64,000 nt of DNA, taken from positions 32,001 through 96,000 of the IMG/VR virus record IMGVR_UViG_3300008255_000003. One strand, 5' to 3'. Source of the DNA: a virus. The notes under the pieces are model-generated. The model worked only from the letters and a program-made list of their open reading frames with translations. It did not search any database and was not told where the DNA came from. The stretch's first letter is position 1. Each line of letters begins with the position of its first letter. Positions 1 through 64,000 of the stretch are shown here, one piece after another. Both the position numbers and the translations under genes were made by a program.

Positions 1-238
1 CAGGGCCTACGATCTAAAAGTCGGGATGTGTCTTGATGTGGGCGGCTCCGGCTATCCTTACTGGATAGCAGGCATAGAGAAGGGCCGTCAGAACGGCATT
101 GACGTCCTATTCTTAACATTTACTGATCACTCTGGCGTTACATTGCAAGCCCACTGGTTTGCAACGCGTCATGAGTGTTACGAGCTATAATAACGCAGCA
201 GACATGCAACGGTTGCATGTCTGCGCTTGGAGGTTGTG

Positions 239-1096
239 ATGCGTGAGTATATAGAGCGAGTAATTTTCACGACGGCAGTTGAGGCGTATGACTATCCTGG
301 CGTTGTGGTTGAGGAGCTTGAAGCGTTTGAGTGCGGCGGGCGCACTTGGCGCAAGGTCAAGATGGTCAATGAGCCCTATCGCATTGAGAATCAAATAATG
401 CGTTACGCTAGTGGTCTTTGCGGGGCTTGGGATGAAGATCCGCGAGTAGCAGAAGAGAGGCATCGCGTAGTAGAGGAGAAGTGGCGCGCGCTTGTCGCTG
501 AGCAGAAGGCTCAGATTGACGCCATAGATGTCGCTGATGACCTTGAACGCTATTTTAGGCGGAATGAACACTGTCTTGACTATAAGGCCAAGGCACATGC
601 TCGCGAGCGCATTGATGCTCTCGCAAAGCGAGATGCGAAGGCTGAGGCTGAGGCCAAAGCAAAAGAGATCGCGGAAGCAACGCCCAAGCTTCCCAACATC
701 ATATTCATCCCGATCTACCACAACATGCGGTTTTGTCGCTTTGAGATGTCTGTGGTTAAAGGCTTTGACTGGCAGAACAATGTCAAGGTGGATGGGGTGA
801 GTTTGTCTGCGGCTAGCGTCATCGCTGGCGAGTACGTCAGGGCGATCCCCTGGTGGGGCGATATGCCGCCGCAGCGTCTCTTTAGGGATCATGCTCATGA
901 CTTTCAATCATGGGAGCGTGTGACGTTTGAAGGCGAGGCGTACTACCGCGTAGGAAAGATGTTTACATACCCGCGCGAGTACATCGTTTATGACGCTGAC
1001 GGCAAAAAGGTCAGGCGATCAATGCGCCGACTAGATCTCTTTAGTCAGACAGCCCTTGAGTGGACCAAGATCTTTGACATCCCATCGCATCCTTAA
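239..1096 (+). CDS. Hypothetical protein
   Basis: Long ORF with GGAGG RBS at 229-233 directly after a palindrome hairpin. Confidence 0.65.
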   Translation: MREYIERVIFTTAVEAYDYPGVVVEELEAFECGGRTWRKVKMVNEPYRIENQIMRYASGLCGAWDEDPRVAEERHRVVEEKWRALVAEQKAQIDAIDVADDLERYFRRNEHCLDYKAKAHARERIDALAKRDAKAEAEAKAKEIAEATPKLPNIIFIPIYHNMRFCRFEMSVVKGFDWQNNVKVDGVSLSAASVIAGEYVRAIPWWGDMPPQRLFRDHAHDFQSWERVTFEGEAYYRVGKMFTYPREYIVYDADGKKVRRSMRRLDLFSQTALEWTKIFDIPSHP

Positions 1097-1142
1097 ACCC
1101 CTATAGCAAGGCCTGCAACCGTTGCAGGTCTTGGAGGTGTAT

Positions 1143-1541
1143 ATGACCAAGCCCAGGCACCTTAAGAAGCCGTGCGCCCAGTGCCCCTTCCGGGGGAATT
1201 GGCTGACGAAGGGATCAGCCATTGAGATCGTGACAGCCCTTCGCAATGACAAGCCGTTCTCGTGTCATAAGACGGTCAACTATGACCGCGAGCGCGACGG
1301 CATGACTGAGGCCTTCTGCGCAGGAGCCTTGGCTTCAATGCGAAAGTCTGGCGAGCTGTTTAATAACTTCGCCGTCCGCGTTCACGCGATGACCATGCGG
1401 GTCGATGGTTGGCCAGCTAACGTTGATGGTGAAGGCATCCCATCGCTCGATGAATGGATTGACCTCCATGATGACAATGGGCGGAGTCGATTCCCATCTG
1501 GTGAGGGGGTCGAGTTTGATGAGGAGTGTGATGATGAGTGA
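1143..1541 (+). CDS. Small Cys/His-rich, probably Zn-binding phage protein
   Basis: Motifs PCAQCPFR, FSCHKT, FCAGA; GGAGG RBS after the palindrome at 1114. Confidence 0.6.
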   Translation: MTKPRHLKKPCAQCPFRGNWLTKGSAIEIVTALRNDKPFSCHKTVNYDRERDGMTEAFCAGALASMRKSGELFNNFAVRVHAMTMRVDGWPANVDGEGIPSLDEWIDLHDDNGRSRFPSGEGVEFDEECDDE

Positions 1542-2349
1542 GTTTGAGATCTTCGCGCGCAAGTGGCAGCCTAATGAGGTGGTGTTGCCATGCCCGAGCG
1601 CACCAGCACTTAATGACATTCAGGCGGGGTGGCTCTGGCTGCTAGCGCTTGATATTGATCGAGTGCTTTGGGGTCGATGGGCATGGTGGCTTGAGCGTCT
1701 TGAGAAGCGCGACTTTGACACCATCAAGTCTTCTGACATCCCCAAGATCACATTCAACCTCTACCGAGGCCATGAGCCCCACCACAAGGCGCTCAAGATG
1801 CTCAACCTATGTGTTGATACCATTAAGCGCCGCGAAGGGCGCTACAGCGGCAATGGCGCGCTCATGGCGCTAATTGATTGGCTGTCTTGGTCTTTGGGTT
1901 TGCAGGATGAAGCTCCAGGCATAAAGGTTGAGACTCACCAAGAGCTTTATCAGACCTTCTGCCTTGATCTTATCATGGGCGCGCCTTGTGACTATTGGGG
2001 GATCTTACTCTCAGACCTCCAGCACGGCAAAGGCACCACATCGTTTTATCCGACGCCCTCCGAGGTTGTCACGTTATTGACTGACATCATATCTGAGCAG
2101 GATGGGCCTGCCATGAGGAGCGCTTACGATCCATGTCTGGGCACGGGCAGGGCTTTGCTTGAGGCGTCTAATCACTACCTGCTATTGAGCGGCCAAGATA
2201 TAGACAGCTCGGTGCTCAAGTGTGCAAAGCTCAACTTTGCGCTCTATGTCCCTTGGGCGATCGTTCCACCACCGACTGATGAAAAGGTTGTGACCGTTGA
2301 TTCATGTGCCGCAGATCTTGAGCTATTGGAGGGCCTGTTAGATGTCTGA
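1534..2349 (+). CDS. N6-adenine DNA methyltransferase-like protein (SAM-binding portion)
   Basis: FYPTP, YDPCLGTG and GQDID resemble HsdM-type motifs; no NPPY/DPPY seen. Confidence 0.6.
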   Translation: MSEFEIFARKWQPNEVVLPCPSAPALNDIQAGWLWLLALDIDRVLWGRWAWWLERLEKRDFDTIKSSDIPKITFNLYRGHEPHHKALKMLNLCVDTIKRREGRYSGNGALMALIDWLSWSLGLQDEAPGIKVETHQELYQTFCLDLIMGAPCDYWGILLSDLQHGKGTTSFYPTPSEVVTLLTDIISEQDGPAMRSAYDPCLGTGRALLEASNHYLLLSGQDIDSSVLKCAKLNFALYVPWAIVPPPTDEKVVTVDSCAADLELLEGLLDV

Positions 2350-2977
2350 GGTTGCAGTTGCGATGTCCAATGACAAGCTAAGGGCTAAGCTCTTAGATAA
2401 GGTTAACGACCACATCGAGATCTTAAAAGAGCGCGTGGATCTCGTTAAGACTGAGGAGAGCTTGATTGATTTGCTAGTGGCCGAGCTGACCAAGGCAGAG
2501 TATGAGCAGTGGGACTCAAGTGGTGAGCTGCCCTTGTTGATCTGTCTGTATATTGACGATAGCGATGTGGCTTATATTGAAAAGTCTCTAGTTAAAGCCA
2601 TAGACTTTGAGGAGAGGCGCAACGTCAGCTTAACCTTAATGATGGTCATCTCCTTTATAGCGGTGTGGCAAACAGATATGGTTCTGTCACTCTTGCTTGG
2701 TCCGTTCATCTTCGCGGCGTACTTCTTACCATTCCTCTATCAGGGCTATGGTGAGATTGACCGTAAGAGCCTAATCTCACTCCCAAACTTCGACAAGGCT
2801 GCGCAGTATTACTATGGTGCGAGGCAGGGCTTTAAGGATGAGCTTGATAGGGCTGAGGCGGATCGTAATGCCAATAAGATTGGGGCTGTAACCATATCCT
2901 CAGCAGGTGACGGAGGTGGTCAGTTAACGCAGGTGCAATCAGGTCAGCTTGAGGTCTTGAGTGACATAAAGTCTTAA
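2342..2977 (+). CDS. Hypothetical membrane protein
   Basis: Two adjacent hydrophobic segments; start overlaps the upstream stop. Confidence 0.55.
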   Translation: MSEVAVAMSNDKLRAKLLDKVNDHIEILKERVDLVKTEESLIDLLVAELTKAEYEQWDSSGELPLLICLYIDDSDVAYIEKSLVKAIDFEERRNVSLTLMMVISFIAVWQTDMVLSLLLGPFIFAAYFLPFLYQGYGEIDRKSLISLPNFDKAAQYYYGARQGFKDELDRAEADRNANKIGAVTISSAGDGGGQLTQVQSGQLEVLSDIKS

Positions 2978-3000
2978 GCTAACTTATTAGCAAGGATGTA

Positions 3001-3040
3001 AAAAAGAGGCCCCATGCAACCGTTGCATGGGGCTTTTCTT
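3001..3040. terminator. Bidirectional intrinsic terminator-like hairpin with palindrome core
   Basis: GCCCCATGCAAC-C-GTTGCATGGGGC with A-rich left and T-rich right flanks, between convergent ORFs. Confidence 0.75.
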
Positions 3041-3041
3041 A

Positions 3042-3278
3042 TTAGCGATTTTTCTTACGAGCTTTCTTAGCTCTTACACCAGCGCGCCGCTTCGCTTTCT
3101 GGTTGAGGCTCATGCTGGAGCTGTACTTTCTCCGGCGCGACTTCCCGGTGCGTTTGGCGCCTCCACCACCCATGTCAGGCATCGGGAAGCCCCTTGATTC
3201 GGCATCCACAAGAAGGGGCAACATCATAGCTGACACTGCCATCATTCTCTGGTGGTGCTTGTCGTCGTTACGCTTCAT
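3042..3278 (-). CDS. Small basic hypothetical protein
   Basis: K/R-rich C-terminus; last gene of a tightly overlapped minus-strand operon. Confidence 0.45.
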   Translation of the reverse strand: MKRNDDKHHQRMMAVSAMMLPLLVDAESRGFPMPDMGGGGAKRTGKSRRRKYSSSMSLNQKAKRRAGVRAKKARKKNR

Positions 3279-3534
3279 CGTTCTCCTCCAGTGACGCGCT
3301 TACGGCGTATGCGTGCTCTATTGATAAATCGAGATCAAGGTAGGCGATGCTTGAGTAAGCTACGCGCTTACACCATCTCCAAACCTTGGCCTCGTCCTCT
3401 CCACTATCCAACTTGGCCTTAGCCATGACGATAACACTTGAGACGTCCTCTAGGGGAAGCTCAACGGTGCAATATTCATCACGCTCAATCCAAGTCAGAC
3501 GGTGGCGCTCATGCTCATATTTGAAGCTGATCAT
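3268..3534 (-). CDS. Hypothetical protein
   Basis: Overlapping start/stop with neighbours. Confidence 0.55.
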   Translation of the reverse strand: MISFKYEHERHRLTWIERDEYCTVELPLEDVSSVIVMAKAKLDSGEDEAKVWRWCKRVAYSSIAYLDLDLSIEHAYAVSASLEENDEA

Positions 3535-4013
3535 TTGCGATAGTTCTTTACGCCTTCGCTAGCCTCAAGGGCCTCGTGCGCCGCGATGGCTGTGGCGATG
3601 ATCTTTATGAGTTGCGCTTTGGGGTCTGGGCTCTCACCTAGTCGGCTAGAGTATTGAGTAAGGATCTCAGACCATTCACTTGAGGTGTGTGCCATGTCAT
3701 GCCTCAAGCCACCCCAGATCGTCTTCTGCTTAAGGCGTTCAGCCTCAACAGCCTCTAGCATGGCCTTTTGCTTGGAGTCTGCCTTGGGGTCCGAGAGTTC
3801 ACCGTGATGGTCTGCGGCGACCCTGTTGTGGCAATATTCAGTGTCACGACATCGCCATGACATGATGTGCTCCGTGGCATCTTCATTGTCGTACTTGATG
3901 ATGATCTCATGCCTGGCAGCAGTATCATCTTCAATGATGCGACTGCAAAGCTCGCAAAACTCAGAGTATTCTGGAGAGACATGGTGAAGGATCTCGCGTT
4001 TAGTGTAGCTCAT
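3531..4013 (-). CDS. Hypothetical protein with Cys/His motifs
   Basis: CELC...CRDTEYCH; overlaps the sigma factor stop. Confidence 0.6.
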
Positions 4014-5746
4014 TCAAAGTTACCCGTAAGGTTGGATGGGATAAACTGCTCAAGAGCCTTCAAGCGTGATGGGTGCTTGAGTTTCTTGAGGGCCTTTGCT
4101 TCGATCTGCCGGATACGCTCCCGAGTAACGCTGAAGTCGTTTCCGACTTCTTCGAGAGTGTGATCGGTAGTATCACCTATGCCATAGCGAAGGCGCAACA
4201 CCCGTTCTTCACGAGCAGGAAGTGTGGATAAGATCTGCCTTGTAGCTTCGCTCAAGGTCTTACCTTCTATCGCTTCATGCTGGCCCTCATTGAGTACGTC
4301 CTCAATGGTGTCCTCAAGCGTGAAGTTGCCATCTCCTATTGTCTGGTTGAGGCTGACGGGTTCATAGGCAAGCTGGAGCATCTGACGCACCTTATCAACA
4401 TGGATTCCCATCTCGTCAGCGATCTCTTGCGGCTTAGGTGTTTCGCCTGACTTCTGAGCCATCGCCTTTTCAATGCGTTTGAGCTTATGGATGGTGTCGA
4501 TCATGTGGACAGGGATACGGATTGTTCGAGCCTGGTCTGCGATGGCCCTTGAAATGGCCTGCCTGATCCACCATGTGGCGTAGGTTGAAAACTTATAGCC
4601 GCGCTGATGCTCAAACTTATCAACTGCGCGCATAAGTCCGATGTTGCCCTCTTGGATCAGGTCCAGCAGTGGTATACCTCGGTGGTCATGCTTCTTGGCT
4701 ATGGATACGACCAGGCGAAGGTTTGATTGCACCATGACAGACTTGGCCCTCATCGCCAGATCTTCGCCTACTGATATGGCGGAGAATGCGATCTCAAGCA
4801 GGCTCATGGGTAACCCAAGCTCTCGCTCTATCGTATTCATCCTCTTAGTTGCCTGGATAAGATCGCCAAGGACAATGTGATGATTATGCTCGTTAACCTT
4901 GGTGCCATCGCAAGCCATTAAGGCGGCTTTCTTCATGCCCTTATTGAACATGGAGTTGATGAATTTGACCCTCTCCAAACTCACCATGAAGATGCCTTCC
5001 ATAGAACGGAGTTCAGCTTCAGCGAGTTTGGCCTCATTGTATTTTGACTTGAGGCCATTCGATATAAGGTCAACGTACTTCTTGGTGAAGTAAAACGAGC
5101 TAATGCCGTTGGTGATAACTTCGACCTCATCTGAGTTTAAGACTGGCGCGCCTATCCTTGAGGTGCTGCTTGTCCTTACTCGTTCAACGTCTTTAAGAAA
5201 CTCATTAAAGCGTTCGATGTTATCAAGCTCGAAAGCCTCCACCGCCTCGGGATCATTGAAGTCGATCTTCTCACCTGGCGCTGCTTGTAGCAGGTCGGAC
5301 GACTTAATCTTTCGCTTACTTAGAAGCGCTCCAATGAGTTGAAGCTCTTTAAGCCCATACTGTGTGCATAGGGTGGTGTTAAGGATGATGCTTTCACCGC
5401 TTGAGATTTGCTCGGAAGCTTCGATCTCTTCTGCCCTTGTGAGGAGCGGCACCCTGCCGATCATCCTTAGATAAGTCCTCACACTGTCACTGCCGGACAA
5501 GCTTCCATCATCAAGCTGACTGCGGCGTTCTGATGACATGATCTTTCGAGGTGTAGCTGCGGCCTGATCACCGATCACTACACCCATGCTGCTTAGGATG
5601 GTTTTAAACAGTATAATGGCTTGAGCGTGTGGATAGTCTGTAATGATGTTGTCCACATCGTGATGACTGATGAAGCCATCACGATAGCCCTTGTAGAATG
5701 TATGCTTAAGCCTTCCAAGCTTGAACCTATCCGTTGCGCCGCCCAT
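4010..5746 (-). CDS. rpoD: RNA polymerase primary-type sigma70 factor (578 aa)
   Basis: Region 1.2 [17 protein letters not shown]; region 2 [11 protein letters not shown]...[16 protein letters not shown]...[31 protein letters not shown]; region 4 TLEEVG...[20 protein letters not shown]; large non-conserved region. Confidence 0.95.
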
Positions 5747-5771
5747 GTTTTATGCCTTCAGTGTTTTGGTG

Positions 5772-6152
5772 TCATCCTGTATTGACGTTCTTGATTACCT
5801 CAAGCGTCACTGTCAGTGATTCTGCACCATTTGCACTGCCTGCGTCGAAGTCAATTTCAAGCATCACTAATACGCGGCTAAAGACTTTGGGAATCCCATC
5901 ACCAGATCGAACCTCTACGGTATAAACAGGCCACACTGAGTTAAACCTCTTGGTGCTATCGGGATGATTGACGATAAAGAAGCTATAGGCTGCAAAGGCA
6001 TCCTCTGGGGTGTCGTGTGGTTCGGTGGTGTGTGCGGAATAGTCTGTTGATATGTACTTACACATTTCATGCCCCCTGGGAATGTGCGCTAAGTCAATTA
6101 TTAACCTGATGCCTGTTACTTCATAGTCCTTATGCGCGTGCAACGGTTGCAC
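5772..6152 (-). CDS. Hypothetical protein (start uncertain)
   Basis: ORF upstream of the sigma gene; listed start lies in a palindrome copy, so the true start is probably downstream. Confidence 0.4.
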   Translation of the reverse strand: MQPLHAHKDYEVTGIRLIIDLAHIPRGHEMCKYISTDYSAHTTEPHDTPEDAFAAYSFFIVNHPDSTKRFNSVWPVYTVEVRSGDGIPKVFSRVLVMLEIDFDAGSANGAESLTVTLEVIKNVNTG

Positions 6153-6219
6153 GTTGACCTATGACTTCTTTGAGGCAAAATAGCCAAGTGCATTAAGTCA
6201 ATACACTGAGGGTATAATC

Positions 6220-7713
6220 ATGTCTAAGCTGAGCATTATTGAGAGCTACTTCCTGAGCGAAGCCAGGTGGAAAAAGGAAGGCGTCACCCTTGAGGATGAC
6301 TATGGAAAGATTGCAGCCCTTGCTGGTGAGGGTCATCACTATCTGAGCTTCACCGCCATTCCCAAGCTTGGGATTAACCCCCAGTCGAAATACAAGACCC
6401 CTTTAGGGATCTACACCTACGCTATGGCTGACGAGTGGTTCTGGAGGGCTTGGAATGAACACCAGTTCCCCTTCGTGGCAGACCAACCATTCGTTCAAGT
6501 CATGCGCGCGCGCAGTGAGTCTGGGCTTGTAGTCATCGAACGCGGCGGGGCACTATCTAAGGGCAAGTCTCTAATTCAGCGTGCCGTTAGTAAGTATGAG
6601 AAGATGATCGACACCGACGATGCTCACCGATATGCGAGCAAAGATGTTGAGCAGTATGACAGGCCTTGGATCAACTCTGTAAAGGGTGATGCCGCCCTAT
6701 TTAGGTGGTACTGGTCTTTCACGCGTTATCTTGCGATTGGTGATAAGGGTGGCAGTAATCGCCTTGCATGGATCTCACTATGGGGCAAGATCATGATGAA
6801 TGATGGTGTCATGATCATTGAGGACCGTGGTACGGGTACAATTCATCAGAATGAGCCTCACCAAGCTGTCGTCTTGTCGATGGCAGCGGTCGATCACGTC
6901 CTCCAAGCCCAGAACCCACTCAATGATGCTAAGGTTAAAGCACCTGTAAGGGGTGTTAAGCGCGAAGGTCGCAACTATAACAAGTTTAAGTCTGAAATCG
7001 CTGTTCACCTTGAGGCGTTCAGGCGTGGTGCTAGCGTCATCGACCAGATGGGTGTGGGCGAACGTCAGATTGATAGTATGCTCACTGAGGCTTACAGGAC
7101 GGCTAAGTTAACACCAGCAGGGCTCAAGAAAGCCTTTTATAAGGATGACGTCAGTGGCTTTGTGCCATCTGGGGTTTTTGAGTTTGAGCGTGAGGCAATG
7201 GGTAGTCTTGCAGATGGGCTTGAGCTTGGTGGTGATCTGGCTAAAACTTGGCTACTTGGTGAAGGTGCGATAGGTACTGAAAAGCGCCTGTCTCTTATAT
7301 TTTCACCAAAGGTCATCGTCGGTTATGACACTTTCGAGTTTAGATATTCCGACATATTCAAGCGCGGCGCCCCCATCCCACCAGATGTTAATTCATACTT
7401 TAGTGTTGAGGTGGGCAAGCTGCGCTTTAACTCTTCTAAGATCCACGTCGGGAACATCTACGGCATAGGTCTGACAAGTAACGTATCCAAGCTTAGCCTT
7501 GTGAATTGCGAGATTAGCATCACCAAAGAAGACCTTATGGAGCTTGGTGATTTTGATGCCGCTGAGGTTAAAGGCGCGATCTCCAATCCTAAGATCTTGG
7601 AAGCCGTCATGAAGGTTATTCTCGCAGGTCAATTCGTGCGGGCAGCAAGGCCAGACGGCCCTGCGTCTGGCTTGAACCTAAGTTTGGTTAACTGCAAGTT
7701 TGAGGTGGTGTGA
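6220..7713 (+). CDS. Paralog family member A (497 aa), conserved N-terminal domain plus variable C-terminus
   Basis: Shares RWKKEG, SFTxxPKLGxNPxSxxxTPLxxYTY, RxYW and DxGxGTIHxxEPxQA with ORFs at 7713, 12392 and 14094. Confidence 0.9.
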   Translation: MSKLSIIESYFLSEARWKKEGVTLEDDYGKIAALAGEGHHYLSFTAIPKLGINPQSKYKTPLGIYTYAMADEWFWRAWNEHQFPFVADQPFVQVMRARSESGLVVIERGGALSKGKSLIQRAVSKYEKMIDTDDAHRYASKDVEQYDRPWINSVKGDAALFRWYWSFTRYLAIGDKGGSNRLAWISLWGKIMMNDGVMIIEDRGTGTIHQNEPHQAVVLSMAAVDHVLQAQNPLNDAKVKAPVRGVKREGRNYNKFKSEIAVHLEAFRRGASVIDQMGVGERQIDSMLTEAYRTAKLTPAGLKKAFYKDDVSGFVPSGVFEFEREAMGSLADGLELGGDLAKTWLLGEGAIGTEKRLSLIFSPKVIVGYDTFEFRYSDIFKRGAPIPPDVNSYFSVEVGKLRFNSSKIHVGNIYGIGLTSNVSKLSLVNCEISITKEDLMELGDFDAAEVKGAISNPKILEAVMKVILAGQFVRAARPDGPASGLNLSLVNCKFEVV

Positions 7714-9158
7714 TGTCTAAGTTAGATATGATCGAGAGCTACCTCCTCAGCGAGGCTCCACGCTGGAAGAAAGAAGGTGTAAGCCTTGAGAGTGACTACG
7801 CTAAGATCGCAGCTATGGCGGGCGACGGTCATCACTACTTAAGCTTCACCGCGATGCCCAAGCTTGGCATCAACCCGCAGTCCAAGCATGAGACGCCGCT
7901 CGGGATCTACACCTATGCAATGGCAGACCCTTGGTTTCAGAAGGTATGGGAGAATCAGCAGTTCCCCTTTGTTGCCGATCAGCCTTATGTTTAAGTCATG
8001 AAGGCTAAGAAAGAGTCAGACATCATCATCCTTGGTGAAAGCTCAATCATCCAAGGGGCGTCGCGCATTAGGACGCTTAACGATCAACACAAGCGCTACA
8101 TCGAGCAAGACTTTGTATTCGGTGAGGCCTTTAAAGAGTTCAAGTATAGGAGCTTACCTTGGGTTGATAGCGCCAGTGGTGGAGTGCGTGAGTTCAGGTG
8201 GTATTGGGCGTTCACCATGCAGCTATCTAAGATGATGAAGGCTGAGCGCCTGTCGTCTATCGCTTACTGGGGCAAGCGCATGATGGGCGATCGCATCATG
8301 ATCGTTGAAGATCGCGGTAGCGGCACCATCCATCATAATGAGCCCAACCAGGCCGTCATCTTGTCGATGGCGGCTGTTGATCATGTGATGCAAACGCAGA
8401 ACCCCCTCCGTGGTGCCAAGAGGCCATTCCCTGGCCACGGTACCCCCAAGTCAGGTCGAGCATTCCAGAGGGCCAAGTTACTCATCAGCGAGAAGATGCG
8501 AGTAATCAGGGACGCCGCGAAGGTGCTTAATGACCTCAAGAGCACCTTCGCACTCTCAGCTCAACTCTTTAAAGCTATGGATCTGGCTAAGAAGTCTGAC
8601 ACTGAGATCATCTCAAGCATCTCCACTGCGGCTGGGATTGATACTGAGAGTAAGACCTTTGGGGATATTGATGACCTTTATTTTACGCTGGGCAAACTTG
8701 TGGCGTTCTGGAATAGCAACACTGAGCTATCGGACATCTTCTTGCGCGGTAAGGATGCTCAGTACGTTGGTGGGTTTATTGATAATGTTGTCGATCTTGT
8801 CTTTATCGAGTTTGATGACATCACGCTGGAGCGAGTGAATATCTTTAACAGCCTTAATGACTTGGAAGGCCTGTCTGGTGTGATGCTTGGCTTTATGAAC
8901 ATGACCATTAGGGATTGCGTTATAGACTTGAATGCACTTCAAGACCTCGCTCTCACCGAGCCCACTAAGAGGCTTGTGTTTGATCGGTGTCGTTTCAAGC
9001 TCAAGGCTATCCCAAGTATTGCGGCTGGTACAACCCAACCCAACGAGAGTCAGTTGCGCGAGATCTCAAAGATCTTTGTTGGCGAAGTCAACGGCACCAA
9101 ATATCGAGATGGAATCAGGCCAGCATTCTTCAAGGATTGCACCTTCGACGTTACCTGA
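7713..9158 (+). pseudogene. Paralog family member B, interrupted by in-frame TAA at 7992-7994
   Basis: GTT TAA GTC ATG aligns with GTT CAA GTC ATG in member A; the frame continues with family motifs to 9158. Confidence 0.85.
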
Positions 9159-9177
9159 ACATGCAACCGTTGCACGT

Positions 9178-9846
9178 CTAGGCCTGTATCTCTTGCTCTG
9201 ACGCGATGAGCGCATCAAAGTCTTCAAGCTCAAGCGGCTTCTTGTATTCTATCTGCCCAAAGGCATCCTCAACGTCTTGGTGCGCCCTGGCTATCTCAAG
9301 CGTGATCCTTTCAAACTGATAAGACCTAACACCCATGACTCGCTCAAGGATGATACTGGTGAGCGATGCCAGACCTACTATGGATAGCGCCACTGCTAAT
9401 GGTCCAATGGAGTAACCAACAAAAGCCGTTAGGATCATCGCCATAGACATTAAGCACATCACACCGAGTAGCACTGAGGTTAAGCGCTTGAGGCGGTCAG
9501 ACTTATGTTGAGCCTCTTCTAGCCTTCTGGAGTTCTCTCTAAAGATGTCTAGCGATGCTTGTTTGGCGCGCGCCATTTCACGCTCAAGCGCGCGCCTCAC
9601 CTCTCTTTCAAGCTCAGCGCCTTTAGAGGTGTCTTTCATAATCCTACGCTCAACCAGATCTGGAGGTGGTGTAAATCTCTTGATCTCCATCATCTCAGAC
9701 TCTCGCCATCCAACACTTTTGCGCGCGACGGGTTTGATGCTTGCTGTGATCTTGAGATCGTTACCATCGAACTTTTTAAGCAGGATGTCATCGAGCGGCT
9801 CTCCGCGCTGATCGGCAAGAGCCTTGACTAGGTGCTTGAGTCTCAT
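9178..9846 (-). CDS. Coiled-coil membrane protein
   Basis: Helical charged region followed by two hydrophobic segments. Confidence 0.6.
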   Translation of the reverse strand: MRLKHLVKALADQRGEPLDDILLKKFDGNDLKITASIKPVARKSVGWRESEMMEIKRFTPPPDLVERRIMKDTSKGAELEREVRRALEREMARAKQASLDIFRENSRRLEEAQHKSDRLKRLTSVLLGVMCLMSMAMILTAFVGYSIGPLAVALSIVGLASLTSIILERVMGVRSYQFERITLEIARAHQDVEDAFGQIEYKKPLELEDFDALIASEQEIQA

Positions 9847-10781
9847 TTCAGCCTCACCAAGATGTCTGCCTGCGTTGTGATGACTTCTGATATGAATTTG
9901 GCGCTAAAATATTCTTGATAGCTTTGGCGATTTTGTTCAATGATTGCAGGTCCAACCAGCACATGATTCATGGCCTTCCTGATAGTGTCTTCGACGTCAC
10001 CAAGCGCAAGCTCTGTGATCATGCTAATCACAGATGGGCTTAGGAGTTCATGACTGTTGGCTTCGAGGTATTTTCTGGTTGCCTTGGATATGTTGTCTAG
10101 CTGCGCAAGGACCGTCATGTCAGACATGTTGAGTGGTATCTTCGAGGTGCGCACCACAAGGTCTGTACTGCCGCCAGACCTGTCATATAAATGCGCGCTT
10201 GCTTCGATCGACTCTTGGTCTGACAGCGCTTTGATTAGTGCAAGGCTGACGGTGGCGCCATGAAAGTCTTTGCAGTCTTTAACCCTGGCGAGATAGCCAG
10301 GCCTTAACACCCAAGTCAGATCGCCATCGATCATAAGCCTGGACAGTCGGATGTTCTGATTGAGCGCGACCTCTATGGTGATAAAGCCAAACCCAAAGAT
10401 CTTATCCAACTCAAAGAGGAGCGTCGCGGTGTCACCAGCATAGACCGTTGGCGGTATGTCGAAGCCTTCAGTGCTCATGATAAGGGTCATCTCATCCCTT
10501 ATCCTTATATGGTGCCTGGCTTTTTCGCTGGATAGTGATGACCCGTGATCATCGCGTTCATCTTTGAGCTTTACGACGTCACTCAATGGATCGGAGTGAA
10601 GCACATCAAAGCGATAGAGCGGCAGTTGAGCGCCCTTGAGGTGTCTTGAGCTGAGCGCCTCATGGTAGTCATCGAGGCTGTCTTGTACTTTGCAGATTGC
10701 CTTGTCTAGGTGCTTGTCGAATGCGGCTATACTCATGGTGTCATCATCTTGGTTGTTGGTTATAAGAAAGCGGCGGCTCAT
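9843..10781 (-). CDS. Hypothetical protein
   Basis: 312 aa ORF whose stop overlaps the next start. Confidence 0.65.
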   Translation of the reverse strand: MSRRFLITNNQDDDTMSIAAFDKHLDKAICKVQDSLDDYHEALSSRHLKGAQLPLYRFDVLHSDPLSDVVKLKDERDDHGSSLSSEKARHHIRIRDEMTLIMSTEGFDIPPTVYAGDTATLLFELDKIFGFGFITIEVALNQNIRLSRLMIDGDLTWVLRPGYLARVKDCKDFHGATVSLALIKALSDQESIEASAHLYDRSGGSTDLVVRTSKIPLNMSDMTVLAQLDNISKATRKYLEANSHELLSPSVISMITELALGDVEDTIRKAMNHVLVGPAIIEQNRQSYQEYFSAKFISEVITTQADILVRLK

Positions 10782-10817
10782 TAGGCCGCCGACTCAACGC
10801 ACTATCACAGGCGCTTG

Positions 10818-11483
10818 TTACTTCATCCAGATGTCAGAAGCCTTAAGCGTCTCGACATACTCTCTTCGATAAGCCTTGGTGTTGAGCCCTTCAAAGCTTT
10901 GAAAGATCTCTTCACCGTTACTGTCAGTGAGTTTGAAGTAGGTCAGGCCAGCCGCTACTGCTAGCGCGATGTTGACCTTAGCCTCATCCCCAGCGATGAC
11001 CTTGAGAATCTCAATGTGGTCACTTCGCTTAGCTTCCTTGATCGTGAGGTTGAGCTTGTAGACCAGCCCCCCATTCTCAATCTTGCCGATGATCTTGCCA
11101 CCGTGTGTGAGGTTGATGTCTGTGAGGCGCGACTTAAGCTCTGCGGCGTGGTGTTCAGCGATTTCATCAAGGGTGAAGTTGGAGTAGCGTTTCTTGAGCC
11201 CCACGGACATCTTTACGGCCTGTTTAGAGATGCTTGGCCTCACATCATCCATTTCATCCATATAGTCCACCGAGTTGAGCAGTCGCCCCAGTGACGGTGC
11301 CGTCTCTTTGCACTCGTAGGAGGTGATGTTCATGTCCTCAATCTTCTTGAGGTTTTCGATGATGATCATCACCTTCTCTTCATTCTCATTAAGGCTGGGC
11401 TCATAGTTATAGATGGCGATGCTGGATAGCATCACAACAGCCACAGAGATAACTATCGCGATAAACACCTTGTTCTCTTTCAT
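10818..11483 (-). CDS. Hypothetical protein with N-terminal membrane anchor
   Basis: GAGG RBS before ATG at 11483; N-terminal VFIAIVISVAVVMLSSIAIY. Confidence 0.65.
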   Translation of the reverse strand: MKENKVFIAIVISVAVVMLSSIAIYNYEPSLNENEEKVMIIIENLKKIEDMNITSYECKETAPSLGRLLNSVDYMDEMDDVRPSISKQAVKMSVGLKKRYSNFTLDEIAEHHAAELKSRLTDINLTHGGKIIGKIENGGLVYKLNLTIKEAKRSDHIEILKVIAGDEAKVNIALAVAAGLTYFKLTDSNGEEIFQSFEGLNTKAYRREYVETLKASDIWMK

Positions 11484-11507
11484 CCTCAACCTCTTATGAG
11501 TTTCCAA

Positions 11508-12391
11508 GTGAAAGGGCTACCACACAGTAGCCCTGATTCATTGACGTTAAACTACTCGGCCCAAACCTGCAACGGTTGCATCCCTACTTCACAGCCTCAC
11601 GACATCCTAGACACTTTCCGAGCACAGCTTACGGCGGCACTCACTCACTAACCTCTAAATCCCTTATATCATCCCTTATTAAATCCAACCAAATCAACTC
11701 CAGAATCAACTTTTACCTCACACCATAACTTTCCCTACTCCATAGAATGCCACCCATCCGACATTCACACTTCAAACATCCCCAAGACCACATCAAATGA
11801 TCATCACTTTCAACCCCTATAAAAACACCCACTCTTCATAGACCCCCTCAACCAACCCCCCTTCATGGTGCATAACCACCCCATACATCCTATGGTGCAA
11901 TACATCGTATAGAACATCATCCCTTACCCATACTGACACCGTAGTGAGTTACGTCTGCACCATAACGAGTGACGATTACACCATAAGGCCTCTATGGTGC
12001 ATGATGACGGGAAAAGACATTTCGCTCCGCACCCCCACCCCCCTTTGAAAAAACTCAGGGGGGAGCTGCTCTGTTTTTTTTCCCAAGCACCATTGGGGGA
12101 TTTTTCAAAAGGGGCAGGGTGTGTCCCTATGGTGGAGGCATAGAGTCCTATGGTGGAGGCATAGAGTCCTATGGTGGAGGCATAGAGTCCTATGGTGGAG
12201 GCATAGAGTCCTATGGTGGCGGGAGGGGGTCGCGCGAGGGGAGTGACCTGTGGTGGTGGGGGTATGAGTGTACGGGGAGTGTGCGGGGGTCAATGTCAGA
12301 CGTGCAACCGTTGCATGTTGGAATGATGGGGGTCGGTGTTAGAATGGGGTTCGTGGCGAGATGTAAACAACGCACCATAGAGAGGTATGGG
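11508..12391. other. Non-coding region with skew switch and repeated motifs; candidate replication origin
   Basis: Top strand C/A-rich to about 12050 and G-rich after about 12110; 13 CACCAT/ATGGTG copies; imperfect inverted repeat 12040-12114; a palindrome copy near each end (11568, 12303); lies between divergent genes. Confidence 0.55.
12125..12219 (+). repeat. 21-bp tandem repeat TCCTATGGTGGAGGCATAGAG, about 4.5 copies
   Basis: Units start at 12125, 12146, 12167, 12188, plus a partial unit at 12209; each full unit holds CTATG-N7-CATAG. Confidence 0.95.
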
Positions 12392-13843
12392 ATGGGCAGT
12401 TTGGAGTTGGTCGAGCAGTATGTGATGGGAGAGGCGGCAAGGTGGAAAAAGGAGGGGGTTGGGCTTGTCTCACCGTATGAGGAGGTGAAGCAGTATATGA
12501 AGCCTGGTTACTTCCTGAGCTTCACTGCGCTGCCTAAGCTAGGCATGAATCCTAGATCGTCATACAAGACGCCTTTAGCGCTCTACACCTACTATATGGG
12601 GAGTGAGTATTTTAAGACCGCTTGGGAGAATCAGAAGTTCCCCTACCAGACGCAGCAGCCTTATGTCCAAATCATGAAGATTCGATCACCACCAAATATC
12701 GTGACGTTTGGAAACGGCAGGGTTGAGAATGATCATCTAATCGTGAAGGCTTTGGGGCGGTACAGGGAGAAGGCGCGTACAAGTCAGGTTCATGCCAATG
12801 CAATCGCATTGGCAAACCCGGACAGTGATCCCTGAATTGACTTATCTAGTGATGACGTCAGGCTGGTGCGTTATTACTGGGCGATAACAAAAGCGCTCGC
12901 GGCAGGCTCAATAGCACGCTGGGGTAAGCTGATGATGGATGATGGCATCATGGGCCTTAACGATATGGGGTCCGGCACCATCCATACGAACGAGCCTCAC
13001 CAAGCGGCGTTCTTTTCAATGCAAGCCGTGGATCATGTCACTCAACTTAACAATCCACTTGCAGGGGCGCTGCCTGACTTCAATGCCCAAGGTCTAGGGC
13101 CAGGGAGTTCTCAGAAATACTTTAAAGGTGTTCATAACAAGCTGAGGTTGTTAGTTAAGCTTGTCATTAAGCTTATGAATGAAATTGGCGTAAACCATAA
13201 GCTTAGTCAGAGTTTTATGGAGCTTGCTGGTGCTTCTGAGCTTAGTCTAGGTGACTTCGTAACTAAGGTTGCAGATCTCAATAACCCAAGCGGGTATAAT
13301 GAAGACTTTGAAGTAACGCTCGGTCTTTTTGACATCAAGGTGATTAAAGCTGCTGTTAAGGCGATCAAGCCGCACATCAATCAGATCGAGCCATTCCTTA
13401 AAGGTGCCAGGTTCACCACGAGCTGGCCTGGGAACAAGCTTAGCTTCCACGTTAATGACGTTAAGCTCTTGAGGTCTGACTACTTCAATATGCCAACGCG
13501 GCGAGAGTCAATTAATGACAATGTAGAGCTGTTTGTAAGGCAGATGAATCTGGTGGATAGTGTGATCACGCTAAACAGAATGCCCAACGCTCAAGACCTT
13601 GGGTTCATGTTTCCACCGTCATTTAGCTTTAGCAAGTGCATCATTAGGGCGACGATGGCGGAGTGGGATAAGATGCTCGGAACGGGCGGGGGTCAGATGA
13701 TTAAGGATGGCGTACCCCTTGCCAATCTGACACCTTTAACTAAGGCCATGTCTGAGCGACTAGACATGTCATTCTTAAACTCTAAGCGAATTGCGAAGCC
13801 AAATGACTTTCAGTTCTCCGACTGTAAGTTTGAGGTGATTTAA
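12392..13843 (+). pseudogene. Paralog family member C, interrupted by in-frame TGA at 12833-12835
   Basis: P*IDLSSDDVRLVRYYW aligns with PWIN/PWVD/YWIN...RWYW in the other members; AGAGGT RBS before ATG at 12392. Confidence 0.85.
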
Positions 13844-13885
13844 TCATCACGCACGCAACGGTTGCATGTCATAAGGAATCCGACT

Positions 13886-14101
13886 ATGACTAAAAGTAAG
13901 AGAGAGATCTCGTCCAAAGATCCAAGGATAGAGATCGCGTGTGAGATTGAGAATATGGTGATGGTTGGTTTTTCCAGCGCCGAGTTGGCACCTAGTGATG
14001 AGCAGGGTTGGAATGTCGTAATGCTTATAGGTAGCGACGGCAAAAGATATAAAGTTACAGTCACAAGAGTTAACGAGAAGAGGGGTATGTCTGATGTCTA
14101 A
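13886..14101 (+). CDS. Small hypothetical protein
   Basis: AAGGA RBS; stop overlaps the start of member D. Confidence 0.5.
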   Translation: MTKSKREISSKDPRIEIACEIENMVMVGFSSAELAPSDEQGWNVVMLIGSDGKRYKVTVTRVNEKRGMSDV

Positions 14102-15671
14102 GATTAAGGTGATAGAGCAGTACATGATCGGTGAGGCTGCTCGGTGGAAGAAAGAGGGTGCTGAGATCTTATCCCCCAAGGATGAGGTATCTTCATATAT
14201 AGGGGATGGTAAGGGCTATCACCTATTGAGCTTCACTGGTCTGCCCAAGCTCGGGATGAATCCCAAGTCGCACTACAACACCCCGCTCGGGATCTACACA
14301 TATTCTATGGTGGACCCTTGGTTTGAGAAGCAGTGGGAAGATCAGGACTTCCCCTTCGCGTCCGACCAGCCTTACATTCAGATCATGCGTCTAAGGTCTG
14401 AGCGCGGCCTTGTGGTGTTTAGCAACTCTGGCATCAGCATGGGGGGCTCGTTAATCAGCTCGCTCAATAAGAAGTATCAGAAGCTAATCACCCAGGGTGA
14501 TAATCGAGCGGTCGGTGCCCATAAGATGATGCTTCGTGGGAGTGAGTATTGGATTAATGAAGTAGCTGGAGGTGCTCGGGAAGTGCGCTGGTACTGGGCA
14601 TTCACTCAACATTACGCGAGCCTCATTGAGGGTGAGTCTGGCAAGCCTGTCAGGGATTGGAAGCACCCTGGTCATATTCATAACAACGCGGCGTCTATCG
14701 CGGTGTGGTCTAAGGTCATGGTTGATGATGGTATCGTCGCCTTCGATGATAGGGGGACAGGAACCATTCACCCTGACGAGCCGCATCAGGCAGTCGTGCT
14801 TACCATGAAGGCTGTGCAGCATGTCGCGCAGATCTTGAATCCTGTTGGCGGTGCAAGTCAGAAGCTCTTTAAGCGTGGCGTAAAGCGTCAGGGTAGGATG
14901 ATCAACATCTTCACCAAGTGGGCTGTTGAGACTCGCAAGGCGTTTGAGGAGGCCTACGATAGGGTTGAGAAACTGTCGAAGTATGATGAGATCTCAAACC
15001 TTGGGGCCATGTTGTTGATCAGGAATTTCCTTGAGAATAGTGATGAGGACAATATAAAGGGCGTCACCAACCAAGGTATGACAGACTTTGAGAGCAATAA
15101 AATGCAGATAATCAACGCCACCCTGGCCTTGCACGAGAGGGTTGAGCTGGCCTTGGACATGGCTGGTGATAATAGGCTGCTGCGCGCCATTCTCTATGGC
15201 GAGAGTGCGCAGAGGATAAGGGCAAGCCTTAATATGGTGATAGCCTCTACAATGCTTGATCTCACCATAGATGAGTTTGTGGTGCAGGGCTCTACCATGC
15301 TTGAATCGCCTAGCAATGTGAGCGCTGGGCTGGCTGACCAGTTTGGCATAAGCATCACGGCTAGCATCTGGAATCTTAGGTTTAAGAGGATGGAAGTTAA
15401 CGTAGAGTCTTTTGGTGCTTTAAAGGGTCTTTTGACGGGCATGTCAAAAGACATGAATCACTTTATCTTCGAGGGCTGCGACATCAAAGTGCCGAAGCTG
15501 GACTTCACGCTTGCGACTAATATTGAGCTTGGTGATGATGAGCTTGAGAACGAAGAGTTCTTCGCGGTGCTTTTTAAAGACTACTTCATTAAGGACATGC
15601 CTAGGATCTTGGGCATCAGCGGCAAACCACTGTCTGTTGAGGTTAAGGACTGTACTTTCGAGTTGGTCTGA
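14094..15671 (+). CDS. Paralog family member D (525 aa, intact)
   Basis: Same N-terminal motifs as members A-C. Confidence 0.9.
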   Translation: MSKIKVIEQYMIGEAARWKKEGAEILSPKDEVSSYIGDGKGYHLLSFTGLPKLGMNPKSHYNTPLGIYTYSMVDPWFEKQWEDQDFPFASDQPYIQIMRLRSERGLVVFSNSGISMGGSLISSLNKKYQKLITQGDNRAVGAHKMMLRGSEYWINEVAGGAREVRWYWAFTQHYASLIEGESGKPVRDWKHPGHIHNNAASIAVWSKVMVDDGIVAFDDRGTGTIHPDEPHQAVVLTMKAVQHVAQILNPVGGASQKLFKRGVKRQGRMINIFTKWAVETRKAFEEAYDRVEKLSKYDEISNLGAMLLIRNFLENSDEDNIKGVTNQGMTDFESNKMQIINATLALHERVELALDMAGDNRLLRAILYGESAQRIRASLNMVIASTMLDLTIDEFVVQGSTMLESPSNVSAGLADQFGISITASIWNLRFKRMEVNVESFGALKGLLTGMSKDMNHFIFEGCDIKVPKLDFTLATNIELGDDELENEEFFAVLFKDYFIKDMPRILGISGKPLSVEVKDCTFELV

Positions 15672-15765
15672 TAAGATGCAACGGTTGCATGTTTGATATA
15701 GGTTGTGTTCTTATCAATGCGGGTCTGATGTTGTGTCAGACCCGTAAACTTTGGAGGTTAGTGAT

Positions 15766-15933
15766 ATGGAATGGAACGAGCGCGAGAATCTTGTTGCGGC
15801 TCTAACCAAGCAAGATAAGAAGGGCTTTATCACCATAGATGAGACGCTGCATGTTGGTGGTGGCTTCAATATGGGAAGCCTTGAGGAGGTCGAGGTTAAG
15901 ATCAGGACGCATATCGCAAAGAATAGGGCCTGA
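15766..15933 (+). CDS. Small hypothetical protein
   Basis: TTGGAGG RBS; flanked by palindrome copies at 15677 and 15938. Confidence 0.55.
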   Translation: MEWNERENLVAALTKQDKKGFITIDETLHVGGGFNMGSLEEVEVKIRTHIAKNRA

Positions 15934-16053
15934 AACACGCAACCGTTGCATGTCTAAAATATGGCTTGCGCGGCTCATGCTTCTGGGTTTAGTCTTCTTG
16001 TGTTGCCGGGCGCGTTGTTAAACGTCCGGCTTGGACTTCAAGTGAGGTAGGTA

Positions 16054-16329
16054 ATGGATGGTCTTGACGCTATGGCGCGCGACGATGGTTCAATCATGCG
16101 CTGGATCGGCCCATTCTGGGTTGAGGTATCCTTTGGCTTTGAGGGTCTTGAGCGCTATTGGACTTTTAGAGTGTCATCGCGCAAGGGTGATTCTGACTAC
16201 ACCTGCCCTCATAGGTTTAAGACTAGGCGCCATGCGCTTGAGTCAGCGCAGGACTATGTGATGACGCTGGCGATCAGCGTGACACATGATCTCACTAAGT
16301 GGATGACAGAAACGCGTAACGCAAGATGA
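16054..16329 (+). CDS. Hypothetical protein
   Basis: GAGG RBS; operonic overlap with next ORF. Confidence 0.55.
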   Translation: MDGLDAMARDDGSIMRWIGPFWVEVSFGFEGLERYWTFRVSSRKGDSDYTCPHRFKTRRHALESAQDYVMTLAISVTHDLTKWMTETRNAR

Positions 16330-16619
16330 GAGGAGAGAACATGACTAGGGATAAGGTGCTGCTGTTCAAAGAGCGCATTCATAAGGATGTCGTTCTCACG
16401 GCCTGGGTTGACGGCGATGGTGCTTATACAGCGCAGCTTGCCGTTGGTAATGCCAGGATGCTTCATGCTCCATTGGTGTGTGGCAATGTTGACGTTAGGT
16501 CGGTCTTCCTCAACTGGTCTAGAGACATGCTAGGCTTCGCCTACGCGCTCCGAGATTCGATCTCAGATGAGATGGTCGATGAGGTTGTCAGTGCCGCAAC
16601 CAGCGAGCGGCTGCAATGA
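16326..16619 (+). CDS. Small paralog 1 (DGDGAYTAQL family)
   Basis: Shares motif with the next two ORFs. Confidence 0.65.
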   Translation: MRGENMTRDKVLLFKERIHKDVVLTAWVDGDGAYTAQLAVGNARMLHAPLVCGNVDVRSVFLNWSRDMLGFAYALRDSISDEMVDEVVSAATSERLQ

Positions 16620-16662
16620 TCCTAATGCCCGCTTAACCAAACGATAAACAGAAGGTGCCTTT

Positions 16663-16974
16663 ATGAGTGACATGGAAAGCAAGAGTGTTGAGGTGGTTGT
16701 GATCGAGCGTCTTAAGCTTGGGGATGGCTTGGAGTTCATCCTTAAGTACGATGGCGACGGTGCTTACTACGCTTCATTAACCGGCCCAGAAGGCGCAGTG
16801 TCTGAAGCCCCGCCTATTACTGGCACGCCTGAATCAGTGGCGCTTCGTTCTGCTAAGACTTGGGCTTCATCGACCATCATGTTTGCGATGATGGTTGGCG
16901 GTAAACTCAGCACGGAGTCAATCCAGAGCGTCAGGATGCTTTGCTTTCACGCATCCTCACCAGAAGGAAGGTAG
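16663..16974 (+). CDS. Small paralog 2 (DGDGAYYASL)
   Basis: Shares motif with neighbours. Confidence 0.65.
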   Translation: MSDMESKSVEVVVIERLKLGDGLEFILKYDGDGAYYASLTGPEGAVSEAPPITGTPESVALRSAKTWASSTIMFAMMVGGKLSTESIQSVRMLCFHASSPEGR

Positions 16975-17277
16975 ATGCTAACTCTAGATCTCGTTAAATT
17001 CAAAGACATGGGCAACGGATTCAGGCTTCTTGTTTATAGACATAGCGATGGTGTCTATACGGCACAGCTAGTCATTGGCGAAGTTTGCATCAACTCACTC
17101 CCCACACCAGTCGTAGGGTTTGAGGATAAGATGTTGGCGTTCTTTGCAGAATGGGCGGCTGATACGATAAAACAGATCAGCCTGCTCTCAGACAAGGTGA
17201 CAAGCGAGGTTGTCCAGAAGGCGCGCGAAGCAGCTTTGGAGTGTGAGGCCGCCGTGAAGCCTTACACCTCGTTTTAA
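16975..17277 (+). CDS. Small paralog 3 (SDGVYTAQL)
   Basis: Shares motif with neighbours. Confidence 0.65.
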   Translation: MLTLDLVKFKDMGNGFRLLVYRHSDGVYTAQLVIGEVCINSLPTPVVGFEDKMLAFFAEWAADTIKQISLLSDKVTSEVVQKAREAALECEAAVKPYTSF

Positions 17278-17341
17278 AACCCATCACAACCCAAACAGGG
17301 ATGCAACGGTTGCATCCCTGTTCATTCTTCAAGGTGAAGAT

Positions 17342-18265
17342 ATGACCGAAGTTATGCCAGTCCTGACGTTCGATGAGGTGAAAGAGACTTTAAGGCGCAT
17401 GGGGATCATCTTTCTAATCAATGAGGTCACGAAAGAGATCACGCTTGAGCTTACGGACACCAAGCTGTCATACGGATCTAATGGCGCCCTTGGTATAGAC
17501 TGCCCCTACTATGGCGCAGTTTATACCGTCGAACACAAGCCAGCCCTGGTATCTCAACTGCGTCGGGTTCAGCTCGTGCAGGAGGCGATAATTAACCGTG
17601 AGAATGTCAACTCCGACAGGATCAAGGAAGTCTTAGGGCACAGGGGCATCCACTTCGTCAAGGTGTTGGGCGGCTACGAGTCTGACGATCTTAAGATCGA
17701 CATGACGCGCTCGGTGCCTTTCGTGCAGATTGGTAATGACAGGCCGGAGGCGATCTTCACCGTGGATGTTTTCGAGCGAATGGTTGACGCTTGGCTTGCA
17801 GCTAAGGTGAGCAAGGTCGCTGACAGGCCGCTTAAGACCTACGATGAGGGTGAGATGATGGCCAGGATTCAAGCTCTCTTTGGGCCGCTTGTCGCGCAGT
17901 CTAAAGAGATGGGGTGCCCAGTGACGACGGCCCTTTATCTAAGTCAAGACACCTACTCCGTGTTCACCGATAGGGTTTCAGCCTTTGCCAAGTATCTAGG
18001 TGAAAGTAATGTCCTTAATATTGACCCTGGCAGTATCGAGGATTTCGCATCGGAGCACGTTCATATCATCATGGGGGCTGCCTTCATTGCTGGGCTGGAG
18101 CGGCTTTGTAGTATCGTCGGCGTCCAGCTTGATGATGAGTTCAAGTTGGACGCCTGCGAGGGTATGGAGCAGAACATTCTCGCGCTTTTCTCTGATGTCA
18201 TGGCTAAGAAGTGTCGCGATGCCGATGGGGCTGAGGGGGCTGATGCGCAGCTACCCCAAGCATAA
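17342..18265 (+). CDS. Hypothetical protein
   Basis: 307 aa ORF after the palindrome hairpin at 17294-17322. Confidence 0.65.
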   Translation: MTEVMPVLTFDEVKETLRRMGIIFLINEVTKEITLELTDTKLSYGSNGALGIDCPYYGAVYTVEHKPALVSQLRRVQLVQEAIINRENVNSDRIKEVLGHRGIHFVKVLGGYESDDLKIDMTRSVPFVQIGNDRPEAIFTVDVFERMVDAWLAAKVSKVADRPLKTYDEGEMMARIQALFGPLVAQSKEMGCPVTTALYLSQDTYSVFTDRVSAFAKYLGESNVLNIDPGSIEDFASEHVHIIMGAAFIAGLERLCSIVGVQLDDEFKLDACEGMEQNILALFSDVMAKKCRDADGAEGADAQLPQA

Positions 18266-18355
18266 GCCTTTGACATCATGACGTTGGATGGCGGATAGCA
18301 CGTCATCGCTTGTTAAACAACCCGGCGTGTGCCGGATTTTCTTTGGAGGTGAGCT

Positions 18356-19006
18356 GTGAAGGGTAGACGCTTTGATCATTCTCTTGTGGATGATCTTATC
18401 AACGAAAGGGTCAGTCATGAGTATGTCATTGAGCATGGTGACAGGCTCTTCGTGGACTTTGAAGCCCTGGCCAGACTTGTAGGGCATTATGTTCCAGGCC
18501 TTGAGGTTGGCGAGGGCTTTATCCAGCGTCGGGAATGGAAGCGCGGCACTATCAGTGGTGATGAGGCTAAGGCGGTCATCTTCTACGATGCCTCTTACTT
18601 TGAAGACCTATCACCGTCTGCGCTTGAGTTCGGAATAGCTTACTGGGACTTTAAAGACGCCAACATGCTCTTCGGTCGCACCTGGCGTTGGGAGCCTCGT
18701 GACCCCATTGGTGCTCTCTTTAGGCGCTCGCATAGGATCTCTAAGAAGTGTGGATATGGCTCAATCCACTATGGGCGAAAAGGCATTGCGTCTTATCGGC
18801 CAGACTTCCCAAATAGTGAGATGGAAGGTCCGACCGATCGCAACCTCGATCACCTTGATAGCATCCTGCCTAGTGGCGCCGTCCACCTCATGAAGGCGCT
18901 CGGAAGGTTTAGGCCTAACGACTTATTTGTGAGCATCCTCAACGGAAGAAACCACCGTGCAGAAGATGATCTTTACATCTTTGAAAGCTGGGACTGGGAC
19001 AAATGA
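18356..19006 (+). CDS. Hypothetical protein
   Basis: TTGGAGG RBS, GTG start. Confidence 0.6.
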   Translation: MKGRRFDHSLVDDLINERVSHEYVIEHGDRLFVDFEALARLVGHYVPGLEVGEGFIQRREWKRGTISGDEAKAVIFYDASYFEDLSPSALEFGIAYWDFKDANMLFGRTWRWEPRDPIGALFRRSHRISKKCGYGSIHYGRKGIASYRPDFPNSEMEGPTDRNLDHLDSILPSGAVHLMKALGRFRPNDLFVSILNGRNHRAEDDLYIFESWDWDK

Positions 19007-19470
19007 GAGCACTTAGCTTAAAGAACCCTTGGGGTGAGATGATCGCAAAGAAGGGCAAGCGCATAGAGAACAGGACGTGGCCAGTGCCCGGCACCATTCT
19101 TATGCCTACTTGGATTGCCCTTCACTCGTCGAAGTCTCATAGCAGACGAGATGCCATTGAGCTTTACAAGGATGGTAAGACAAGCGGCATCACACACCCC
19201 TATCACGCGGGTCATATCTTCGCGGTTGCGCGCCTCATGTCGTGCAACCATATTGATGATGACATACTCAAGATCGGGGCTGCGCTCACACATCAGGAGT
19301 ATTGGACGCACGGGCCTTGGTGCTGGTATTTTAGCGAGGTGGTTGAGCTGCCAATGCCTATCGAAGTTAAGGGAGGTCTATCGCTTTGGCGTGTACCTGC
19401 AAGTGTAGGCTCCGAGATCACCGAGCAGATCGCAGAGCTTGGCCTTAATATCTTCAACTTTGCTGAATAG
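19003..19470 (+). CDS. ASCH domain protein
   Basis: MRALSLKNPW...GKRIENRTW...IALH...W...KGGLSLW pattern typical of ASCH. Confidence 0.8.
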   Translation: MRALSLKNPWGEMIAKKGKRIENRTWPVPGTILMPTWIALHSSKSHSRRDAIELYKDGKTSGITHPYHAGHIFAVARLMSCNHIDDDILKIGAALTHQEYWTHGPWCWYFSEVVELPMPIEVKGGLSLWRVPASVGSEITEQIAELGLNIFNFAE

Positions 19471-19478
19471 GTGATGAC

Positions 19479-20315
19479 ATGGCTGATTATCAAATGCTGC
19501 TCTTGTATTACCATCACGATCTCATGTTCTTGGCCAGGGACACCGCGCGCTTCATGATGGCCAAGTGGCGCATAAGGGTCGATTTAGATCCCATTAATTC
19601 TGTGAATGGTATGTTCCAAGATCAGATGACAATGGTGTCTTTTGTGGCAGGCCTTCCGATGACGCCAAGGATGGAGCTTGAGCGCAAAGTCATTGGAGCC
19701 TTTAACAAGGTAGCCAAGCGGTTTGCCGTTCATGGCTGGTCCCCTGTCCTTAGAAACTTTCACAACTATGACGAAGCGCTTGAGGTGTTAAGGCGTTATA
19801 CCAAGGCCAGGTCATACGACATGCCCGAGCTTATGGAGACTCTTCTCACCTATCTTGAGATTGAGCGCGAGGCTATAGAGGCGCTTTGGGGTGATGGGTT
19901 AGAGATGCTCGCAGGTAGTATCCGCGAGGAGATTGATACACTAGGTGATCTTAAGAGTATCTGCATGGACGTTCTTGGTGGGCGAAGGTTTGCCAGCTTC
20001 AACCTGCTAGTCATAAATAACAAATGGCGCGGCGCAGTGGCTTTTCTGGCTGACTTGGTGGCTGTCATTGATCATGAGGCTGGTGAGGAGTATCTATCTG
20101 CTGACGACGCCATGAAGTGCTTGCAATATTGCGCGCTGATGGCCGCCGCGCTTGGTGGGCCTCGTGATGTGCTGGAGCTTGCCAAGGCGATGATTACTGA
20201 TGGATCTGTGGACTGGCCTTTTGTACCACCAAGTAATATGCGTGACTGTCAGTTTGCGGGTGTGAATAAGTTCATTGAGCTTTATGTGAATCGAGCTGGT
20301 GATACTTATTACTAG
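19479..20315 (+). CDS. Hypothetical protein
   Basis: 278 aa ORF in operon. Confidence 0.6.
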   Translation: MADYQMLLLYYHHDLMFLARDTARFMMAKWRIRVDLDPINSVNGMFQDQMTMVSFVAGLPMTPRMELERKVIGAFNKVAKRFAVHGWSPVLRNFHNYDEALEVLRRYTKARSYDMPELMETLLTYLEIEREAIEALWGDGLEMLAGSIREEIDTLGDLKSICMDVLGGRRFASFNLLVINNKWRGAVAFLADLVAVIDHEAGEEYLSADDAMKCLQYCALMAAALGGPRDVLELAKAMITDGSVDWPFVPPSNMRDCQFAGVNKFIELYVNRAGDTYY

Positions 20316-20327
20316 GAGGCCATACAG

Positions 20328-20513
20328 ATAGGTGACGATCATCCATATCGACTTGGCGAAGCTTCAAGTGAAGCTATGGCAATCAGGGAGATCCTTAAGG
20401 CATTGCGAGATGCCGTTCTTGATGATGTGGATCGTATGCTATGCCTGATGCCCGACCTCGCCGATCCACCCCGAAGGACGATTCAGATCCTAAAGGCTAA
20501 GCGTCCAAAATAG
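20328..20513 (+). CDS. Possible 61-aa ORF with ATA at the expected start position
   Basis: GGAGG at 20315-20319, 8 nt before ATA; open frame to TAG 20511-20513. Confidence 0.3.
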   Translation: MGDDHPYRLGEASSEAMAIREILKALRDAVLDDVDRMLCLMPDLADPPRRTIQILKAKRPK

Positions 20514-20528
20514 TGCCCCAAGAGTCGC

Positions 20529-20570
20529 AAAAACAGCCCTCATGCAACAGTTGCATTGGGGCTGTTTTTT
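20529..20570 (+). terminator. Intrinsic terminator-like hairpin with variant palindrome core
   Basis: ACAGCCCTCATGCAAC-A-GTTGCATTGGGGCTGT followed by a T run. Confidence 0.7.
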
Positions 20571-20613
20571 GTGCTTTCCTGCACCATAATTAGCCCCTAA
20601 CATACAACATCCA

Positions 20614-23367
20614 GTGCCCACCAAACCCCAGAAACACTATATGGAGTGTGACATGAGTTCTCTTGATAATAAGTGCGGTTGGCGTCAAGTCTCTCACCAT
20701 GAAGACCCCTACGCTGACATTACTTTTGAGACTTCTGACGTGACGATTAAGGGCGGTAAGGACAAGCCTGACTTCGTGCAAAAGGGTGTGTCGTTCCCAT
20801 CCTTCTACAGCGAGACGTCGCGTAAGGTCGTGGCCAATAAATACTTCTACGGCACCAGGGGTTCTAGGGAGCGCGAGCACTCGATGGCTCATATCGTCGA
20901 TCGTGTGTCTGCCAAGCTTGCAACCTGGGGTGAGGAGCAGGGCTACTTCCCTGACGGTGATAGGCAGCGCGAAGAGTTCTTTAATACGCTTCGTTTCACA
21001 CTTATCAATCAGTACGCCGCCTTTAACTCACCAGTGTGGTTTAACCTGGGCACTCCAGAGCCGCAGCAAGCAAGCGCGTGTTTCATCAACTCGGTCGAGG
21101 ACTCGATTCAGTCGATCATCAACCTTGGCGCTACTGAGATGATGGTGTTTAAGGGCGGATCAGGGGCCGGTGTGAACGTCTCAAGGCTGCGCGGCAAGCA
21201 AGAGCCCCTTAAGGGTGGGGGCGTCTCTAGCGGTCCACTGAGCTTCATGAGGGCCTGGGATGAGGCGGCAGGATCAATCAAGTCAGGCGGCAAAACAAGG
21301 CGTGCGGCTAAGATGGTGGTGATGGACGTTGATCACCCTGACATTATGGAGTTCATCGCCTGTAAGGGTATTGAAGAGAAAAAGGCCCAAGCCCTTATCG
21401 CTGCTGGTTTCGATGGGAGCTTTGATGCTGAGAATGGCGCGTATGCAACCGTTGCATTCCAGAATGCCAATCACTCGGTGTGCATGTCTGATGAGTTCAT
21501 GGACGCAGTGGTCAACGATGATCACTTCAGGCTCGAATGGCGTACAGATCCTAGCAAGGCTGAGGTGGTCAAGGCTCGCAACATCATGTCTGCCGCATGT
21601 CAATCATGCTGGGAGTCGGGCGACCCTGGCGTCCAGTTTGGTGACACCATCAATAAGTGGCATACCTGCCCCAACGATGGCCGTATCGTGGCATCTAACC
21701 CATGCTCCGAGTATTTCCACCTCAATGACACGTCGTGCAACCTGGCCTCACTTAATCTTATGAGGTTCGTGATATTTGAGAACGGTCGCGCAGTGGGCTT
21801 TGATTTTGCTGCGTTTTACAATGCTAGCTATCTCATGGCCCTCGCCTTGGACATCATCATCGACAAGGCCCATTATCCAACTGAGCAGTTGGCAATCGAG
21901 ACTAAGAAGTCTCGCACCATAGGTTTAGGCTTTGCAAACCTTGGTGCTGTAATCATGGCTCTCGGCCTGCCTTATGGTTCTAAAGAGGCGTGCAGGCTCG
22001 CAGCCACGATCACCCATGTGATGAATGCAGCGGCCTACATTAGAAGTGCTAATACCTGCTTAGACCTTGAGCTTGCGCCATTCGAGCGACTTGATCGCAA
22101 CCGTGAGGCTATGTCTAACGTTCTTGGGATGCACGCTGAGGCATTTTTAACGCTTAGGGATGAGACGGATGACAAGCGTTTTGGCTTGGACTCCAATGTT
22201 ATCGACATGAGCTTGAGGGCTTTGTCGAACCTGTCAAGAAATGTGCGTAAGGGTGCCAATCTGCGCAACGCTCAAGCAACTGTTCTTGCCCCGACTGGCA
22301 CCATCTCATTCATGATGGGGTGCGACACTACTGGCGTTGAGCCTGTCCTTGGCCTTGTGAGCTACAAGCAGTTGGTTGGTGGAGGCTTCCTTAAGCTGAC
22401 ACTCGACTGCACCAGATCTGCGCTGCTCAACCTCGGCTACTCGCCCAGCGAGACTGAAGAGGCCCTTTGTCACATCGAAGACCACGACAGCCTTGATGGC
22501 TTTAAGCTCAAGCGTTCAACTGATGCTGAGGTGTTCAAGACATCATTCTCAACATCCCCAGAATATACTCTCGACTGGAAGGCTCATGTTGACATGATGG
22601 CAGCCTGTCAGCCTGCGCTTAGTGGTGCAATATCAAAGACGGTTAACATCAATGAAGATGCTACGCCGAAGGATATTGAGGACATCACCTTCTATTCTTG
22701 GCGCGCTGGGCTCAAGTCGGTGGCGATCTACCGTAACAACTGCAAGCAGTCACAGCCTCTCACGCTCAAGTCTAGTGGTGATAAGAATGTCGAAGATCCG
22801 ATCGAGTCCTTAAGGGAGCATGGTGTCTTAGTGCATGGCGAGCGCAGGAGGCTTGAGAAGACGCGCAAGAGCAGGACGCATACCTTCTCGATCGGCGGTC
22901 AGAAGGGCTACATCATCATTGGTGAGTATGAGGACGGCTCGCCTGGTGAGATCTTTATCAACTTTGCCAAGATGGGGTCTACAGCGCGCGGCTTTGTTGA
23001 CTCGTTCGCCATAGGTCTAAGCCTTGGCCTTCAATATGGGGTGCCGCTTGAGGTGTTCCATAACAAGTATCGCCACATGAGCTTTTCACCATCAGGCTTC
23101 ACGGACAACCCAGAGATCCGCAAGGCCAGCTCCATCCCCGATTACGTCTTGCGCTGGGTTGCGCAAGAGTATTTCAATGATGGTGCAGAAGAGCGTGACG
23201 AGGCCCAAGATGATCAGGTGGTGTCTGACATTGCCAAGATCAGGTCCAAGTCAAAGCTCAAGACAAGCGCCACTGGGGATCTGTGTTCTGTCTGTGGGGG
23301 TCAGTTAGTCCAGGCTGGAACGTGTCACACTTGCACTGAATGCGGCTCTTCTACGGGCTGCGGCTAG
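20614..23367 (+). CDS. nrdJ: Class II (adenosylcobalamin-dependent) ribonucleotide reductase
   Basis: FNSPVWFN, SACFI, IKSGGKTRRAAKM, SNPCSEY, CNLASLNL, LAPTGTIS, SGAISKTVN; C-terminal TSCPD-like domain and CxxC...CxxC ribbon. Start may be at 20641 or 20653. Confidence 0.95.
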   Translation: MPTKPQKHYMECDMSSLDNKCGWRQVSHHEDPYADITFETSDVTIKGGKDKPDFVQKGVSFPSFYSETSRKVVANKYFYGTRGSREREHSMAHIVDRVSAKLATWGEEQGYFPDGDRQREEFFNTLRFTLINQYAAFNSPVWFNLGTPEPQQASACFINSVEDSIQSIINLGATEMMVFKGGSGAGVNVSRLRGKQEPLKGGGVSSGPLSFMRAWDEAAGSIKSGGKTRRAAKMVVMDVDHPDIMEFIACKGIEEKKAQALIAAGFDGSFDAENGAYATVAFQNANHSVCMSDEFMDAVVNDDHFRLEWRTDPSKAEVVKARNIMSAACQSCWESGDPGVQFGDTINKWHTCPNDGRIVASNPCSEYFHLNDTSCNLASLNLMRFVIFENGRAVGFDFAAFYNASYLMALALDIIIDKAHYPTEQLAIETKKSRTIGLGFANLGAVIMALGLPYGSKEACRLAATITHVMNAAAYIRSANTCLDLELAPFERLDRNREAMSNVLGMHAEAFLTLRDETDDKRFGLDSNVIDMSLRALSNLSRNVRKGANLRNAQATVLAPTGTISFMMGCDTTGVEPVLGLVSYKQLVGGGFLKLTLDCTRSALLNLGYSPSETEEALCHIEDHDSLDGFKLKRSTDAEVFKTSFSTSPEYTLDWKAHVDMMAACQPALSGAISKTVNINEDATPKDIEDITFYSWRAGLKSVAIYRNNCKQSQPLTLKSSGDKNVEDPIESLREHGVLVHGERRRLEKTRKSRTHTFSIGGQKGYIIIGEYEDGSPGEIFINFAKMGSTARGFVDSFAIGLSLGLQYGVPLEVFHNKYRHMSFSPSGFTDNPEIRKASSIPDYVLRWVAQEYFNDGAEERDEAQDDQVVSDIAKIRSKSKLKTSATGDLCSVCGGQLVQAGTCHTCTECGSSTGCG

Positions 23368-23384
23368 TCCTTAAGGCTCGCATG

Positions 23385-23419
23385 AAAAAAGGCTGCGCAT
23401 CAAAGCGCAGTCTTTTTTT
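23385..23419 (+). terminator. Intrinsic terminator after nrdJ
   Basis: AAAAAAGGCTGCGC-ATCAAA-GCGCAGTCTTTTTTT. Confidence 0.8.
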
Positions 23420-23430
23420 GTTAATGCCTA

Positions 23431-23458
23431 TTGACATCATTTTCTAACTTTGCATAAT
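23431..23458 (+). promoter_or_regulatory. Sigma70-type promoter
   Basis: TTGACA-N16-CATAAT. Confidence 0.65.
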
Positions 23459-23502
23459 GCCTGTATGCCATGCGCGTTGCCTGGCAACTTTGGAGAAAAC
23501 AC

Positions 23503-23791
23503 ATAAGCTATAATCCCAAGCTTATTGAGCATCTTAAGGCCGGGAAGGTCTTCGACAGCGGACCTGATAAGGCCCGCTGTCGAAGACGAGTACGCTTGGA
23601 GCGTCAAAGCGCGCTGGGAGCTGCCAGCGCTCCAATATGGGGCAAGCGATGACGTCGACGAGGCAGTCAGCGCGGCGCTCCAGGCGTATAAGTGGATCGT
23701 TGAGGATCTTCTCAACCTTCTGATTCCCAACCCGGTCAATTCAGATATTGACGAGTCGGATCTCGTCTGGCCAGGATTCCCACGCAGGTAA
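23503..23791 (+). pseudogene. Possibly frameshifted small gene with ATA start
   Basis: GGAG RBS 7 nt before ATA at 23503; protein-like sequence switches frame near 23560 within a 14-bp hairpin. Confidence 0.3.
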
Positions 23792-23960
23792 TGACCTAAA
23801 ACATGCAACGGTTGCATGTCTGACTTTGGAAGTTCTATGTGGCTTGATGTCATGATCGGCAATCTCTTGAACGAGCTTGCGTGTTGTTTGTCTTCGTGCA
23901 GACTGCTTGTGCTCGTGCTCTTGATCCTGGCCATTGAGCCAACGTCAAACAAGGTGGATA

Positions 23961-24566
23961 ATGAGCGTGAATGACTTGTACGGCACAATAAGGGCGCTGC
24001 CGCCTATCATGCGGCGGCATGGGGTCTATGTGGCTATATCTAACCACATGATCAATCATCCAGGGAGTCGAGAGCAGGTTTTAGCTGAGGTGGTGCCATA
24101 CGCGCGAGATCTTCTTAAGGATGATTACAGCCCAGCGCTTATCCATAGCGGTATGCCTTGCTATGACATAGATCTCCTTAAGCTGGGTATTGGCAACGTG
24201 TATAGCGAAGCAGATCAAGACGCTGATACGGATGATCCACAGCAAAGACTTGAGCACCTTAAGACGTTGGTGATCTTAAGGGACTCGTATGAGCTGACAC
24301 CAAGGGCTTTAAGGGGGATGGGGTTTGGGAAACACCTTAAGGCTTTAATGCTACCAGAGGGCGCAGATAAGCTTCATTATATGGAGAACATTCCCAGCAG
24401 GAATTTTAGTATCATGAATTGCAATGATTATTATCCTGCTGATGATGTGACGTTATTGGATAGCTTAATGCGTGAGAAGTACGGCTTCACAGATGAACAC
24501 AAAGAATACCTCCGCGAGTATGGTGAGAGGCTTGGCCTTAAACGTAACGAAGACTGGTTTGTGTAA
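23961..24566 (+). CDS. Hypothetical protein, N-terminus paralogous to the next ORF
   Basis: DLYGTIRAL...VVPYARD...LLKLGIGNV. Confidence 0.65.
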   Translation: MSVNDLYGTIRALPPIMRRHGVYVAISNHMINHPGSREQVLAEVVPYARDLLKDDYSPALIHSGMPCYDIDLLKLGIGNVYSEADQDADTDDPQQRLEHLKTLVILRDSYELTPRALRGMGFGKHLKALMLPEGADKLHYMENIPSRNFSIMNCNDYYPADDVTLLDSLMREKYGFTDEHKEYLREYGERLGLKRNEDWFV

Positions 24567-25618
24567 TGAATAACCTTGATGTCCTATATGGAGAGCTAAG
24601 GGCTTTGAAGGGGTCGGGTAGCATGACTAGAAGCAAGGTCTACAAGATGCTATCCAAAGCCCTCCAGAGTCATCTTAGTGAGGATGAGTTTGAGGCGAAG
24701 GTGTTGCCTTATGTGCTAGATATGGTCAAGGGTGTCGATGACCCAACGCTCTTCATTGCTGGTGATAATTATCACTCCGAGCTGCTTGATAGGGTTGGGA
24801 TTGGGAATGTGATGGTGAGGGGGTTTGAGGGCGTCAACACTACTGGTCATGTGAGGCATGTTTTTCAAGGCATAGACTCACACGCCTTAGATCGGAGGGA
24901 GAGGTTCTTTCGTCAAGATTACGAGTATCGCATGCGTCTCCCATACACCTTCTGGGCTGAAGCTAATAAGTTGGATCACTTCGATGGGCCTGGAGCGCAG
25001 CCGATCAAGATGTCGGAGGGTGGCAGGGTAAGAGTCCTTCACGTCAATGACTTCGACCTCAGAGTCACCGTTGAGGCATCTACCTGCGATAGGGTTAGGT
25101 ACATTCATGCAAATTCTCTTGCTTTGAGTTGTGCTGATTTTAGCCCACTGCCGGGCCTTAAGTTCTTGAGTGTTGATGGCTCTTTTGACGTTGAGGTGGT
25201 TGGGCCTAAACATACTTGGGAATCGTCGGGATACCCTGGGAATAATTGGCAACCTAGAATGGTGCCCTTCTATCCAGTCACTATGGATATTGAGGTGTTG
25301 GAGATACCAACGCCTGATGACTTCTTGAGGCTACTTAGGAGGGGCATTCGTTTCCCTGATCTTAAGTTTATCTGCTTCACTAGGACGGATCATATCTGGG
25401 AGTCAGCTTTTAATGAAAGCATGGCCGTTGTCACCAAGAGCACTAAGGCTAAGCCCATACTTAGAAAATATGATACAGGGCGAAGATCTTGGGATGAGGA
25501 TCTAGAGGAGTATGGGAATGCTGTGGTGAAAATCCTTGAGATGGATGATGTTGATCTCGACCAACTCCTAACCACTGCTGACATGATCGTTCCTCACTAC
25601 CTGACGTATCTTAGATGA
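24566..25618 (+). CDS. Hypothetical protein with possible LRR-like C-terminal part
   Basis: VLYGELRAL...VLPYVLD...LLDRVGIGNV; later LPGLKFLSV and FPDLKFICF. Confidence 0.65.
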   Translation: MNNLDVLYGELRALKGSGSMTRSKVYKMLSKALQSHLSEDEFEAKVLPYVLDMVKGVDDPTLFIAGDNYHSELLDRVGIGNVMVRGFEGVNTTGHVRHVFQGIDSHALDRRERFFRQDYEYRMRLPYTFWAEANKLDHFDGPGAQPIKMSEGGRVRVLHVNDFDLRVTVEASTCDRVRYIHANSLALSCADFSPLPGLKFLSVDGSFDVEVVGPKHTWESSGYPGNNWQPRMVPFYPVTMDIEVLEIPTPDDFLRLLRRGIRFPDLKFICFTRTDHIWESAFNESMAVVTKSTKAKPILRKYDTGRRSWDEDLEEYGNAVVKILEMDDVDLDQLLTTADMIVPHYLTYLR

Positions 25619-26184
25619 AGAAAATAGACATGCTCAATGCTGGCGTAGAGCTTCTTGAGAGGTTCTGCGCCGCCAATGACATCCCTGCACCTATCCTTAT
25701 CACTGACCGTGAGGACTGGCCGTTTAGCGTGTGTGCTTTTTATCGGAGCGGCCACATCTTCATTAACCTTAAGAAGTGTTCAGGCATAGGCCGTGGAGGG
25801 CCTGCGTGGAGCTATCCTGGCCATTTGGTGGATAGGACGCCTTACGGTGTGCTCCAGCATGAGCTTGGCCACTACGTTGACGTGAGGCTGTCTGAGGTTA
25901 AAGCTCCATACTACGGGTCGCACAGCTTGAAGGTCATGGTGGAGTCTGGGGAGCCTGGCGTGACGACCTATACTCACAATCATGGCGAGTGGTGGGCGGA
26001 GGCCTTCCGGGTCTTTGTCACCAACCCTGATCTGCTTAATCGACTCAGACCTAGAACCTTTGATCTTATCCATGCTAGGCTTAAGCCAGTAGAGCTTAGA
26101 TCTTGGAGAGAAGTCCTTGAGGACGCCCCTGAGCGCACCATGAGCCTGTGCGAGTCCAGGGTTATTGAAGCGGCTCAAGCGTGA
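25615..26184 (+). CDS. Zinc metallopeptidase-like protein
   Basis: HELGH (HExxH) plus downstream EWWAE, a gluzincin-like third ligand. Confidence 0.65.
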   Translation: MKKIDMLNAGVELLERFCAANDIPAPILITDREDWPFSVCAFYRSGHIFINLKKCSGIGRGGPAWSYPGHLVDRTPYGVLQHELGHYVDVRLSEVKAPYYGSHSLKVMVESGEPGVTTYTHNHGEWWAEAFRVFVTNPDLLNRLRPRTFDLIHARLKPVELRSWREVLEDAPERTMSLCESRVIEAAQA

Positions 26185-26474
26185 GGATTGAAGTGTCAAA
26201 GTTTATACCTGTCATTGAATGGAAGACTCGCGAGGTGTGCATCCACGACGACATGATCGTCAACTGCACCACAGATCGTGACATCCCAATGATCAACATC
26301 GCGCAGGTAGGATCGCTAAAGCCAGACCTTCACCGATGGGCTTGTAAGCGAGACAGTGTGAGGTTAGAGCTTGCCAAGCATGGTGTGACCAATCTGAGCG
26401 GCATGACCGAGCTTAACGAGAAGCTGATGCGCCGCATTGCATGGAAGGATATGCAAGATTATATCGACCATTGA
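26181..26474 (+). CDS. Hypothetical protein
   Basis: Overlaps upstream stop. Confidence 0.5.
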   Translation: MRIEVSKFIPVIEWKTREVCIHDDMIVNCTTDRDIPMINIAQVGSLKPDLHRWACKRDSVRLELAKHGVTNLSGMTELNEKLMRRIAWKDMQDYIDH

Positions 26475-26550
26475 CGCCTCACGCGCCAATGGTCGAGTGT
26501 TTTGGTTGTGAGACATGCAACGGTTGCGTGTCTCTATTTTGGAGAACATT

Positions 26551-27408
26551 ATGCACATTGAAGTTGACGTTATTGACGTTGGACGACTTGCGCCCGCCAA
26601 GTTTCATACTTTGAAGCAGTGGGTTGTTATCACGACTGAGCCCGCCGCTGGTAAAACGTCATTACTCAAGATGATGGCGTTTGGCCTATATGATTCAGTG
26701 ACGCAGCCTTCAAAGGCGCTTGATGGCTGCGTCACTGAGGTGTCTTGGACGCCTGAATCTTTGATGGCTCAGCGCTACAACGTCAGTCGTGGTCGAAGCT
26801 CGGCTAGATACTATGGCCTGACTGATGGTGATGTGCGCATCGGCATTGGATCATATAGGGCTTTGGATCGTGGTAGCGCTTTGCTATCGAACCTGCCCTT
26901 TAGGTTGGGGGTAAGTCACCTCGTAGACGAAGGCACCAGGGCTGCTGATGATTACGCTAGTTTGATGTTTAGGGCGCTCTGGCTTCAGCGCTTTTCTGAG
27001 CTTGAGACTGGGGTTAAATCTGACGTCTTGAGCCTGATGTTTGAGATGGTGTTTGGTCTTGCTGATATAGGTTGGGATCTTGGCGGGTTAGATGTCAACT
27101 CCCAAGGCATTACCTTGGGCGGCATAAGTAAGCGTTCTCACTCTACTTCTGAGTCGTCAATCCTGATGATCCTCGGGATGCTGGCCTTTACCGCTATTGA
27201 CAAGAAAGCTTGTGACGTTAGTGGTGTTGTTCTTATTGACGATGCGTTTAAGGACTTTACACCAACTCAGTCGATGGCACTGGTGAGCTGCCTGGGTAAA
27301 ATGTTCCCTGGGTTGACTTTCATCGCGACGGCAATACGCGACACCGACCTTCAGGCTGCTCTTGGTGAGTCTGGCGTTTGTGACTTGGTTTACTTGGAGT
27401 CGTTATGA
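26551..27408 (+). CDS. Degenerate ABC/AAA_21-like ATPase
   Basis: Walker A-like EPAAGKTS; Walker B-like VVLIDD; FPGLTFIAT resembles the FPxxQFIxTTH segment. Confidence 0.6.
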   Translation: MHIEVDVIDVGRLAPAKFHTLKQWVVITTEPAAGKTSLLKMMAFGLYDSVTQPSKALDGCVTEVSWTPESLMAQRYNVSRGRSSARYYGLTDGDVRIGIGSYRALDRGSALLSNLPFRLGVSHLVDEGTRAADDYASLMFRALWLQRFSELETGVKSDVLSLMFEMVFGLADIGWDLGGLDVNSQGITLGGISKRSHSTSESSILMILGMLAFTAIDKKACDVSGVVLIDDAFKDFTPTQSMALVSCLGKMFPGLTFIATAIRDTDLQAALGESGVCDLVYLESL

Positions 27409-28046
27409 GCAAGAATCGAAGGCTTCCACGCATACGGTTTTCGGACACGCACCCCAAGAAACAGGCCGAATATCTCTTGGCTCATGACAGGTATTATGAC
27501 GCCATCAAGGCCTGTTATGGCATTAAGGGTGAAGCAGAGCGATCTTTGATGATGCGCACCATTGCTAAGAAGCGCGATGAGGTGGAAAGCTTCTTACTCA
27601 ACGGGCGCTCAATGCCAGCCTTCGGTGGAACGGAGAAGCAGAACGCATGGTGCGAGAACATATTTTTAGACACCTTGCTTTGGCTTAGGGCTTGGCGTCA
27701 CTGGGCCTTAAACGCAGACATCAGGCACGGGCGCGTTAGCTCTGACTTTAGGCGTCAAAACATGCTGGAGTTGGCTGACATTTTCGAGCTTGAGAACGCC
27801 TTGGCTTGGATTGAGGTGGTTGACGTCCTTATCCCCATGACGGTGCATGGCCCTTACACCTTCAAAGAGCATCCAGACCGTTCAGACGTTCCTGGCGAGA
27901 TCGACGTTAGCCTTTATGCCCACCATGAAGAGCTGGCCTTTGAGAGCATCTCTGGATTCTTGAAGGCTCGTGAGAGTGTCTTTCTGTATGGTCATCCATA
28001 CGGCTTTAAAAAATATTACTTAATAAGTATTGACATTAAAGCTTGA
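27405..28046 (+). CDS. Hypothetical protein
   Basis: 213 aa; contains GGTEKQNAW. Confidence 0.6.
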   Translation: MSKNRRLPRIRFSDTHPKKQAEYLLAHDRYYDAIKACYGIKGEAERSLMMRTIAKKRDEVESFLLNGRSMPAFGGTEKQNAWCENIFLDTLLWLRAWRHWALNADIRHGRVSSDFRRQNMLELADIFELENALAWIEVVDVLIPMTVHGPYTFKEHPDRSDVPGEIDVSLYAHHEELAFESISGFLKARESVFLYGHPYGFKKYYLISIDIKA

Positions 28047-28057
28047 GCGATCATAAT
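28030..28057 (+). promoter_or_regulatory. Sigma70-type promoter with a palindrome copy near the predicted start site
   Basis: TTGACA-N16-CATAAT, then a half-site and the full palindrome at 28066. Confidence 0.7.
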
Positions 28058-28100
28058 GCAACCCATGCAACGGTTGCATCCATAACTGATAAGGGGCTTT

Positions 28101-28343
28101 ATGAAGATCGCAACATGGAACGCTCATGCTTACGAGTTCCGCGCGCTTGACGCGCTAGGTTTGCCCTACAAGAGGGTCGGATACGCTGGTCTTTGCGTCA
28201 GCGATCACGCGATCGCTGGCATATACGGGGCGACGCCAGATATGCTCTGGGCGGACTCCAAGGATGAATATGAAAGATTGATGAAAGGTTTGACAAGGCT
28301 CAAAAATAACCTAGCCCGCGTAGACCGCTCGGAGCAGGCTTAA
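28101..28343 (+). CDS. Hypothetical protein
   Basis: AAGGGG RBS downstream of the promoter. Confidence 0.55.
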   Translation: MKIATWNAHAYEFRALDALGLPYKRVGYAGLCVSDHAIAGIYGATPDMLWADSKDEYERLMKGLTRLKNNLARVDRSEQA

Positions 28344-28399
28344 TCTCAATTACATAAAGAGCCCAGCCTAATGTAGGGCGGGGCTAATTTGGAGGCTCT

Positions 28400-28966
28400 A
28401 TGACAACGCAAGTTATGTTCGACGCAATGGCGGAATATGAGGATTATGAGACGCTTAACGAGGCTGGTCAGTTTGGGATCAGCGTGGAGCTTGGATGTCT
28501 CGAAGGCCTGATGGCCTTCGAGCTTCTGCGCAAGCTCTATCATCATGGGGCGACTGTCTTTGATCGTCTAGCGCTCGCGGCGATCCACACTGACCGCTTC
28601 ACCGATCGCGGCAATGCGGCGATCATTGAGGACTATTTTGCTTGGCTCAACACTGAGTGGCAGGAGGTCTGCGAGGAGAGTGGCTTTGCCTACGCCCCAG
28701 TGTGGCCAGAATATGATGGAAAAACCTTAAGTCATGTGACGGGCTCGGGGCAGACAACGTTCGAGCTTCTTCTGCATGAGGGCAGGGGCTCAACACTAAC
28801 AGTCACTAGGCTTGAGGACTTCGACATCGAAGACACGCGCGGCGAGTTGATCAGGAGTGTCATTAGGATGTTCGAGGGCTCGCGCTACGCGGCAATGCAG
28901 GTTATCGCAAGCCTAAGTTCGGATGAGTCGCGCGAGATACTCGCGCAGTACATCGCGACGGCCTAG
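28400..28966 (+). CDS. Hypothetical protein
   Basis: TTGGAGG RBS. Confidence 0.65.
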   Translation: MTTQVMFDAMAEYEDYETLNEAGQFGISVELGCLEGLMAFELLRKLYHHGATVFDRLALAAIHTDRFTDRGNAAIIEDYFAWLNTEWQEVCEESGFAYAPVWPEYDGKTLSHVTGSGQTTFELLLHEGRGSTLTVTRLEDFDIEDTRGELIRSVIRMFEGSRYAAMQVIASLSSDESREILAQYIATA

Positions 28967-28992
28967 CATCACAAGCCTCCTATGATACAGTA

Positions 28993-29029
28993 AGCCAGAC
29001 ATGCAACGGTTGCGTGTCTGGCTTTTTTT
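28993..29029 (+). terminator. Intrinsic terminator-like hairpin with palindrome core
   Basis: AAGCCAGACATGCAAC-G-GTTGCGTGTCTGGCTT followed by a T run. Confidence 0.75.
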
Positions 29030-29042
29030 ATGGAGGTAGCAA

Positions 29043-30161
29043 GTGGACGATATTCGAGAGCTTACGTCTTACAATAAAGCGCGCTGGAGCAAGGTGCAGA
29101 CGCAGCAGATTCAAGCGGCTGTTGGCGCCGAACCTGATGGCGTATGGGGCCCTCAGACCATCAGCAAAGTGATGATTTGGCAGAAGTCCAATAAGCTTGT
29201 GGCTGATGGAAAGGTTGGGCCTGCAACTTACGCCAAGATCCTGTCAGTGACTAGCAGCCCCAAGGACAAGATCGTCATCCAGTTCAGCGATGATGCCCTA
29301 GCGCAGATCATGGGGCCTACGATTCAGACTGAGGCTGGCTACACGGGCAACCCTTATACGGCATCTAACCTTGATGCTGAGTTCAAGGGTTGGTTTGATC
29401 ATCCCAGGAGGCACCCCGTCACTAATGAGCGCTTAAACCCTGCTGAGCGAGCAGCGGTGAGGCGTGATAGGACGCTTAACCCATCTGACGGCAAAGGTGG
29501 ATACAAGTACACCGCCTTTTGGGCAAGCATGTATGCTAACGATGGTATGATCCGAAGCGACTCAGATCCTGGCACTCATATCGGGCGATCGGAGGGGATG
29601 ATCCAGTTCGCCCAGTCGCCAGGCAGCCTTGGTGCATACAATGAGGCTGCGCAGAAACTCAACCCTGATGAGTTTGCTCGGATCATGGGGCCTTGTTGGC
29701 GTGAGCTTGTGAAGGTCACTACGGCGCCATCTGGAAAGCCTAAGCTGGTTAAGTCGCTCAGTAATGGTCTTCGCAATGGCAAGGTCCACCCTGTTGACGG
29801 TCATGATCTTTGGGAAGGGCCTTGGAATGAGCGTTATGACGAGCTTGGTGACACTGAGTTCGGAAAGCAAGCGCAGCGCCTAGGCGCTAAAGATGGATAC
29901 CTTCTGCCAGCCTTGTCAATCTGCCGTGGTTACGGGTGGTCGAGTGAGGTTGAGATCTCGGTGGTGTTCGATATGTGTGTCCAGTTTGGTCCCGGTAGTG
30001 ACAGCAGGGGTGCCAGGAAGTACCTCAAGCAAGCCAAGGCTAAATATGGTGAGGATGCTGGTATCATCCAGTGCTTGAACATCCTTAGCAGCGGTCATAG
30101 GGATAGGCGACTTAAGGTAGCTTCGCTCGCAAGGGCCAATGTCTTCTATGAATGGCAATAA
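29043..30161 (+). CDS. Putative endolysin: peptidoglycan-binding domain plus lysozyme/chitosanase-like domain
   Basis: N-terminal DGVWGPQT...WQ...LVADGKVGPAT (PG_binding_1 pattern); C-terminal GMIQF..SPGSLG and FDMCVQFGPG. Confidence 0.75.
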   Translation: MDDIRELTSYNKARWSKVQTQQIQAAVGAEPDGVWGPQTISKVMIWQKSNKLVADGKVGPATYAKILSVTSSPKDKIVIQFSDDALAQIMGPTIQTEAGYTGNPYTASNLDAEFKGWFDHPRRHPVTNERLNPAERAAVRRDRTLNPSDGKGGYKYTAFWASMYANDGMIRSDSDPGTHIGRSEGMIQFAQSPGSLGAYNEAAQKLNPDEFARIMGPCWRELVKVTTAPSGKPKLVKSLSNGLRNGKVHPVDGHDLWEGPWNERYDELGDTEFGKQAQRLGAKDGYLLPALSICRGYGWSSEVEISVVFDMCVQFGPGSDSRGARKYLKQAKAKYGEDAGIIQCLNILSSGHRDRRLKVASLARANVFYEWQ

Positions 30162-30182
30162 CCAACACTCAAAGGCAATTCC

Positions 30183-31787
30183 ATGACCCTGCTTTTACAT
30201 AAGGCTCTCTTTGGCGTTGCCGCTGGTGGCGCCCCAGAGCCACCAGGCCCATCAGTGCCAGCCATTGTGTCTGCACCAAACTGGCTGGCCTTCTACAATG
30301 CTGAATGGGAGTCTGCACCACCAGAGTCGTTAGTGTCGGTGGCCCAAAATGAAGGCATCCTCGATAATGAGAAGATGTCAGTGATGACTGACTGGAGTGG
30401 CAACGGGCACCATGCAAGTCGTCAAAACTTTGAGGGTGTGAGGTGGCAATCGTCTGGCTATAACGCCAAGCCAACATTCAGGCTTCACACAAGCACAGCT
30501 AGTAATGCTGGCTATACAGTGCCAACAGCGCCAGCATTCAATCCTACTGGGATCTCCACGGTTGTCATTGCTGCTTGGGACAGGGCGTCTACTGGCAATA
30601 ACAATTATATCTACGTCTACAAGAGAGATCTCAGCTCATTTGGAGTTGGGATAAGAAGGGGCGCTACGGACCGCACGCAGATCTACAGCGACACATTTAG
30701 CACCAGCGTGCTAGATGAGCCTTGGGCCTTTAGCAATGCTGAAGCCAGGATGCGACTAATCTTCGTAGAGGTTGACAGGACAGCCGCCACCGAGGTGATC
30801 AGGTATTGGTCCAACGGCATCCCTTCAGGTCAGTTCAGCGCACCAAGGCCTAGTGGTACATTCTCGCACGCGCAGCTCTTTGCGTTACCTGGGGGATCTA
30901 CGCCTTTATATGGTGACGACGTGGGCTTCATAGGGGTGATAGACTCAGCCCTTGATCAATCTCAGCGCGATGTGATCTCGTCATACTTCACCGCGACTTA
31001 TGGTGAAGTGGCTTGGCGTGACAACTGGAGTATCACTGAGGCGCCTAGCAGCACTGAGCTTTATCATATCGGTTGGGAGTCCAACCCGCTTCTTGCACCT
31101 GCCGCATATAGATCAAGGGCTCAAAACTCCGCGATCCTCAACTTGGCCACCATGCCTAGGTTGACGGGCTGGATCGGCGGCAATCACTTGGATCAACCCA
31201 TTTCATCCAAACGAGCCCAATATCAGTCGGCGGCAATCAACTCTAAGCCTGGTGCTGTTTTTGATAGGATTGACGATGCTTACGCATCTCTTAGTGTCAT
31301 GACGCTAGGTGTGAATCAAGGCATTGTCAGTGTAGCCAAGCCTGTCAACACCACAGTCCAGATCTTGCTTGAGCATGGTCCTAACTCGTCTGCCACTGAC
31401 GGCTCAAGGCTTGTGGCTGTTGAGCCTGCCCGTGTTGAGTTTGTCTATGCCAATAAGGATACAACCCCCGGTGGTGAAGTTAGGCTTAGGAGTACATGGG
31501 CTGACGGCACCGTGAAGCTCGTTTCCATGCAAAGTCATCCGACACCTGCCAATGCAGTGTTTAATATCGATCTAGTAAGTAGCGTTACATCATCAAGCAA
31601 CACGGCCACGCTTACAGGCTCGACGACTGATGCTCTCTTTGTAGGATCTCGCTTGGCTGGTGCAACCGCTCCGTTTGGTGGACCATTAGGGATATTGTGG
31701 ATTGCTAATAATCCACCGAGGGCTGAGGTGCGAGTTGTGGAGTTCTGGGCGCAAGATCAATATGAGTTAAACCTTCAACCTTTCTAA
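30183..31787 (+). CDS. Putative virion protein with two concanavalin/LamG-like modules
   Basis: DWSGNGHHA...YNAKPTFR and a second unit QP...AQYQSAAINSKPGAVFD; beta-rich composition. Confidence 0.55.
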   Translation: MTLLLHKALFGVAAGGAPEPPGPSVPAIVSAPNWLAFYNAEWESAPPESLVSVAQNEGILDNEKMSVMTDWSGNGHHASRQNFEGVRWQSSGYNAKPTFRLHTSTASNAGYTVPTAPAFNPTGISTVVIAAWDRASTGNNNYIYVYKRDLSSFGVGIRRGATDRTQIYSDTFSTSVLDEPWAFSNAEARMRLIFVEVDRTAATEVIRYWSNGIPSGQFSAPRPSGTFSHAQLFALPGGSTPLYGDDVGFIGVIDSALDQSQRDVISSYFTATYGEVAWRDNWSITEAPSSTELYHIGWESNPLLAPAAYRSRAQNSAILNLATMPRLTGWIGGNHLDQPISSKRAQYQSAAINSKPGAVFDRIDDAYASLSVMTLGVNQGIVSVAKPVNTTVQILLEHGPNSSATDGSRLVAVEPARVEFVYANKDTTPGGEVRLRSTWADGTVKLVSMQSHPTPANAVFNIDLVSSVTSSSNTATLTGSTTDALFVGSRLAGATAPFGGPLGILWIANNPPRAEVRVVEFWAQDQYELNLQPF

Positions 31788-31796
31788 GGTGAGAAA

Positions 31797-32417
31797 ATGA
31801 GTGATCAAATCTTCTTCTGCGTAAAGGGCGGTCAGCGTGACTATGCTCACCATGCCGTCAATCAAGCTGTTCACTCTGGCGCGCTGACTGCGACCGCCCA
31901 TTGCGGCGCACTCGCTGACGGTCCTGTAACTCACTGGTATGGTGGAGCTATTGCGACGAAGCGCTTTCTGCCGTTCGCTGAGCTAATCATGACCGCGATG
32001 TACCCGCAGGCCCTTGCGAATAAGCCTGACAACTACACCATCATCATGGAGGACGCCTTTGGGGTGGCTATGGTCGCAATGGGGCTTGGGAAGCTTGAGC
32101 TTAATGGCGTATACACGGAAGTTCAAACCGTGGAGCAATTTCTGGCTAAGATGTCCCTTGTGCGCGTTGAGGGCACACTTTCGGGCGATCAGCCTGCCGA
32201 CGCTGCTATTGCAGTTGTAGAGCTTGGCGAGCCCTACACGTCAACGCCAGAGTTAAACATCCCCATCTTGGAACGTCAGGCTCTTGAAGCCAGGCTCACC
32301 GACGCGCAAGCAGCGTTCATGGGGCAGCTAAACATCCACCAGGTCAGCGCAATGTTTGAGATCGGACTAACGCAGGCTGAAGCTATGGTGCGCGTCTTTG
32401 GTTCTGGCGCGGCCTGA
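31797..32417 (+). CDS. Hypothetical protein (possibly virion-associated)
   Basis: Follows the LamG-like gene. Confidence 0.6.
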   Translation: MSDQIFFCVKGGQRDYAHHAVNQAVHSGALTATAHCGALADGPVTHWYGGAIATKRFLPFAELIMTAMYPQALANKPDNYTIIMEDAFGVAMVAMGLGKLELNGVYTEVQTVEQFLAKMSLVRVEGTLSGDQPADAAIAVVELGEPYTSTPELNIPILERQALEARLTDAQAAFMGQLNIHQVSAMFEIGLTQAEAMVRVFGSGAA

Positions 32418-32434
32418 GCACCATCGTAGCAGGC

Positions 32435-32479
32435 GCAAAAAACCCCAACATGCAACGGTTGCATGTAGGGCTTTTTTTT
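32435..32479. terminator. Bidirectional terminator-like hairpin with palindrome core
   Basis: A run, imperfect stem, T run, between convergent ORFs. Confidence 0.7.
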
Positions 32480-32718
32480 CAGACCAGGCAGGTTGCTGGC
32501 TCCTCATAGAGGATCGCAAACAACCAGCCCTTATTTGCTGAGCGGGTTGAAACCCACTCGTCAGTATACTGGTCATAGAATGATGTGATGGGATGACCGT
32601 CTATGGTCAGCGCTTCCTTGTCAAACTTAAGATCCCTTTTCTGGCGCAGGCAGCGCGCGCCGACGAGATCTTCTGAGCTTTCTAGGTCTGCTCTCTTTAC
32701 CCACAACATGATCTGCAT
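32479..32718 (-). CDS. Small hypothetical protein
   Basis: 79 aa ORF with GGAG RBS. Confidence 0.5.
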   Translation of the reverse strand: MQIMLWVKRADLESSEDLVGARCLRQKRDLKFDKEALTIDGHPITSFYDQYTDEWVSTRSANKGWLFAILYEEPATCLV

Positions 32719-32809
32719 GACGTCTCCAAAGTTAGGGCGTTAACATTGCCCGCCCTCAATATCGGCGCTTCATGATGTCCTGCCAATGATTATTTTAAGT
32801 AAATAATTA

Positions 32810-32837
32810 TTGACAATAAATATGATGCGCTTAAGAT
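32810..32837 (+). promoter_or_regulatory. Sigma70-type promoter with AT-rich upstream element
   Basis: TTGACA-N16-TAAGAT preceded by TTTTAAGTAAATAA. Confidence 0.65.
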
Positions 32838-32877
32838 AGATCCCAGGCAACGTTAATGCCTTAACTTGGATTTCAAA

Positions 32878-33447
32878 ATGTTCCTTACAGGCGAGATCAG
32901 GTCGGCCGTTCAGGCGCAAGACGCCAAAGCTCTTATCGCGGCCATATCAGCGATGGTCGGCCGTCGGGGGTGGTTGGATGGGCTCTTCAATGAGGATGGC
33001 TCTCCGACCGCGCAAGCGGTCCTGATGTGGGCCTATATCGAAGGGAGCTTCGACAACATGGCTTGGACATCATTTGATGAGGTCTGGGACGATCTGCTTG
33101 AGTTGCCGCATTACAGCGAGCATTATGCGCGAGCTGCGCATCAACAAAGCTATCAGGGGAACGAACAGCGCGTTCCTACGACGTATCCTTGGCTAGATCA
33201 TGACTTTCATAGGGACAGCGACTGGGGAGAAAACCGCTGTCACGTATCAGTTATGAGCCACCTCATCAGGGCCAAGTCTCGCGCCCAAGCTCTAATCTAT
33301 GCAACGGCTCTCTTATCCGATATTCCATCGTCAGTCGATATGGAATACATGGATAAGGATGACTGGCGCAGCGAGATTAATGTGATCATCTTGTCCAAGG
33401 GCGCCCAGAAAAACTGGCGCGCTCGCATCAATGACCTAGAGAAATAA
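32878..33447 (+). CDS. Hypothetical protein
   Basis: ORF directly downstream of the promoter. Confidence 0.6.
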   Translation: MFLTGEIRSAVQAQDAKALIAAISAMVGRRGWLDGLFNEDGSPTAQAVLMWAYIEGSFDNMAWTSFDEVWDDLLELPHYSEHYARAAHQQSYQGNEQRVPTTYPWLDHDFHRDSDWGENRCHVSVMSHLIRAKSRAQALIYATALLSDIPSSVDMEYMDKDDWRSEINVIILSKGAQKNWRARINDLEK

Positions 33448-33456
33448 CATCCAAGT

Positions 33457-33499
33457 AGAGCCTATGACATGCAACCGTTGCATGTCATAGGCTCTTTTG
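33457..33499 (+). terminator. 19-bp perfect hairpin with palindrome core and T tail
   Basis: AGAGCCTATGACATGCAAC-C-GTTGCATGTCATAGGCTCT then TTT. Confidence 0.75.
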
Positions 33500-33565
33500 C
33501 GTCTTGCGCGCATGGCATGGTGTAGCATGATGGATCTTGCAACATCAACCCGCGCGAGGTAACGC

Positions 33566-34021
33566 ATGGATAAGACAGAATTGACAACATGGCTAGTCAT
33601 CCTAGACCGTCTAATCATCCCACTGATAGTTGTGCTTTTGACCCCTTGGCTTCATTATGTCACTAAGAAGCTTCTGACTGTCCTTGAGGAGCGAACCTCA
33701 ATTAAGGTCACTGAGCAGCAAGCGGCAGTCATTCAAGCCATCATGGTTGACGCTATCGCCTACGCCGAAGAGCAAGCCCATAAGCGCATCAATGGCGTCG
33801 AGGGTAAAATGAGCGGCGCTCAAAAGCTTAGTCTGGCCATTGACTACACGCGCGACCGCTCTAAAGAGCTTGGCCTTGATAAGCTCGCAGAAGCCAAGTC
33901 TGCGCAGATTCAAGAGCAGCTAGAAGCTAAGCTTGCGCAGCGCTTTGAACGCTCAAAGCCTAAAGAGATTGACTTGAGTATTAGCAAGGGCGAAGGGCCA
34001 CAGCTTTTGACTGAGGGTTGA
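33566..34021 (+). CDS. Putative holin (LL-H-like)
   Basis: Single N-terminal TM segment; DAIAYAEEQ...SGAQKLSLAI pattern resembles LL-H holins. Confidence 0.55.
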   Translation: MDKTELTTWLVILDRLIIPLIVVLLTPWLHYVTKKLLTVLEERTSIKVTEQQAAVIQAIMVDAIAYAEEQAHKRINGVEGKMSGAQKLSLAIDYTRDRSKELGLDKLAEAKSAQIQEQLEAKLAQRFERSKPKEIDLSISKGEGPQLLTEG

Positions 34022-34022
34022 A

Positions 34023-34322
34023 GTGACCAAGTTCATTAACAAGCTGCGTCAGTATTGGTGGCTACTGCTCTTGGCTATGCTAGGATTGGTGGCCGCCATT
34101 TTTAGGGCTGGCAGTGACAAGACCAAGCCCAAGATTATCACCAGCGCTAAGGAAGGGTTGCAGGTGAAAGCTCTCGAAGCTGAGGTCGAGATCCTTAAGG
34201 GTGAAGCTAGGGCGGTAGCTAAGACGGCACATAAGCGCGCTGAGCTTGAGCTGATTGAGAGGCAAGATGACCCGAAGGTGAGAAGGGAGCTTCTCGCTGA
34301 CTTTCTTGAGAGTAACCTTTGA
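34023..34322 (+). CDS. Membrane-anchored coiled-coil protein (i-spanin-like?)
   Basis: N-terminal TM segment, then a charged helix; adjacent to the putative holin. Confidence 0.5.
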   Translation: MTKFINKLRQYWWLLLLAMLGLVAAIFRAGSDKTKPKIITSAKEGLQVKALEAEVEILKGEARAVAKTAHKRAELELIERQDDPKVRRELLADFLESNL

Positions 34323-35329
34323 AACAAGACGCCTACCATATCTTCTATGAGCCCACTGGACTTGGTGAACCAACGCCCCTTAGCACCGTTAGGATTAACG
34401 ATGTTGACGTGGTGGGCATGTCTGGTCAGCTCTCGATTCCACCTGATAAAGTCATGCAAATGTGGCTTCTTATTTCAGGTGGCGCAACCTTTAGGAAGTT
34501 GGTTAGTGTTAGCAGGTTGCCGAGCGGCACAGTTAGGGCCTTTGTAAGGCTACTTGCTAACAATAATGTCATTATCCCTAGGGAGTGCGCCATGTCTGAC
34601 AGTGATAAGGAAATTCTGGAGGCTGAAGAGGCTGAAGAGGTTGAAGGCTCCGATGGTGTTGATGGACAGGATGACGAAGGTTTAGAAGGGCTTGAGGAGT
34701 CAGAAAGCTCACCACAAGTCACGCAGCTTGAGAAGCTGAACAAGCTCCACCAGCTAGGTCTAAGTCTGCTGGAGTTGTCTGAGAGCGGTCGCGATATGGC
34801 CGCCTTCGCCGCCTATGCCCTTGATGAGTACATTGAGGAGGCTAGAGAGGCGTTTGATCGAGTCATGAGCTATGGGAGCGGCTGCGAGCCTGGAATGACC
34901 ATCTCTGAGGCTCTTGAGTATGAATCAACCGCTCAAACCATCCCCATCACCCGCGTGTTTGCGCACTTTGAAAACTTCGATCATAGCGACGCGGCAGATG
35001 TCTTTGTTGTGTCGTGCATGAATATGTTTATTGACTATCTCTCAGACTATGCCTCGGAAGGTGTCTGGGTGGTCGATCATGATGCTGAGCCTGAAGGTGA
35101 CGGATCTGTTGCTTCAATGTCGCTAATGGTTGAGTCTGAGCGTGTTGAGGCGCTTGAGTGCTTACTCACAGTTGATATGGATAATATGGAGGTGGCGTTC
35201 TCGGGTGACGGCGTGAATATCGTGGTTGCCATAGATGAGGACAGGTACGGACTCATGATCACGCGCCTTATGAGTCATATCATCAGGGCGTTCTACACCA
35301 GCGAAGAATACGAGCACATTGAGCAGTGA
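34319..35329 (+). CDS. Highly acidic hypothetical protein
   Basis: D/E-rich linker; 336 aa. Confidence 0.6.
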   Translation: MKQDAYHIFYEPTGLGEPTPLSTVRINDVDVVGMSGQLSIPPDKVMQMWLLISGGATFRKLVSVSRLPSGTVRAFVRLLANNNVIIPRECAMSDSDKEILEAEEAEEVEGSDGVDGQDDEGLEGLEESESSPQVTQLEKLNKLHQLGLSLLELSESGRDMAAFAAYALDEYIEEAREAFDRVMSYGSGCEPGMTISEALEYESTAQTIPITRVFAHFENFDHSDAADVFVVSCMNMFIDYLSDYASEGVWVVDHDAEPEGDGSVASMSLMVESERVEALECLLTVDMDNMEVAFSGDGVNIVVAIDEDRYGLMITRLMSHIIRAFYTSEEYEHIEQ

Positions 35330-35399
35330 CTTGATGTGGCTAGTGGTTAAGATGAAAAGGACATGCAACCGCTGCATGTCCTTTTCTTTGGAGGTAAGC

Positions 35400-36287
35400 A
35401 TGAGTGATGTGACTGGGTTGATGTACTTCTGCCGCGAGCTTACGATCTCTAATGGTGAACGATGTATTGCCATTGGAAACAGCGATAAGGGGATGGTGGT
35501 TATCATGCTTAAACACCTCAAAGGTGATGACATACCGCTGACTATCCTTGGGCCTGGTGTTTACATAGATAAGATCTCAAAGCGTATGCCTGCGCGATCT
35601 CATGTTCGCAAGGTGCTATCCAGATACACAGTGATGGGGATGGCGCATAACGGACCTGTCTTCATTCGTGAGAATGGGCGCGTGCTCTATGCTATAAGGC
35701 CATTCACCATGCCCCCAGCGACGAAGCTTTATCCTGGCGACATTGTATCGGTGGGGGGTAGGAGTCTGCCGCTAGTTTACCTTGGTCAGTACAAGGGTCA
35801 GATCTATCTAGGCTCTTGGTCTGAGGTGAATGATATGGCGTTGGCTTCAAGCATGGTCGCCTATGGCACCGAGCCTTATGCAAACTCCCATCTCTACATT
35901 TATCTCTTTGGTGGTGATGAGTCTGAGATCTCTTACATCTCACCGCGCGAGGGTAATGATCATGACGATGAGGAAGCGCGCGCCGTTCAGAGAAGATTGG
36001 TTGCCAGGCCTGCCATTGGTTCGGTTGTGGGTATCAGGGGTTTTAAGGGGTACAAGCTCCTAGTTTCCGGCTTTAGTCAGACGGAATATGGGAACGTCGA
36101 GATGTACGTTGCGGGCCTACTAAGCCCTGATGAGCTTCCGGGTGCAAAGACACTAAGGAAGGCGATGGATACATCGTTCTGGACGCTGGTGTCTCTACCC
36201 GTTGAACGCGTCTACAACATCAGGCCAGCCACACCAAAGACTAAGGCTGATGTGATGAGGTTGGGCGCCTTGAGGTATGTTGAATGA
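35400..36287 (+). CDS. Hypothetical protein
   Basis: TTGGAGG RBS right after the palindrome hairpin at 35354-35386. Confidence 0.65.
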   Translation: MSDVTGLMYFCRELTISNGERCIAIGNSDKGMVVIMLKHLKGDDIPLTILGPGVYIDKISKRMPARSHVRKVLSRYTVMGMAHNGPVFIRENGRVLYAIRPFTMPPATKLYPGDIVSVGGRSLPLVYLGQYKGQIYLGSWSEVNDMALASSMVAYGTEPYANSHLYIYLFGGDESEISYISPREGNDHDDEEARAVQRRLVARPAIGSVVGIRGFKGYKLLVSGFSQTEYGNVEMYVAGLLSPDELPGAKTLRKAMDTSFWTLVSLPVERVYNIRPATPKTKADVMRLGALRYVE

Positions 36288-36769
36288 AAATCATGATGAC
36301 GCTTCTCGCCTTAATCACCTTATCTTGCGCACAGGACAAGGTGGCGCTCAAACCAAAGCCAGCTATTGAGCTTAGGGAGATCTCACCGACTCCACCCGTG
36401 GCTGACGGCATGGTAAGGGCCTTGCCAGTAAAGCCTGATGCTGAGCAGGAGTGGTGTATCGGAGTCTTAAGTTTACCACCTGATGGCATCGTACTGAGTG
36501 AATCGAAGGCGCTCCAGGCTGCGAGACTTAGAGTTTATGCAGAAGAGATGAATGTTGCAGCGTCATACAACAAGACATATTGTGAGATGTGGTCTGAAGC
36601 TGCGTTGCGGCGGGTCAATGCCCTTGAGTCTAGGGAACTGGAGAGAATAGAAGATGAGCAGCGGTGGTGGAACAGACACAAGCTGAACATCACATTTATA
36701 GGCGGCCTCACCTTGGGATCTGTGATTACGATTCTGGTGGTTTATGGCGTCAATCAGGCTGGAGATTAA
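36284..36769 (+). CDS. Lipoprotein with C-terminal TM segment (u-spanin-like architecture)
   Basis: Signal MKIMMTLLALITLS-C; C-terminal ITFIGGLTLGSVITILVVYGV. Confidence 0.55.
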   Translation: MKIMMTLLALITLSCAQDKVALKPKPAIELREISPTPPVADGMVRALPVKPDAEQEWCIGVLSLPPDGIVLSESKALQAARLRVYAEEMNVAASYNKTYCEMWSEAALRRVNALESRELERIEDEQRWWNRHKLNITFIGGLTLGSVITILVVYGVNQAGD

Positions 36770-36770
36770 A

Positions 36771-37103
36771 ATGCCTAAAAAAAGTTTTAAGAACAATAAG
36801 ATCAGAAGGCCCTACTCAACCAACGGTGAGCTTGTAAGCTCCGAGCTTTGGAGTGCACGTCAGTCTACTCACAAGAGGTTCCTTAAGGCGTGTCACATGA
36901 CACCTTTAAGCCCTTCTGACTGGCGAAACATCATCGCGCAATCTTTGGGCCTTCCACCGAGCAAGGCTCATGTTCGATACTTCAGCGCGGATCTTTGCAA
37001 GCAGGTTGAAGAGCTTTTGAGTCGCAAGGAAGTTGAGCTTAGGGCTCGTGGTAAATGGGGCATTGAATACAAAAGGAGGAATTGTGCGAGAAAATCTAGC
37101 TGA
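36771..37103 (+). CDS. Small basic hypothetical protein (weak resemblance to the DUF3268 C-terminal part)
   Basis: GGAG RBS; W..IIAQSLG...AHVRYF...C. Confidence 0.5.
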   Translation: MPKKSFKNNKIRRPYSTNGELVSSELWSARQSTHKRFLKACHMTPLSPSDWRNIIAQSLGLPPSKAHVRYFSADLCKQVEELLSRKEVELRARGKWGIEYKRRNCARKSS

Positions 37104-37386
37104 CAGACTTTGTGACACCTTACATCTCGTCTATGAGAAGCACCTTAAGGGTGGTGGCTATAAGGTGCAGCACACTTGGGAGCTGAGGAGTCTTGCCTAT
37201 GATGCTGTGGCTGGTGTTCCTTGGCAGCGCAAAGTGAAGTCTCCCTTCACCGCTAACGCAAGTGTAAGTATGCTTCGGGATACCATCACCAAAGTAGAGT
37301 CATACCTTGATGACCCAAGCCAGATCGATGCCCAGTTTGAGGCTTCTGAGGTCTTCTCGAAGGATGATAGAAAAAAGATCAAGTAA
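37084..37386 (+). CDS. Hypothetical protein
   Basis: AGGAGG RBS before GTG at 37084. Confidence 0.55.
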   Translation: MRENLADRLCDTLHLVYEKHLKGGGYKVQHTWELRSLAYDAVAGVPWQRKVKSPFTANASVSMLRDTITKVESYLDDPSQIDAQFEASEVFSKDDRKKIK

Positions 37387-37479
37387 GTTGTCAACAAGTA
37401 TTGATAGAAAATAATTTAGTGTCTATCCATAGAAGGTCGCTCATGTTGTATGAGCGGCCTTAAATTTTGGAGAAAAAAA

Positions 37480-38028
37480 ATGAACGATCGTCTCAAGCGC
37501 TTTGCGGGTTTGATCCGCGTAGTCATGTCAAGCGTGGATCCCTATTTTATGAAGCTCTCGTACAGGTACGAGGGCTTCAATGGCTTGCTTATTGACGCAT
37601 CGAAGGGCATTGACCTAAAGGTGGTCAATGAGCGTCACTTGCTGGTCGCTCAGATTGACCAGCACACGCTTGGCGTCGATGCTGTCTATCTCGCATGGTT
37701 GGAGGCGTTAGACTTCAACAAGGATACGGTCCAAGTCAGGCAGGCGCTTGAGTGTGCGTTCTGGGCTCTTGTCCCCATGTTGGCAGGTCCAGACGTCACA
37801 GATCGGTCTATCGAGCGCGTGAGGCATAATATCTGCGCCCGAGGCCTTGGGGTGTGGCCTGACAATAGACCTACGGCTCAATCACTCCCTGGTTTTGAGA
37901 TCTTTAGAGCAACGCGCGCGAGGCCTGTCCCTGAGCTGATCTATACCCCCGCCATGAGAAAGCGAGACGAAGATCTTGAGCGGGCCAGGAATGACTACTT
38001 GCTGATCTCAAACATCTTAGATCTATGA
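37480..38028 (+). CDS. Hypothetical protein
   Basis: TTGGAG RBS. Confidence 0.6.
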   Translation: MNDRLKRFAGLIRVVMSSVDPYFMKLSYRYEGFNGLLIDASKGIDLKVVNERHLLVAQIDQHTLGVDAVYLAWLEALDFNKDTVQVRQALECAFWALVPMLAGPDVTDRSIERVRHNICARGLGVWPDNRPTAQSLPGFEIFRATRARPVPELIYTPAMRKRDEDLERARNDYLLISNILDL

Positions 38029-38035
38029 TGTGGTC

Positions 38036-38080
38036 GCAAAAAACCCCAACATGCAACGGTTGCATGTTGGGGTTTTTTGC
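38036..38080. terminator. 22-bp perfect inverted repeat, bidirectional terminator-like, with palindrome core
   Basis: GCAAAAAACCCCAACATGCAAC-G-GTTGCATGTTGGGGTTTTTTGC between convergent ORFs. Confidence 0.8.
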
Positions 38081-38098
38081 GTGATCAGTAAGATGGTG

Positions 38099-38785
38099 CT
38101 ACTCGCCTTTCCAGACGTCAAAATCACCTATGTCATAAGCGCTGATCTCGCTTGATACGACCTTGGCCTTAATGCGCTCAAGGACGCGCTTGATGTGTCT
38201 TGGAAAGGGCCACATAAAGACATAAGACGCTGACCAAAACTGCTTGGCGTAGAAGTCCATTCTAAACTGCTCAACTTCGCCCCCAGTTGTGTAGTAAGCG
38301 ATCATGCTTTGAGTGTAAGCCCTAAGCTCCCATTTAGCCCTCATTCTTCCAATGAGGAGATAGCTAAAGTGGAACCAAAGACCATAGCGCTTCATGTCCA
38401 GGCAGTGCTGAAGCTCATGCCGAAGCATAGCGTAATAGTTTGGCATGTGCGGCTGTATGATATGGGCTGGCATATAGATGGTGTTTCCCATCGCATTGCC
38501 GAAGTCGCTAAACTTCTTTTTGAACATCCCGAACGATAAGATCCTAAACATGAAGAACATCGCGCGCGCGAGAGTGAACGTGATCTTGTGCCAACGCTCC
38601 GCGTATTCTTGATTTTCATAGGTGGGATCTTTGATGATGATCCGTAGGCCTTCGATGTTTTGAGTATACCTTCCCAGTGCGATATAGAGCGACGCCAGAT
38701 CATTAGGGATAAGATGGATTGCATCCCCCTTGCAGCCTGTATATCGCTCAAGCATCTCAGCCTTAAGCTTATTATACCTTGGCAT
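38099..38785 (-). CDS. HExxH zinc metallopeptidase-like protein
   Basis: RHELQH plus downstream WELRAY. Confidence 0.6.
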   Translation of the reverse strand: MPRYNKLKAEMLERYTGCKGDAIHLIPNDLASLYIALGRYTQNIEGLRIIIKDPTYENQEYAERWHKITFTLARAMFFMFRILSFGMFKKKFSDFGNAMGNTIYMPAHIIQPHMPNYYAMLRHELQHCLDMKRYGLWFHFSYLLIGRMRAKWELRAYTQSMIAYYTTGGEVEQFRMDFYAKQFWSASYVFMWPFPRHIKRVLERIKAKVVSSEISAYDIGDFDVWKGE

Positions 38786-39216
38786 TAATGCCCCCTTAAG
38801 ATGGCGTTGATTTTAAGGTCTGTCGTGGCGCCAGTTGTGGTGAAGTAGATGTACTCACCATAAGACTGACTCCAGTAGATCGCAGCGCCGACCTCGCTGG
38901 TGATGTAGATGTAGTTTGAGCCGTATGAGGCCTTGGAGTGAATGATCACATCAAGCTCATCGCCGTCAGCGTCTTTTGAGACAAGGTGAAGCTCCCAGTC
39001 AGAAGCATCACCAAGATCGGCTATAAGTCTTTTAAGTTCGACGTTGCGAAGGCCTGGAATGCGCATGATTCCACCTTCCGTAGATCCAGGGATGTTGAGT
39101 GTCGCCCCATCAACAGAATCGGTGCCGTTAAAGTTTGTTTTGCTGAGGTTGTTACCAGCAGCAAGCGTCGCTCTTAGGTTGGTGATCCTTCTTTGATTCT
39201 CAGTGATCAAGCTCAT
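38785..39216 (-). CDS. Hypothetical beta-rich protein (possibly structural)
   Basis: 143 aa in a tightly packed operon. Confidence 0.55.
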   Translation of the reverse strand: MSLITENQRRITNLRATLAAGNNLSKTNFNGTDSVDGATLNIPGSTEGGIMRIPGLRNVELKRLIADLGDASDWELHLVSKDADGDELDVIIHSKASYGSNYIYITSEVGAAIYWSQSYGEYIYFTTTGATTDLKINAILRGH

Positions 39217-39217
39217 G

Positions 39218-39634
39218 TCACAGCCTCAGTCTTGTGCCTATCTGTCTTAGATAGATTTTTGTTTGTGCCCTTATTCTGAAAGGTATGGCGCCACCTGATG
39301 GGGTTGCACCTTTAGCCAGCCAGCTTAAGGCGTATACGATCAGGCTTTCATCTCTTAGCGCAAAAGCCTTCACCTTGGTTCTCCTGTCGATCGCTTCAAC
39401 CAAATAACCGACCTCGCTTAGATCTTTGAAGTGAGGGTGACTCGCCCTTATCTCATCGGCGGTCATACCCTTGGAGCTTTTGCCCTTGATATAGTAACAC
39501 CCCTGCCCTGCGAGATGGACAATGAGTTGAAAGTCACGTTCCGACCAGTCCTCAGAGTTTGCGTAATGACTAGGCAGGCTTGGCAAGGCTGATAAGTCTG
39601 TATAGGTGCAACGTCTCATAGACACCCTTTTCAA
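39218..39634 (-). CDS. Hypothetical protein (start uncertain)
   Basis: ORF in minus-strand operon. Confidence 0.5.
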   Translation of the reverse strand: MKRVSMRRCTYTDLSALPSLPSHYANSEDWSERDFQLIVHLAGQGCYYIKGKSSKGMTADEIRASHPHFKDLSEVGYLVEAIDRRTKVKAFALRDESLIVYALSWLAKGATPSGGAIPFRIRAQTKIYLRQIGTRLRL

Positions 39635-39953
39635 TCTCTTGGTGTTTCTTCTCAGTGTAGCCGTATGGATGCAGCGGCTCTATACCCTTACTCATTAAAG
39701 CTCTCTCTAGTGCGCCGATCATGACTGCTGGTGCTTCTATCATAGCTTTCCTTGCGCCAGTAGTTAGAGCTAGAGCGATGATAGTCTGTATCCTTTGATC
39801 GTACTGAATCTGTGATGGCGGCTCCTTACTTAGGGTCATCAGGGTGACGATCTGCTGCTTCTGGGCTGCGCTCAGATCGAACACGCCAAAGGATCTCATC
39901 TGGGCTGTAAGTGTTATGGTTGACAGGTTAACGATGGTCTTGGGGTATAGCAT
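39570..39953 (-). CDS. Hypothetical protein
   Basis: First gene of the minus-strand operon. Confidence 0.5.
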   Translation of the reverse strand: MLYPKTIVNLSTITLTAQMRSFGVFDLSAAQKQQIVTLMTLSKEPPSQIQYDQRIQTIIALALTTGARKAMIEAPAVMIGALERALMSKGIEPLHPYGYTEKKHQEIEKGVYETLHLYRLISLAKPA

Positions 39954-40075
39954 GGTGTTGGCTTATGGGTTTTGTGTTGAGTTGTGGTTAGGCGGGATTA
40001 AGATGGCTAAAGAGAAGGCGGTAATCCCCCGATTCAACCCTAGTGACTTTAGCCAATAACCCAAGAGGCGCACAA

Positions 40076-40600
40076 ATGGCATTTATCACACTCGCGATCA
40101 CGAACAATGAAGCCACCACGATCACTCTCGACTCGCGCTTAGGCGGAGCACAGATCGCAGCAGCGGCCACCAAGACCCTTAACATGGATGCTGCTGCCGT
40201 CTTAAACCAGAAGGCCACGCTGCTTGAGCGCTGCCTTCTGGCTGAGGTTCTGGAAAACCTCCAGAATGCCTATGATGTCACCATCGTCATTGGCACCACA
40301 TCGCTTCAGGATTCCGTCCCCAGTATCCAAGAGCAGCTTGAGAGTGCAGTTCTGCGTGCTCAGCTCAAGGGTGTCCCCATCGTTCGTGGCGGCACTGCCA
40401 CGTTCGCAGCAGCAGCAACCAGCGCCGTCGTCCTCGACCCGCCCATGCCTAGCGCCAACTATCGAGTCGTGGCAACGCCAGGCTTCGCCCCAGCATCGCT
40501 TAACCCTCCGTTCATCACGACCAAGACGGCGGCTGGCTTCACCATCGCCTTCGCAGCCGGCCAGACTGGTGATGTTGACTGGATTCTTGTGGCTGACTGA
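40076..40600 (+). CDS. Putative virion protein with C-terminal H-type lectin/gp53-like domain
   Basis: Ala/Thr-rich; C-terminal PMPSANYRVVAT...TKTAAGFTI...DVDWILV. Confidence 0.55.
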   Translation: MAFITLAITNNEATTITLDSRLGGAQIAAAATKTLNMDAAAVLNQKATLLERCLLAEVLENLQNAYDVTIVIGTTSLQDSVPSIQEQLESAVLRAQLKGVPIVRGGTATFAAAATSAVVLDPPMPSANYRVVATPGFAPASLNPPFITTKTAAGFTIAFAAGQTGDVDWILVAD

Positions 40601-40621
40601 ACGCTAACAGTCTAGCCCGTT

Positions 40622-40657
40622 GAAGGGCCTGCGGCTTATGTCGCAGGCCCTTCTTTA
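40622..40657 (+). terminator. Intrinsic terminator
   Basis: GAAGGGCCTGCG-N8-CGCAGGCCCTTC then TTT. Confidence 0.7.
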
Positions 40658-41121
40658 TTGTAGTGCAAACGAACGAAAGCCCTAAGAGCTGTAAACCAGT
40701 TCCCAGGGCTAACGTTCGTCCCACCATCAACACTGAGTAAGTAATTTTTACTCAAGTACATGTAAGGTAGAGAGAGAGAGAAGAAACATATGCATACCAT
40801 ACTGATGTATATGAAACTTACTAAGATGACTTTGGACACACACGCTAAGAGCTAAGCTCTTTCCCTATGGGATGTCATAGCCATAGAGATGCTTGAGTGG
40901 TGGTAAGGTTGACGATACATCAACCCTAGGTTCTTATGAGTCTCCTGTTGTTCTAGTTTAAGGCCTTGTTAGAGTTTGACGGGCTCTAGTTCGGGCTCTA
41001 CTTGCCGCATTGGCTTCCGATCTGGCGTTAGGATAGACCTATATATTGAGAGCGGGCAAGCGCGCAGTTAAGATTTATAGACGTGCAACGGTTGCATGTT
41101 TCATTCTTTGATGGGGTTGGG

Positions 41122-41403
41122 ATGCTGAGTATTAGTTTTGAAGGGGAAGTTGTTGAAGGTGGTGTGGATGGTCTTTATCACCTTATGACTGAGGACATTG
41201 AGATGACTGGTGATGTCTTTGAGTTTGGTGTGTCTTACATAGTCAACTTCAACGCCGAGGGTGTCTCTATCTATCGAATGCCAGCCGCTGCACAGTGTTT
41301 TGATAGACATCACGTCTTGAATTTGTGTAAGTTCATTAGAGGGTTATATCCTACAGAAGAGTCCACTTGGACCGACCTACCTGATACCTATAAGCCGGGA
41401 TAG
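41122..41403 (+). CDS. Hypothetical protein
   Basis: ORF after the palindrome at 41084. Confidence 0.5.
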   Translation: MLSISFEGEVVEGGVDGLYHLMTEDIEMTGDVFEFGVSYIVNFNAEGVSIYRMPAAAQCFDRHHVLNLCKFIRGLYPTEESTWTDLPDTYKPG

Positions 41404-41430
41404 TTAGCCCGCCCTTATTTGGAGCGCTTC

Positions 41431-42123
41431 ATGACCAATAATGAGTCGAGTGATTATGCGTGGGATCATTCCATGCGACTTGTCCAACTCATAAGAGATG
41501 CCGACTTGAAGTCTGCCCGCAAGTCCACGCAGACCCTATCTCAGATCATTGAGGTCCGGCACATCAATGGATATGAGTTTGATATTGGCGGGTCTAGGGA
41601 TAGTGACGTGTGGAAGGTGGTGATCACTAAGACAACCGCCGAGTGCAACTGCCCTAGCCGCCTCAATAGGCACACGGTGTGTAAGCACATTGTCGCAGCC
41701 GCAGCGCACCTACTCTCAAAGCATGAGTCAACCAAGGACTACTCACCGACACAGTGGGTTGCTTATGCGATAGGGAGGCACACATCAAGACAGGCAGCTT
41801 TCTACAACTACCGACCTAACGTCACCCCTGAAGTCGCTGAGGCCTTCGGTGTGGGCTTTGAGGAGTCCACCGTAGCTCATCGTAAGGTCTTGGGTTACAG
41901 GCTCTCAGACGGGCGCCTGTGGACTGGAGCGTTGCCTTTACCCGAGCCTGGCGAGCGTTGCTTTGTGCATAAGGGCGGCAGGTCTTGGGAAGGTGAGATA
42001 TTAGCCCTTGGCTATAGCGTCCCTGGTTATCTCACTGTGTTCGTGATCACAAACGAGCTTATCCCTGGATACAAAACCAAGCGCATTGTCTGCTTTGGGA
42101 ATGAGCTTGAAATGATGACCTAA
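41431..42123 (+). CDS. SWIM zinc-finger protein with additional C-terminal domain
   Basis: ECNCPSRLNRHTVCKHIVA (CxC...CxH). Confidence 0.75.
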   Translation: MTNNESSDYAWDHSMRLVQLIRDADLKSARKSTQTLSQIIEVRHINGYEFDIGGSRDSDVWKVVITKTTAECNCPSRLNRHTVCKHIVAAAAHLLSKHESTKDYSPTQWVAYAIGRHTSRQAAFYNYRPNVTPEVAEAFGVGFEESTVAHRKVLGYRLSDGRLWTGALPLPEPGERCFVHKGGRSWEGEILALGYSVPGYLTVFVITNELIPGYKTKRIVCFGNELEMMT

Positions 42124-42219
42124 AACATGCAACGGTTGCATGTCTGTTCTTAGAAGACTTGAGCCTTAGACACGCAAAGCTGATGTTCGGCTTTGCGTTT
42201 GGAAACAAACCCTTAATCA

Positions 42220-42711
42220 ATGGATAGCATCATGCCTATTACGCGAAGCGAGTACACTAAGCAACTACCAAGCCAGCCAGTCACGCATCGTGGCGAACCC
42301 ATCAACGGTCATGAGCTTGTTGATGAGGTGGACTACATGATCAACGCAAGTCGATCTGGCTTGCTTGATTGGGTTGGCCCTTATCCTTCAAACGTTGGCT
42401 TCACTTACACAATGACTAACGAGAAGGATCGCAAGGGCATTGGCTCCATTGTAATGTCATTCAACATCGCCACCCGCAAGTACACCTTAAGCGCCACTGA
42501 TGTTGAGCATGGCCTGCGTTTGGCTGAGAGTGAGCGCTTCACAGCAGACCTTGACACCAATCTAATCAACTTCATTGCCAAGTGCTGTGACGCCTATGAT
42601 CGCAAGCGCAGGTTAACTAGGCGTGCAACCCTTACGCTTGAGAAAATTGAGGCGGTGGTAAGGTCAGAGGTGTTCTCAATCACCGATGAGCTGAGATACC
42701 TTAAGGATTGA
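42220..42711 (+). CDS. Hypothetical protein
   Basis: 163 aa ORF. Confidence 0.55.
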   Translation: MDSIMPITRSEYTKQLPSQPVTHRGEPINGHELVDEVDYMINASRSGLLDWVGPYPSNVGFTYTMTNEKDRKGIGSIVMSFNIATRKYTLSATDVEHGLRLAESERFTADLDTNLINFIAKCCDAYDRKRRLTRRATLTLEKIEAVVRSEVFSITDELRYLKD

Positions 42712-43257
42712 ATGCTGAGAGATGCCACAGCTCTCGCTGGAGCAAGCGCACTCCCATCACAGAAGGCTCAGGGAGTCGCGCTTGTTGGTGGTGAAGTTAA
42801 GCCTGGTGGCGCTTGCGTCCTTGGCGTTGAGGAGATTGAGCGCGTTGAAGCTCTTGTGGATCAAGATGCCAGTGAGCGAGAGGCTTACAGGAAGCGCAGC
42901 AATGATCGGCATGATGCAGGGAAGATCGCCTCAGTCATTGAGAGTCTTGAAGCGTCTAAGGCGACTGGTGGTAAAGATGAATTGTGGATGCTGAAGCGTG
43001 ACGGCACGCCTACGTACCATCATGCGCATGTGGGCCTGTTTGATGGCCCTGTGGGTGTCAAGACTACTGGTGAAGTTGACTCAAGTGGAGGCAGCGCGTC
43101 GATGTGGAGTCGCGACGAGTCTGATGAGGATCATCCCGATGATGCGTTTCATGGTGATGTCACCCCTAATGATTTACATCCTGGCAGGTTTATCCTTGGC
43201 AGCCTAGATCACCTACGGATGCCGGAATTCCTTAAAGACAATGATGATGAGGAGTAA
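42712..43257 (+). CDS. Hypothetical protein
   Basis: Abuts the upstream stop; followed by hairpin 43273-43290 and a T run. Confidence 0.5.
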   Translation: MLRDATALAGASALPSQKAQGVALVGGEVKPGGACVLGVEEIERVEALVDQDASEREAYRKRSNDRHDAGKIASVIESLEASKATGGKDELWMLKRDGTPTYHHAHVGLFDGPVGVKTTGEVDSSGGSASMWSRDESDEDHPDDAFHGDVTPNDLHPGRFILGSLDHLRMPEFLKDNDDEE

Positions 43258-43310
43258 TCAGTAAAGACTAACGGCGCCTTAATTGGCGCCTTTTATTATG
43301 AGGTGTTGCA

Positions 43311-44159
43311 ATGATTGGAAGTGCATGGCCAGGCGATCGATTCTGGCGTAAGAGTGTCGAGACTGGCCTGCAAGATGTAGCCAGGCCTACACCATTCTAT
43401 CCATACTATGAGCGAACGCTTTATGGCCCTGGTCGCGCTGCGGATCTTCTGTCTTGGATAAGCTGGCTTTATGGCTTGCGTACTCACTTGGATGACATCT
43501 TCAATATTGGCTATATGTGGGTTGAGTCGTGGCCTGATGATGATCGTCTTCATGAGATGGATCTCTTGGCTATACTGAGCCTTGAGAAGTCAACCTCGGG
43601 CATCAGACTTAAACACTCTTCAATCATCCATAGATACGCCTTGGCGCTTGCTTCTGAGCTTAGGTCATCATTCACCAAGATCCCTGCCCTGTCTGTGTCC
43701 GGCTGGCGAGGTCTTTATGATGACCCCGAGTCTATCGACTACTATTACAACTATGCTGAGGTTCTTGGCGCGCTTGCGGCGGCCCCATTCTTAGGTGAGG
43801 AGAATCTTCACGGAGCCTGTCCTCAAGGTGGTTTTGATACGATCGCGGAGCACTTTTTCAACACGCTCAATCTCAAGGTGAAGACTTATCCGGCAGACTT
43901 TAAAGATCCGCTCGGCCCTACAAAAAGAAACAGGCAGATGCTCGCTGATAGTCAGTGTTTTGTGGCGCTTTGGAATGGTGACATGAAGTCGTCTGGCACG
44001 CTTAACTTCATCAAGGGCGCGCACGAAGATCCTGACTGGATTGTCTGGTCAGTACCATCCCCTCACGATCAGATCTTTGGTCGCGTCTACGGCTTGAGGC
44101 TTGGTTGGTTTTATGCTCAGTGTCTACACCATGACAAAGCTGCGTTAGAGGCTCCATAA
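43311..44159 (+). CDS. Protein with C-terminal SLOG (DUF2493/YspA-like) domain
   Basis: GACPQGGFDTIAE...YPADF...GPTKRNRQML...VALWNG...SSGTLNFIKGA. Confidence 0.7.
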   Translation: MIGSAWPGDRFWRKSVETGLQDVARPTPFYPYYERTLYGPGRAADLLSWISWLYGLRTHLDDIFNIGYMWVESWPDDDRLHEMDLLAILSLEKSTSGIRLKHSSIIHRYALALASELRSSFTKIPALSVSGWRGLYDDPESIDYYYNYAEVLGALAAAPFLGEENLHGACPQGGFDTIAEHFFNTLNLKVKTYPADFKDPLGPTKRNRQMLADSQCFVALWNGDMKSSGTLNFIKGAHEDPDWIVWSVPSPHDQIFGRVYGLRLGWFYAQCLHHDKAALEAP

Positions 44160-44371
44160 TGTCAGCGCGTAAGGACAGAGTGAGGGTTGACCTTAAGGGT
44201 GATACGGCCAAGCGCTTGAGAGCTTTAGCTGCTGAGCGTGGAGTTACTCTGGTGTCATTGGTGGAGTCAGCTATTCTTAGTGTGTATGGTCGCCCTGCGA
44301 CTTGCGATGATGCCAACCAAGCCCAAGTTGACCTTGAGCTTTATATTCAGGAGATCTTAGATGTCGATTGA
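44159..44371 (+). CDS. Ribbon-helix-helix DNA-binding protein
   Basis: RVRVDL-KGDTAKRLRALAAERG-VTLVSLVESAI (strand-helix-G-helix). Confidence 0.7.
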   Translation: MSARKDRVRVDLKGDTAKRLRALAAERGVTLVSLVESAILSVYGRPATCDDANQAQVDLELYIQEILDVD

Positions 44372-44708
44372 TGTTTCAGGTTCGCAAGGTGTCAAGCTCA
44401 AGCCCTCTCGCTTCGACGGCGTGATTGACTTCACGAACGGGGCGGACACCGATCTTTACGTCGGAAGTCTTGCTGAGGGCTCCTACTTCATAGGCCTTGA
44501 TAATGCAGATGGTGCTTCGGCAGCTCTTGTTGAGCTTGCTGAGTCTTCTAGCTTGGATGGCCCTTGGAGTGAGATCCTTGCATCGACCGCCATTGCCGTT
44601 GACGGCGTGATCACGAATAAGGGTGTCAAGTATGGCACTTTCATTCGCATCAGGGTCACGGGTGATGGCGGCGATGGCAGTCTTAGGATCACTGCTTGCA
44701 CTCAGTGA
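44361..44708 (+). CDS. Small beta-sandwich-like hypothetical protein
   Basis: Alternating hydrophobic strands, Gly/Asp-rich. Confidence 0.55.
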   Translation: MSIDVSGSQGVKLKPSRFDGVIDFTNGADTDLYVGSLAEGSYFIGLDNADGASAALVELAESSSLDGPWSEILASTAIAVDGVITNKGVKYGTFIRIRVTGDGGDGSLRITACTQ

Positions 44709-44883
44709 GCAGTGTTGTTATAAACACTCTAGGCGGGTGCCTTACCATCATCCAACCCGCTCGCGGCCAAATACTGCCGTCTGAACTTAAGGCTAGGTTC
44801 TCCAAAGCTTATAGGATGTAGCCTTTAATAAAGGCGAGTGGTGCCCCAGGCTTCGTGCGCCATAACCAAGTTGGTTTCCAACA

Positions 44884-45123
44884 ATGAAGTCAAAAAAATC
44901 CAAGTCTTTTCCACCTCAAGTGTTGACTGAGGTGGTTGGTGAACGTTTCGACCTAATATATTGCCCGTTGCTTATGAAGCAGCGGCCTTCTCTTATGTGT
45001 GCTGAGACTTGCGCATGTAGCGCATGGTCACACACCAAAAGAGACATCATGAGAAGTAAATGCGGCCCATATAAGGCCCATTTGGGGAGTGGCGTTTATG
45101 ATCAAAAGCAAGGTGAGGATTAG
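44884..45123 (+). CDS. Small Cys-rich hypothetical protein
   Basis: CPLL...CAETCAC...C. Confidence 0.45.
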   Translation: MKSKKSKSFPPQVLTEVVGERFDLIYCPLLMKQRPSLMCAETCACSAWSHTKRDIMRSKCGPYKAHLGSGVYDQKQGED

Positions 45124-45520
45124 CTGCGGCCATGTTGTGCTTGTGCCTCGCAGGTTAATCCCTGGCGAGCCCGCCACAGTCAATGTTAATACAAGCCAGT
45201 GTCTCAGATGCAGGCACCAGTGTGTTACTGACGGCGGCCACAAGCCAAGGTCTAGGAATGGCAGCCCATCCTCACCCCATGCAACCGTTGCATGTCAAGG
45301 TGTCGTCTTTGAGACGAGCGAGACATACGATCGCATTGTCAGGTTGGTCGGCATCAAGCTAGATCAGCGCGGCATTAAATATGATGACTTGAGGCTTGTA
45401 GATCAGCATGTCTGGATGGCATCATTATCAGGTGAAGATGTTGCCATGATTCTGCTCAAGGGTGCACCTGCCGAGCTGCTGAAGGGCCAAAAGATTCCTG
45501 TTCTGTTCCTTGGGATATAA
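45089..45520 (+). CDS. Hypothetical protein with possible Zn finger
   Basis: CGH...CLRC; contains the palindrome at 45280. Confidence 0.5.
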   Translation: MAFMIKSKVRISCGHVVLVPRRLIPGEPATVNVNTSQCLRCRHQCVTDGGHKPRSRNGSPSSPHATVACQGVVFETSETYDRIVRLVGIKLDQRGIKYDDLRLVDQHVWMASLSGEDVAMILLKGAPAELLKGQKIPVLFLGI

Positions 45521-45550
45521 TGCCGCGTTGGAAAATTTGGAGAAAAATCA

Positions 45551-45778
45551 ATGCTCACTCGAATGCAAACCATCCTTCTTGATAAGATCTCACGCAAGCA
45601 CACCTGGCATAAGATGAGTGATGTTGGGGATGAGATAACCGCGCGCGCACTTGCGAAAGTCGGTATGCTTAAAATGGATGAGCATCAGAAGGTGCTCTAT
45701 GTGGCAGATCTTGAGTGTGCCGAGCCGTCACCTAGTGACGTGGCGGACCTCCAAGCGCTCTCAGATCTGGACTTCTAA
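45551..45778 (+). CDS. Small hypothetical protein
   Basis: TTGGAG RBS. Confidence 0.55.
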   Translation: MLTRMQTILLDKISRKHTWHKMSDVGDEITARALAKVGMLKMDEHQKVLYVADLECAEPSPSDVADLQALSDLDF

Positions 45779-45790
45779 ACACAACGTGCA

Positions 45791-45994
45791 ATGGAGAATG
45801 TCGTGAACAAGGGTAATCAAAGGACGCTGCTGGTTGAGGATATGGTTAACCAGGCTGGTCAGCGTCGCCAAGACGCAGTGGTGACTGAGGAAGAAGCCGA
45901 AGCTGAGCGACTCAAGCTTGAGCAGGCTCAGAAGCCAAAGCAAGCCAAGGGTGACTGGGCGCCACCGACCACGCGCACCTTACTTCAAGAATGA
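45791..45994 (+). CDS. Small hypothetical protein
   Basis: Short charged ORF. Confidence 0.4.
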   Translation: MENVVNKGNQRTLLVEDMVNQAGQRRQDAVVTEEEAEAERLKLEQAQKPKQAKGDWAPPTTRTLLQE

Positions 45995-46682
45995 CAAACC
46001 AACCCGCCTCAACGTTTTGAGGCGGGTTTTTGGCGGTGATATGCGCAAGTTTGGCGACCAATGGATTCATAGTGTTCAGGGGTGTACCAGTTGCGTGCTT
46101 GGCAAGCCTTATAACGAGATCATCGAAAGCCGCATAGCGGTGATGTCTCGTCATGGTTTAGCGGCTCAGCGCGCAGTGGGTCATGGCGCCTTGGAGTCTA
46201 AGATTATGGTGCTCGCATCCAATGAGCTAACGTCTTTCAATCCGTTCCAGCTTGAGAGGTTGGCCGGAGAGCTTAATCTTGGTTTTCCCTATTATCTCAC
46301 CTATGCCGTAAAGTGCGGCCTGAGTTATAAGCTTAGGGATCGGCGGACGGCGATGGCGTGTATCCACCACCATCTCGACTTTGAATTAGAGGCCTTACAT
46401 CCTTGGGTGATATGGTCTTTTGGCAATATGGCGGCCTTATCTTACGATATGCTTTTCGACTACAAGCCCAAGGTTAAGCCTGGTGATTACTTTGAGGTTG
46501 AGACGCCCCCCTGGTGGTCGTTTGATAAGGTCAAGGTTTTGCACAGTGGCGCCTCAGTGCTTGAGGGTAGCGCACTTGCGGCTGACGCTGAGGATCTTAT
46601 GATTGAGGAGCTTCTCAAAATCAAAGGTTGGATGTCTGAGCTTAGAGCTTCCGGCAGGCTTGTGGAGGTAGAGGATGACTAG
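45918..46682 (+). CDS. Uracil-DNA glycosylase family 4-like protein with altered active-site motifs (true start probably near 46017-46041)
   Basis: GCTSCVL, YAVKC, MACIHHHL...ELEALHPWVIWSFGNMAA, VLHSGA; four Cys in the Fe-S pattern. Confidence 0.65.
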   Translation: MSRLRSQSKPRVTGRHRPRAPYFKNDKPTRLNVLRRVFGGDMRKFGDQWIHSVQGCTSCVLGKPYNEIIESRIAVMSRHGLAAQRAVGHGALESKIMVLASNELTSFNPFQLERLAGELNLGFPYYLTYAVKCGLSYKLRDRRTAMACIHHHLDFELEALHPWVIWSFGNMAALSYDMLFDYKPKVKPGDYFEVETPPWWSFDKVKVLHSGASVLEGSALAADAEDLMIEELLKIKGWMSELRASGRLVEVEDD

Positions 46683-46950
46683 CAGGGGCTCACGAGATGA
46701 TAGCTACCTTTATCATCAGAGCGTTCAGTTCATGGTGACAGAATCTCAAGCTAAGCGCATGAGCCTATTTGTCACCATATCGAGCTTCTTTCTTATGCTG
46801 AGGTGGATTCCAGGCTTTACTTGGATAGGCCTGAAGCTGTTTGCGATCGCCTTGCGACCCGTGGGCGGAAAGATCCCAGTCAGGCGCACCAAAGAGCTTA
46901 ACCGCGATTTCCTGGAAACTGAGATCGATGACACATCAGATCCATTTTAA
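46675..46950 (+). CDS. Small hypothetical protein, possibly membrane-associated
   Basis: GGAGG RBS; hydrophobic centre. Confidence 0.5.
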   Translation: MTSRGSRDDSYLYHQSVQFMVTESQAKRMSLFVTISSFFLMLRWIPGFTWIGLKLFAIALRPVGGKIPVRRTKELNRDFLETEIDDTSDPF

Positions 46951-46967
46951 GTAAATATGTATTGACA
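46945..46967 (+). promoter_or_regulatory. Promoter-like element (UP element plus -35)
   Basis: 21/23 identical to 32793-32815; no clear -10 box found. Confidence 0.4.
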
Positions 46968-47135
46968 CATAAAATGCGCGGCAGCGCTCGACTGAGTGAG
47001 GATTAGTGATGATCATTGCATTCCCCTTGTTCGGCGTCCAATGAAGTCAGGTTAACAGCCTGACCTCTTAAGTACATCCTAATCATTTTAAATATAGGCG
47101 CGGCCCAAATATACATCCTGAAAGCAATCCCCTAC

Positions 47136-47384
47136 ATGGGGAGGATCAGGCTGGTCGCGGACCCATTCTACATCAAGGGGGTCTGCTGGAACGAACAGGG
47201 GACGCAGTATAAGGTTGCATTTGATCTTCGCGGATCTAAGGCAACATGCGAGTGTCCCTGGTATACAAAGCATCGCAGCCCTTGCAAGCATCTAGTCGCG
47301 CTTGCTATGACGTACATTCAAGAGGACGCGCGTTGTACTGACAACGCGCGTCAGGTTGAGAGTGGTCAGGCCAAGACGGCCTAA
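47136..47384 (+). CDS. Stand-alone SWIM zinc-finger protein
   Basis: ATCECPWYTKHRSPCKHLVALA. Confidence 0.75.
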   Translation: MGRIRLVADPFYIKGVCWNEQGTQYKVAFDLRGSKATCECPWYTKHRSPCKHLVALAMTYIQEDARCTDNARQVESGQAKTA

Positions 47385-47428
47385 CTAAACAAAGCAGACA
47401 TGCAACCGTTGCATGTCCTCACTTAAGC

Positions 47429-50344
47429 TTGAGCATGAACATGATAAAAGAGTCTTTAGGGCTCGTTGCGGCTATTCTTGGTCATTATGACAAGAGGTGG
47501 CTTGAGGCATCTTGGATGTCTTGGTTGGACCTTGAGGGGGTCGGGTTCCCTGAAGGTCTTGAACACGCCAGGAAAATATCTGCCAAGACGACTGAAGCCC
47601 CGCCGATGGATGTTGAGTATCACAAGGTTCCGTTTTGGCGACTCAAGGGGGAGTCTGATGTTGGCCTTGTTATCAGCCGCCACTTGGGCACTGAGGACAT
47701 AGAGCCCACGCCCTACCTTACGGCAAGCTTCGGCGCCAACGGCCCTTGGTCTAAGATCAGGGTTCCAGCTACTGCAATGGAGCACTCTTTCTTCTCAAGC
47801 AAGATCACCATCGCACTCATAAGCTCAAACTTCTTTAAAAGTGACCACAGCTACAACCTGTCTACGTTGACTCAGTATGAGCTGATGAGGTTTATTATCC
47901 CGTCTGCCTCATTTGAGGTGAGGGTGTATAAGGCGATAGACATCTCAGATAGGGACGCACCGAGCTATACGGAGGCATACAGCTCGGTGCTTCATATCCC
48001 TGCCAACTGTGATCTCGATCAGCACATCTACGAGATGTCAAGAAACCAGTCTCTCCTCTACCACCTTAAGTATAGAGATGGTGAAAACGCGCCTATAGAG
48101 TCGAGCGATGTCAAAGTCCTTAGAGTTGTAGATCTGCCCAAGGATGTTGACGATCTTAGTGGTGGGCTCTCTATACATGCGGCGCCCCAAGATTTCAGGA
48201 TCAGGGGTGAAGACTTTGACGCTCCAGTCCCCAAGATGATTGATGAGTTAATGGGCAACATGCACCAGTCATTCAAGAACGATTACTCTAATAGCCGCAT
48301 GGAGTGGAATCTAAGGGCTAGGAATGTGATCAAATCTGACTTCATCTCAATGGGCTCGGTGCTTTCATCATTCAGGCGTTGCGGCTTTGATATGACACCA
48401 AGCGCTCAAGTTAGGAATCGCTGCCTTAAGCTAAGGAGTCTGTCTAAGATTCATGACATCCCATTTGAGCGTAATGTTATCGTTGATGATGGTGATGATG
48501 GTGATGACAGCGATGGAAGGTGGGATGAGCTTTACAGTGACGAAGGCATCAGGACCACCGAGCTTTACAAGCATTATAAGGCTCAATTCTATCGCAACGT
48601 GCCAGAGCGCTTGAGGGGTTGGCCCTTCCAGAATGACGACGTGATCAGGGCTATGACTAAGCCAAGCGTCGCCTACGCTGCGCAACAGGGTCTTGGTAAG
48701 ACGCGCTTCATCTTGATGTACATCTTCGCGCGCGGTGGGAATCGTAACCTTGTGGTCCTGGAGCCTACACTGGTTGACGAGTTCATCTCGCAAGCCAGGG
48801 AGCTTGGCGTTTCTGGTGAGATCCATGTCATAGATAGCCCCGAGGCGCTCAAGTTCAGCCTCATGCGCAGGATCAATATCATCACCTATACAAGGCTGTG
48901 GCGCGGCATCGGTGATAAGTGTAGGCCTAGGTCGGAGAAGAGGTTTGTTGTCACCTATAACAACAAAGAGACGGTTTACAAGAAGCGCTGCCCCAAGAAA
49001 TGGCAAAGCTACATCACCGAAGAAAGCTCGGTTGAGGTGCCAGGTCCACCCTGCAAATCCTACGCTCACGTTCTTAGGAGGTATCAGTTCAACTCAATCT
49101 TGGCTGATGAGGCTCACAAGCTGGCTGCGGGTAAGACAACCAATCAAGGCGAGGCCATGTTCAACTTGAGGGCCAAACACTTCGTCTGCACCACAGGAAC
49201 GATCATCAGGAGCTACGTTCGTCAGATATACCCCATCCTTTGCCGGACCCTTGGTGAGAGCACGATCTATAACGAGTATGGCTATCGCTATGCCGCGATG
49301 TCTGTGGATGGTGATGGTCTGGTCGCTGCAACTCGCAAGTTTAGCTCCCTGTTCATCAACGCAGATCAGAAGTCTGAGCAGTTTGAAGACACGCTCGCGA
49401 AGGGGATGCGTTCTCGTGAGCGTCCCCATGTCAACGCTGATGCCATTGAGGAGTGGCATGGGATGACTTCACGATTCATCATACGCCGTCGAAGGATTGA
49501 GCCTGGCGTTGCTGAGTTCGTGAAGGTTCCTGATGGTGAGCTGAGCGAGGTCTACTCCGGCATGGATAAGACTCACGCATCGGTTTATCGCTGGTGGCTT
49601 GATAGCTTTGCGTCTTGGTTTGAAGATGCACTTGAGAAAGAGCGAATTGAGAGCATCCCTGTCAATAGCGCCGAGGTGCTTGTTCAGCTCACTAAACTTC
49701 GTCTCGTCTCAACCATCCCACAGCACAAGTCAGCTCAGATCCCTGGCGTCATTGAGTATTCAGGCGGCCTAACATCAAAGCAGCTCAAGCTCATTGAGAT
49801 GGTGTCAGCTCAAATCGAGGATGGCCAGAAAGTGATTGTCTTTAGTGAGCACCCGGAGTTCGTCCAGCTCATGAGTCAGCAGTTTGACGATCATGGTGTG
49901 GAGAACGTGGGCATCTTCGGTGGCGTGACTATTGATGAGCGAAACAAGCGCATCAGGCTGTTCAGGTCGTCAGAAGACGTGTCGCTGTTGATCGCCACTC
50001 GTGGTGTGGCAGCTAAGGGCTTCAACCTTCCCCAGGGCGACAGTGTTCACAGCATTGACTGGTGCTGGACGCCTTCAGATATGGAGCAGGCCGAAGCTCG
50101 TATTCTGAGGCCGTCTTGGATGACTGCTGAGCGTGTTGCCACGGGTCAGAAGCCTCAGCTTTATCGGCACGTCCTCAGCGGCTCTATTGACGAGTACATG
50201 CGTCAGTTAATCCTTGCCAAGGCTGACGGATATGGTGAGGCTATTGACCACAACTCAGCCCAGCACAGTGATGAGGCTTGGCAGACCGTTCGGGAGTTCG
50301 CAGAGAACATGCTCCGCGATCTTGGCTATTTGGAGGTAGGGTAA
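47429..50344 (+). CDS. SNF2-family helicase/translocase with long N-terminal extension
   Basis: QQGLGKT, DEAH, TTGT, KVIVFSEH, KGFNL, WCWTPSDMEQAEARILR. Confidence 0.9.
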   Translation: MSMNMIKESLGLVAAILGHYDKRWLEASWMSWLDLEGVGFPEGLEHARKISAKTTEAPPMDVEYHKVPFWRLKGESDVGLVISRHLGTEDIEPTPYLTASFGANGPWSKIRVPATAMEHSFFSSKITIALISSNFFKSDHSYNLSTLTQYELMRFIIPSASFEVRVYKAIDISDRDAPSYTEAYSSVLHIPANCDLDQHIYEMSRNQSLLYHLKYRDGENAPIESSDVKVLRVVDLPKDVDDLSGGLSIHAAPQDFRIRGEDFDAPVPKMIDELMGNMHQSFKNDYSNSRMEWNLRARNVIKSDFISMGSVLSSFRRCGFDMTPSAQVRNRCLKLRSLSKIHDIPFERNVIVDDGDDGDDSDGRWDELYSDEGIRTTELYKHYKAQFYRNVPERLRGWPFQNDDVIRAMTKPSVAYAAQQGLGKTRFILMYIFARGGNRNLVVLEPTLVDEFISQARELGVSGEIHVIDSPEALKFSLMRRINIITYTRLWRGIGDKCRPRSEKRFVVTYNNKETVYKKRCPKKWQSYITEESSVEVPGPPCKSYAHVLRRYQFNSILADEAHKLAAGKTTNQGEAMFNLRAKHFVCTTGTIIRSYVRQIYPILCRTLGESTIYNEYGYRYAAMSVDGDGLVAATRKFSSLFINADQKSEQFEDTLAKGMRSRERPHVNADAIEEWHGMTSRFIIRRRRIEPGVAEFVKVPDGELSEVYSGMDKTHASVYRWWLDSFASWFEDALEKERIESIPVNSAEVLVQLTKLRLVSTIPQHKSAQIPGVIEYSGGLTSKQLKLIEMVSAQIEDGQKVIVFSEHPEFVQLMSQQFDDHGVENVGIFGGVTIDERNKRIRLFRSSEDVSLLIATRGVAAKGFNLPQGDSVHSIDWCWTPSDMEQAEARILRPSWMTAERVATGQKPQLYRHVLSGSIDEYMRQLILAKADGYGEAIDHNSAQHSDEAWQTVREFAENMLRDLGYLEVG

Positions 50345-51693
50345 TGGAAGTTATCTTTGATGAGTCTGACGATAGCTTTGCGCTTCTCGTGAATCGAAAC
50401 ATGGGGAAGCTGTTGCGCGTTCGTGGGTATAGAATGGGTGGTGATGAAGCTGAGGATAGATCTGGCTATGAGTCGATCATCGTGAAGCCTTACTCCCTGT
50501 ATCTTTTTCAGGACAATCAGATCGTGGTTAACATGAATAGCAAGGGCGCCAAAGTGGCTTATGCTGTCATACCTTCGGTCGGTGATGAACAGTGGTGGCG
50601 CGAGGCTGAGGGCACCACTTATGATGTCTACACGTCAAGGGGGTGGTCTGTACTTAGACATCGAACGGTTGTCCCGGTATCACCAAACATAAGGTTTTCT
50701 AAGCTAAATCAAAATGCAAGTAATTGGACGGTCTACCCTGTCCATAGTGCTAAAATGGCAGTCGCGTTAGCAGTCTTGGATTATTGTGGGCACTCCCAGT
50801 TGTTGCCACATCAGATACTCAACCCTGAATGGGATGAGTTTGATGAGGAATCTCTAAGAGGAGAAAGGTCTTGGTGTATCCCGATACATGATCAATGCGG
50901 CAGAAAGCCACCTATTTACGCGGTCTGTCGCACGTTCTTGTCTGGTCTTTCGACTGTTAAGGACATTCAGGTCACAAAGCACATCCCTAAAGGTGGTGGG
51001 CTTGTGATGGCCAGTATCCTCAAGCAGAAGCAATTTCCAGCACCAAGCCTGATCCTCCCACAAGGGAGGTCCACGATGCGTCACTTTCGTGTATCACAGA
51101 CGTTCAATTCGGCCCGCTTATCTTTGGAAACTCAGGTGGTGCGGGATCACGGCTATCAAGACATCGAGGGGAAGGTTTTTAGCTATCTGTCAAGGGACTG
51201 GACCGTCATCAGGGCGGCAGGCAGTGTTAGTGACAGGCAGGGTGAGCTGTTCCTTGTGAAGTCTAATGATGGCGTCTGGGCGGGCGCCACACAGGCCCTG
51301 GTTGACCGTATGCTGTATGGCGCTAAGCTTACTGATGAAGTTGTCTGGCACCCTGTTCGCTGCACCTATGGGGATCTGATGGGCCAAACGCGACTTACTT
51401 GGTGCGACCTTATCGAGGCTTCTGCACTCAGCCAGTATCGCACCCTTGCATCTGATGAGCTTGCGATGCACTATCATGATGGCAAGGACATGGTTGCCGT
51501 CTACGTCAAGCTCAGTGGGATCAATGGTTCTAAGGGCTGGCATCTCGATCGCAAGGTGGAGCGTTCTGCATGGGATCTGGAGCAAGAGGACAAGGTGATG
51601 TTGGCAATGCTGTTAGACCAGTCAGCCCGCCAGTCAAAAAAGGAGCAGCAAGAGCTTGTGGAGCAGTTAGACTGGCTGCTGGACTTGGATTAA
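50344..51693 (+). CDS. Hypothetical protein
   Basis: TTGGAGG RBS; 449 aa. Confidence 0.65.
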   Translation: MEVIFDESDDSFALLVNRNMGKLLRVRGYRMGGDEAEDRSGYESIIVKPYSLYLFQDNQIVVNMNSKGAKVAYAVIPSVGDEQWWREAEGTTYDVYTSRGWSVLRHRTVVPVSPNIRFSKLNQNASNWTVYPVHSAKMAVALAVLDYCGHSQLLPHQILNPEWDEFDEESLRGERSWCIPIHDQCGRKPPIYAVCRTFLSGLSTVKDIQVTKHIPKGGGLVMASILKQKQFPAPSLILPQGRSTMRHFRVSQTFNSARLSLETQVVRDHGYQDIEGKVFSYLSRDWTVIRAAGSVSDRQGELFLVKSNDGVWAGATQALVDRMLYGAKLTDEVVWHPVRCTYGDLMGQTRLTWCDLIEASALSQYRTLASDELAMHYHDGKDMVAVYVKLSGINGSKGWHLDRKVERSAWDLEQEDKVMLAMLLDQSARQSKKEQQELVEQLDWLLDLD

Positions 51694-52004
51694 CTGGTGT
51701 ACCTGAGCGCCTAGCCGCTTGGCGCGATCTCGGCTTTGATGCGGTCCGCCCACCTGTTGCAGGGGAGTGGGTGGACCTACCATCAGGGGTTAGGGTTGTG
51801 GTGCGCGAGGTCTACCGATATGATGACCTCAGACCATACGCTGATGGGGATGTATTCTCTGCGTGTATGCGCTCTCATCTCGGTGTTAATTGGAAGAAAT
51901 TACTGGCTGTCGTGATCGTTAACTCGGACAGTCTTGGAGATTACTATGCGTGGGAATTGGCTTACCCGTACCTCATCAGTGCGCCGCCTGATTGGTGGTC
52001 GTGA
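51570..52004 (+). CDS. Hypothetical protein (start uncertain, probably near 51690)
   Basis: Fills the gap between genes; protein-like 3' half. Confidence 0.4.
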   Translation: MGSGARGQGDVGNAVRPVSPPVKKGAARACGAVRLAAGLGLTGVPERLAAWRDLGFDAVRPPVAGEWVDLPSGVRVVVREVYRYDDLRPYADGDVFSACMRSHLGVNWKKLLAVVIVNSDSLGDYYAWELAYPYLISAPPDWWS

Positions 52005-52014
52005 ACGATCGGTG

Positions 52015-52914
52015 ATGGTGTCTGTAGGAGCTGAAGCTGCTGTGTTGCTGCTTTGGATTTTGGAAGTTTCAGAACACACCCTTCATGGTGATAAGATCCT
52101 GTCTGAGCTTAGGCCGGATCTTGATGTTTATCTTGGCCTCGCCGGAAACTCACAGAGCCTTGTTGGTGTGCTTTGTGCTGAGGGCTGGCTGGTTGAGACT
52201 GAGTGGCCTAACTTTGTTGAGGTCGGGCAGCTCATGGATGACGGCATGGTGAGGATTCACTTTGACTGCGTGTTCACAACATCAGTCATGGAAGCCCAGG
52301 CCAAGGCCAAGCGTGATAAGATCCTCGCTGATCGCACGCAACGGTTGCATGTTAAAAGCTCAGATAGTGAGGCGAAGACTGATCAGGCCAGTGTTGAAGA
52401 GCCTAGGTCTGCTGCTGTTTCTGACCTTATTGATGCGATCACTGCCAAGTCTGACAAGGTGGCCAGTGAGAGCATTGAACGGCGCCGCAAGCGCGCTGCT
52501 GAGAAGCCACCAAAGCCTAAAGCTGAGCCTAGAAAGACATCGGCAACTGTCTTTGCAGAATGGAAGGTGCTTTATTCTGCCCAATATGGAGAGCAGCCGG
52601 AGTCAATGTTTAATGGTGGTAAGCTTTCTGCCGAGGGTGGCCGTATGAGTACGGTTGTCAAGAAAGCTGGCAGTGTTGATGCGGCTCTTGCGTTCATCCG
52701 AGAGGTCATGGGAAGGCATGGCGATTACGCCAAGCTCTATCGACATGCTGGCGTGTTTGATGGTGCGTTTCTCTTGAGGATAGTTGGCGAAGTGACATTT
52801 GCTCAGTCCCGCGACCTTGATCCCATCAAACACATACAGTCAATCAAGTCGTCTCCCAACGCATCAGGCGCGAAGGATAAGGCTAAGGGTGCTGAGTTTA
52901 AGGATGACTTCTAG
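52015..52914 (+). CDS. Putative replication initiator-like protein
   Basis: Two-domain look with a charged linker, directly upstream of the DnaC-like and DnaB-like genes; inferred from position only. Confidence 0.4.
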   Translation: MVSVGAEAAVLLLWILEVSEHTLHGDKILSELRPDLDVYLGLAGNSQSLVGVLCAEGWLVETEWPNFVEVGQLMDDGMVRIHFDCVFTTSVMEAQAKAKRDKILADRTQRLHVKSSDSEAKTDQASVEEPRSAAVSDLIDAITAKSDKVASESIERRRKRAAEKPPKPKAEPRKTSATVFAEWKVLYSAQYGEQPESMFNGGKLSAEGGRMSTVVKKAGSVDAALAFIREVMGRHGDYAKLYRHAGVFDGAFLLRIVGEVTFAQSRDLDPIKHIQSIKSSPNASGAKDKAKGAEFKDDF

Positions 52915-52917
52915 GAG

Positions 52918-53595
52918 ATGAATATGATTTATCGACCCTGGATGCCTAACCCGCGCGAGCTGGGAGAGGCAGATATGCAGGATATGCTGTTACCTAGGCG
53001 TTACTGGGTGACTGACCCGAGCTTGTTTCCCGATGGTGCCGTTGAGACTACTAGCGGCGTCAATAACCTCAACCGTGGCAGGAGCGCTAAGGCGGTGCTT
53101 GAGTCCTACATCTCAAAGCTTGAGATGGCGCGCCTCAACGGCCTTAACCTTTGGCTTGCTGGAAGGAATGGCGTTGGCAAGACAGCGGCAGCCGCCCACC
53201 TGCTAAAGCTCTTTAGGTCGCACGGTCAGACGTGTCACTATGTCCACGCTGAGACTTATCGATCTATCAACTTTAGAGATCGTGAGATACCAGACCAAGG
53301 CTTGCTATCTGCAATCTGCATGACGTCTGATGTCCTGATGATTGATGAGGTAGGCAAAGAGGCTCCTGACAATAGCGGCTTCTTTGCATCGCGGCTTGAG
53401 TACCTCCTGCGAGAGCGCTATGCAAATGGTGCTGTAACTATCGTAACCGCCAACTTTGGGGTCCATAGGATCTGTGAGGTCTATCCAGACAAGATGAGCC
53501 TCGCGCACCTCCTGAGTCAGTCTTATGGTCAGGTAGCTTGCAATGGCAGGGATCTTCGGGAATCCATCGATCGAGTGGGGTTTGATACAATATGA
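52918..53595 (+). CDS. DnaC/IstB-like helicase-loader ATPase
   Basis: GRNGVGKT, LMIDEVGKE, LLRERY, TIVTAN. Confidence 0.85.
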   Translation: MNMIYRPWMPNPRELGEADMQDMLLPRRYWVTDPSLFPDGAVETTSGVNNLNRGRSAKAVLESYISKLEMARLNGLNLWLAGRNGVGKTAAAAHLLKLFRSHGQTCHYVHAETYRSINFRDREIPDQGLLSAICMTSDVLMIDEVGKEAPDNSGFFASRLEYLLRERYANGAVTIVTANFGVHRICEVYPDKMSLAHLLSQSYGQVACNGRDLRESIDRVGFDTI

Positions 53596-54920
53596 GTAGT
53601 GATAAGGTCAGGGTTCCTACACTTGGTGAGATCGTTCTTAGGATGGCATTGTTTGAACGCAAGGCCGTCTATCCTATCTGGGATTTAGGTCTTAGGATTG
53701 AGCACTTCGATCCTACGGTGCAGGCCGCATTCAAGTTCATTGAAAAGTATCGATCTAACAATGAAGGCAAGCTGCCTGGCGATGCCATTCTTGCTAGTGA
53801 GATGGGTTGGGGTGACTATCCAAGCGTGCGCGACTTTAGAGAAGAGGCCACCTTTACCTATTTCGCAGAGATGATGCGCAGGAACGCGCTCTATGAGATC
53901 TTTAGGCGAAGGATGTCTGAGGTTGAATCAATGCTGCGCCAAGGGCCTGACGAGGTAGACAAGGCTCTTGAGACGTGGCTTGATCTACCTGATGACATCG
54001 TTGGCCTTCGGGGTGGCGTGGGCTCTCTTGTGGTGCCTGTCAACTCTCTATATAAGGACATGATGGGCAGTTACGATCGATACAAGGCTGGCGAGGTCGG
54101 CATTGATCTTTACTGGAAAACCCTTACTGATGAGGCGCTCTTGCAGCCTGGCCAGAATGCTTGGATTGTTGGTCGCCCAGGAACAGGCAAGACGTGGCTC
54201 ATGCTTATGCTCGCTGAACACATGGTGGATCAGGGCCTCAAGGTCTTATTCGTCTCACCAGAGGTTAGGGGGGTTTCTTTCGCTGAGCGCCATGTAGCTC
54301 GCGCGCTCAAGCTCAATTACCTTAAGCTTATTCAGGGTAAGCTTGACCCGCTCCAAGAGCAGTTATTGCGCAACCATGTTGAGAAGGTGTCGCTTAGTCC
54401 TAATGAAGGTGTCCGTGTTGCATCGTCAGACTTTCAACCTTCGCGTGAGAAAGTTGAGGCCATGATTGAGCGTGAAGATCCTGATGTGATCTTTCTCGAC
54501 TCAGTTTACCTCTACGGCAAAGGTCGCTCTCGCGGTGACGTTCTGGCGTCTGTGGCGCCTTGGATTGTGCAGTTGTGCTCTTGGGGCAGGCAGCGCAATG
54601 TGTTTGCCACTGCGCAGCTCAACCGCGACGCTGGCGATGAGTCTTCCGTTACTGGAGATAACATCTACGGCACTGATGCAATCTTGCAGGATGCAGACGT
54701 CATCCTTGGCATGATACAAAGTGAGCAGATGCGCAAAGATCACCAGATGCTCATAAAGTTCCTGAAGCGAAGGCGCTCCACCTATAAGATTAATGAGTTC
54801 ATGATCGAATGGGATATGGCGCGCATGTCTTTCGAGGAGATCATCAGGGCACCAAGGGTTACTCAGCCTAACTTTGCCAACGCAGCCACACCAGGCTTTG
54901 ACACTTCTGTCCCATTTTAA
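53592..54920 (+). CDS. dnaB: Replicative DnaB-like helicase
   Basis: GRPGTGKT, VIFLDSVY, TAQLNR, YGTDAILQDADVIL. Confidence 0.88.
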   Translation: MSSDKVRVPTLGEIVLRMALFERKAVYPIWDLGLRIEHFDPTVQAAFKFIEKYRSNNEGKLPGDAILASEMGWGDYPSVRDFREEATFTYFAEMMRRNALYEIFRRRMSEVESMLRQGPDEVDKALETWLDLPDDIVGLRGGVGSLVVPVNSLYKDMMGSYDRYKAGEVGIDLYWKTLTDEALLQPGQNAWIVGRPGTGKTWLMLMLAEHMVDQGLKVLFVSPEVRGVSFAERHVARALKLNYLKLIQGKLDPLQEQLLRNHVEKVSLSPNEGVRVASSDFQPSREKVEAMIEREDPDVIFLDSVYLYGKGRSRGDVLASVAPWIVQLCSWGRQRNVFATAQLNRDAGDESSVTGDNIYGTDAILQDADVILGMIQSEQMRKDHQMLIKFLKRRRSTYKINEFMIEWDMARMSFEEIIRAPRVTQPNFANAATPGFDTSVPF

Positions 54921-54950
54921 GACCGCCCACCAGGGGCTTAAGGAGGTAAA

Positions 54951-55274
54951 ATGCTAGAGTTGAAAGTTATGAGGGTCACTAATGAGCTAAAGTCGCGAGG
55001 CTTTGAGACGAAGATTGATGATGAGGTTGAAGGCGGCTTCGGCGTCTTCATCCTTAATATTCTCATGGTGCATGTGGTTCTGGATGAGTCGGACTTAGAT
55101 AAGACTGACATGGAGATCTGTGACAGCATCGCCGCCTCAGTGAGGTCATACATTCACGGTGATGAGAATGATGATCTTGAGGGTAAGGCGCGGATCGATC
55201 CAAAGCTAGGGGCACGCCTTCGTCAGCTAGAGGGCGATCTTTACACCAAACGTCTCCTCAAGGCCGGGGTCTAA
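54951..55274 (+). CDS. Hypothetical protein
   Basis: AAGGAGG RBS. Confidence 0.6.
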   Translation: MLELKVMRVTNELKSRGFETKIDDEVEGGFGVFILNILMVHVVLDESDLDKTDMEICDSIAASVRSYIHGDENDDLEGKARIDPKLGARLRQLEGDLYTKRLLKAGV

Positions 55275-55275
55275 G

Positions 55276-55965
55276 ATGCTCTCAGGTAAAGAGATTAGGC
55301 AGGCTATTGAGGATGGTGTCATCATCTTCAGGAAGAATGTGGACGGCGAGCTTGTGGACTGCGAGGGTGTTGATCTCAACTCAGTCGGCCCAAACTCGCT
55401 TGATGTGCGACTTTCAGATGAGCTGAAGGTGCATGTTGATAACGTTGGAAACGTTTTGTCGTTCAGGGATTGCGGCAAGGTCGTTCTTGGTCAGGTATCA
55501 CCAGGCATTGCTAACGACAATCTACGGTCTGGATTCAAAGAGGATGGCTGTCTCTTTGACCCTGGAAAGAAAGTTAAACCTGCCGAGGCCGCCGTTAAGA
55601 TCCCACCTTCTGGACTGCTTTTGATCCCAGGTGTTTGTTATTTGGGTTTAACGGTAGAGGTGGTGGGGTCTAATGATCTGGTTCCAGTCATGCACGGCAG
55701 GTCTTCTCTTGGCCGCACGTTCTTTGAGCCCCATTGCGTCGCAGGCTTTGGCGACCTTGGGTTTGTAAACCAGTGGACGCTTGAGATCATGGCCAGGCTT
55801 CCCATAGTGGTATATCCAGGGATGCGCGTTGCGCAGTTGGCGTTCTATCGAGTAGGAGATCTTCGCGGTAACGATAGCTATGCAGATCGTCCTACCAGTA
55901 AATATGCGAAGACTGTTGGCGCCACATCATCGCTCTTACATCGTGATGGCGAGTTCTCAGAATAG
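55276..55965 (+). CDS. dcd: dCTP deaminase
   Basis: PNSLDVRL, GRSSLGR, AGFGDLGF..QWTLEI, PGMRVAQL. Confidence 0.9.
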   Translation: MLSGKEIRQAIEDGVIIFRKNVDGELVDCEGVDLNSVGPNSLDVRLSDELKVHVDNVGNVLSFRDCGKVVLGQVSPGIANDNLRSGFKEDGCLFDPGKKVKPAEAAVKIPPSGLLLIPGVCYLGLTVEVVGSNDLVPVMHGRSSLGRTFFEPHCVAGFGDLGFVNQWTLEIMARLPIVVYPGMRVAQLAFYRVGDLRGNDSYADRPTSKYAKTVGATSSLLHRDGEFSE

Positions 55966-56042
55966 CGCTTGCAACGGTTGCATGTCTGATCTTAATATCC
56001 TTGCGTGGCCTTGTCGGGTCACGCTTTTCTATTGGAGTTAAT

Positions 56043-56426
56043 ATGCGTTTTCTTGGTGGTACGATCCTGCCCTTGCAGGAGGGCGACTTTATGATTAGGA
56101 GCACTGATGATCCTAATCCAGAATATCTGCGTGTCGTTGAGATTGTGAGTGTTGAGGATGGTGAGATAGAGATCGAGGCCATTGACAGTAAGGGCGAACG
56201 CGTATCGTTCTACTGCCTGGTTAGTCGAGTGGCCGATCTCGTCATGATAAGGCATGAGGACGCATCGAGCGTACACAACCTTGAGCTTAGGTGCCGTGAG
56301 GTTATGCTCTTGTGTGAGCTTGAGCGTTGTCAGTCTAACGTGCTCAAGCTTGAGATCATGAGGGCTCTTGGTGCGTTGAGGTCTGTGATGACCAAGTTGG
56401 GCATGCGGCGCTCTGAGGTGGGTTGA
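56043..56426 (+). CDS. Hypothetical protein
   Basis: TTGGAG RBS. Confidence 0.55.
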   Translation: MRFLGGTILPLQEGDFMIRSTDDPNPEYLRVVEIVSVEDGEIEIEAIDSKGERVSFYCLVSRVADLVMIRHEDASSVHNLELRCREVMLLCELERCQSNVLKLEIMRALGALRSVMTKLGMRRSEVG

Positions 56427-57613
56427 TGGATACGGGTAAGGTCATTGATGTGTTGAGGCTCCTTGGATGCACCGACATTGACAGCCGCCCATCATCATCA
56501 GGATGGCTCAAAGCGAGCTGTCCTTTTGCTCGGTGGAATCATTCTGGAGGCACTGACTCAAGCCCTTCATTTGCCGTCAATGTCACTGGTGAGCGCGTAG
56601 GCTACTGCTGCTTCTCTTGCCATGAGAAGGGCGGCTCTCTAAGGGGTCTTACGAACAAGATTGCCAAGCGAACAGCCGTTCCTTGGGATGTCCAAATGCT
56701 TGTGCAGCAGATTGAGGGTAGCTACAGTCCAAAGCCGTTACAGTCAGACCCGGCCAAGGTTGGCTATGACATCAAGATGCCGATCTTTAGCTCTGCTGAT
56801 GAGTCTGATCTTTTCCAGCCGTCAATCTTTGGTGAGTCTGAACCTGCAACGGTTGCATGTCTTGAGGAGTCAGACCTTGCCAGTTATAGCAACACCATAC
56901 CTGATTACCTTGTAAGGCGTGGATTTGAGGTTGCTGAGCTTAAGCGCTGGGGCATCATGACTGATAGTTACAATCCAAGGTTTGAACGCGCGGTGTTTCC
57001 TGTAAGGGATGCTCAAGGCAGGCTTCTGGCCTACTCAAAGCGAGCGACATGGGATAAACCGATCTGTCAGAATTGCGGCTATTCATCACCGCCTGATGAG
57101 AAGTTGATGTTGATGACTCCCACGGACGCTAAGCGTGTGTCATGTAGGTGGGGTCAAAGACACTGCCCGTCATGCAACCGATGGGTTTGGCCTAAATATC
57201 AACATTCCAAGGGTTACAAGCGTAACAACTATCTCTACGGTGAGCATCTTATTGACCCTGCGCTTCGAGCGGGTGTATTGGTTGAGGGTAATCTTGATCC
57301 GATAAAGCTCAGTCAGTATGGCGTGAAGAACGCTGTGGCCAGTTTGGGGTCAATGCTTGGCACGGGTTGGGGCGACAAGTCTTCACCTGGCGAGCAACTT
57401 TGGAAGTTAAATCAGCACTTCGATCTAGTCTATGCCGTCGCTGATGGTGATGTGGCTGGTAAGGACTGGCTGTCAACGTTGACCAAATTTTTCGCCGGAA
57501 AACCACAGCTTTTGACTGTGATCCCGATAGAATTAGGTCGTGGTAAAGACCCTGGCGATTTGGAAAAACATGATGTAGATTATTTGTTCAGTGGAACGAA
57601 AGTTCTAAAATAA
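56426..57613 (+). CDS. dnaG: DNA primase (Zn finger plus TOPRIM) with an extra Zn ribbon
   Basis: SCPFARWNH...CFSC; VFPVRD; LVEGNLD; DGDVAG; KDPGD. Confidence 0.85.
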   Translation: MDTGKVIDVLRLLGCTDIDSRPSSSGWLKASCPFARWNHSGGTDSSPSFAVNVTGERVGYCCFSCHEKGGSLRGLTNKIAKRTAVPWDVQMLVQQIEGSYSPKPLQSDPAKVGYDIKMPIFSSADESDLFQPSIFGESEPATVACLEESDLASYSNTIPDYLVRRGFEVAELKRWGIMTDSYNPRFERAVFPVRDAQGRLLAYSKRATWDKPICQNCGYSSPPDEKLMLMTPTDAKRVSCRWGQRHCPSCNRWVWPKYQHSKGYKRNNYLYGEHLIDPALRAGVLVEGNLDPIKLSQYGVKNAVASLGSMLGTGWGDKSSPGEQLWKLNQHFDLVYAVADGDVAGKDWLSTLTKFFAGKPQLLTVIPIELGRGKDPGDLEKHDVDYLFSGTKVLK

Positions 57614-57676
57614 CTCAGGTGAGTTTTTGGAACAGAAAGGATGCGATATCAGCATCCCACAATGGAAAGGTGGACT

Positions 57677-58639
57677 ATGAGTTGGGTCAATCGCGAAGCC
57701 CCACCGTCTGTGAATACAGGCTTTGATCGCTGGGGTATCTGGTCTTGGTATATTGGCGGCAAAGACGCCAGGGTGCCCAAGAAGATCATGTTTGTGTCTG
57801 AAGAGCCCGTGCAGATCGAGATGCACAGCTTCAAGGCTGGCAAGTCATACGGCAAGATGACATGCCCAGTCAGGTATGGTGTGGATAAAGAGTGTCCGCT
57901 GTGCACCGATCCTGATAGCTCTCGCCAGGGGTCATATTACTGTTACACGGTGATTGATCTGGATGGCTATGAAAGGGATGGCGTTCACCAAATGAAGCTC
58001 ATGCCGTTCCTGGCCTACCAGAAGACGCGGGCGCTTATCGACCTTGAGGCCGCGAAGTTTAGCAAGCCCTCCATTCAAGGCGCAGTCTTTGAGGTTGTCA
58101 GGCTTGTTGATGGCAAGAAGGGTTCATCTCAAGGTGATGTCTGGAAATACCTTGGTCATGATGACGTCGCGCAGTTCTCGGCCAAGTATACTGAGAGCCT
58201 TAAGAGTAGCTTGTCATACTTCCCAGAAGAGTATGGCATGATTCATCCTAAGACGGGCGCACTGGTGGCCAGGCCGATTGATTTTACAAAGCTGCTTGAG
58301 CCTATGAAGGCGGAGCATATGCGTCAGTACCTCGCCATGAAGGGCTGGGTGTCACCAGACCAGCGCCGCCCACAAGCCCAGGCGTGGGGTCAGCCTCAGC
58401 CAGCTTATGGTCAGCCTGCCTACGCCCCACCCGCCTATGCTCAGCCAGCTTATGGTCAGCCTGCCTACGCCCCACCCGCCTATGCTCAGCCACAGGCACC
58501 TGCTTACGCCCAACAACAAGCCCCCACTTACGCCCCACCTCAAGCGCCACCTCATGCGCCTAATCACAATGCTGGTTATGGCCCTCCCAGCGCCCATCCT
58601 AGCAAGGTGGCGTTTGATGATGAGGACATTCCGTTCTAG
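57677..58639 (+). CDS. Single-stranded DNA-binding protein (gp32-like)
   Basis: TCP...ECPLC motif, low-complexity P/A/Y/Q linker, acidic tail DDEDIPF. Confidence 0.75.
   Translation: MSWVNREAPPSVNTGFDRWGIWSWYIGGKDARVPKKIMFVSEEPVQIEMHSFKAGKSYGKMTCPVRYGVDKECPLCTDPDSSRQGSYYCYTVIDLDGYERDGVHQMKLMPFLAYQKTRALIDLEAAKFSKPSIQGAVFEVVRLVDGKKGSSQGDVWKYLGHDDVAQFSAKYTESLKSSLSYFPEEYGMIHPKTGALVARPIDFTKLLEPMKAEHMRQYLAMKGWVSPDQRRPQAQAWGQPQPAYGQPAYAPPAYAQPAYGQPAYAPPAYAQPQAPAYAQQQAPTYAPPQAPPHAPNHNAGYGPPSAHPSKVAFDDEDIPF
58396..58492 (+). repeat. Perfect 45-bp tandem duplication in the SSB linker
   Basis: 58396-58440 equals 58441-58485, plus 7 nt; encodes QPAYGQPAYAPPAYA twice. Confidence 0.95.
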
Positions 58640-58663
58640 GGTTAAGCTCGCTGGCTAACGTAT

Positions 58664-58690
58664 GGGCCACCTTGTGAGGGTGGCCCTTTA
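58664..58690 (+). terminator. Intrinsic terminator
   Basis: GGGCCACC-TTGTGAG-GGTGGCCC then TTTT. Confidence 0.7.
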
Positions 58691-58717
58691 TCTTGGACTT
58701 TTAGACTAGGTATAACG

Positions 58718-59344
58718 ATGAGTTATCCAATTCATGATTGGTGGCCTGACGAGCATAAAGAGCGTGTCAAGGCTTACAATGAGGCAGTCGAGCGCAATAC
58801 AGCACTAGCTGACAATATCAGGATCAACCCTAACGTTGTCTATGCCCAGCACTCGCCTGAGATCAGGGCGTCAGGCAATATCCTTATCAGTCAAAAGAAC
58901 ATGCTGGCTGGCATTGAGACTGTTAGGCTTGGTTATGGTGTTGTGCTTAAGGTTGGTGATCGCGTCCAGTCTAGGCTAGGGATAAAGGCTGGTGATGTGC
59001 TCGTGTATAGCGCCATGTTCGGGATGAGATTCTTCGGCAGGTTCTCGTCATACAAGGGCCTTGGTTGGCATGAGCACGAGAGTGATGAGCATCGCATCTT
59101 CACCTGCTTTACTCGCAAAGAAGGTAAGAAGCTCCACATCTATGACGCCGAAGCTCTTGGGCTCTGGTCCTCCAGTAATGGCGAGACAGCCAAACTTAAG
59201 TCCCCCCTAGATCTTGGTGGTGTCATGTATCGCCAAGGTCAAGAGGTCTTGATCGTCGATGATCACTACCTGAACGGCAATAAGGTTATGGTTTCTTTGG
59301 ACGGCCAAAGTGCTTGGCTATCCAGAGAGGCCTTGGCGATCTAA
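58718..59344 (+). CDS. GroES/Cpn10-like co-chaperonin with extra domains
   Basis: GNILI...GVVLKVGD...GIKAGDVLVYSAMFG resembles Cpn10. Confidence 0.55.
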   Translation: MSYPIHDWWPDEHKERVKAYNEAVERNTALADNIRINPNVVYAQHSPEIRASGNILISQKNMLAGIETVRLGYGVVLKVGDRVQSRLGIKAGDVLVYSAMFGMRFFGRFSSYKGLGWHEHESDEHRIFTCFTRKEGKKLHIYDAEALGLWSSSNGETAKLKSPLDLGGVMYRQGQEVLIVDDHYLNGNKVMVSLDGQSAWLSREALAI

Positions 59345-59364
59345 CGCAACGCAAGTCCCCTTAG

Positions 59365-60684
59365 TTGGAGAATGAGATGCCCTTGAAAAGACTTAATAAG
59401 AGCACGCTCTATGGTGAGAGTTTGCATCCTGATGTGGCTGCAACGCTAGGTGCTAAGATGAGCCGTGCTTACGATCTCATGGCAAAATGGGATGACATTG
59501 TAGACAAGTCACCACCCGAGCCTTGGGATGTTAACGATCTGCCGCCTCCAGTTAAAAGCTTCGTGAGCACAAACCTTGGCAGCTATGGTCACGCATCTAT
59601 TGCTGAAATGGCGCATATCTTTGTGGCCGTTAATGACATCGGCTGGCCTGCTTCATGGTTGATGCTGGATACGCCGCTCTTTGTTGGCCAGGAGAACAGC
59701 TCGCGAGTTATCGATCAGACTAACTTGGGTTCCCAAGGTCCGTGTCGCTTTGCACCTCAGCAGGCCCTTGATCTTCATGATGAGTGGATGGAGCTTTACA
59801 ACTCCACTGAAGGCGCAGGCGTTAAAGGTGCTTATAAGTTTGATGACAGGCGCTTTGTCTTGCCAGGCACGGCTAAGACTGGCGTTGTGCTCGCAGGGAT
59901 GACAACTCGCGCAGCTTCGCGCCACCTCCAGCGACTGTCTGGTCTTGGGGGTTGGATTAAAGAGATGACTGCTGACTTTAAGGATGGCATCAAAGCCTGC
60001 GCCCCTAACGTGGCGGCAGCGCTAGACATCGACAAAGACCGTAACTCAAGCTCTTCATTCTTAAAGAATGGGCCAGGCATCATCACGGTGCGTCAGGATC
60101 GCATCAACGCCCCATGTGAGATTTACGACCGAGAGAGCCATACATATCTTGAGCACCTTGTGAGTATTGAGCTTAGGGATGATGATGGTTCTGATGAGCT
60201 TGACTACATCAGCGCTGGCGCTGACCACAGAAATGGCCGTGGTGACTATCTCGATGAGGCGTACCACCACGGACCAGACTTCAAGCTGAAGCAGATGTTG
60301 AGCGTGGGAACAGCTCGGGATGAGCATCGCCACCGCCCAATGATGCCCTATAAGCTTGATGTTGTGATCGATCGCCAAACCGATCTTCTCGCCAAGATCC
60401 CATACTGCCCGATAGAGATCCCTGACGACTTGTGGAGGCGTACTAGTGAGGCGTTCCATGACATCTATCGAAGCGGTGATAGATGGGGTGCGCTTTATGC
60501 CCTGCCCTTCTGTGCGATGCTCAACATGACCTCAGTGTCAAAGCTTCCAGACATCGTTTACAAGCTTGAGCTTAGGGCATACGCTAAGGGCGCTCACTGG
60601 GAGTATCGTGATCAGAACATGGCACTACTTGAGCAACTTAGGGAGATCTTATCGGATGAGTTCATAGAGCTTGAGCAGATCTAA
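59365..60684 (+). CDS. thyX: Flavin-dependent thymidylate synthase (long form)
   Basis: YGHASIAE, GQENSSR, RDEHRHR, LELRA. Confidence 0.8.
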   Translation: MENEMPLKRLNKSTLYGESLHPDVAATLGAKMSRAYDLMAKWDDIVDKSPPEPWDVNDLPPPVKSFVSTNLGSYGHASIAEMAHIFVAVNDIGWPASWLMLDTPLFVGQENSSRVIDQTNLGSQGPCRFAPQQALDLHDEWMELYNSTEGAGVKGAYKFDDRRFVLPGTAKTGVVLAGMTTRAASRHLQRLSGLGGWIKEMTADFKDGIKACAPNVAAALDIDKDRNSSSSFLKNGPGIITVRQDRINAPCEIYDRESHTYLEHLVSIELRDDDGSDELDYISAGADHRNGRGDYLDEAYHHGPDFKLKQMLSVGTARDEHRHRPMMPYKLDVVIDRQTDLLAKIPYCPIEIPDDLWRRTSEAFHDIYRSGDRWGALYALPFCAMLNMTSVSKLPDIVYKLELRAYAKGAHWEYRDQNMALLEQLREILSDEFIELEQI

Positions 60685-60708
60685 ACGTGCAACGGTTGCA
60701 TGTCATAC

Positions 60709-60738
60709 GCTGGAGGCTTACACCTCCAGCTTTTCTTT
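60709..60738 (+). terminator. Intrinsic terminator downstream of a palindrome, running into the next RBS
   Basis: GCTGGAGG-CTTACA-CCTCCAGC then TTTTCTTT GGAG. Confidence 0.7.
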
Positions 60739-60750
60739 GGAGCCTATGTC

Positions 60751-62325
60751 ATGACAGAAGACTTTAGACCATTTCTTAAAGAGGCTTGGGCACAACGTGT
60801 TGTTATAGATGGCATGGCGTGGATACCTCGCCACATCTTAAGCGACATAGCACTCGCGGCCATAAAAACCCAACTCACCGTGTCGATCAAGGTTAGAGAA
60901 GGTAGGAAGACGCGAACAAATAAGGTCGAGATGTATATCATCGAAGACTTCTGGGTTGGTGTCCCGAGGGCTTACTTTGAGCGCACATCGAGAAGCAAGC
61001 TCCCGGTTGAACACCTCGTGAGCGCTGCCGAGAGTGAGCGCATCAAGACTTGCGGCATTGAGCCTAGAGATGACATGCAGATCGACGCTGTAAATGTAAT
61101 TACGGAGAGGCTTAAATCCAGGGAGGTGACGCAAGTGATCATTTGCGCTGCCACTGGTGTTGGTAAGACTATCCTGAGCCTTGTGATTGCGAGCAAACTA
61201 GGTCTTAAGACGTTGATCGTGGCACCTCTAACCAACCTGCTTGACCAGTGGGAAACAAGGATAAGTAGCACGGTAAACGATGAAGACCCTAGCGCCCCTT
61301 GCGTTCTGCCAGACGCTAAGGTTGGTCGTTTTAGTGGTGACAGGCGCGAGTACGGCGCCAACTATGATGTTGTGCTTGCGACAACCCAGACGCTTTGTCG
61401 CTGTGATCCTTCTGACCCTATATTTCAGTGGCCAGGCCTCTTGATTGTTGATGAGGTTCACTTCATGGGTGCTGCCCAGTGGTGTACAATTAATCACCGA
61501 TTCAACGCGACAAAGCGCCTTGGTCTGACAGCTACACCAAGGCGCGCTGACGGGGGAGAGCGGCTGTTCTTTGAGCATCTTGGCGCGGTAGGTTGGCGCG
61601 GCGCTAAGCCTATGATGGGTTTGGATATACGAAGGATAGATACGGGCTGCGACTATAATGACAGCCTTATGATCAATAAGGTTGAGGGTATGATCTCAAG
61701 AGATCTTAACCGCTCAATCATTATAGCTGATGAGATATGCAAAGCCTTGGTTGCTGGCCGCAAGCCGCTTGTCCTATCAAAGCAGATCAATCACCTTGCC
61801 GTCATTTGCAGCATTGTATCTCACCGCCTCGGTGATGCTTACACCTATGGAACATGCTGCGGCAGGTGGCCTGTGAATCCGGTAGACGCCTCAAAGTATC
61901 ACCTTGATAAGAAGGCATGGCGTAAGCTTTATAAGAAGCGTGGTAAGTGGGCATTGCCTGAAGGTGCCAACCCTGATGACTATGACATCAAGTTGAATTC
62001 GGATGGTAATATTGAATCAATTGAGCCATCATATATAAAGATAACTAAGGAAGTGTTTGAAAGCTCCAAGTCTGACAGCATAATTTTTGCCACATATTCA
62101 ATGGTAGCTGTGGGCTTCGATGTCACGTCATTAGATACATTGTTTGTCACCATGCCCATGTCTGATATGGAGCAATCGGTGGGCCGCATCCTCAGAAAGA
62201 ACAAAGAAAAGATGAAACCGCTCGTCGTTCACTTTGTAGATAACTACAAGATGTCTTACATCTTCTGGGGTAAAGCTTCCAAAACTTATGACTTGCTAAG
62301 TGAGCTAGGATCGGGCGAAGATTAA
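60751..62325 (+). CDS. Superfamily 2 DNA helicase (UvsW/XPB-like)
   Basis: ATGVGKT, IVDEVH, GLTATPRRADG, VGFDV, QSVGRILR. Confidence 0.9.
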   Translation: MTEDFRPFLKEAWAQRVVIDGMAWIPRHILSDIALAAIKTQLTVSIKVREGRKTRTNKVEMYIIEDFWVGVPRAYFERTSRSKLPVEHLVSAAESERIKTCGIEPRDDMQIDAVNVITERLKSREVTQVIICAATGVGKTILSLVIASKLGLKTLIVAPLTNLLDQWETRISSTVNDEDPSAPCVLPDAKVGRFSGDRREYGANYDVVLATTQTLCRCDPSDPIFQWPGLLIVDEVHFMGAAQWCTINHRFNATKRLGLTATPRRADGGERLFFEHLGAVGWRGAKPMMGLDIRRIDTGCDYNDSLMINKVEGMISRDLNRSIIIADEICKALVAGRKPLVLSKQINHLAVICSIVSHRLGDAYTYGTCCGRWPVNPVDASKYHLDKKAWRKLYKKRGKWALPEGANPDDYDIKLNSDGNIESIEPSYIKITKEVFESSKSDSIIFATYSMVAVGFDVTSLDTLFVTMPMSDMEQSVGRILRKNKEKMKPLVVHFVDNYKMSYIFWGKASKTYDLLSELGSGED

Positions 62326-62369
62326 CTAACGACATGCAACGGTTGCATGTCTAACTTTGGAGATAGTGA

Positions 62370-63842
62370 ATGGCGACTAAGAAGGCTAAGAAGTCTGCTG
62401 ATAGCGTGACGCGACAAGAGCGTCACAGTGTCTTCCGTAACCAGGCACAGAAAGAGTTCGGCCCTCATTCCATCCAGCGCGCTAGCGAGGTTCGACCTAG
62501 GCGCTCGGTGTCTAGCGGGTCATGGCAGCTCGATAACTGCCTTGGTGGCGGCTTTACGCTTGGCACAATGAAGCTGCTATGGGGCTGGGAGCACTGTGGT
62601 AAAACGACGATAGCGCTCAAGGCTGCGTCTGAGATTCATCAGATCTGCTCGTCATGCCATACCTATATCAATGAGACACCGCTCTTCAATCCCCACGAGT
62701 TTACTGGTGACTGGGATACTGGCTACTGGTCGATCGAGAACCTTGATACTGATGCGAAGGCGGAGGCCGCGTATTGGAATCAGGGCAAACAGCAGTGCAT
62801 GGCTTGCGGCTCCCCATATCATAAAGAGGACAGGCCGTGCTCTCACTCTAGTGAGATGGGTGAAGATGACGATGAGATTGATGACTTCATCTGTGGTGAC
62901 TGTGGCACCGCTGCAATGGTTGTCGATCTCCATCCCGATGATGATTACTACTCTCCAATGCCAAGGTCTGGGAACACGGCATCATGCGAGTGTGGTAAGT
63001 GCGTTCCCACCATTGTGATGTGGGTTGATCTTGAGGGCAAAGGCGACGTGAAGTGGGCTGAGTCTCTTGGTGTCGATCTGGAGCGCCTGGATTATGTCAG
63101 GGCAAACTACACCGAGGCGGCATTTGACATTATCAAGGGCGCAATCAAGGGCGGTCTTGTTGATGCGATTATCGTTGACTCTTTAGCTGGAGCCACGCCA
63201 GCCGTAGAGCTTGAGAAGAGCTATGGCGAGAATACGATGGGCTTAGCAGCGCGCCTTGTTAATCGTATGACTCGCGAGATGCCTACGATCATCACTCAGT
63301 CTTATGAGGAGCATGGTATTGAGCCTACGGTCTTTCTGTTGAACCAGGTACGCAATAAGATCGGTGGATATGGCGGTCACACGCTCTATGGTGGTGAGGG
63401 TCAGAAGTTCGCCTGTGATCAGATCATTAAGCTTACCTCGGCAAAAGGTGAGATTGATGAGGTCGTTACTGGAGCTAAGACTCGCAACGAGAGCATAGGC
63501 TTAAGCTCCACCGTCGCGCTGAAGTTTATGATCGATAAGAACGGCAAGGCCCCGACTCGCAACATGTCTGGTCAATGCACACTCGTGACAGTGGACACGC
63601 ATGGGCTAAAGAAGGGCACCTTTGATGACATCGACCTTCTGACTAATGATGCGTCGAAGATGGGTATTATCTCTTCTGAGGACGGTTGGAAGATACAAGG
63701 CTGGCCAGTCAAGTATCGGATCAAAGCCGATCTTATGACTGAGCTTAGCAGCAACCGCGCGCTGAAAAGGTTGGTGCAAGGCATGATCTGCGACTCACTG
63801 ATGAGCAACTTCGATGAGATCACCAAGATGTTGTCGAGCTAG
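62370..63842 (+). CDS. recA: RecA/UvsX-like recombinase with a Cys-rich insertion
   Basis: SSGSWQLD..LGGG, GWEHCGKTT, VDLEG, IIVDSLA, LNQVR..IG, GGEGQKF. Confidence 0.88.
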   Translation: MATKKAKKSADSVTRQERHSVFRNQAQKEFGPHSIQRASEVRPRRSVSSGSWQLDNCLGGGFTLGTMKLLWGWEHCGKTTIALKAASEIHQICSSCHTYINETPLFNPHEFTGDWDTGYWSIENLDTDAKAEAAYWNQGKQQCMACGSPYHKEDRPCSHSSEMGEDDDEIDDFICGDCGTAAMVVDLHPDDDYYSPMPRSGNTASCECGKCVPTIVMWVDLEGKGDVKWAESLGVDLERLDYVRANYTEAAFDIIKGAIKGGLVDAIIVDSLAGATPAVELEKSYGENTMGLAARLVNRMTREMPTIITQSYEEHGIEPTVFLLNQVRNKIGGYGGHTLYGGEGQKFACDQIIKLTSAKGEIDEVVTGAKTRNESIGLSSTVALKFMIDKNGKAPTRNMSGQCTLVTVDTHGLKKGTFDDIDLLTNDASKMGIISSEDGWKIQGWPVKYRIKADLMTELSSNRALKRLVQGMICDSLMSNFDEITKMLSS

Positions 63843-63850
63843 TTAGATGT

Positions 63851-63883
63851 AGCAGGCCAGCCAATGAAGCTGGCCTGCTTTTT
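63851..63883 (+). terminator. Intrinsic terminator running into the next RBS
   Basis: AGCAGGCCAGC-N7-GCTGGCCTGCT, then TTT TGGAGG. Confidence 0.75.
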
Positions 63884-63893
63884 GGAGGTAGTT

Positions 63894-64000
63894 ATGAGGC
63901 ACGTTAAACCCGGCAAGTCGGCCAAGGGCGACAGCCCTATCGGTCGAAAGAAAAGCAGCGCCAAAGTGAGGCGATCTTTATCCATCAAGCAAGAGGATAG
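63894..64000 (+). CDS. 5' fragment of a basic protein, truncated by the window end
   Basis: TTGGAGG RBS, ATG at 63894, open to the end of the window. Confidence 0.55.
   Translation, partial: MRHVKPGKSAKGDSPIGRKKSSAKVRRSLSIKQED

Follow-up and report, generated by a model that had tools for sequence, protein, structure and literature searches.

A palindrome family dispersed along the genomes of large uncultured myoviruses, with candidate sites for a symmetric DNA-binding protein

The 64,000-nt stretch analysed here (the window) carries 23 exact and seven one-mismatch copies of the palindrome TGCAACSGTTGCA, the first starting at position 205 and the last at 62335, against a chance level of 0.14 copies on average and one copy at most (100 dinucleotide shuffles). 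These are the same 30 sites that were counted in an earlier note on this DNA, and its description of the motif as genome-wide holds for the whole myovirus genome (G000, 129,896 bp), where 40 exact and 10 one-mismatch copies constitute a family of 50. Copies with two mismatches occur at chance level, so the edge of the family is sharp. The conserved unit is longer than the 13-mer (RACA-TGCAAC-S-GTTGCA-TGTY), the full consensus being a palindrome of 19-21 bp, and the element has no strand.

Most copies are located between genes: 40 of the 50 in G000 (80%) are intergenic, although intergenic DNA makes up 12% of the genome, and 6 of the 10 convergent junctions are occupied, which is a preference. 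By new gene calls, 19-20 of the 30 window copies lie 3-42 nt past a stop codon, close to the previous estimate of about 21, and the reported association with ribosome-binding sites (RBS) is seen as a GGAG or GAGG within 30 nt downstream of 10 of the 30. Window copies named below are exact unless a mismatch is given. Co-directional junctions hold the copies at 205..217 (14 nt past a stop, stem extended by 7 bp, followed by an RBS), 1114..1126 (stem +7, RBS 4 nt downstream), and 17302..17314 (stem +8, with covarying non-consensus flanks GGGA/TCCC). Others are placed 10 nt (13854..13866, mismatch C1), 5 nt (15677..15689), 4 nt (42128..42140), 16 nt (47401..47413, upstream of a 971-aa helicase gene), and 9 nt (62335..62347, upstream of a UvsX-like recombinase gene) past a stop. 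At convergent junctions, the copy at 3015..3027 forms the tip of a 15-bp hairpin (3005-3037) that is a bidirectional terminator, those at 32451..32463 (A-run/T-run) and 38052..38064 (stem +17) belong to bidirectional terminators, and the bare copy at 9162..9174 has the stops of two convergent genes 3 nt away. A divergent junction contains the copy at 6139..6151. The copies at 15938..15950 (C1) and 41084..41096 (short stem) are intergenic, and that at 23804..23816 probably is as well, with a stop-like TAA upstream and an RBS downstream.

Two copies, at 11568..11580 (bare) and 12303..12315 (stem +7), mark the left and right edges of a gene-free gap of about 900 bp with divergent genes on either side, in line with the earlier claim that two copies bracket a candidate origin. 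The proximity of one copy to a promoter is likewise borne out: the bare copy at 28066..28078 begins 9 nt past the -10 element of a promoter-like TTGACA-16-CATAAT (28030-28057). Among 13 strong sigma-70-like promoters, a single one adjoins a copy; the sites are therefore no promoter operators of the classical kind.

A minority of copies are found within genes. The bare copy at 21444..21456 lies in the class II ribonucleotide reductase (RNR) gene, where it codes for a conserved Y-A-T-V-A segment and is not an insertion; bare copies at 45280..45292 and at 56845..56857, the latter in the DnaG-like primase gene, are read as A-T-V-A, and a further intragenic copy (C1) is located at 52337..52349. Intragenic copies occupy only the two low-cost reading frames, and the 8-10 exact intragenic 13-mers of the genome show no stem extension (z -1).

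The copies are spaced more evenly along G000 than expected (CV 0.60 vs 0.97 for random placement, P ~1e-4), and the same P is obtained when the null is limited to gene junctions. Even spacing is also seen in two relatives, G003 (CV 0.49, P ~1e-4) and G002 (CV 0.45, P 0.003); it was not found for the sites of a third, G005 (CV 0.93).

About a third of the copies in G000 take part in longer hairpins. Stems are extended by at least 7 bp in 17 of the 50 copies in a site-specific and covarying manner, and the flanks outside the conserved core show site-specific complementarity (z ~5, 0 of 2000 permutations). A terminator scan accepts seven hairpins that contain the motif, and the best predicted terminators of the genome are built on the motif. 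Examples include the copies at 20543..20555 (central A, terminator-like with stem +14 and a T-run after it, located upstream of the RNR gene), 26516..26528 (G13, tip of an 11-bp terminator-like hairpin at 26510-26534), 29002..29014 (G13, tip of a 15-bp hairpin followed by T7, terminator 28992-29024), and 33470..33482 (stem +16, then Ts, upstream of a holin/spanin pair); that at 35364..35376 (C9) has a stem extended by 13 bp and is followed by an RBS. Taken together, the flank complementarity and the motif-built terminators indicate that a role as RNA or cruciform is real in G000 and could be primary. Rho-independent termination by a GC-rich stem and U-tract was considered for the sites as a class and applies to a minority of copies only.

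The palindrome might accordingly be read as RNA, i.e., as a conserved hairpin tip in polycistronic transcripts whose stem, and with it the sequence, is recognized by an RNA-binding protein or endoribonuclease in punctuation, processing, 3'-end protection, or control of termination. The position of most copies between stop codon and RBS agrees with such a role, as do the covarying stems, the clear terminators (some of them bidirectional at convergent junctions), and three copies just 3' of promoter-like sites, a position in which the mRNA could be stabilized by a 5' stem-loop. However, the bare core folds with only -2 to -4 kcal/mol, and the bare 13-mers inside genes with -2.1 kcal/mol. The central base in G000 is G in 29 copies and C in 20, in either orientation and almost never A or T (G 17, C 9 at co-directional plus sites, a difference that is not significant), and an A or U as loop base is likewise all but absent; internal G.U pairs are no more frequent than A.C (3 vs 4 at co-directional sites, 5 vs 6 overall). 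The genome has many GC-rich terminators lacking the motif, four of which directly adjoin a bare copy, e.g., the terminator at 56003-56024 next to the copy at 55970..55982 (4 nt past a stop) and that at 60709-60730 next to the copy at 60688..60700 (3 nt past a stop, upstream of a 541-aa helicase gene). In G002 and G003, the corresponding element has no stem longer than 4-5 bp, its folding is no stronger than that of random 45-mers, and its flanks lack site-specific complementarity (z ~0). Even spacing and intragenic copies would be unexpected for RNA punctuation, and Rfam 15 gives no match in the window at the gathering score. We therefore regard recognition of the palindrome as RNA as unlikely, and we read the G:C-only centre, the lack of a G.U bias, and the weak folding in relatives and intragenic copies as signs of a symmetric protein that would recognize double-stranded DNA.

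Three distant relatives (35-39% capsid identity) possess site families of their own in which the half-site GCAA/TTGC is kept. The family of G002 and G003 is GCAAT-YR-ATTGC, with CG or, less often, TG/CA at the centre, and that of G005 is CGCAAGCGCTTGCG (CGCAAG-CG-CTTGCG). The scan of related phages that had been proposed thus recovers versions in all three, partly at orthologous junctions: after the RuvC-like gene, after the sheath gene, and before the 541-aa helicase gene, where a palindrome of its own is present in G003. Genes for a primase, a helicase loader, and RuvC-like, Cas4-like, and UvsX-like proteins are conserved throughout the clade, and its head module contains a conserved, extremely basic 114-aa protein. 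Another genome, G001, encodes all of these core enzymes and has no such palindrome family. Judged from these comparisons, the site family, (Y)GCAA-N3/4-TTGC(R), is old and common to a clade of uncultured myoviruses of ~130-200 kb, and it evolves in concert between related phages. Concerted change at junctions that are kept implies a trans-acting reader. From G000 to its relatives, the spacing of the half-sites shifts by 1 bp. This counts against a rigid dimer, as such a protein would not tolerate the change.

A selfish palindromic repeat of the REP or MITE type, spread by transposition or gene conversion and functionless for the phage, would also give near-identical, lineage-specific copies mostly in intergenic spacers. 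This origin is largely refuted and we consider it highly improbable: the Y1 (RAYT) transposase domain (PF01797) was not found, the RNR copy is part of conserved codons, the spacing is even, and sites have stayed at orthologous junctions through a concerted change of their sequence, at a capsid identity of 35-39%. Moreover, among 185,579 species genomes the motif occurs only as singletons and never as a dispersed family, and the scanned IMG/VR and metagenome contigs hold no dispersed family of the G000 motif either; the palindrome is thus not a host repeat, a concern raised earlier as similar density in host chromosomes. REP/BIME elements, RNase III sites of T7, and intercistronic hairpins of T4 are short palindromes past stop codons within operons, some of which terminate transcription or stabilize mRNA. 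They are defined by structure or by the RAYT transposase, and REP elements reside in host chromosomes, whereas in the phage family it is the sequence that is conserved, with stemless relatives, no RAYT, and no host copies.

Regular spacing would also be needed by structural or enzymatic DNA sites, such as a cruciform or hairpin for replication priming, the initiation of recombination, the action of a site-specific nuclease or topoisomerase, or condensation for packaging. Even spacing in three genomes, sites forced into coding sequence where a spacer is lacking, the preference for convergent junctions, the core enzymes retained across the clade, and the basic head-module protein could all be accommodated in this way. 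Arms of 6 bp cannot extrude cruciforms, however, G001 has the enzymes and yet no family, and the roughly four-fold range of density (2.6, 5.8, and 10 kb per site) fits a priming or packaging geometry poorly; a function of this type appears rather unlikely.

The closest counterparts in density and placement are the stoperators of cluster A mycobacteriophages (L5, Bxb1), more than 20 asymmetric 13-mers that are distributed genome-wide in promoters and short intergenic spaces, are oriented with transcription, and bind a protein that halts both initiation and elongation (PMC9283540). The 50 copies of G000, 40 of them intergenic, are very similar in these respects. In contrast to stoperators, which are read by a monomeric repressor, the G000 site is a perfect palindrome without orientation, evenly spaced and found also inside genes, and the L5 and Bxb1 phages are temperate, while neither an integrase nor an L5-type repressor was found in G000. 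The operators of KorB in IncP plasmids, the dispersed centromeres of N15, the C1 operators of P1, and the conserved inverted repeats of phiC31 are dispersed palindromic sites of 13-17 bp in ten to twenty copies, through which one protein couples genome-wide silencing or partition. G000 shares with them a single short palindrome family scattered over the replicon and differs in its higher copy number, its even spacing, and the absence of a ParB/KorB-like protein.

The search for a reader within the phage genomes was largely negative. ParB_N (PF02195) and tyrosine integrase (PF00589) are absent from G000, G002, and G003, and none of the five phage genomes has a LacI-type HTH (PF00356) at E<=0.1; genes pointing to lysogeny or plasmid maintenance were likewise not seen in the phage. 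G000 encodes one small Xre-type HTH with no detectable orthologue in the relatives, and the RHH protein at 44159, formerly named as a candidate binder, has no Pfam support. The earlier proposal of a dimeric phage protein is supported in one part: a symmetric, sequence-specific reader of DNA acting genome-wide is favoured by the concerted change, the G:C-only centre, the bare 13-mers in conserved codons, the stemless relatives, and the even spacing. Its other part, that the phage encodes this protein, gains no support, as none of the ParB, LacI, RAYT, or integrase families is present.

The reader could instead be supplied by the host. LacI-family operators are even-length palindromes of conserved inverted repeats with a central CG pair (PMC4052901), CytR recognizes TGCAA-N2-3-TTGCA with relaxed half-site spacing (PMC3454398), and the PurR box is ACGCAAACGTTTGCGT (PMC4576408). 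The phage sites share the half-site and the palindromic build. Those of G002/G003 (..GCAAT-CG-ATTGC..) and G005 are even palindromes with a central CG, and the G005 site matches the PurR core at 12 of 14 positions. The G000 site corresponds to TGCAA-CSG-TTGCA; its arms, ATGCAAC/GTTGCAT, match SELEX-derived CytR octamers at 7 of 8 positions, and for CytR the distance between half-sites may vary. Action from intragenic sites is also known for PurR and LacI. This likeness in operator architecture speaks as well for the broader reading of the palindromes as sites of a DNA-binding protein. On the other hand, the G000 palindrome is odd, with CG off-centre, and odd palindromes are rare (4%) in the LacI/GalR family; CRP-like sites, which flank CytR operators, lie within 70 bp of 3 copies vs 3.3 expected and hence are not enriched. 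We know of no precedent in this family for fifty high-quality operator copies on one replicon. It is quite doubtful that the sites are high-affinity operators of a host CytR/PurR-like repressor of nucleotide metabolism, with each lineage tracking the operator of its own host. Bound there, the repressor might serve as a roadblock coupling phage transcription to nucleoside or purine status, or it might be titrated as the genome replicates.

The sequences show the family itself, how it is distributed and conserved, and what constrains its sequence; from these we infer a protein on duplex DNA as the reader, together with what it might do. In our estimate there is about an even chance that the palindromes are dispersed double-stranded sites for a putative two-fold symmetric, sequence-specific protein that punctuates transcription or organizes the chromosome. 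On this reading, the sites are kept at roughly even intervals, mostly in the very short gaps that separate a stop codon from the following RBS, and are written into coding sequence where no spacer is available. Most likely, the bound protein would act like a stoperator or roadblock, punctuating transcription between genes or blocking it there; alternatively, it might be an organizer of the chromosome, bound at regular intervals. As the palindrome is part of the transcripts, some copies, about a third in G000, could have been lengthened secondarily into RNA hairpins, several of which would act as intrinsic, often bidirectional, terminators.

To our knowledge, genome-wide site families for one protein have been described from just a few temperate phages and plasmids. 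The present family would extend such systems to large, apparently virulent myoviruses of a deep, uncultured clade, and it has three unusual properties: perfect palindromes, even spacing that reaches into conserved codons, and concerted change at constant gene boundaries. If the reader were a host LacI-type repressor, the sites would represent a new means by which a phage senses or rewires the nucleotide metabolism of its host, and titration would de-repress the nucleotide supply of the host without any phage protein. The family would constitute a clean natural example of a reader co-evolving with its sites, and the 21-mer may serve as a ready-made probe for fishing out the regulator or organizer.

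Searching the window with TGCAACSGTTGCA at up to one mismatch recovers all 30 sites claimed by the earlier note (23 exact and seven with one mismatch) and no others, while dinucleotide shuffles of the window yield a mean of 0.14 copies. The palindrome, TGCAAC(C/G)GTTGCA, extends genome-wide, with 40 exact copies and 50 at no more than one mismatch in the complete genome of the phage (G000), and related phages bear versions of their own. The edge of the family is sharp: copies with two mismatches are no commoner than chance predicts (three, 2.6 expected), and a word scan of the genome found no second word over-represented to a comparable degree. Alignment of the 50 copies defines the conserved unit as RACA-TGCAAC-S-GTTGCA-TGTY, a palindrome of 19-21 bp that exceeds the 13 bp originally described; its central base is most often G (29 copies), followed by C (20), and A occurs once.

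The window covers bases 32001-96000 of its IMG/VR source record (129,896 bp), which carries a terminal repeat of 123 bp, indicating a closed assembly. As judged from simple ORF calls, G000 is a myovirus, encoding sheath, baseplate wedge, gp23-type capsid protein, portal, and prohead protease. Its replication and metabolism genes include a class II ribonucleotide reductase, a DnaB-like helicase, a DnaC-like loader, and a DnaG-like primase, accompanied by two more helicases and UvsX-like, RuvC-like, and Cas4-like proteins; tRNA genes are absent. Lysis is represented by endolysin, holin, and spanin; a conserved pair of 151 and 99 aa, considered as a binder of the palindrome, corresponds to holin plus spanin and was rejected. 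The large RpoD-like sigma factor (primary type, 578 aa, full-length; window 4010-5746, minus strand) is missing from the related phages G002 and G003, and its nearest cellular relatives share only 40-45% identity, so that no host can be inferred from them. Between portal and prohead protease lies a 114-aa protein (pI 12, Lys+Arg 32%; genome 105452-105796, L020:9452-9793), conserved in G002 and G003 and possibly a DNA-binding internal head protein. Nearly all of the ~90 small proteins lack a Pfam assignment, and Pfam and PHROGs searches over ~120 ORFs gave next to no matches. Pfam matches were obtained for an N6/N4 DNA methyltransferase (PF01555; genome 25064-26041, L019:5064-6038), which has a weak homologue in G003, and for a dCTP-deaminase-like and a SWIM zinc-finger protein of G000. 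Its lineage is highly isolated: none of 50,697 phage records matched 16 kb of the sequence at DNA level by megablast, and the best capsid match among cultured phages is 28% identical.

The motif is neither host-derived nor mobile. Its 17-bp core occurs in 13 IMG/VR contigs and, among one genome for each of 185,579 prokaryote species, gives 48 matches in 596 Gb, in both cases as singletons only; the similar density in host chromosomes that the earlier note had held out as a counter-argument was thus not seen in these species genomes. JGI metagenome contigs contain 86 loci with one 17-mer apiece and in none a dispersed family. That the copies represent a selfish repeat is very improbable, since no RAYT-type transposase (Y1_Tnp) is encoded in G000 and the copy within the reductase gene is not an insertion. 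This copy is translated as Y-A-T-V-A and aligns gap-free with Y-T-T-V-S in a class II enzyme of solved structure, and therefore arose by substitutions in conserved codons. Every intragenic copy is read either as A-T-V-A (e.g., window 21444-21456, 45280-45292, and 56845-56857) or as M-Q-R/P-L, never in the cysteine-rich frame, which shows that the site was accommodated within genes by way of the least costly reading frames.

In a few unrelated metagenome contigs the 13-mer is locally clustered. One of them (Ga0056123_1002058, L199:4200-4400) contains at least 16 head-to-tail 13-bp units, TG(A/C)AAC-N-GTT(T/G)CA, forming the same odd palindrome as in G000 in a layout like that of iterons or a plasmid centromere. 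In two others (L175:5014-5060 and L221:3932-3978), two palindrome copies lie 32 bp apart, each framed by ATCA-...-TGAT, an arrangement that resembles an operator pair. The genes flanking these clusters, pairs, and array match no Pfam family. Judging by the pairs and the array, the 13-bp odd palindrome is read by a putative protein family.

Relatives of the phage were found by a capsid alignment search; neither the DnaB-like helicase nor the capsid protein, scanned singly against IMG/VR, gave a match, and the capsid alignment gave none against the species genomes. The resulting clade consists of uncultured genomes of ~126-200 kb with capsid identity of 35-39%; a closer relative, P0002 (65% identity), lies on a 21.9-kb contig, and G004, at 99.99% identity to G003, is uninformative on site turnover. 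None of the genomes at 35-39% identity contains the G000 motif. Families of their own are present in G003 (GCAAT-YR-ATTGC, 23 copies at no more than one mismatch), G002 (the same palindrome, 13 copies), and G005 (CGCAAGCGCTTGCG, 12-13 copies), for each of which shuffles predict about 0.2-2; G001 has no palindrome family of this type. The half-site GCAA/TTGC is common to G000, G002, G003, and G005, with a spacer of 3 nt in G000 as opposed to 4 nt in the relatives. Some copies sit at shared junctions, in the version proper to each genome: after the RuvC-like gene (G000 98484, G002 96337, G003 80829), before the 541-aa helicase gene (G000 92688, G003 74213), and after the sheath gene (G000 118927, G003 100056); two more junctions are common to G002 and G003. 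That the members of an old family have altered in step and yet stayed in place argues for a trans-acting reader that co-evolves with the sites.

Other repeats were noticed in the same genomes. G005 contains a second palindrome family, GAAAACTC-N3-GAGTTTTC (~10 copies in L132-L141; e.g., 60011, 68062, and 72440), three copies of which directly adjoin CGCAAGCGCTTGCG sites, as well as 24-34 repeats of the 20-mer AAGCCAACGAGCAAGCTGTT. The whole records of G002 and G001 hold 13 copies of CGATTATGCTGTAAG and six copies of CACTACAATTGTTGAC, respectively, the latter with a -35-like TTGAC at its 3' end; both are candidate lineage-specific promoters.

Within G000, 40 of the 50 copies are intergenic, the intergenic share of the genome being ~12%, and they frequently lie 2-5 nt past a stop codon, just ahead of the next ribosome-binding site. 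Where the gap at a junction measures 20 nt or more, a copy is present at 26 of 79 co-directional, six of 10 convergent, and five of 11 divergent junctions, so that placement follows neither terminators alone nor promoters alone. The promoter noted earlier near the copy at 28066 is sigma-70-like in sequence (window 28030-28057); of the 13 strong sigma-70-like promoters it alone adjoins a copy, and the copies show no general link with such promoters. Between divergent operons, ~40 bp from a motif copy, is a perfect palindrome with 12-bp arms, TTTTCTGTCAAT-aaccc-ATTGACAGAAAA (L019:3665-3695, genome 23665-23695), which puts TTGACA on both strands and looks like back-to-back -35 boxes. The copies are spaced more evenly than expected by chance in G000 (observed CV 0.60, expected 0.97, P about 1e-4, unchanged when the null is limited to real gene junctions), G003 (0.49 and 0.94, P about 1e-4), and G002 (0.45 and 0.90, P = 0.003); the deviation in G005 is not significant (0.93 and 0.94).

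The flanks outside the conserved core of G000 show site-specific left/right complementarity (z about 5, reached in 0 of 2000 permutations), and in 17 copies the stem is lengthened by 7-17 bp. Several of these extended copies form textbook terminators, some of them bidirectional and located at convergent junctions (window 3015, 29002, 32451, and 38052). About two dozen G+C-rich terminator hairpins contain no motif, and at four places (genome 27750, 87970, 92688, and 110040) one directly adjoins a bare copy, so that the motif is an element separate from the terminators. An Rfam scan of the window found no match. It is unlikely that the primary element is an RNA hairpin recognised by a protein, since five results point to duplex DNA. 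Firstly, site-specific complementarity is absent from the flanks in G002 and G003 (z about 0), and the 45 nt around their sites form no more stable structures than random 45-mers do (-10.7 vs -10.0 and -10.6 vs -9.1 kcal/mol); for the bare core the value is only -2 to -4 kcal/mol. Secondly, the centre tolerates G or C either way round and not A/T in G000, and is CG, less often TG/CA, in the relatives, which is consistent with symmetric reading of a base pair or of a flexible pyrimidine-purine step rather than with a loop nucleotide. Thirdly, real RNA stems favour G.U, and, in an unbiased count, the tolerated non-Watson-Crick stem positions on the sense strand of co-directional sites comprise three G.U vs four A.C (five vs six overall; small numbers). 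Fourthly, exact bare 13-mers are kept inside genes with no stem extension whatever (z = -1). The even spacing is the fifth.

A symmetric DNA reader, part of the earlier proposal of a dimeric phage protein, is favoured by the relatives, the centre, and the spacing; for its being phage-encoded, phylogenetic profiling over five genomes and the family searches singled out no candidate. The sole Xre-type HTH protein of G000 (genome 21703-22020, minus strand) is encoded at the end of a leftward operon whose leader contains a motif copy, and an 84-aa Xre-type gene of G003 lies 53 nt from a palindrome copy; orthology between the two proteins is not detectable. ParB/KorB-like proteins (ParB_N) and tyrosine integrases (Phage_integrase) are absent. 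An enzymatic or structural DNA site serving replication, recombination, or packaging is an improbable explanation. The best-supported reading, with about an even chance, is that the copies are dispersed duplex-DNA sites, at even intervals genome-wide, for a symmetric, sequence-specific putative protein. By analogy with the stoperators of mycobacteriophages L5 and Bxb1 (PMC9283540) and with LacI-family roadblocks inside genes, the most likely target of the bound protein would be transcription between genes, the alternative being organisation of the whole chromosome. About one third of the G000 copies would have been secondarily lengthened into RNA hairpins and terminators.

At the sequence level, the architecture of the palindrome is that of LacI/GalR-family operators, palindromes with a central CG as their hallmark (PMC4052901). 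Most of these are even (1251 of 1303), whereas the G000 palindrome is odd. The CytR operator, TGCAA-N2-3-TTGCA, with optimal inverted octamers AATG(Y)CAAC-GC-GTTGCATT, has unusually relaxed spacing (PMC3454398), and ATGCAAC-S-GTTGCAT of G000 fits its form; the G005 site agrees with the PurR box, ACGCAAACGTTTGCGT (PMC4576408), at 12 of 14 core positions. A LacI-type HTH is encoded in none of the five phage genomes, and the neighbourhood of the copies shows no enrichment of CRP sites. A further reading, in which a CytR/PurR-like repressor of the host uses the sites as its operators, is doubtful; if it holds, the sites would let the phage sense or titrate the host's control of nucleotide metabolism.

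Follow-up and report, generated by a model that had tools for sequence, protein, structure and literature searches.

The window, a 64,000-nt stretch of the 129,896-bp (130-kb) genome of an uncultivated phage, a myovirus, is dotted with copies of one short palindrome. Its core, TGCAACNGTTGCA, is matched 30 times in the window with at most one mismatch, against 0.25 matches expected, and 50 copies are found in the whole genome. In an alignment of the 50 sites, the full consensus is rACATGCAACSGTTGCATGTy, symmetric to ±11, with the core word taking the form of a 13-bp dyad (TGCAA-N3-TTGCA). Only the full dyad is over-represented, the frequency of the half-site being that expected. The centre base is G in 29 copies, C in 20, and A in 1, with no orientation preference; a G/C centre is a single G:C pair, in either orientation. 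Among core variants, nine are uncompensated single transitions vs. one compensated double.

The sites are mostly found in short gene spacers, 84% of the copies being intergenic. Typically, a site begins immediately 3' of a stop codon, its other end lying 5 to 10 nt 5' of the next ribosome-binding site, with a stop-to-centre distance that has its mode at 9 to 12 nt and a centre-to-start-codon distance of 22 to 39 nt at 22 of 25 sites. Several are bare (i.e., they have no arms past the conserved dyad) and follow a stop codon: 13850 to 13870 (CGCAAC variant, 17 nt after the stop), 15673 to 15693 (12 nt; a separate hairpin comes next), 15934 to 15954 (CGCAAC variant, 11 nt past the stop of a small plus-strand ORF at 15767 to 15933), 42124 to 42144 (11 nt), 55966 to 55986 (11 nt; a separate terminator follows at 56003 to 56024), and 60684 to 60704 (10 nt; a separate terminator follows at 60709 to 60730). 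Another bare dyad (23800 to 23820) lies 5' of a ribosome-binding site, one (9158 to 9178) occupies the whole gap between two convergent stop codons, and a bare core (11564 to 11584) has a minus-strand gene start 67 nt downstream. Dyads of 10 bp are located 5' of an SNF2-type helicase gene (47397 to 47417) and between the SF2 helicase and UvsX genes (62331 to 62351). Seven of the 11 convergent junctions as called carry a site, although at least one call (the 15683/15944 pair) later proved co-directional.

Eight copies are within genes, in two reading frames, and these tend to fill long gaps. In the window, bare cores are embedded in the ribonucleotide reductase gene (21440 to 21460, read A-T-V-A), in the primase gene (56841 to 56861, in the linker that follows the zinc ribbon), and in a called ORF whose gene call is uncertain (45276 to 45296), while a CGCAAC-variant core (52333 to 52353) sits in a 326-aa gene upstream of those for a DnaC-like loader and DnaB. 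Overall, spacing between copies is even, with a CV of 0.60 vs. 0.97 ± 0.13 for random placement.

Some sites are tied to sigma70-type promoters, two abutting the -35 element and two at about +8/+9, with the same geometry within each pair. The bare dyads at 6135 to 6155, in a divergent region, and at 12299 to 12319 both end 2 nt 5' of the -35 (of TTGACC-16-CAAAAT and TTGGAA-16-TAGAAT, respectively), the centre of the first being at about -43 from the start site. The bare core at 28062 to 28082 is centred at about +8 from the start site of TTGACA-16-CATAAT (28030 to 28057), and the bare dyad at 41080 to 41100 at about +9 from that of TTGAGA-17-TAAGAT (41046 to 41074). These are operator-like positions.

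Elsewhere, the flanks prolong the dyad. The initial annotation had listed eight sites with self-complementary, site-specific arms, and we find such arms at all eight, with the lengths it gave except at the last, where there are 23 perfect pairs (38035 to 38081) rather than 22. The predicted RNA hairpins at these sites have energies of -21 to -38 kcal/mol and z-scores of -4.8 to -9.7. For example, the site at 198 to 224 (-21.4 kcal/mol, z-score -4.8), which is just 5' of a ribosome-binding site, has 13-bp perfect arms and no T tail. The arms at 1107 to 1133 are 13 bp long, including one G:T, with a compensated departure from the ACA/TGT consensus, and those at 17294 to 17322 are 14 bp long, with GGGA/TCCC in place of ACA/TGT and no clear T tail. 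As a null for the arms, left and right flanks were exchanged among sites, and perfect pairing was counted from ±11, beyond the consensus. Arms are extended by at least 3 bp at 13 of the 50 sites vs. 1.4 expected, and by at least 6 bp at 8 of the 50 vs. 0.04 expected. The covariation observed on the 50-sequence alignment was reached in none of 500 shuffles. About 17 sites account for both signals, the remaining 33 having no arms. This supports the view that a hairpin under selection, with a predicted 3-nt loop, has the core as its tip at about one-third of the sites. Apart from the terminators described below, one of the approximately 17 long hairpins hides a ribosome-binding site, and the others are stem-loops immediately 5' of ribosome-binding sites.

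The sites centred at 3021, 20549, 26522, 29008, 32457, 33476, 35370, and 38058 carry T tails or have A/T tails on either side. As previously noted from the sequence, these tails are like those of intrinsic terminators, some of them bidirectional: the sites at 3021 (3009 to 3033, 12 perfect pairs), 32457 (32442 to 32471), and 38058 are between convergent genes and have T-tailed folds on both strands. The centre-A core at 20532 to 20566 also tips a terminator, which is T-tailed on either strand. On the plus strand, there are a GCG-variant core with 12-bp arms and a T tail (26510 to 26534), a strong terminator of 16 bp with a T:G at ±6, a T7 tail, and a ribosome-binding site directly 3' (about 28992 to 29025), a T-tailed site with perfect arms of 19 bp (33457 to 33495), and one with 16-bp arms interrupted by a single A:C at ±2, whose T-rich tail runs into a ribosome-binding site (35354 to 35386). 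These findings support the conclusion that nine to ten arm-bearing copies with U tracts serve the host polymerase as intrinsic (Rho-independent) terminators, and that at least three of these are bidirectional between convergent genes. They have the hairpin and U tract at gene ends of such terminators; however, terminators as such have no invariant tip sequence in common. Conversely, about 40 core copies have no U tract, and about 21 of the approximately 30 terminators in the genome have no core in their hairpin. Where core and terminator are separate, the core comes first in five cases and the terminator in three, and three co-directional loci are ordered core, complete terminator, gene.

The hairpin, which the initial annotation took to be the reason for the conservation of the core, is not supported as a general explanation of it. 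Between ±7 and ±15, Watson-Crick counts at the 33 short-arm sites equal the shuffled expectation, with no covariation, and mismatches are A:C more often than G:T (32 vs. 19). Since the ±7 position pairs in just 18 of these 33 sites, what is left is a 5-bp stem of about -2 kcal/mol. The reasoning that covariation would be superfluous in a plain double-stranded operator applies only to the minority of sites with arms.

A similar word occurs in other phages. TGCAAC-N1/2-GTTGCA is present 24 times in 50 kb of Rhizobium phage vB_RleS_L338C (seven times as the identical TGCAAC-N-GTTGCA), TGCAATCGATTGCA is present 13 times in Rhodobacter phage RcKickapoo, and TGCAAT-NN-ATTGCA is present 14 times in Stenotrophomonas phage DLP_5, where the centre is TG in seven vs. 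CA in six. With TGCAA-N3/4-TTGCA, there are 16 sites per 50 kb in each of the last two phages. In all these counts, 0.1 or fewer are expected. We found no description of this TGCAA-N4-TTGCA lattice in the searchable literature. As in our phage, the half-sites are the same, copies number in the dozens and are evenly spaced (one every 2 to 3 kb, CV 0.51 to 0.65), the centre is orientation-free, and some copies are within genes. The four phages also share a replication-recombination module (DnaB, primase, SF2 helicase, UvsX) and TerL, as well as the gene order UvsX, Holliday junction resolvase, Cas4, RuvC. Proteins are only about 25% identical across phages bearing the word. In our phage and in RcKickapoo, a dyad is located 3' of the RuvC-like gene. 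In contrast to L338C, which accepts both N3 and N4 spacing, our phage has N3 spacing only, plus an extra ACA/TGT shell. Its sites are 84% intergenic vs. 30 to 45% in the relatives (55 to 70% in ORFs), and one-third of them have long site-specific arms, including terminators, whereas arm extension is 0 to 2 bp in the relatives; one nested terminator was seen in L338C. Finally, the three relatives are annotated with siphovirus-type tail genes, while our phage is a 130-kb myovirus.

The absence of covariation at 33 sites, the excess of A:C over G:T, the uncompensated transitions, the orientation-free centre, the in-gene copies, and the armless relatives all argue that the dyad is read on duplex DNA. 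The same reading is favoured by a consensus symmetric to ±11, the enrichment of full dyads alone, the even spacing, the module shared with the relatives, the occurrence of cores on either side of separate terminators, and the operator-like positions at four promoters. On this basis, we give about an even chance to the core being a docking site for a candidate phage protein, with RNA hairpins built on it at some gene boundaries. The core would be this phage's version of the dyad word that module-sharing phages carry every 2 to 3 kb, read by a two-fold symmetric protein whose role could be regulatory or architectural, and the flanks at about 17 of 50 copies extend it into a long hairpin that would act in RNA. 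The nesting of hairpins on the site might economise on space or link its occupancy to read-through; we infer the docking, its effect, and the reason for the nesting from the pattern of sites. The only Pfam-detectable HTH in the genome belongs to a 105-aa XRE-type protein, which nothing ties to the sites, and no LacI domain was found in the genome.

Several known systems offer parallels for such a docking site. Cluster O mycobacteriophages carry 17-bp dyad repeats, TGTTCGGNNNCCGAACA, as more than 30 invariant inverted repeats over a lytic-type phage genome, about one-third in genes and with a centre unoriented relative to transcription (PMC4351075). However, their sequence and phage lineage are unrelated to ours, and hairpin extension or terminator use is not reported there (PMC4351075). 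The KorB operators (OB) of IncP plasmid RK2, TTTAGC(C/G)GCTAAA, are 13-bp palindromes with a central C/G, in many copies per replicon, some just 5' of a -35 and others far from promoters (PMC2680271, PMC11790492). Ours is a phage rather than a plasmid, with four times as many sites, and ParB_N, KorB, and HTH_ParB domains are undetectable in its genome. A single phage protein reads duplex DNA at the stoperators of Cluster A mycobacteriophages (L5, Bxb1), where a 13-mer recurs more than 20 times at promoters and in the short gaps between genes, but these sites are asymmetric, transcription-oriented, and bound by the monomeric immunity repressor of temperate phages (PMC9283540). By contrast, our word is palindromic, and no integrase was found in the genome.

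Besides the negative searches for ParB_N, KorB, HTH_ParB, and LacI domains, several observations weigh against docking on duplex DNA. The N3 and N4 spacings in L338C are easier to reconcile with a hairpin loop than with a rigid dimer, and the core may have a function in the nine to ten terminators, out of about 30, in which it is nested, instead of being there to save space. Moreover, early units consist of a sigma70 promoter, one or two genes, a core-tipped terminator, and then promoterless genes (as is the case 3' of the terminators at 26522, 29008, and 35370), a layout that calls for read-through. Regulated termination or antitermination may take place at the sites, as the initial annotation suggested. 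The main idea of that annotation, an RNA hairpin read by a protein, is distinctly less probable than docking on duplex DNA. Here the core would supply the stem tip and triloop, and a phage factor recognising it would control termination, antitermination, RNA processing, or the stability of mRNAs where genes meet. This idea would fit the selected arms and U tracts, the promoterless genes 3' of core-tipped terminators, the sites that begin right after stop codons, and the predicted start site at the 5' base of the hairpin at three operon starts (28072, 41090, and genome position 23632), as well as long-arm mismatches that lean weakly towards G:T (about 12 vs. 4, partly by hand count, in a class whose selection favours G:T). 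It is at odds with the weak stems and missing covariation of the 33 bare sites, with a loop centre that is C or G irrespective of transcription direction, with the eight in-gene copies, with the mostly genic, armless word of the relatives, and with the five copies immediately 5' of a complete separate terminator.

We consider it rather improbable that the palindrome is instead read as a single-stranded DNA hairpin or cruciform by the replication-recombination machinery (primase, replisome organiser and loader, or RuvC-type resolvase), the lattice setting points for priming, helicase loading, or junction resolution every 2 to 3 kb. The word travels with the module and follows the RuvC-like gene in our phage and RcKickapoo, copies are evenly spaced, a palindrome is available on either strand, L338C has N3 as well as N4 centres, and the 326-aa gene that holds a core is replisome-organiser-like (an ESM Atlas lead only). 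Palindromes of 13 to 21 bp seldom extrude as cruciforms, though, and the promoter-linked geometries and strong intergenic preference would be left unexplained; inheritance of the entire phage backbone from a common ancestor could explain the link with the module equally well.

Less probable still is a palindrome that propagated itself by duplication or gene conversion, growing arms via template switching at quasi-palindromes, with selection later keeping the terminators. The terminators at 32457 and 38058 have a 19-nt left arm in common, core variants recur (GCG three times, CGCAAC four times), long arms are mostly perfect Watson-Crick, and two paralogous sites, at 9768 and 129751 in genome coordinates, have a conserved right flank that the left flank matches only at 9768. 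Against this, a Y1 transposase, a tyrosine recombinase, and ParB were looked for and not found, the core is exact while flanks have fully diverged, in-gene copies cannot be 13-bp insertions, and the word is kept across highly divergent phages.

It is very improbable that the sites are promoters, whether N4-type hairpins used by a phage RNA polymerase, as the initial annotation envisaged, or sites for the phage sigma factor: the 3-nt loop, the limited range of distances to start codons, and the lack of any second high-information motif repeated in intergenic regions would suit it, but no vRNAP or T7-like or N4-like polymerase was found in the genome (the largest ORF, 1201 aa, is without a family match), the phage sigma factor is RpoD-like and ordinary TTGACA-16-CATAAT promoters are present, and sites occur at called convergent junctions, directly before complete terminators, and within genes.

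The core word, a 13-bp palindrome (TGCAACNGTTGCA), is present in 30 copies in the window at one mismatch or less, against 0.25 expected, and in 50 copies genome-wide. The conserved element exceeds 13 bp, with a symmetric consensus rACATGCAACSGTTGCATGTy. Its centre is one G:C pair in either orientation, the central base being G in 29 copies, C in 20 and A in one (n = 50), with no relation to the direction of transcription. Each of the nine single core variants is an uncompensated transition, and only one compensated double variant occurs in the genome, TGCAAT-C-ATTGCA (L007:9927-9939, in another stretch of this genome; genome centre 104932), which has the half-site type of Rhodobacter phage RcKickapoo and Stenotrophomonas phage DLP_5. 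This variant is intragenic, 52 nt upstream of the stop codon of its gene, and ~0.14 would be expected by chance. Half-sites on their own are not enriched in the genome, and a second repeated intergenic motif was not found. Searches of IMG/VR, GTDB genomes and JGI metagenomes with the 19-mer pattern yielded only single chance matches, so that a host repeat is ruled out.

As for the flanks, the initial annotation had described eight copies with site-specific complementary arms, several of them with A/T tails, an observation confirmed by site readings, by a flank control and by covariation shuffles. The arms are present at all eight sites, with lengths of 12-23 bp, and the sites are predicted to fold as RNA hairpins of -21 to -38 kcal/mol (z-scores of -4.8 to -9.7). 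One detail needed correction: the long perfect arms of the last site (38035-38081) measure 23 bp and not 22. In the flank control, every left flank was paired in turn with the right flank of each other site. Beyond the consensus (from ±11), at least three perfect pairs occur at 13 of the 50 sites, against 1.4 expected, and at least six at eight sites, against 0.04 expected. Covariation in the 50-site alignment points the same way, its observed level being matched by none of 500 shuffles. However, the annotation's further reading, that the palindrome is selected to fold as a hairpin, holds only for the ~17 arm-bearing sites, which lie mostly within genome 23.6-70 kb, where the strong sigma70-type promoters described below are found as well. 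The other 33 carry the consensus alone and show no covariation at ±7 to ±15, where their Watson-Crick counts equal the expectation for independent half-sites and A:C mismatches number 32 versus 19 for G:T. The consensus itself would fold as nine stem pairs closed by a C-S-G loop (-10.4 kcal/mol). Only 18 of these 33 sites are paired at ±7, so that many would form just a 5-bp stem of ~-2 kcal/mol. In the long arms, the excess of G:T over A:C is suggestive, with a count biased by the way this class is selected. At one site (genome 9768), the left flank can now pair with the right flank, a sequence conserved at a paralogous site (genome 129751).

A U tract directly follows a stable hairpin at 9-10 of the 50 sites (window 3021, 20549, 26522, 29008, 32457, 33476, 35370 and 38058, and genome 25030), in agreement with the proposal that A/T tails mark intrinsic terminators; it is absent at the remaining ~40 copies. 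These terminator-type sites either close a transcription unit at its 3' end or lie at a convergent junction. Those at 3021, 32457 and 38058 are located between convergent genes and have T tails on both strands, which bears out the bidirectional terminators suggested initially. In two of the bidirectional terminators (32442-32471 and 38035-38081) the 19-nt left arm, cgcaaaaaaccccaaca plus core, is identical, which suggests that sites have been duplicated or have undergone gene conversion. Among the ~30 terminator loci in our census of the genome, the core sits at the hairpin tip in 9-10 and within 45 nt in another eight (core before terminator in five, terminator before core in three). About 12 loci have no core inside 45 nt, and ~21 altogether have none in their own hairpin. 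Other arm-bearing copies are associated with translation signals. A 24-bp core-tipped hairpin in the stretch L008 (L008:7714-7761, genome about 120713-120760; -34 kcal/mol, z -7), centred at genome 120736, takes the GGAGG ribosome-binding site of the following 358-aa gene into its stem and is a candidate translational control element. Several other stem-loops lie shortly upstream of ribosome-binding sites.

The 50 copies are evenly spaced, about 2-3 kb apart, with a CV of 0.60 against 0.97 ± 0.13 under random placement; none of 5000 random sets had a CV as low. At 12 of the 29 sites located after a plus-strand gene, the centre lies 9-12 nt past the stop codon, which means that the 21-bp site begins at or within it, and at 22 of 25 sites the centre is 22-39 nt from the next start codon. 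By our own ORF calls, a site is present in 25 of the 61 co-directional gaps that are 15 nt or longer, at 7 of 11 convergent junctions and at 5 of 10 divergent ones; at least one convergent/divergent pair in these calls (15683, 15944) is really co-directional. There, a 55-aa ORF with a GGAGG ribosome-binding site (15767-15933, plus strand) overlaps a 74-aa minus-strand ORF (15714-15938) and suits the site pattern better, since if it is real both adjacent dyads lie at the usual 11-12 nt past a stop codon. Intragenic copies, in the reductase and primase genes among others, number 8 of 50. They are translated as A-T-V-A or Q-R/P-L and occupy stretches otherwise without a site.

Four sites adjoin sigma70-type promoters, each in one of two fixed arrangements. 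At 6145 and 12309, the centre is at ~-43 from the start site and the site ends 2 nt upstream of the -35 element, while at 28072 and 41090 it is at about +8/+9. Strong sigma70-type promoters (TTGACA-16-CATAAT and close variants) are found at window 23431-23458, 28030-28057, 32810-32837 (plus strand), 32816-32789 (minus strand) and 37388-37415, clustered at genome 55-70 kb and with AT-rich DNA upstream. Each is followed by one or two genes and then by a core-tipped terminator, and the genes further on have no promoter of their own. Beyond the terminators at 26522, 29008 and 35370, genes begin directly after the T tract, which implies that read-through is needed for their expression.

The word is not confined to this phage. 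We examined 50 kb from each of Rhizobium phage L338C, RcKickapoo and DLP_5, and found TGCAA-N3/4-TTGCA dyads in 24, 16 and 16 copies, respectively, where no more than 0.1 would be expected for each. In L338C, TGCAAC-NN-GTTGCA occurs 17 times and TGCAAC-N-GTTGCA seven times, the N4 form (varied centres) and the N3 form (centre A or T) thus standing side by side in one genome; the copy at 44357 lies within a terminator-like hairpin with a T tail. RcKickapoo has 13 copies of TGCAATCGATTGCA, and DLP_5 has 14 of TGCAAT-NN-ATTGCA, with centre TG in seven versus CA in six. As in our phage, the half-sites recur in dozens of copies with even spacing (CV 0.51-0.65) and accompany a common replication-recombination module. 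In contrast, 55%-70% of the relatives' sites are in ORFs and the N4 centre prevails, whereas this genome has 42 N3 copies, no N4 copies and few intragenic sites. Arm extension in the relatives is 0-2 bp. One dyad word has been kept across phages despite only 23-41% identity between this phage and the three relatives for DnaB, primase, SF2 helicase, UvsX and large terminase (TerL). The order UvsX, Holliday junction resolvase, Cas4, RuvC is common to all, and a dyad immediately 3' of the RuvC-like gene is found in both this phage and RcKickapoo. The primase-gene dyads of these two lie in the same linker, ~20 residues apart and in different codons. Close relatives were found neither at the DNA level among cultured phages nor by protein in IMG/VR. 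A DnaB relative at 61% identity is present in Logan only, and the DnaB-linked IMG/VR loci (~30% identity) contain no such dyad.

The core thus behaves as a putative duplex-DNA dyad site that predates this phage. The arms would form a second, lineage-specific layer acting in RNA, comprising intrinsic terminators that the host polymerase would obey, a stem predicted to hide a ribosome-binding site and several stem-loops upstream of such sites. A dyad word can evidently carry overlaid RNA hairpins and terminators, and the occurrence of an identical core in bare and hairpin-embedded forms amounts to a natural experiment with which reading on DNA could be told apart from reading on RNA. The nesting of core and terminator could be economy, a spacer that needs both merging them about half the time, or it could reflect coupling to read-through. 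Core-tipped terminators do stand between sigma70-driven early genes and promoterless downstream genes. We think it unlikely that a single phage protein recognises the word in two settings, on duplex DNA and at terminator hairpin tips (or on the non-template strand during polymerase passage), its occupancy of the lattice setting read-through at core-tipped terminators. If it did, an ancestral DNA lattice would have become a termination switch that acts across the whole genome and is addressed by sequence.

Genome-wide dyad words are already known in a few phages and plasmids. The words of this phage, L338C, RcKickapoo and DLP_5 were not found in the searchable literature. By form, the closest published system is a repeated 17-bp dyad, with no assigned function, in Cluster O mycobacteriophages (PMC4351075); by site logic, the closest are KorB operators (PMC2680271) and stoperators (PMC9283540). 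Antitermination of the lambda nut/boxB type, in which an N-like arginine-rich protein binds the loop and works through host Nus factors, may still apply; a mere inspection by eye of the first genes after the sigma70-type promoters revealed no arginine-rich motif. For a KorB/ParB operator system the defining protein is missing, as six-frame searches with a cut-off of E 0.1 detected no ParB_N, KorB or HTH_ParB domain. Stoperators require an asymmetric, transcription-oriented site, which a palindrome with either G or C at its centre is not. The N4 vRNAP-like hairpin promoter raised in the initial annotation, with its 5-7-bp stem and 3-nt loop, resembles the consensus in form only and fails on both polymerase and distribution: N4-type promoters are few, transcription-oriented and at early genes, whereas the 50 sites here span all modules, including convergent junctions, gene interiors and positions before full terminators. 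The T7-like polymerase family PF00940 has no match in the genome, and control genomes were equally without one; the largest ORF (1201 aa) has no family match. REP/RAYT elements and integron attC-type cassette sites find no support, their respective partners, a Y1 (IS200/IS605-type) transposase (PF01797) and a tyrosine recombinase (PF00589), having no match in the genome. Sigma54-like or -35/-10 readings of the word were rejected by inspection.

Identifying the reader, the putative phage protein that binds the word, would account for a feature conserved in cultured phages of Rhizobium, Rhodobacter and Stenotrophomonas. Pfam or PHROGs searches over ~130 ORFs matched one XRE-type HTH protein, RuvC, Holliday junction resolvase, Cas4, methyltransferases and a DnaC-like loader, with no LacI, ParB, KorB, integrase or Y1 transposase domain. 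Using phmmer with the relatives' HTH and ParB proteins, including the ParB-like gp114 of DLP_5, we recovered only noise, and in the three relatives the proteins of ~470 aa encoded ahead of DnaB have no detectable kinship to one another or to proteins of this phage. A 326-aa protein (window 51934-52914) shows a weak replisome-organiser match in ESM Atlas, and its own gene contains a dyad. Candidates for the reader are the 105-aa XRE-type HTH protein (genome 21703-22020, minus strand), this organiser-like protein or one of the many ORFans.

The 129,896-bp IMG/VR virus record, of which the window covers bases 32001-96000, has ends that overlap by 123 bp, closing the genome. It encodes a myovirus gene set (tail sheath, baseplate, portal, protease, major head) and a class II ribonucleotide reductase. 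The replication-recombination module (window 51934-63842 and L007:865-3477) begins with the organiser-like protein, followed by the DnaC-like loader, DnaB, primase, SF2 helicase, UvsX, Holliday junction resolvase, Cas4-like nuclease and RuvC-like resolvase. Its gene order is that of RcKickapoo and DLP_5, but it is carried here by a myovirus. No tRNA genes or Rfam families were found in the genome. A short minus-strand operon includes a full-length, 578-aa RpoD-like primary-type sigma factor (window 4010-5746) with regions 1.2, 2, 3 and 4, whose best structural relatives are gamma-proteobacterial RpoD proteins. An 880-bp gene-free stretch (window 11508-12391), in which the top strand changes from G-poor to C-poor, is a candidate replication origin. 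Within it a 21-bp unit, CCTATGGTGGAGGCATAGAGT, is repeated perfectly in tandem 4.5 times (12126-12219), and the stretch is flanked by the dyads at 11574 and 12309. Finally, 13 paralogous genes have a common N-terminal ESY leader, and six of them (gene starts at genome 11, 9801, 14756, 17239, 38220 and 44392) have a dyad in the upstream spacer.

Follow-up and report, generated by a model that had tools for sequence, protein, structure and literature searches.

The window that we analysed is a stretch of 64,000 nucleotides, bases 32,001-96,000 of one 129,896-bp IMG/VR record (IMGVR_UViG_3300008255_000003) that is rated complete; positions given below are those of the window unless the genome is named. 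The record is from an uncultured tailed phage with a genome of ~130 kb, and its PHROG matches point to a myovirus: the large terminase (genome 100,287-102,371), a portal and a protease, the major head protein (genome 107,810-109,354), the tail sheath (genome 116,236-118,875) and the baseplate (genome 1,200-3,440). The locus studied here is a non-coding gap at 11484-12391 that separates two divergent transcription units. The gene on its left is on the minus strand, with its most likely ATG start at 11483, and the gene on its right begins with the ATG at 12392.

The gap and its flanking genes

The earlier note on this DNA had described about 880 bp between divergent genes as free of any credible gene, and codon usage, periodicity and ORF-free length all agree with that description. 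The small ORFs within the gap score -0.05 to -0.65 log-odds per codon, against 0.28 +/- 0.145 for real genes. The period-3 signal is absent from the gap (values of 5.6 and 2.4, where the null gives 4.1 +/- 2.4) and reaches 68 and 24.5 in the flanking genes. ORFs of at least 70 aa are absent from 11508-12118, which is the longest such interval of the genome. No protein-level similarity between the gap and the rest of the genome was found, and the gap contains no tRNA. The other divergent junctions of the genome are short, the longest being 493 and 243 bp, and they have no repeat cluster and a skew near zero.

The left flanking gene (10818-11483, minus strand) encodes a protein of 221 aa with an N-terminal membrane helix. 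Its codon log-odds is +0.38, it has no Pfam or PHROG match, and no relatives of it were found in viral or metagenome contigs. It heads a leftward operon of three genes (9178-11483), and the leftward gene orientation near the gap spans just 2.3 kb. Just upstream of its ribosome-binding site, on the minus strand, is a perfect 7-bp hairpin, GGGCTAC...GTAGCCC (11514-11533), with a fold z of -2.97; one of 200 shuffles folds equally well.

The right flanking gene (12392-13843, plus strand) belongs to a five-copy paralog family with an 'ESY' leader, and it is broken by an in-frame TGA at 12833-12835. The leader, L-I-E-S-Y, opens 13 genes of the phage, this one included. A sigma-70-like promoter, TTGGAA-16-(TG)TAGAAT, lies at 12318-12345 on the plus strand, 47 nt upstream of the gene; it is the sole consensus match in our promoter scan and the eighth best genome-wide by in-house scoring. 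The gene could be extended upstream by 91 codons to a GTG at 12119. This extension is probably not translated, since its codon score is just +0.06 and it holds both a gene-boundary palindrome and the right gene's own promoter. The palindrome is a 13-nt sequence, TGCAACSGTTGCA, which has 40 exact copies in the genome and marks gene boundaries; two copies, at 11568-11580 and 12303-12315, bracket the gap.

A gene for a full-length RpoD-type sigma factor is found 6 kb left of the gap, and hence the phage does reprogram transcription. The best matches of this sigma factor are bacterial RpoD proteins of the Bradymonas/Myxococcota type (42-45% identity), and its search returned nothing besides bacterial RpoD. 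The genome has no tyrosine integrase, and with regard to a partition site, no ParB_N match was found in it.

The two ends of the record share an exact repeat of 123 bp, which starts 10 nt ahead of a start codon and takes in the first 113 nt of that gene. As it cuts into a gene start in this way, the repeat looks like a circular assembly overlap, and the record therefore does not fix the true DNA ends. This leaves room for the earlier note's alternative of a genome end or packaging region, which would be a concatemer junction with terminase-binding repeats that collapsed in the circular assembly. In phages with direct terminal repeats, T7 among them, the non-coding DNA of the terminal regions carries arrays of short repeats. 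We nevertheless consider a genome end or packaging site at the gap very unlikely. The large terminase gene is 56 kb away, and pac or cos sites are usually next to the terminase genes; the site shows no long repeat or duplication, the 123-bp repeat being elsewhere, at the contig ends; and it is the starting point of divergent operons that have promoters of their own.

Motif copies, tandem array and inverted repeat

The gap contains 13 copies of CACCAT/ATGGTG, and 11 of them extend to the heptamer TATGGTG, against 0.40 expected from the genome density. These counts, which the earlier note had given, are thus well beyond chance. Even with the tandem array described below counted as a single event, there are seven independent heptamers against the 0.40 expected, for which our own arithmetic gives a Poisson tail of ~2e-7. 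For k = 7, 8 and 9 the strongest local k-mer clustering of the genome is in the gap, and no comparable motif or repeat cluster exists elsewhere in the genome. We rejected TATGGTG as a genome-wide promoter element, as its copies outside the gap are in coding sequence with random, unrelated flanks.

The most regular part is a tandem array at 12126-12219 (plus strand), made of 4.5 identical 21-bp units (CCTATGGTGGAGGCATAGAGT), each with the dyad CTATG-N7-CATAG. The array carries five motif copies, with CTATG and CATAG alternating (CTATG-N7-CATAG-N4-...). Its period corresponds to two helical turns, which places the motif copies on one face of the helix. Direct repeats of ~17-22 bp phased by about two helical turns, as expected of an iteron-type origin, are thus found in this array; a second pair spaced by 21 bp, at 11946-11986, runs in the opposite orientation. 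A CRISPR-like array was rejected, since the 21-bp units are contiguous and without spacers.

The remaining eight motif copies, with the consensus TATGGTGCa, are spread over 650 bp in both orientations. The dispersed TATGGTG(C) copies between 11721 and 12001 are at 11721 (minus), 11865 (plus), 11892 (plus), 11958 (minus), 11979 (minus) and 11994 (plus). CATA occurs 5-7 nt upstream of TATG in nine of the 13 copies, which makes the complete site a dyad. This is best seen in the inverted pair CACCATA-N7-TATGGTG, which is indeed present at 11979-11999 as the earlier note had it. A hairpin across 11940-12010 has a fold z of -2.19. The last copy (GCACCATAGAG, 12373-12390) overlaps the ribosome-binding site of the right gene and contains a perfect 11-nt inverted partner of 11990-12000.

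An imperfect inverted repeat lies at the centre of the gap, where the skew changes sign. Its arms, at 12039-12052 and 12101-12114, are complementary at 13 of 14 bases, and none of 100 block shuffles gave such a repeat. Between the arms is a core of 48 bp with runs of G6, T8 and G5, and a single copy of the motif lies within it, at 12088. As a single strand the repeat folds no better than shuffles (z of -0.76 and -0.60).

Our analysis suggests that the gap is most likely a docking hub for a sequence-specific, dimeric DNA-binding protein of the phage. What such binding would serve is a separate matter, and transcription control of the two divergent operons is one possibility, which is the main rival of the origin proposed below and which we consider somewhat unlikely. 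The motif copies would then be operators for a phage repressor or activator, bound cooperatively at the phased array upstream of the right promoter and at dispersed sites reaching both promoters. The strong sigma-70-like promoter 100-200 bp downstream of the array, the last motif copy on the ribosome-binding site, the boundary palindromes on both sides and the phage's own sigma factor all suit this explanation, and the dyad sites, 14-21 bp long, resemble helix-turn-helix operators. However, 13 sites over 650 bp far exceed the known operator sets, the other divergent junctions of the same genome do without any repeat cluster, and Pfam and PHROG searches identified no regulator gene nearby.

The gap might instead encode one or more non-coding RNAs, which we regard as decidedly unlikely. 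One example would be a G-rich transcript whose five identical hairpins (stem CUAUG/CAUAG, loop GUGGAGG) would lure an RNA-binding protein as decoys; the left half could also yield an unstructured RNA, rich in C and free of G, that ends at the central T-runs. The five hairpin units do present GGA/GGAGG in their loops, weak terminator-like hairpins followed by T8 and T5 runs are found on the plus strand at 12056-12105, and the 720 bp without a gene between the boundary palindromes look like an empty gene slot. Against this, there is no Rfam match at E <= 1, the folding energies equal those of shuffles (z of -0.83, +0.06 and -0.96), no convincing promoter was found before either candidate RNA, and a motif used in both orientations suits recognition of double-stranded DNA better than RNA.

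The array has a further property at the peptide level. Read in the frame of the right gene it gives (YGGGIES)n, 4.5 times, followed by IERYG at 12376-12390, which echoes the L-I-E-S-Y leader; the chance that a random 21-mer gives an IESY-like reading in a given frame is 1e-4 to 3e-4. The array may thus have grown from leader-coding DNA, and the perfect identity of its units points to recent slippage more than to iterons kept over a long time. We rejected an RNA-level target in common with the ESY leaders, because their serine codons vary from one leader to the next (AGC or TCN), which indicates that the leader is conserved as a peptide. A further reading is that the whole gap is non-functional debris, with decayed gene starts of the paralog family and a recent slippage expansion of a 21-bp leader-coding piece. 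The leader-like reading, the 100% identity of the units and the in-frame stop in the neighbouring paralog speak for such decay. Yet neither protein-level similarity nor a period-3 signal exists anywhere in the gap, and debris would account neither for the eight motif copies beyond the array, which occur in both orientations, nor for the central inverted repeat. Decay also cannot yield the two most extreme skews of the genome, described below, when the neutral four-fold sites are at just -0.14. We judge this explanation even less probable than a genome end.

Local strand asymmetry

The two halves of the gap have opposite compositions, in line with the earlier description of a G-poor left part and a C-poor right part. 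The block at 11580-11940 has 7.2% G and 38% C on the plus strand, with a skew of -0.68, the lowest of the genome. The block at 12110-12350 has 45.6% G and 13.3% C, with a skew of +0.55, the highest of the genome. In 360-bp windows the genome has a mean skew of +0.079 with a standard deviation of 0.097, and both the minimum (-0.68) and the maximum (+0.56) fall in the gap, 500 bp apart; the remaining intergenic gaps average +0.05 with a standard deviation of 0.10. When the left block is read leftward its non-template strand is G-rich, and hence G-rich strands point outward on both sides. We rejected the idea that the two halves are an ancient large inverted duplication, as local alignment finds the palindrome alone.

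The earlier note had taken the C-to-G switch as the established mark of a bidirectional origin and had named the cumulative GC skew of the whole genome as a check. Over the 129,896-bp record the cumulative skew climbs steadily, from 65 to 5169; at the gap it shows a dip of just 1 kb and no global minimum, which is the outcome that the note itself had said would refute it. The genome-wide skew comes from codon position 1 (+0.284) and carries no information on an origin; position 3 is at 0.00 and the four-fold sites are at -0.14, with no sign change found along the genome. The flip is thus purely local by both cumulative and four-fold skew, and gives no evidence for a bidirectional origin. Neutral, transcription-linked mutation bias was rejected as its source, since the four-fold sites are at -0.14 and the other gaps are near 0. 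In sum, the flip is neither a replication signature nor a product of neutral mutation pressure, and the mirror-image flanks are local sequence features. A sharp local C-to-G flip should therefore be read with caution, as it is not replication skew.

The G and C runs had also been suggested to form G-quadruplexes on opposite strands. We found no canonical motif (four runs of at least three G with loops of 1-7 nt) on either strand of the region; the genome has one, at window position 24304. GC skew is known to favour R-loops (PMC3787257). We applied an R-loop rule through our own QmRLFS-like script, which asks for G clusters and, after them, a stretch of at least 100 nt in which G makes up 40% or more. 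The rule returned three loci in 130 kb, and two of these are in the gap, facing outward (plus strand 12221-12289; minus strand 11861-11843). The outward G-rich flanks may thus promote R-loops.

The same composition could be read in terms of transcription control of the divergent operons, where G-rich outward sequence would keep long untranslated leaders free of C-rich Rho loading sites. But if the gene-proximal promoters are the true ones, the central 600 bp are not leader and this argument falls. The promoter at 12318-12345, being 47 nt before the right gene, leaves the 21-bp array upstream of it and outside its mRNA. The outward promoters nearer the centre are weak consensus matches, GTGACG-18-TATGGT (11969-11998) and TTCAAA-18-TATGGT (12104-12133).

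Candidate origin, candidate initiator and known counterparts

We propose that the gap is an initiator-dependent origin of the iteron type, of the kind of lambda ori or SPP1 oriR, with a probability of roughly 0.4 as judged from its sequence features. Of the earlier proposal of an origin, the argument from the skew flip fails; the iteron-like array, and the fact that the site is unique, still make an origin the likeliest single reading.

The replication module of the phage is at 47-64 kb of the window, and encodes an SNF2-type helicase, a 322-aa protein, a DnaC-like loader, a DnaB-like helicase, a dCTP deaminase, a primase, another helicase and a UvsX-like recombinase. Within it a candidate trio (51946-54920, plus strand) consists of the 322-aa protein (51946-52914), a possible origin binder, directly upstream of the loader (52918-53595) and the DnaB-like helicase (53592-54920). 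The earlier note had nominated this first gene as the initiator with a start at 52015. Its conserved N-terminus puts the start at 51946, and while its position upstream of the loader and helicase agrees with the nomination, the family evidence amounts to a weak lead. The protein has no Pfam match; a feature search gave the replisome-organizer families Lin1244_N / Phage_rep_org_N with scores of 0.94-0.95, although few features are shared. Among 1.8 billion representatives just one homologue was found, P0127, which has 44% identity and is encoded on a Logan contig of 25.6 kb, and the structure model is poor (pLDDT 45.8). No repeat cluster was found at the gene of the 322-aa protein itself, which leaves the gap as the only iteron-like site of the genome. 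We consider this protein the best candidate binder of the gap motif.

The weakest duplex of the gap is at 11644-11750, with imperfect 12-nt repeats (TAAATCCCTTAT, 11656-11686), and is a candidate unwinding element. It is at the 99.9th percentile of the stability windows of the genome and contains the eighth least stable 100-bp window. It is 380-480 bp from the array, and no clear AT-rich tract adjoins the array itself; the core beside the array has A6, T8 and T5 runs and ~50% A+T. No DnaA box (TTATCCACA with at most one mismatch) was found in 11200-12700. The distance of 40 kb between the gap and the putative initiator gene also counts against an origin, as do the identical array units and the fact that genes run leftward for just 2.3 kb.

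If the gap is an origin, dimers of an early phage protein, for which the 322-aa protein is the best candidate, would fill the phased sites. The bound dimers would oligomerise and bend or wrap the DNA, and the resulting stress would open whichever weak duplex is nearest, the candidates being 11644-11750 and the core with A/T tracts inside the inverted repeat. The DnaC-like loader would then place the DnaB-like helicase at the opened duplex. The weak central promoters might fire outward and give stable RNA-DNA hybrids that help to open or prime the origin, which is the least supported step. A more elaborate version, which we hold to be unlikely, is an origin of two parts: an initiator-bound iteron core between two outward, G-rich and R-loop-prone zones, where divergent transcription would open and prime replication in both directions.

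We searched for relatives that carry the gap. The region has no match in a phage DNA database searched in distant mode. Viral contigs scanned with the proteins of the left gene and paralog D, the DnaB-like helicase and P0127 as seeds gave nothing. A DNA-pattern search for the array unit in viral and metagenome contigs was equally without result, and so was the initiator alignment against prokaryote genome contigs. Three TATGGTG copies phased at 21 bp occur at 39 loci in viral contigs, none of which shares a gene with the phage. The alignment of the paralog N-domain gave 84 loci in very distant phages, with the family beside head genes and no syntenic gap. In the collections searched there is thus no relative carrying the gap, and comparison supports neither the origin nor operators at the gap.

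Among known origins, that of lambda has iterons that are 19-bp imperfect inverted repeats, four in lambda and six in Stx phages, bound by a dimeric initiator (PMC7466680). The gap resembles it in having direct repeats about two helical turns apart, each a dyad, with 4.5 units of 21 bp. Unlike the lambda origin, which is inside the initiator gene with an AT-rich tract directly beside the iterons, the gap is intergenic, 40 kb from the candidate initiator, without a clear AT-rich tract adjacent to the array, and has extreme mirror-image G/C flanks.

In SPP1 an origin binder, a loader and a DnaB-family helicase form a trio (gp38-gp39-gp40); oriL is inside gene 38, and oriR, remote from the replication genes, occupies an intergenic region that is among the longest and has direct repeats and an unwinding element (PMC6316719). 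Our phage has the same trio layout, the candidate organizer included, and a long intergenic repeat site far off. The SPP1 origins, however, are A+T-rich islands and gp38 is in a recognised family, whereas the gap is not A+T-rich overall and the 322-aa protein has no family match.

The origin of Ceduovirus (c2) is in a non-coding gap between divergent gene blocks; it acts through a non-coding transcript and supports plasmid replication (PMC7150918). The gap studied here is likewise non-coding and between divergent operons, but has no sequence similarity to it. The c2 origin, in a genome of 22 kb, is not known to need a phage protein or to have an iteron array.

The origin of PLE, a satellite of phage ICP1, has iterons for a RepA_N initiator and was proven by coverage profiling and deletion (PMC7145576). 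Like the gap, it is a non-coding region with several repeat types and semi-palindromic direct repeats; unlike the gap, it has the initiator gene beside it and iterons that converge on a poly-A tract. In HCMV oriLyt the bases are distributed asymmetrically, repeats occur in direct and in inverted form, and a G-rich transcript forms an R-loop (PMC7185721). The asymmetric base distribution and both kinds of repeats are found in the gap as well, but HCMV is a eukaryotic virus and the gap has just ~50% G+C. ColE1 and T4 oriF/oriG are other origins assisted by R-loops.

Mapped origins are very rare among large uncultured lytic phages, and the gap offers a well-defined candidate with a clear putative binding motif. 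If its mirror-image G-rich flanks are functional, they would add a component of transcription and R-loops to the iteron model of phage origins. The two-part arrangement, if true, would be the counterpart in a bacterial virus of the herpesvirus oriLyt, and would explain why the two extreme asymmetries of the genome are mirrored around one inverted repeat.

Base skew and repeats across the genome

Codon position 1 (+0.284) accounts for all of the G excess on the genome's plus strand, so cumulative GC skew is unable to locate an origin in this phage. Over the whole genome the GC skew is 0.00 at codon position 3 and -0.14 at four-fold sites, and the latter show a strong T-over-A bias of -0.35.

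The 13-nt palindrome TGCAACSGTTGCA occurs in 40 exact copies in the 130 kb of the whole genome, mostly in intergenic positions and frequently as part of true terminators or of longer hairpins specific to the site. Two of the copies, at 11568 and 12303, flank the gap, i.e. the motif-rich region without genes between two divergent genes. Two stretches of the gap itself are picked out by a QmRLFS-like composition rule for R-loop sequences, and across the whole genome the only other locus so identified is 58395-58595, where tandem copies of a 45-bp unit (2.2 copies, 100%) within the gene at 57641-58639 yield a C-rich coding stretch.

Leader-like array and the paralog family

The array of identical 21-bp units inside the gap (12126-12219) translates as (YGGGIES)n in the frame of the downstream gene (12392-13843, plus strand), and 12376-12390 reads IERYG in the same frame. 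An N-terminal leader, L-I-E-S-Y, is common to 13 genes of the phage. The array reading together with IERYG echoes this leader, and the chance that a random 21-mer gives a leader-like reading in the downstream frame is 1e-4 to 3e-4.

The downstream gene itself, one of a five-copy paralog family (window positions 6220-15671), is broken by an in-frame TGA at 12833-12835, beyond which its frame is open for another 325 codons (12866-13843). The gene may be a pseudogene, or the TGA may be a site of read-through or recoding. The N-terminal domain of the family has the motif FLSFT..PKLGINP.S.YNTPLGIYTY, and this domain is widely carried by IMG/VR phages (loci L048-L121), 200-560-kb contigs among them. 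In several of these phages it adjoins the genes for portal, protease and head proteins, a position consistent with a virion-associated protein.

Candidate initiator and sigma factor

The candidate initiator, encoded at 51946-52914 upstream of the DnaC-like loader and the DnaB-like helicase, has a sole homologue among 1.8 billion representative proteins, namely P0127 (44% identity), and both proteins end in DDF. Their N-terminus is conserved and therefore places the start at 51946; the alternative starts 51934 and 52015 are ruled out on the same ground.

Among the phage genes is one for a full-length primary sigma factor of the RpoD type (578 aa; 4010-5746, minus strand). With 42-45% identity, the protein's best matches are bacterial RpoD proteins of the Bradymonas, Myxococcota and Desulfobacterota type, and they give a hint of the phage's host group.
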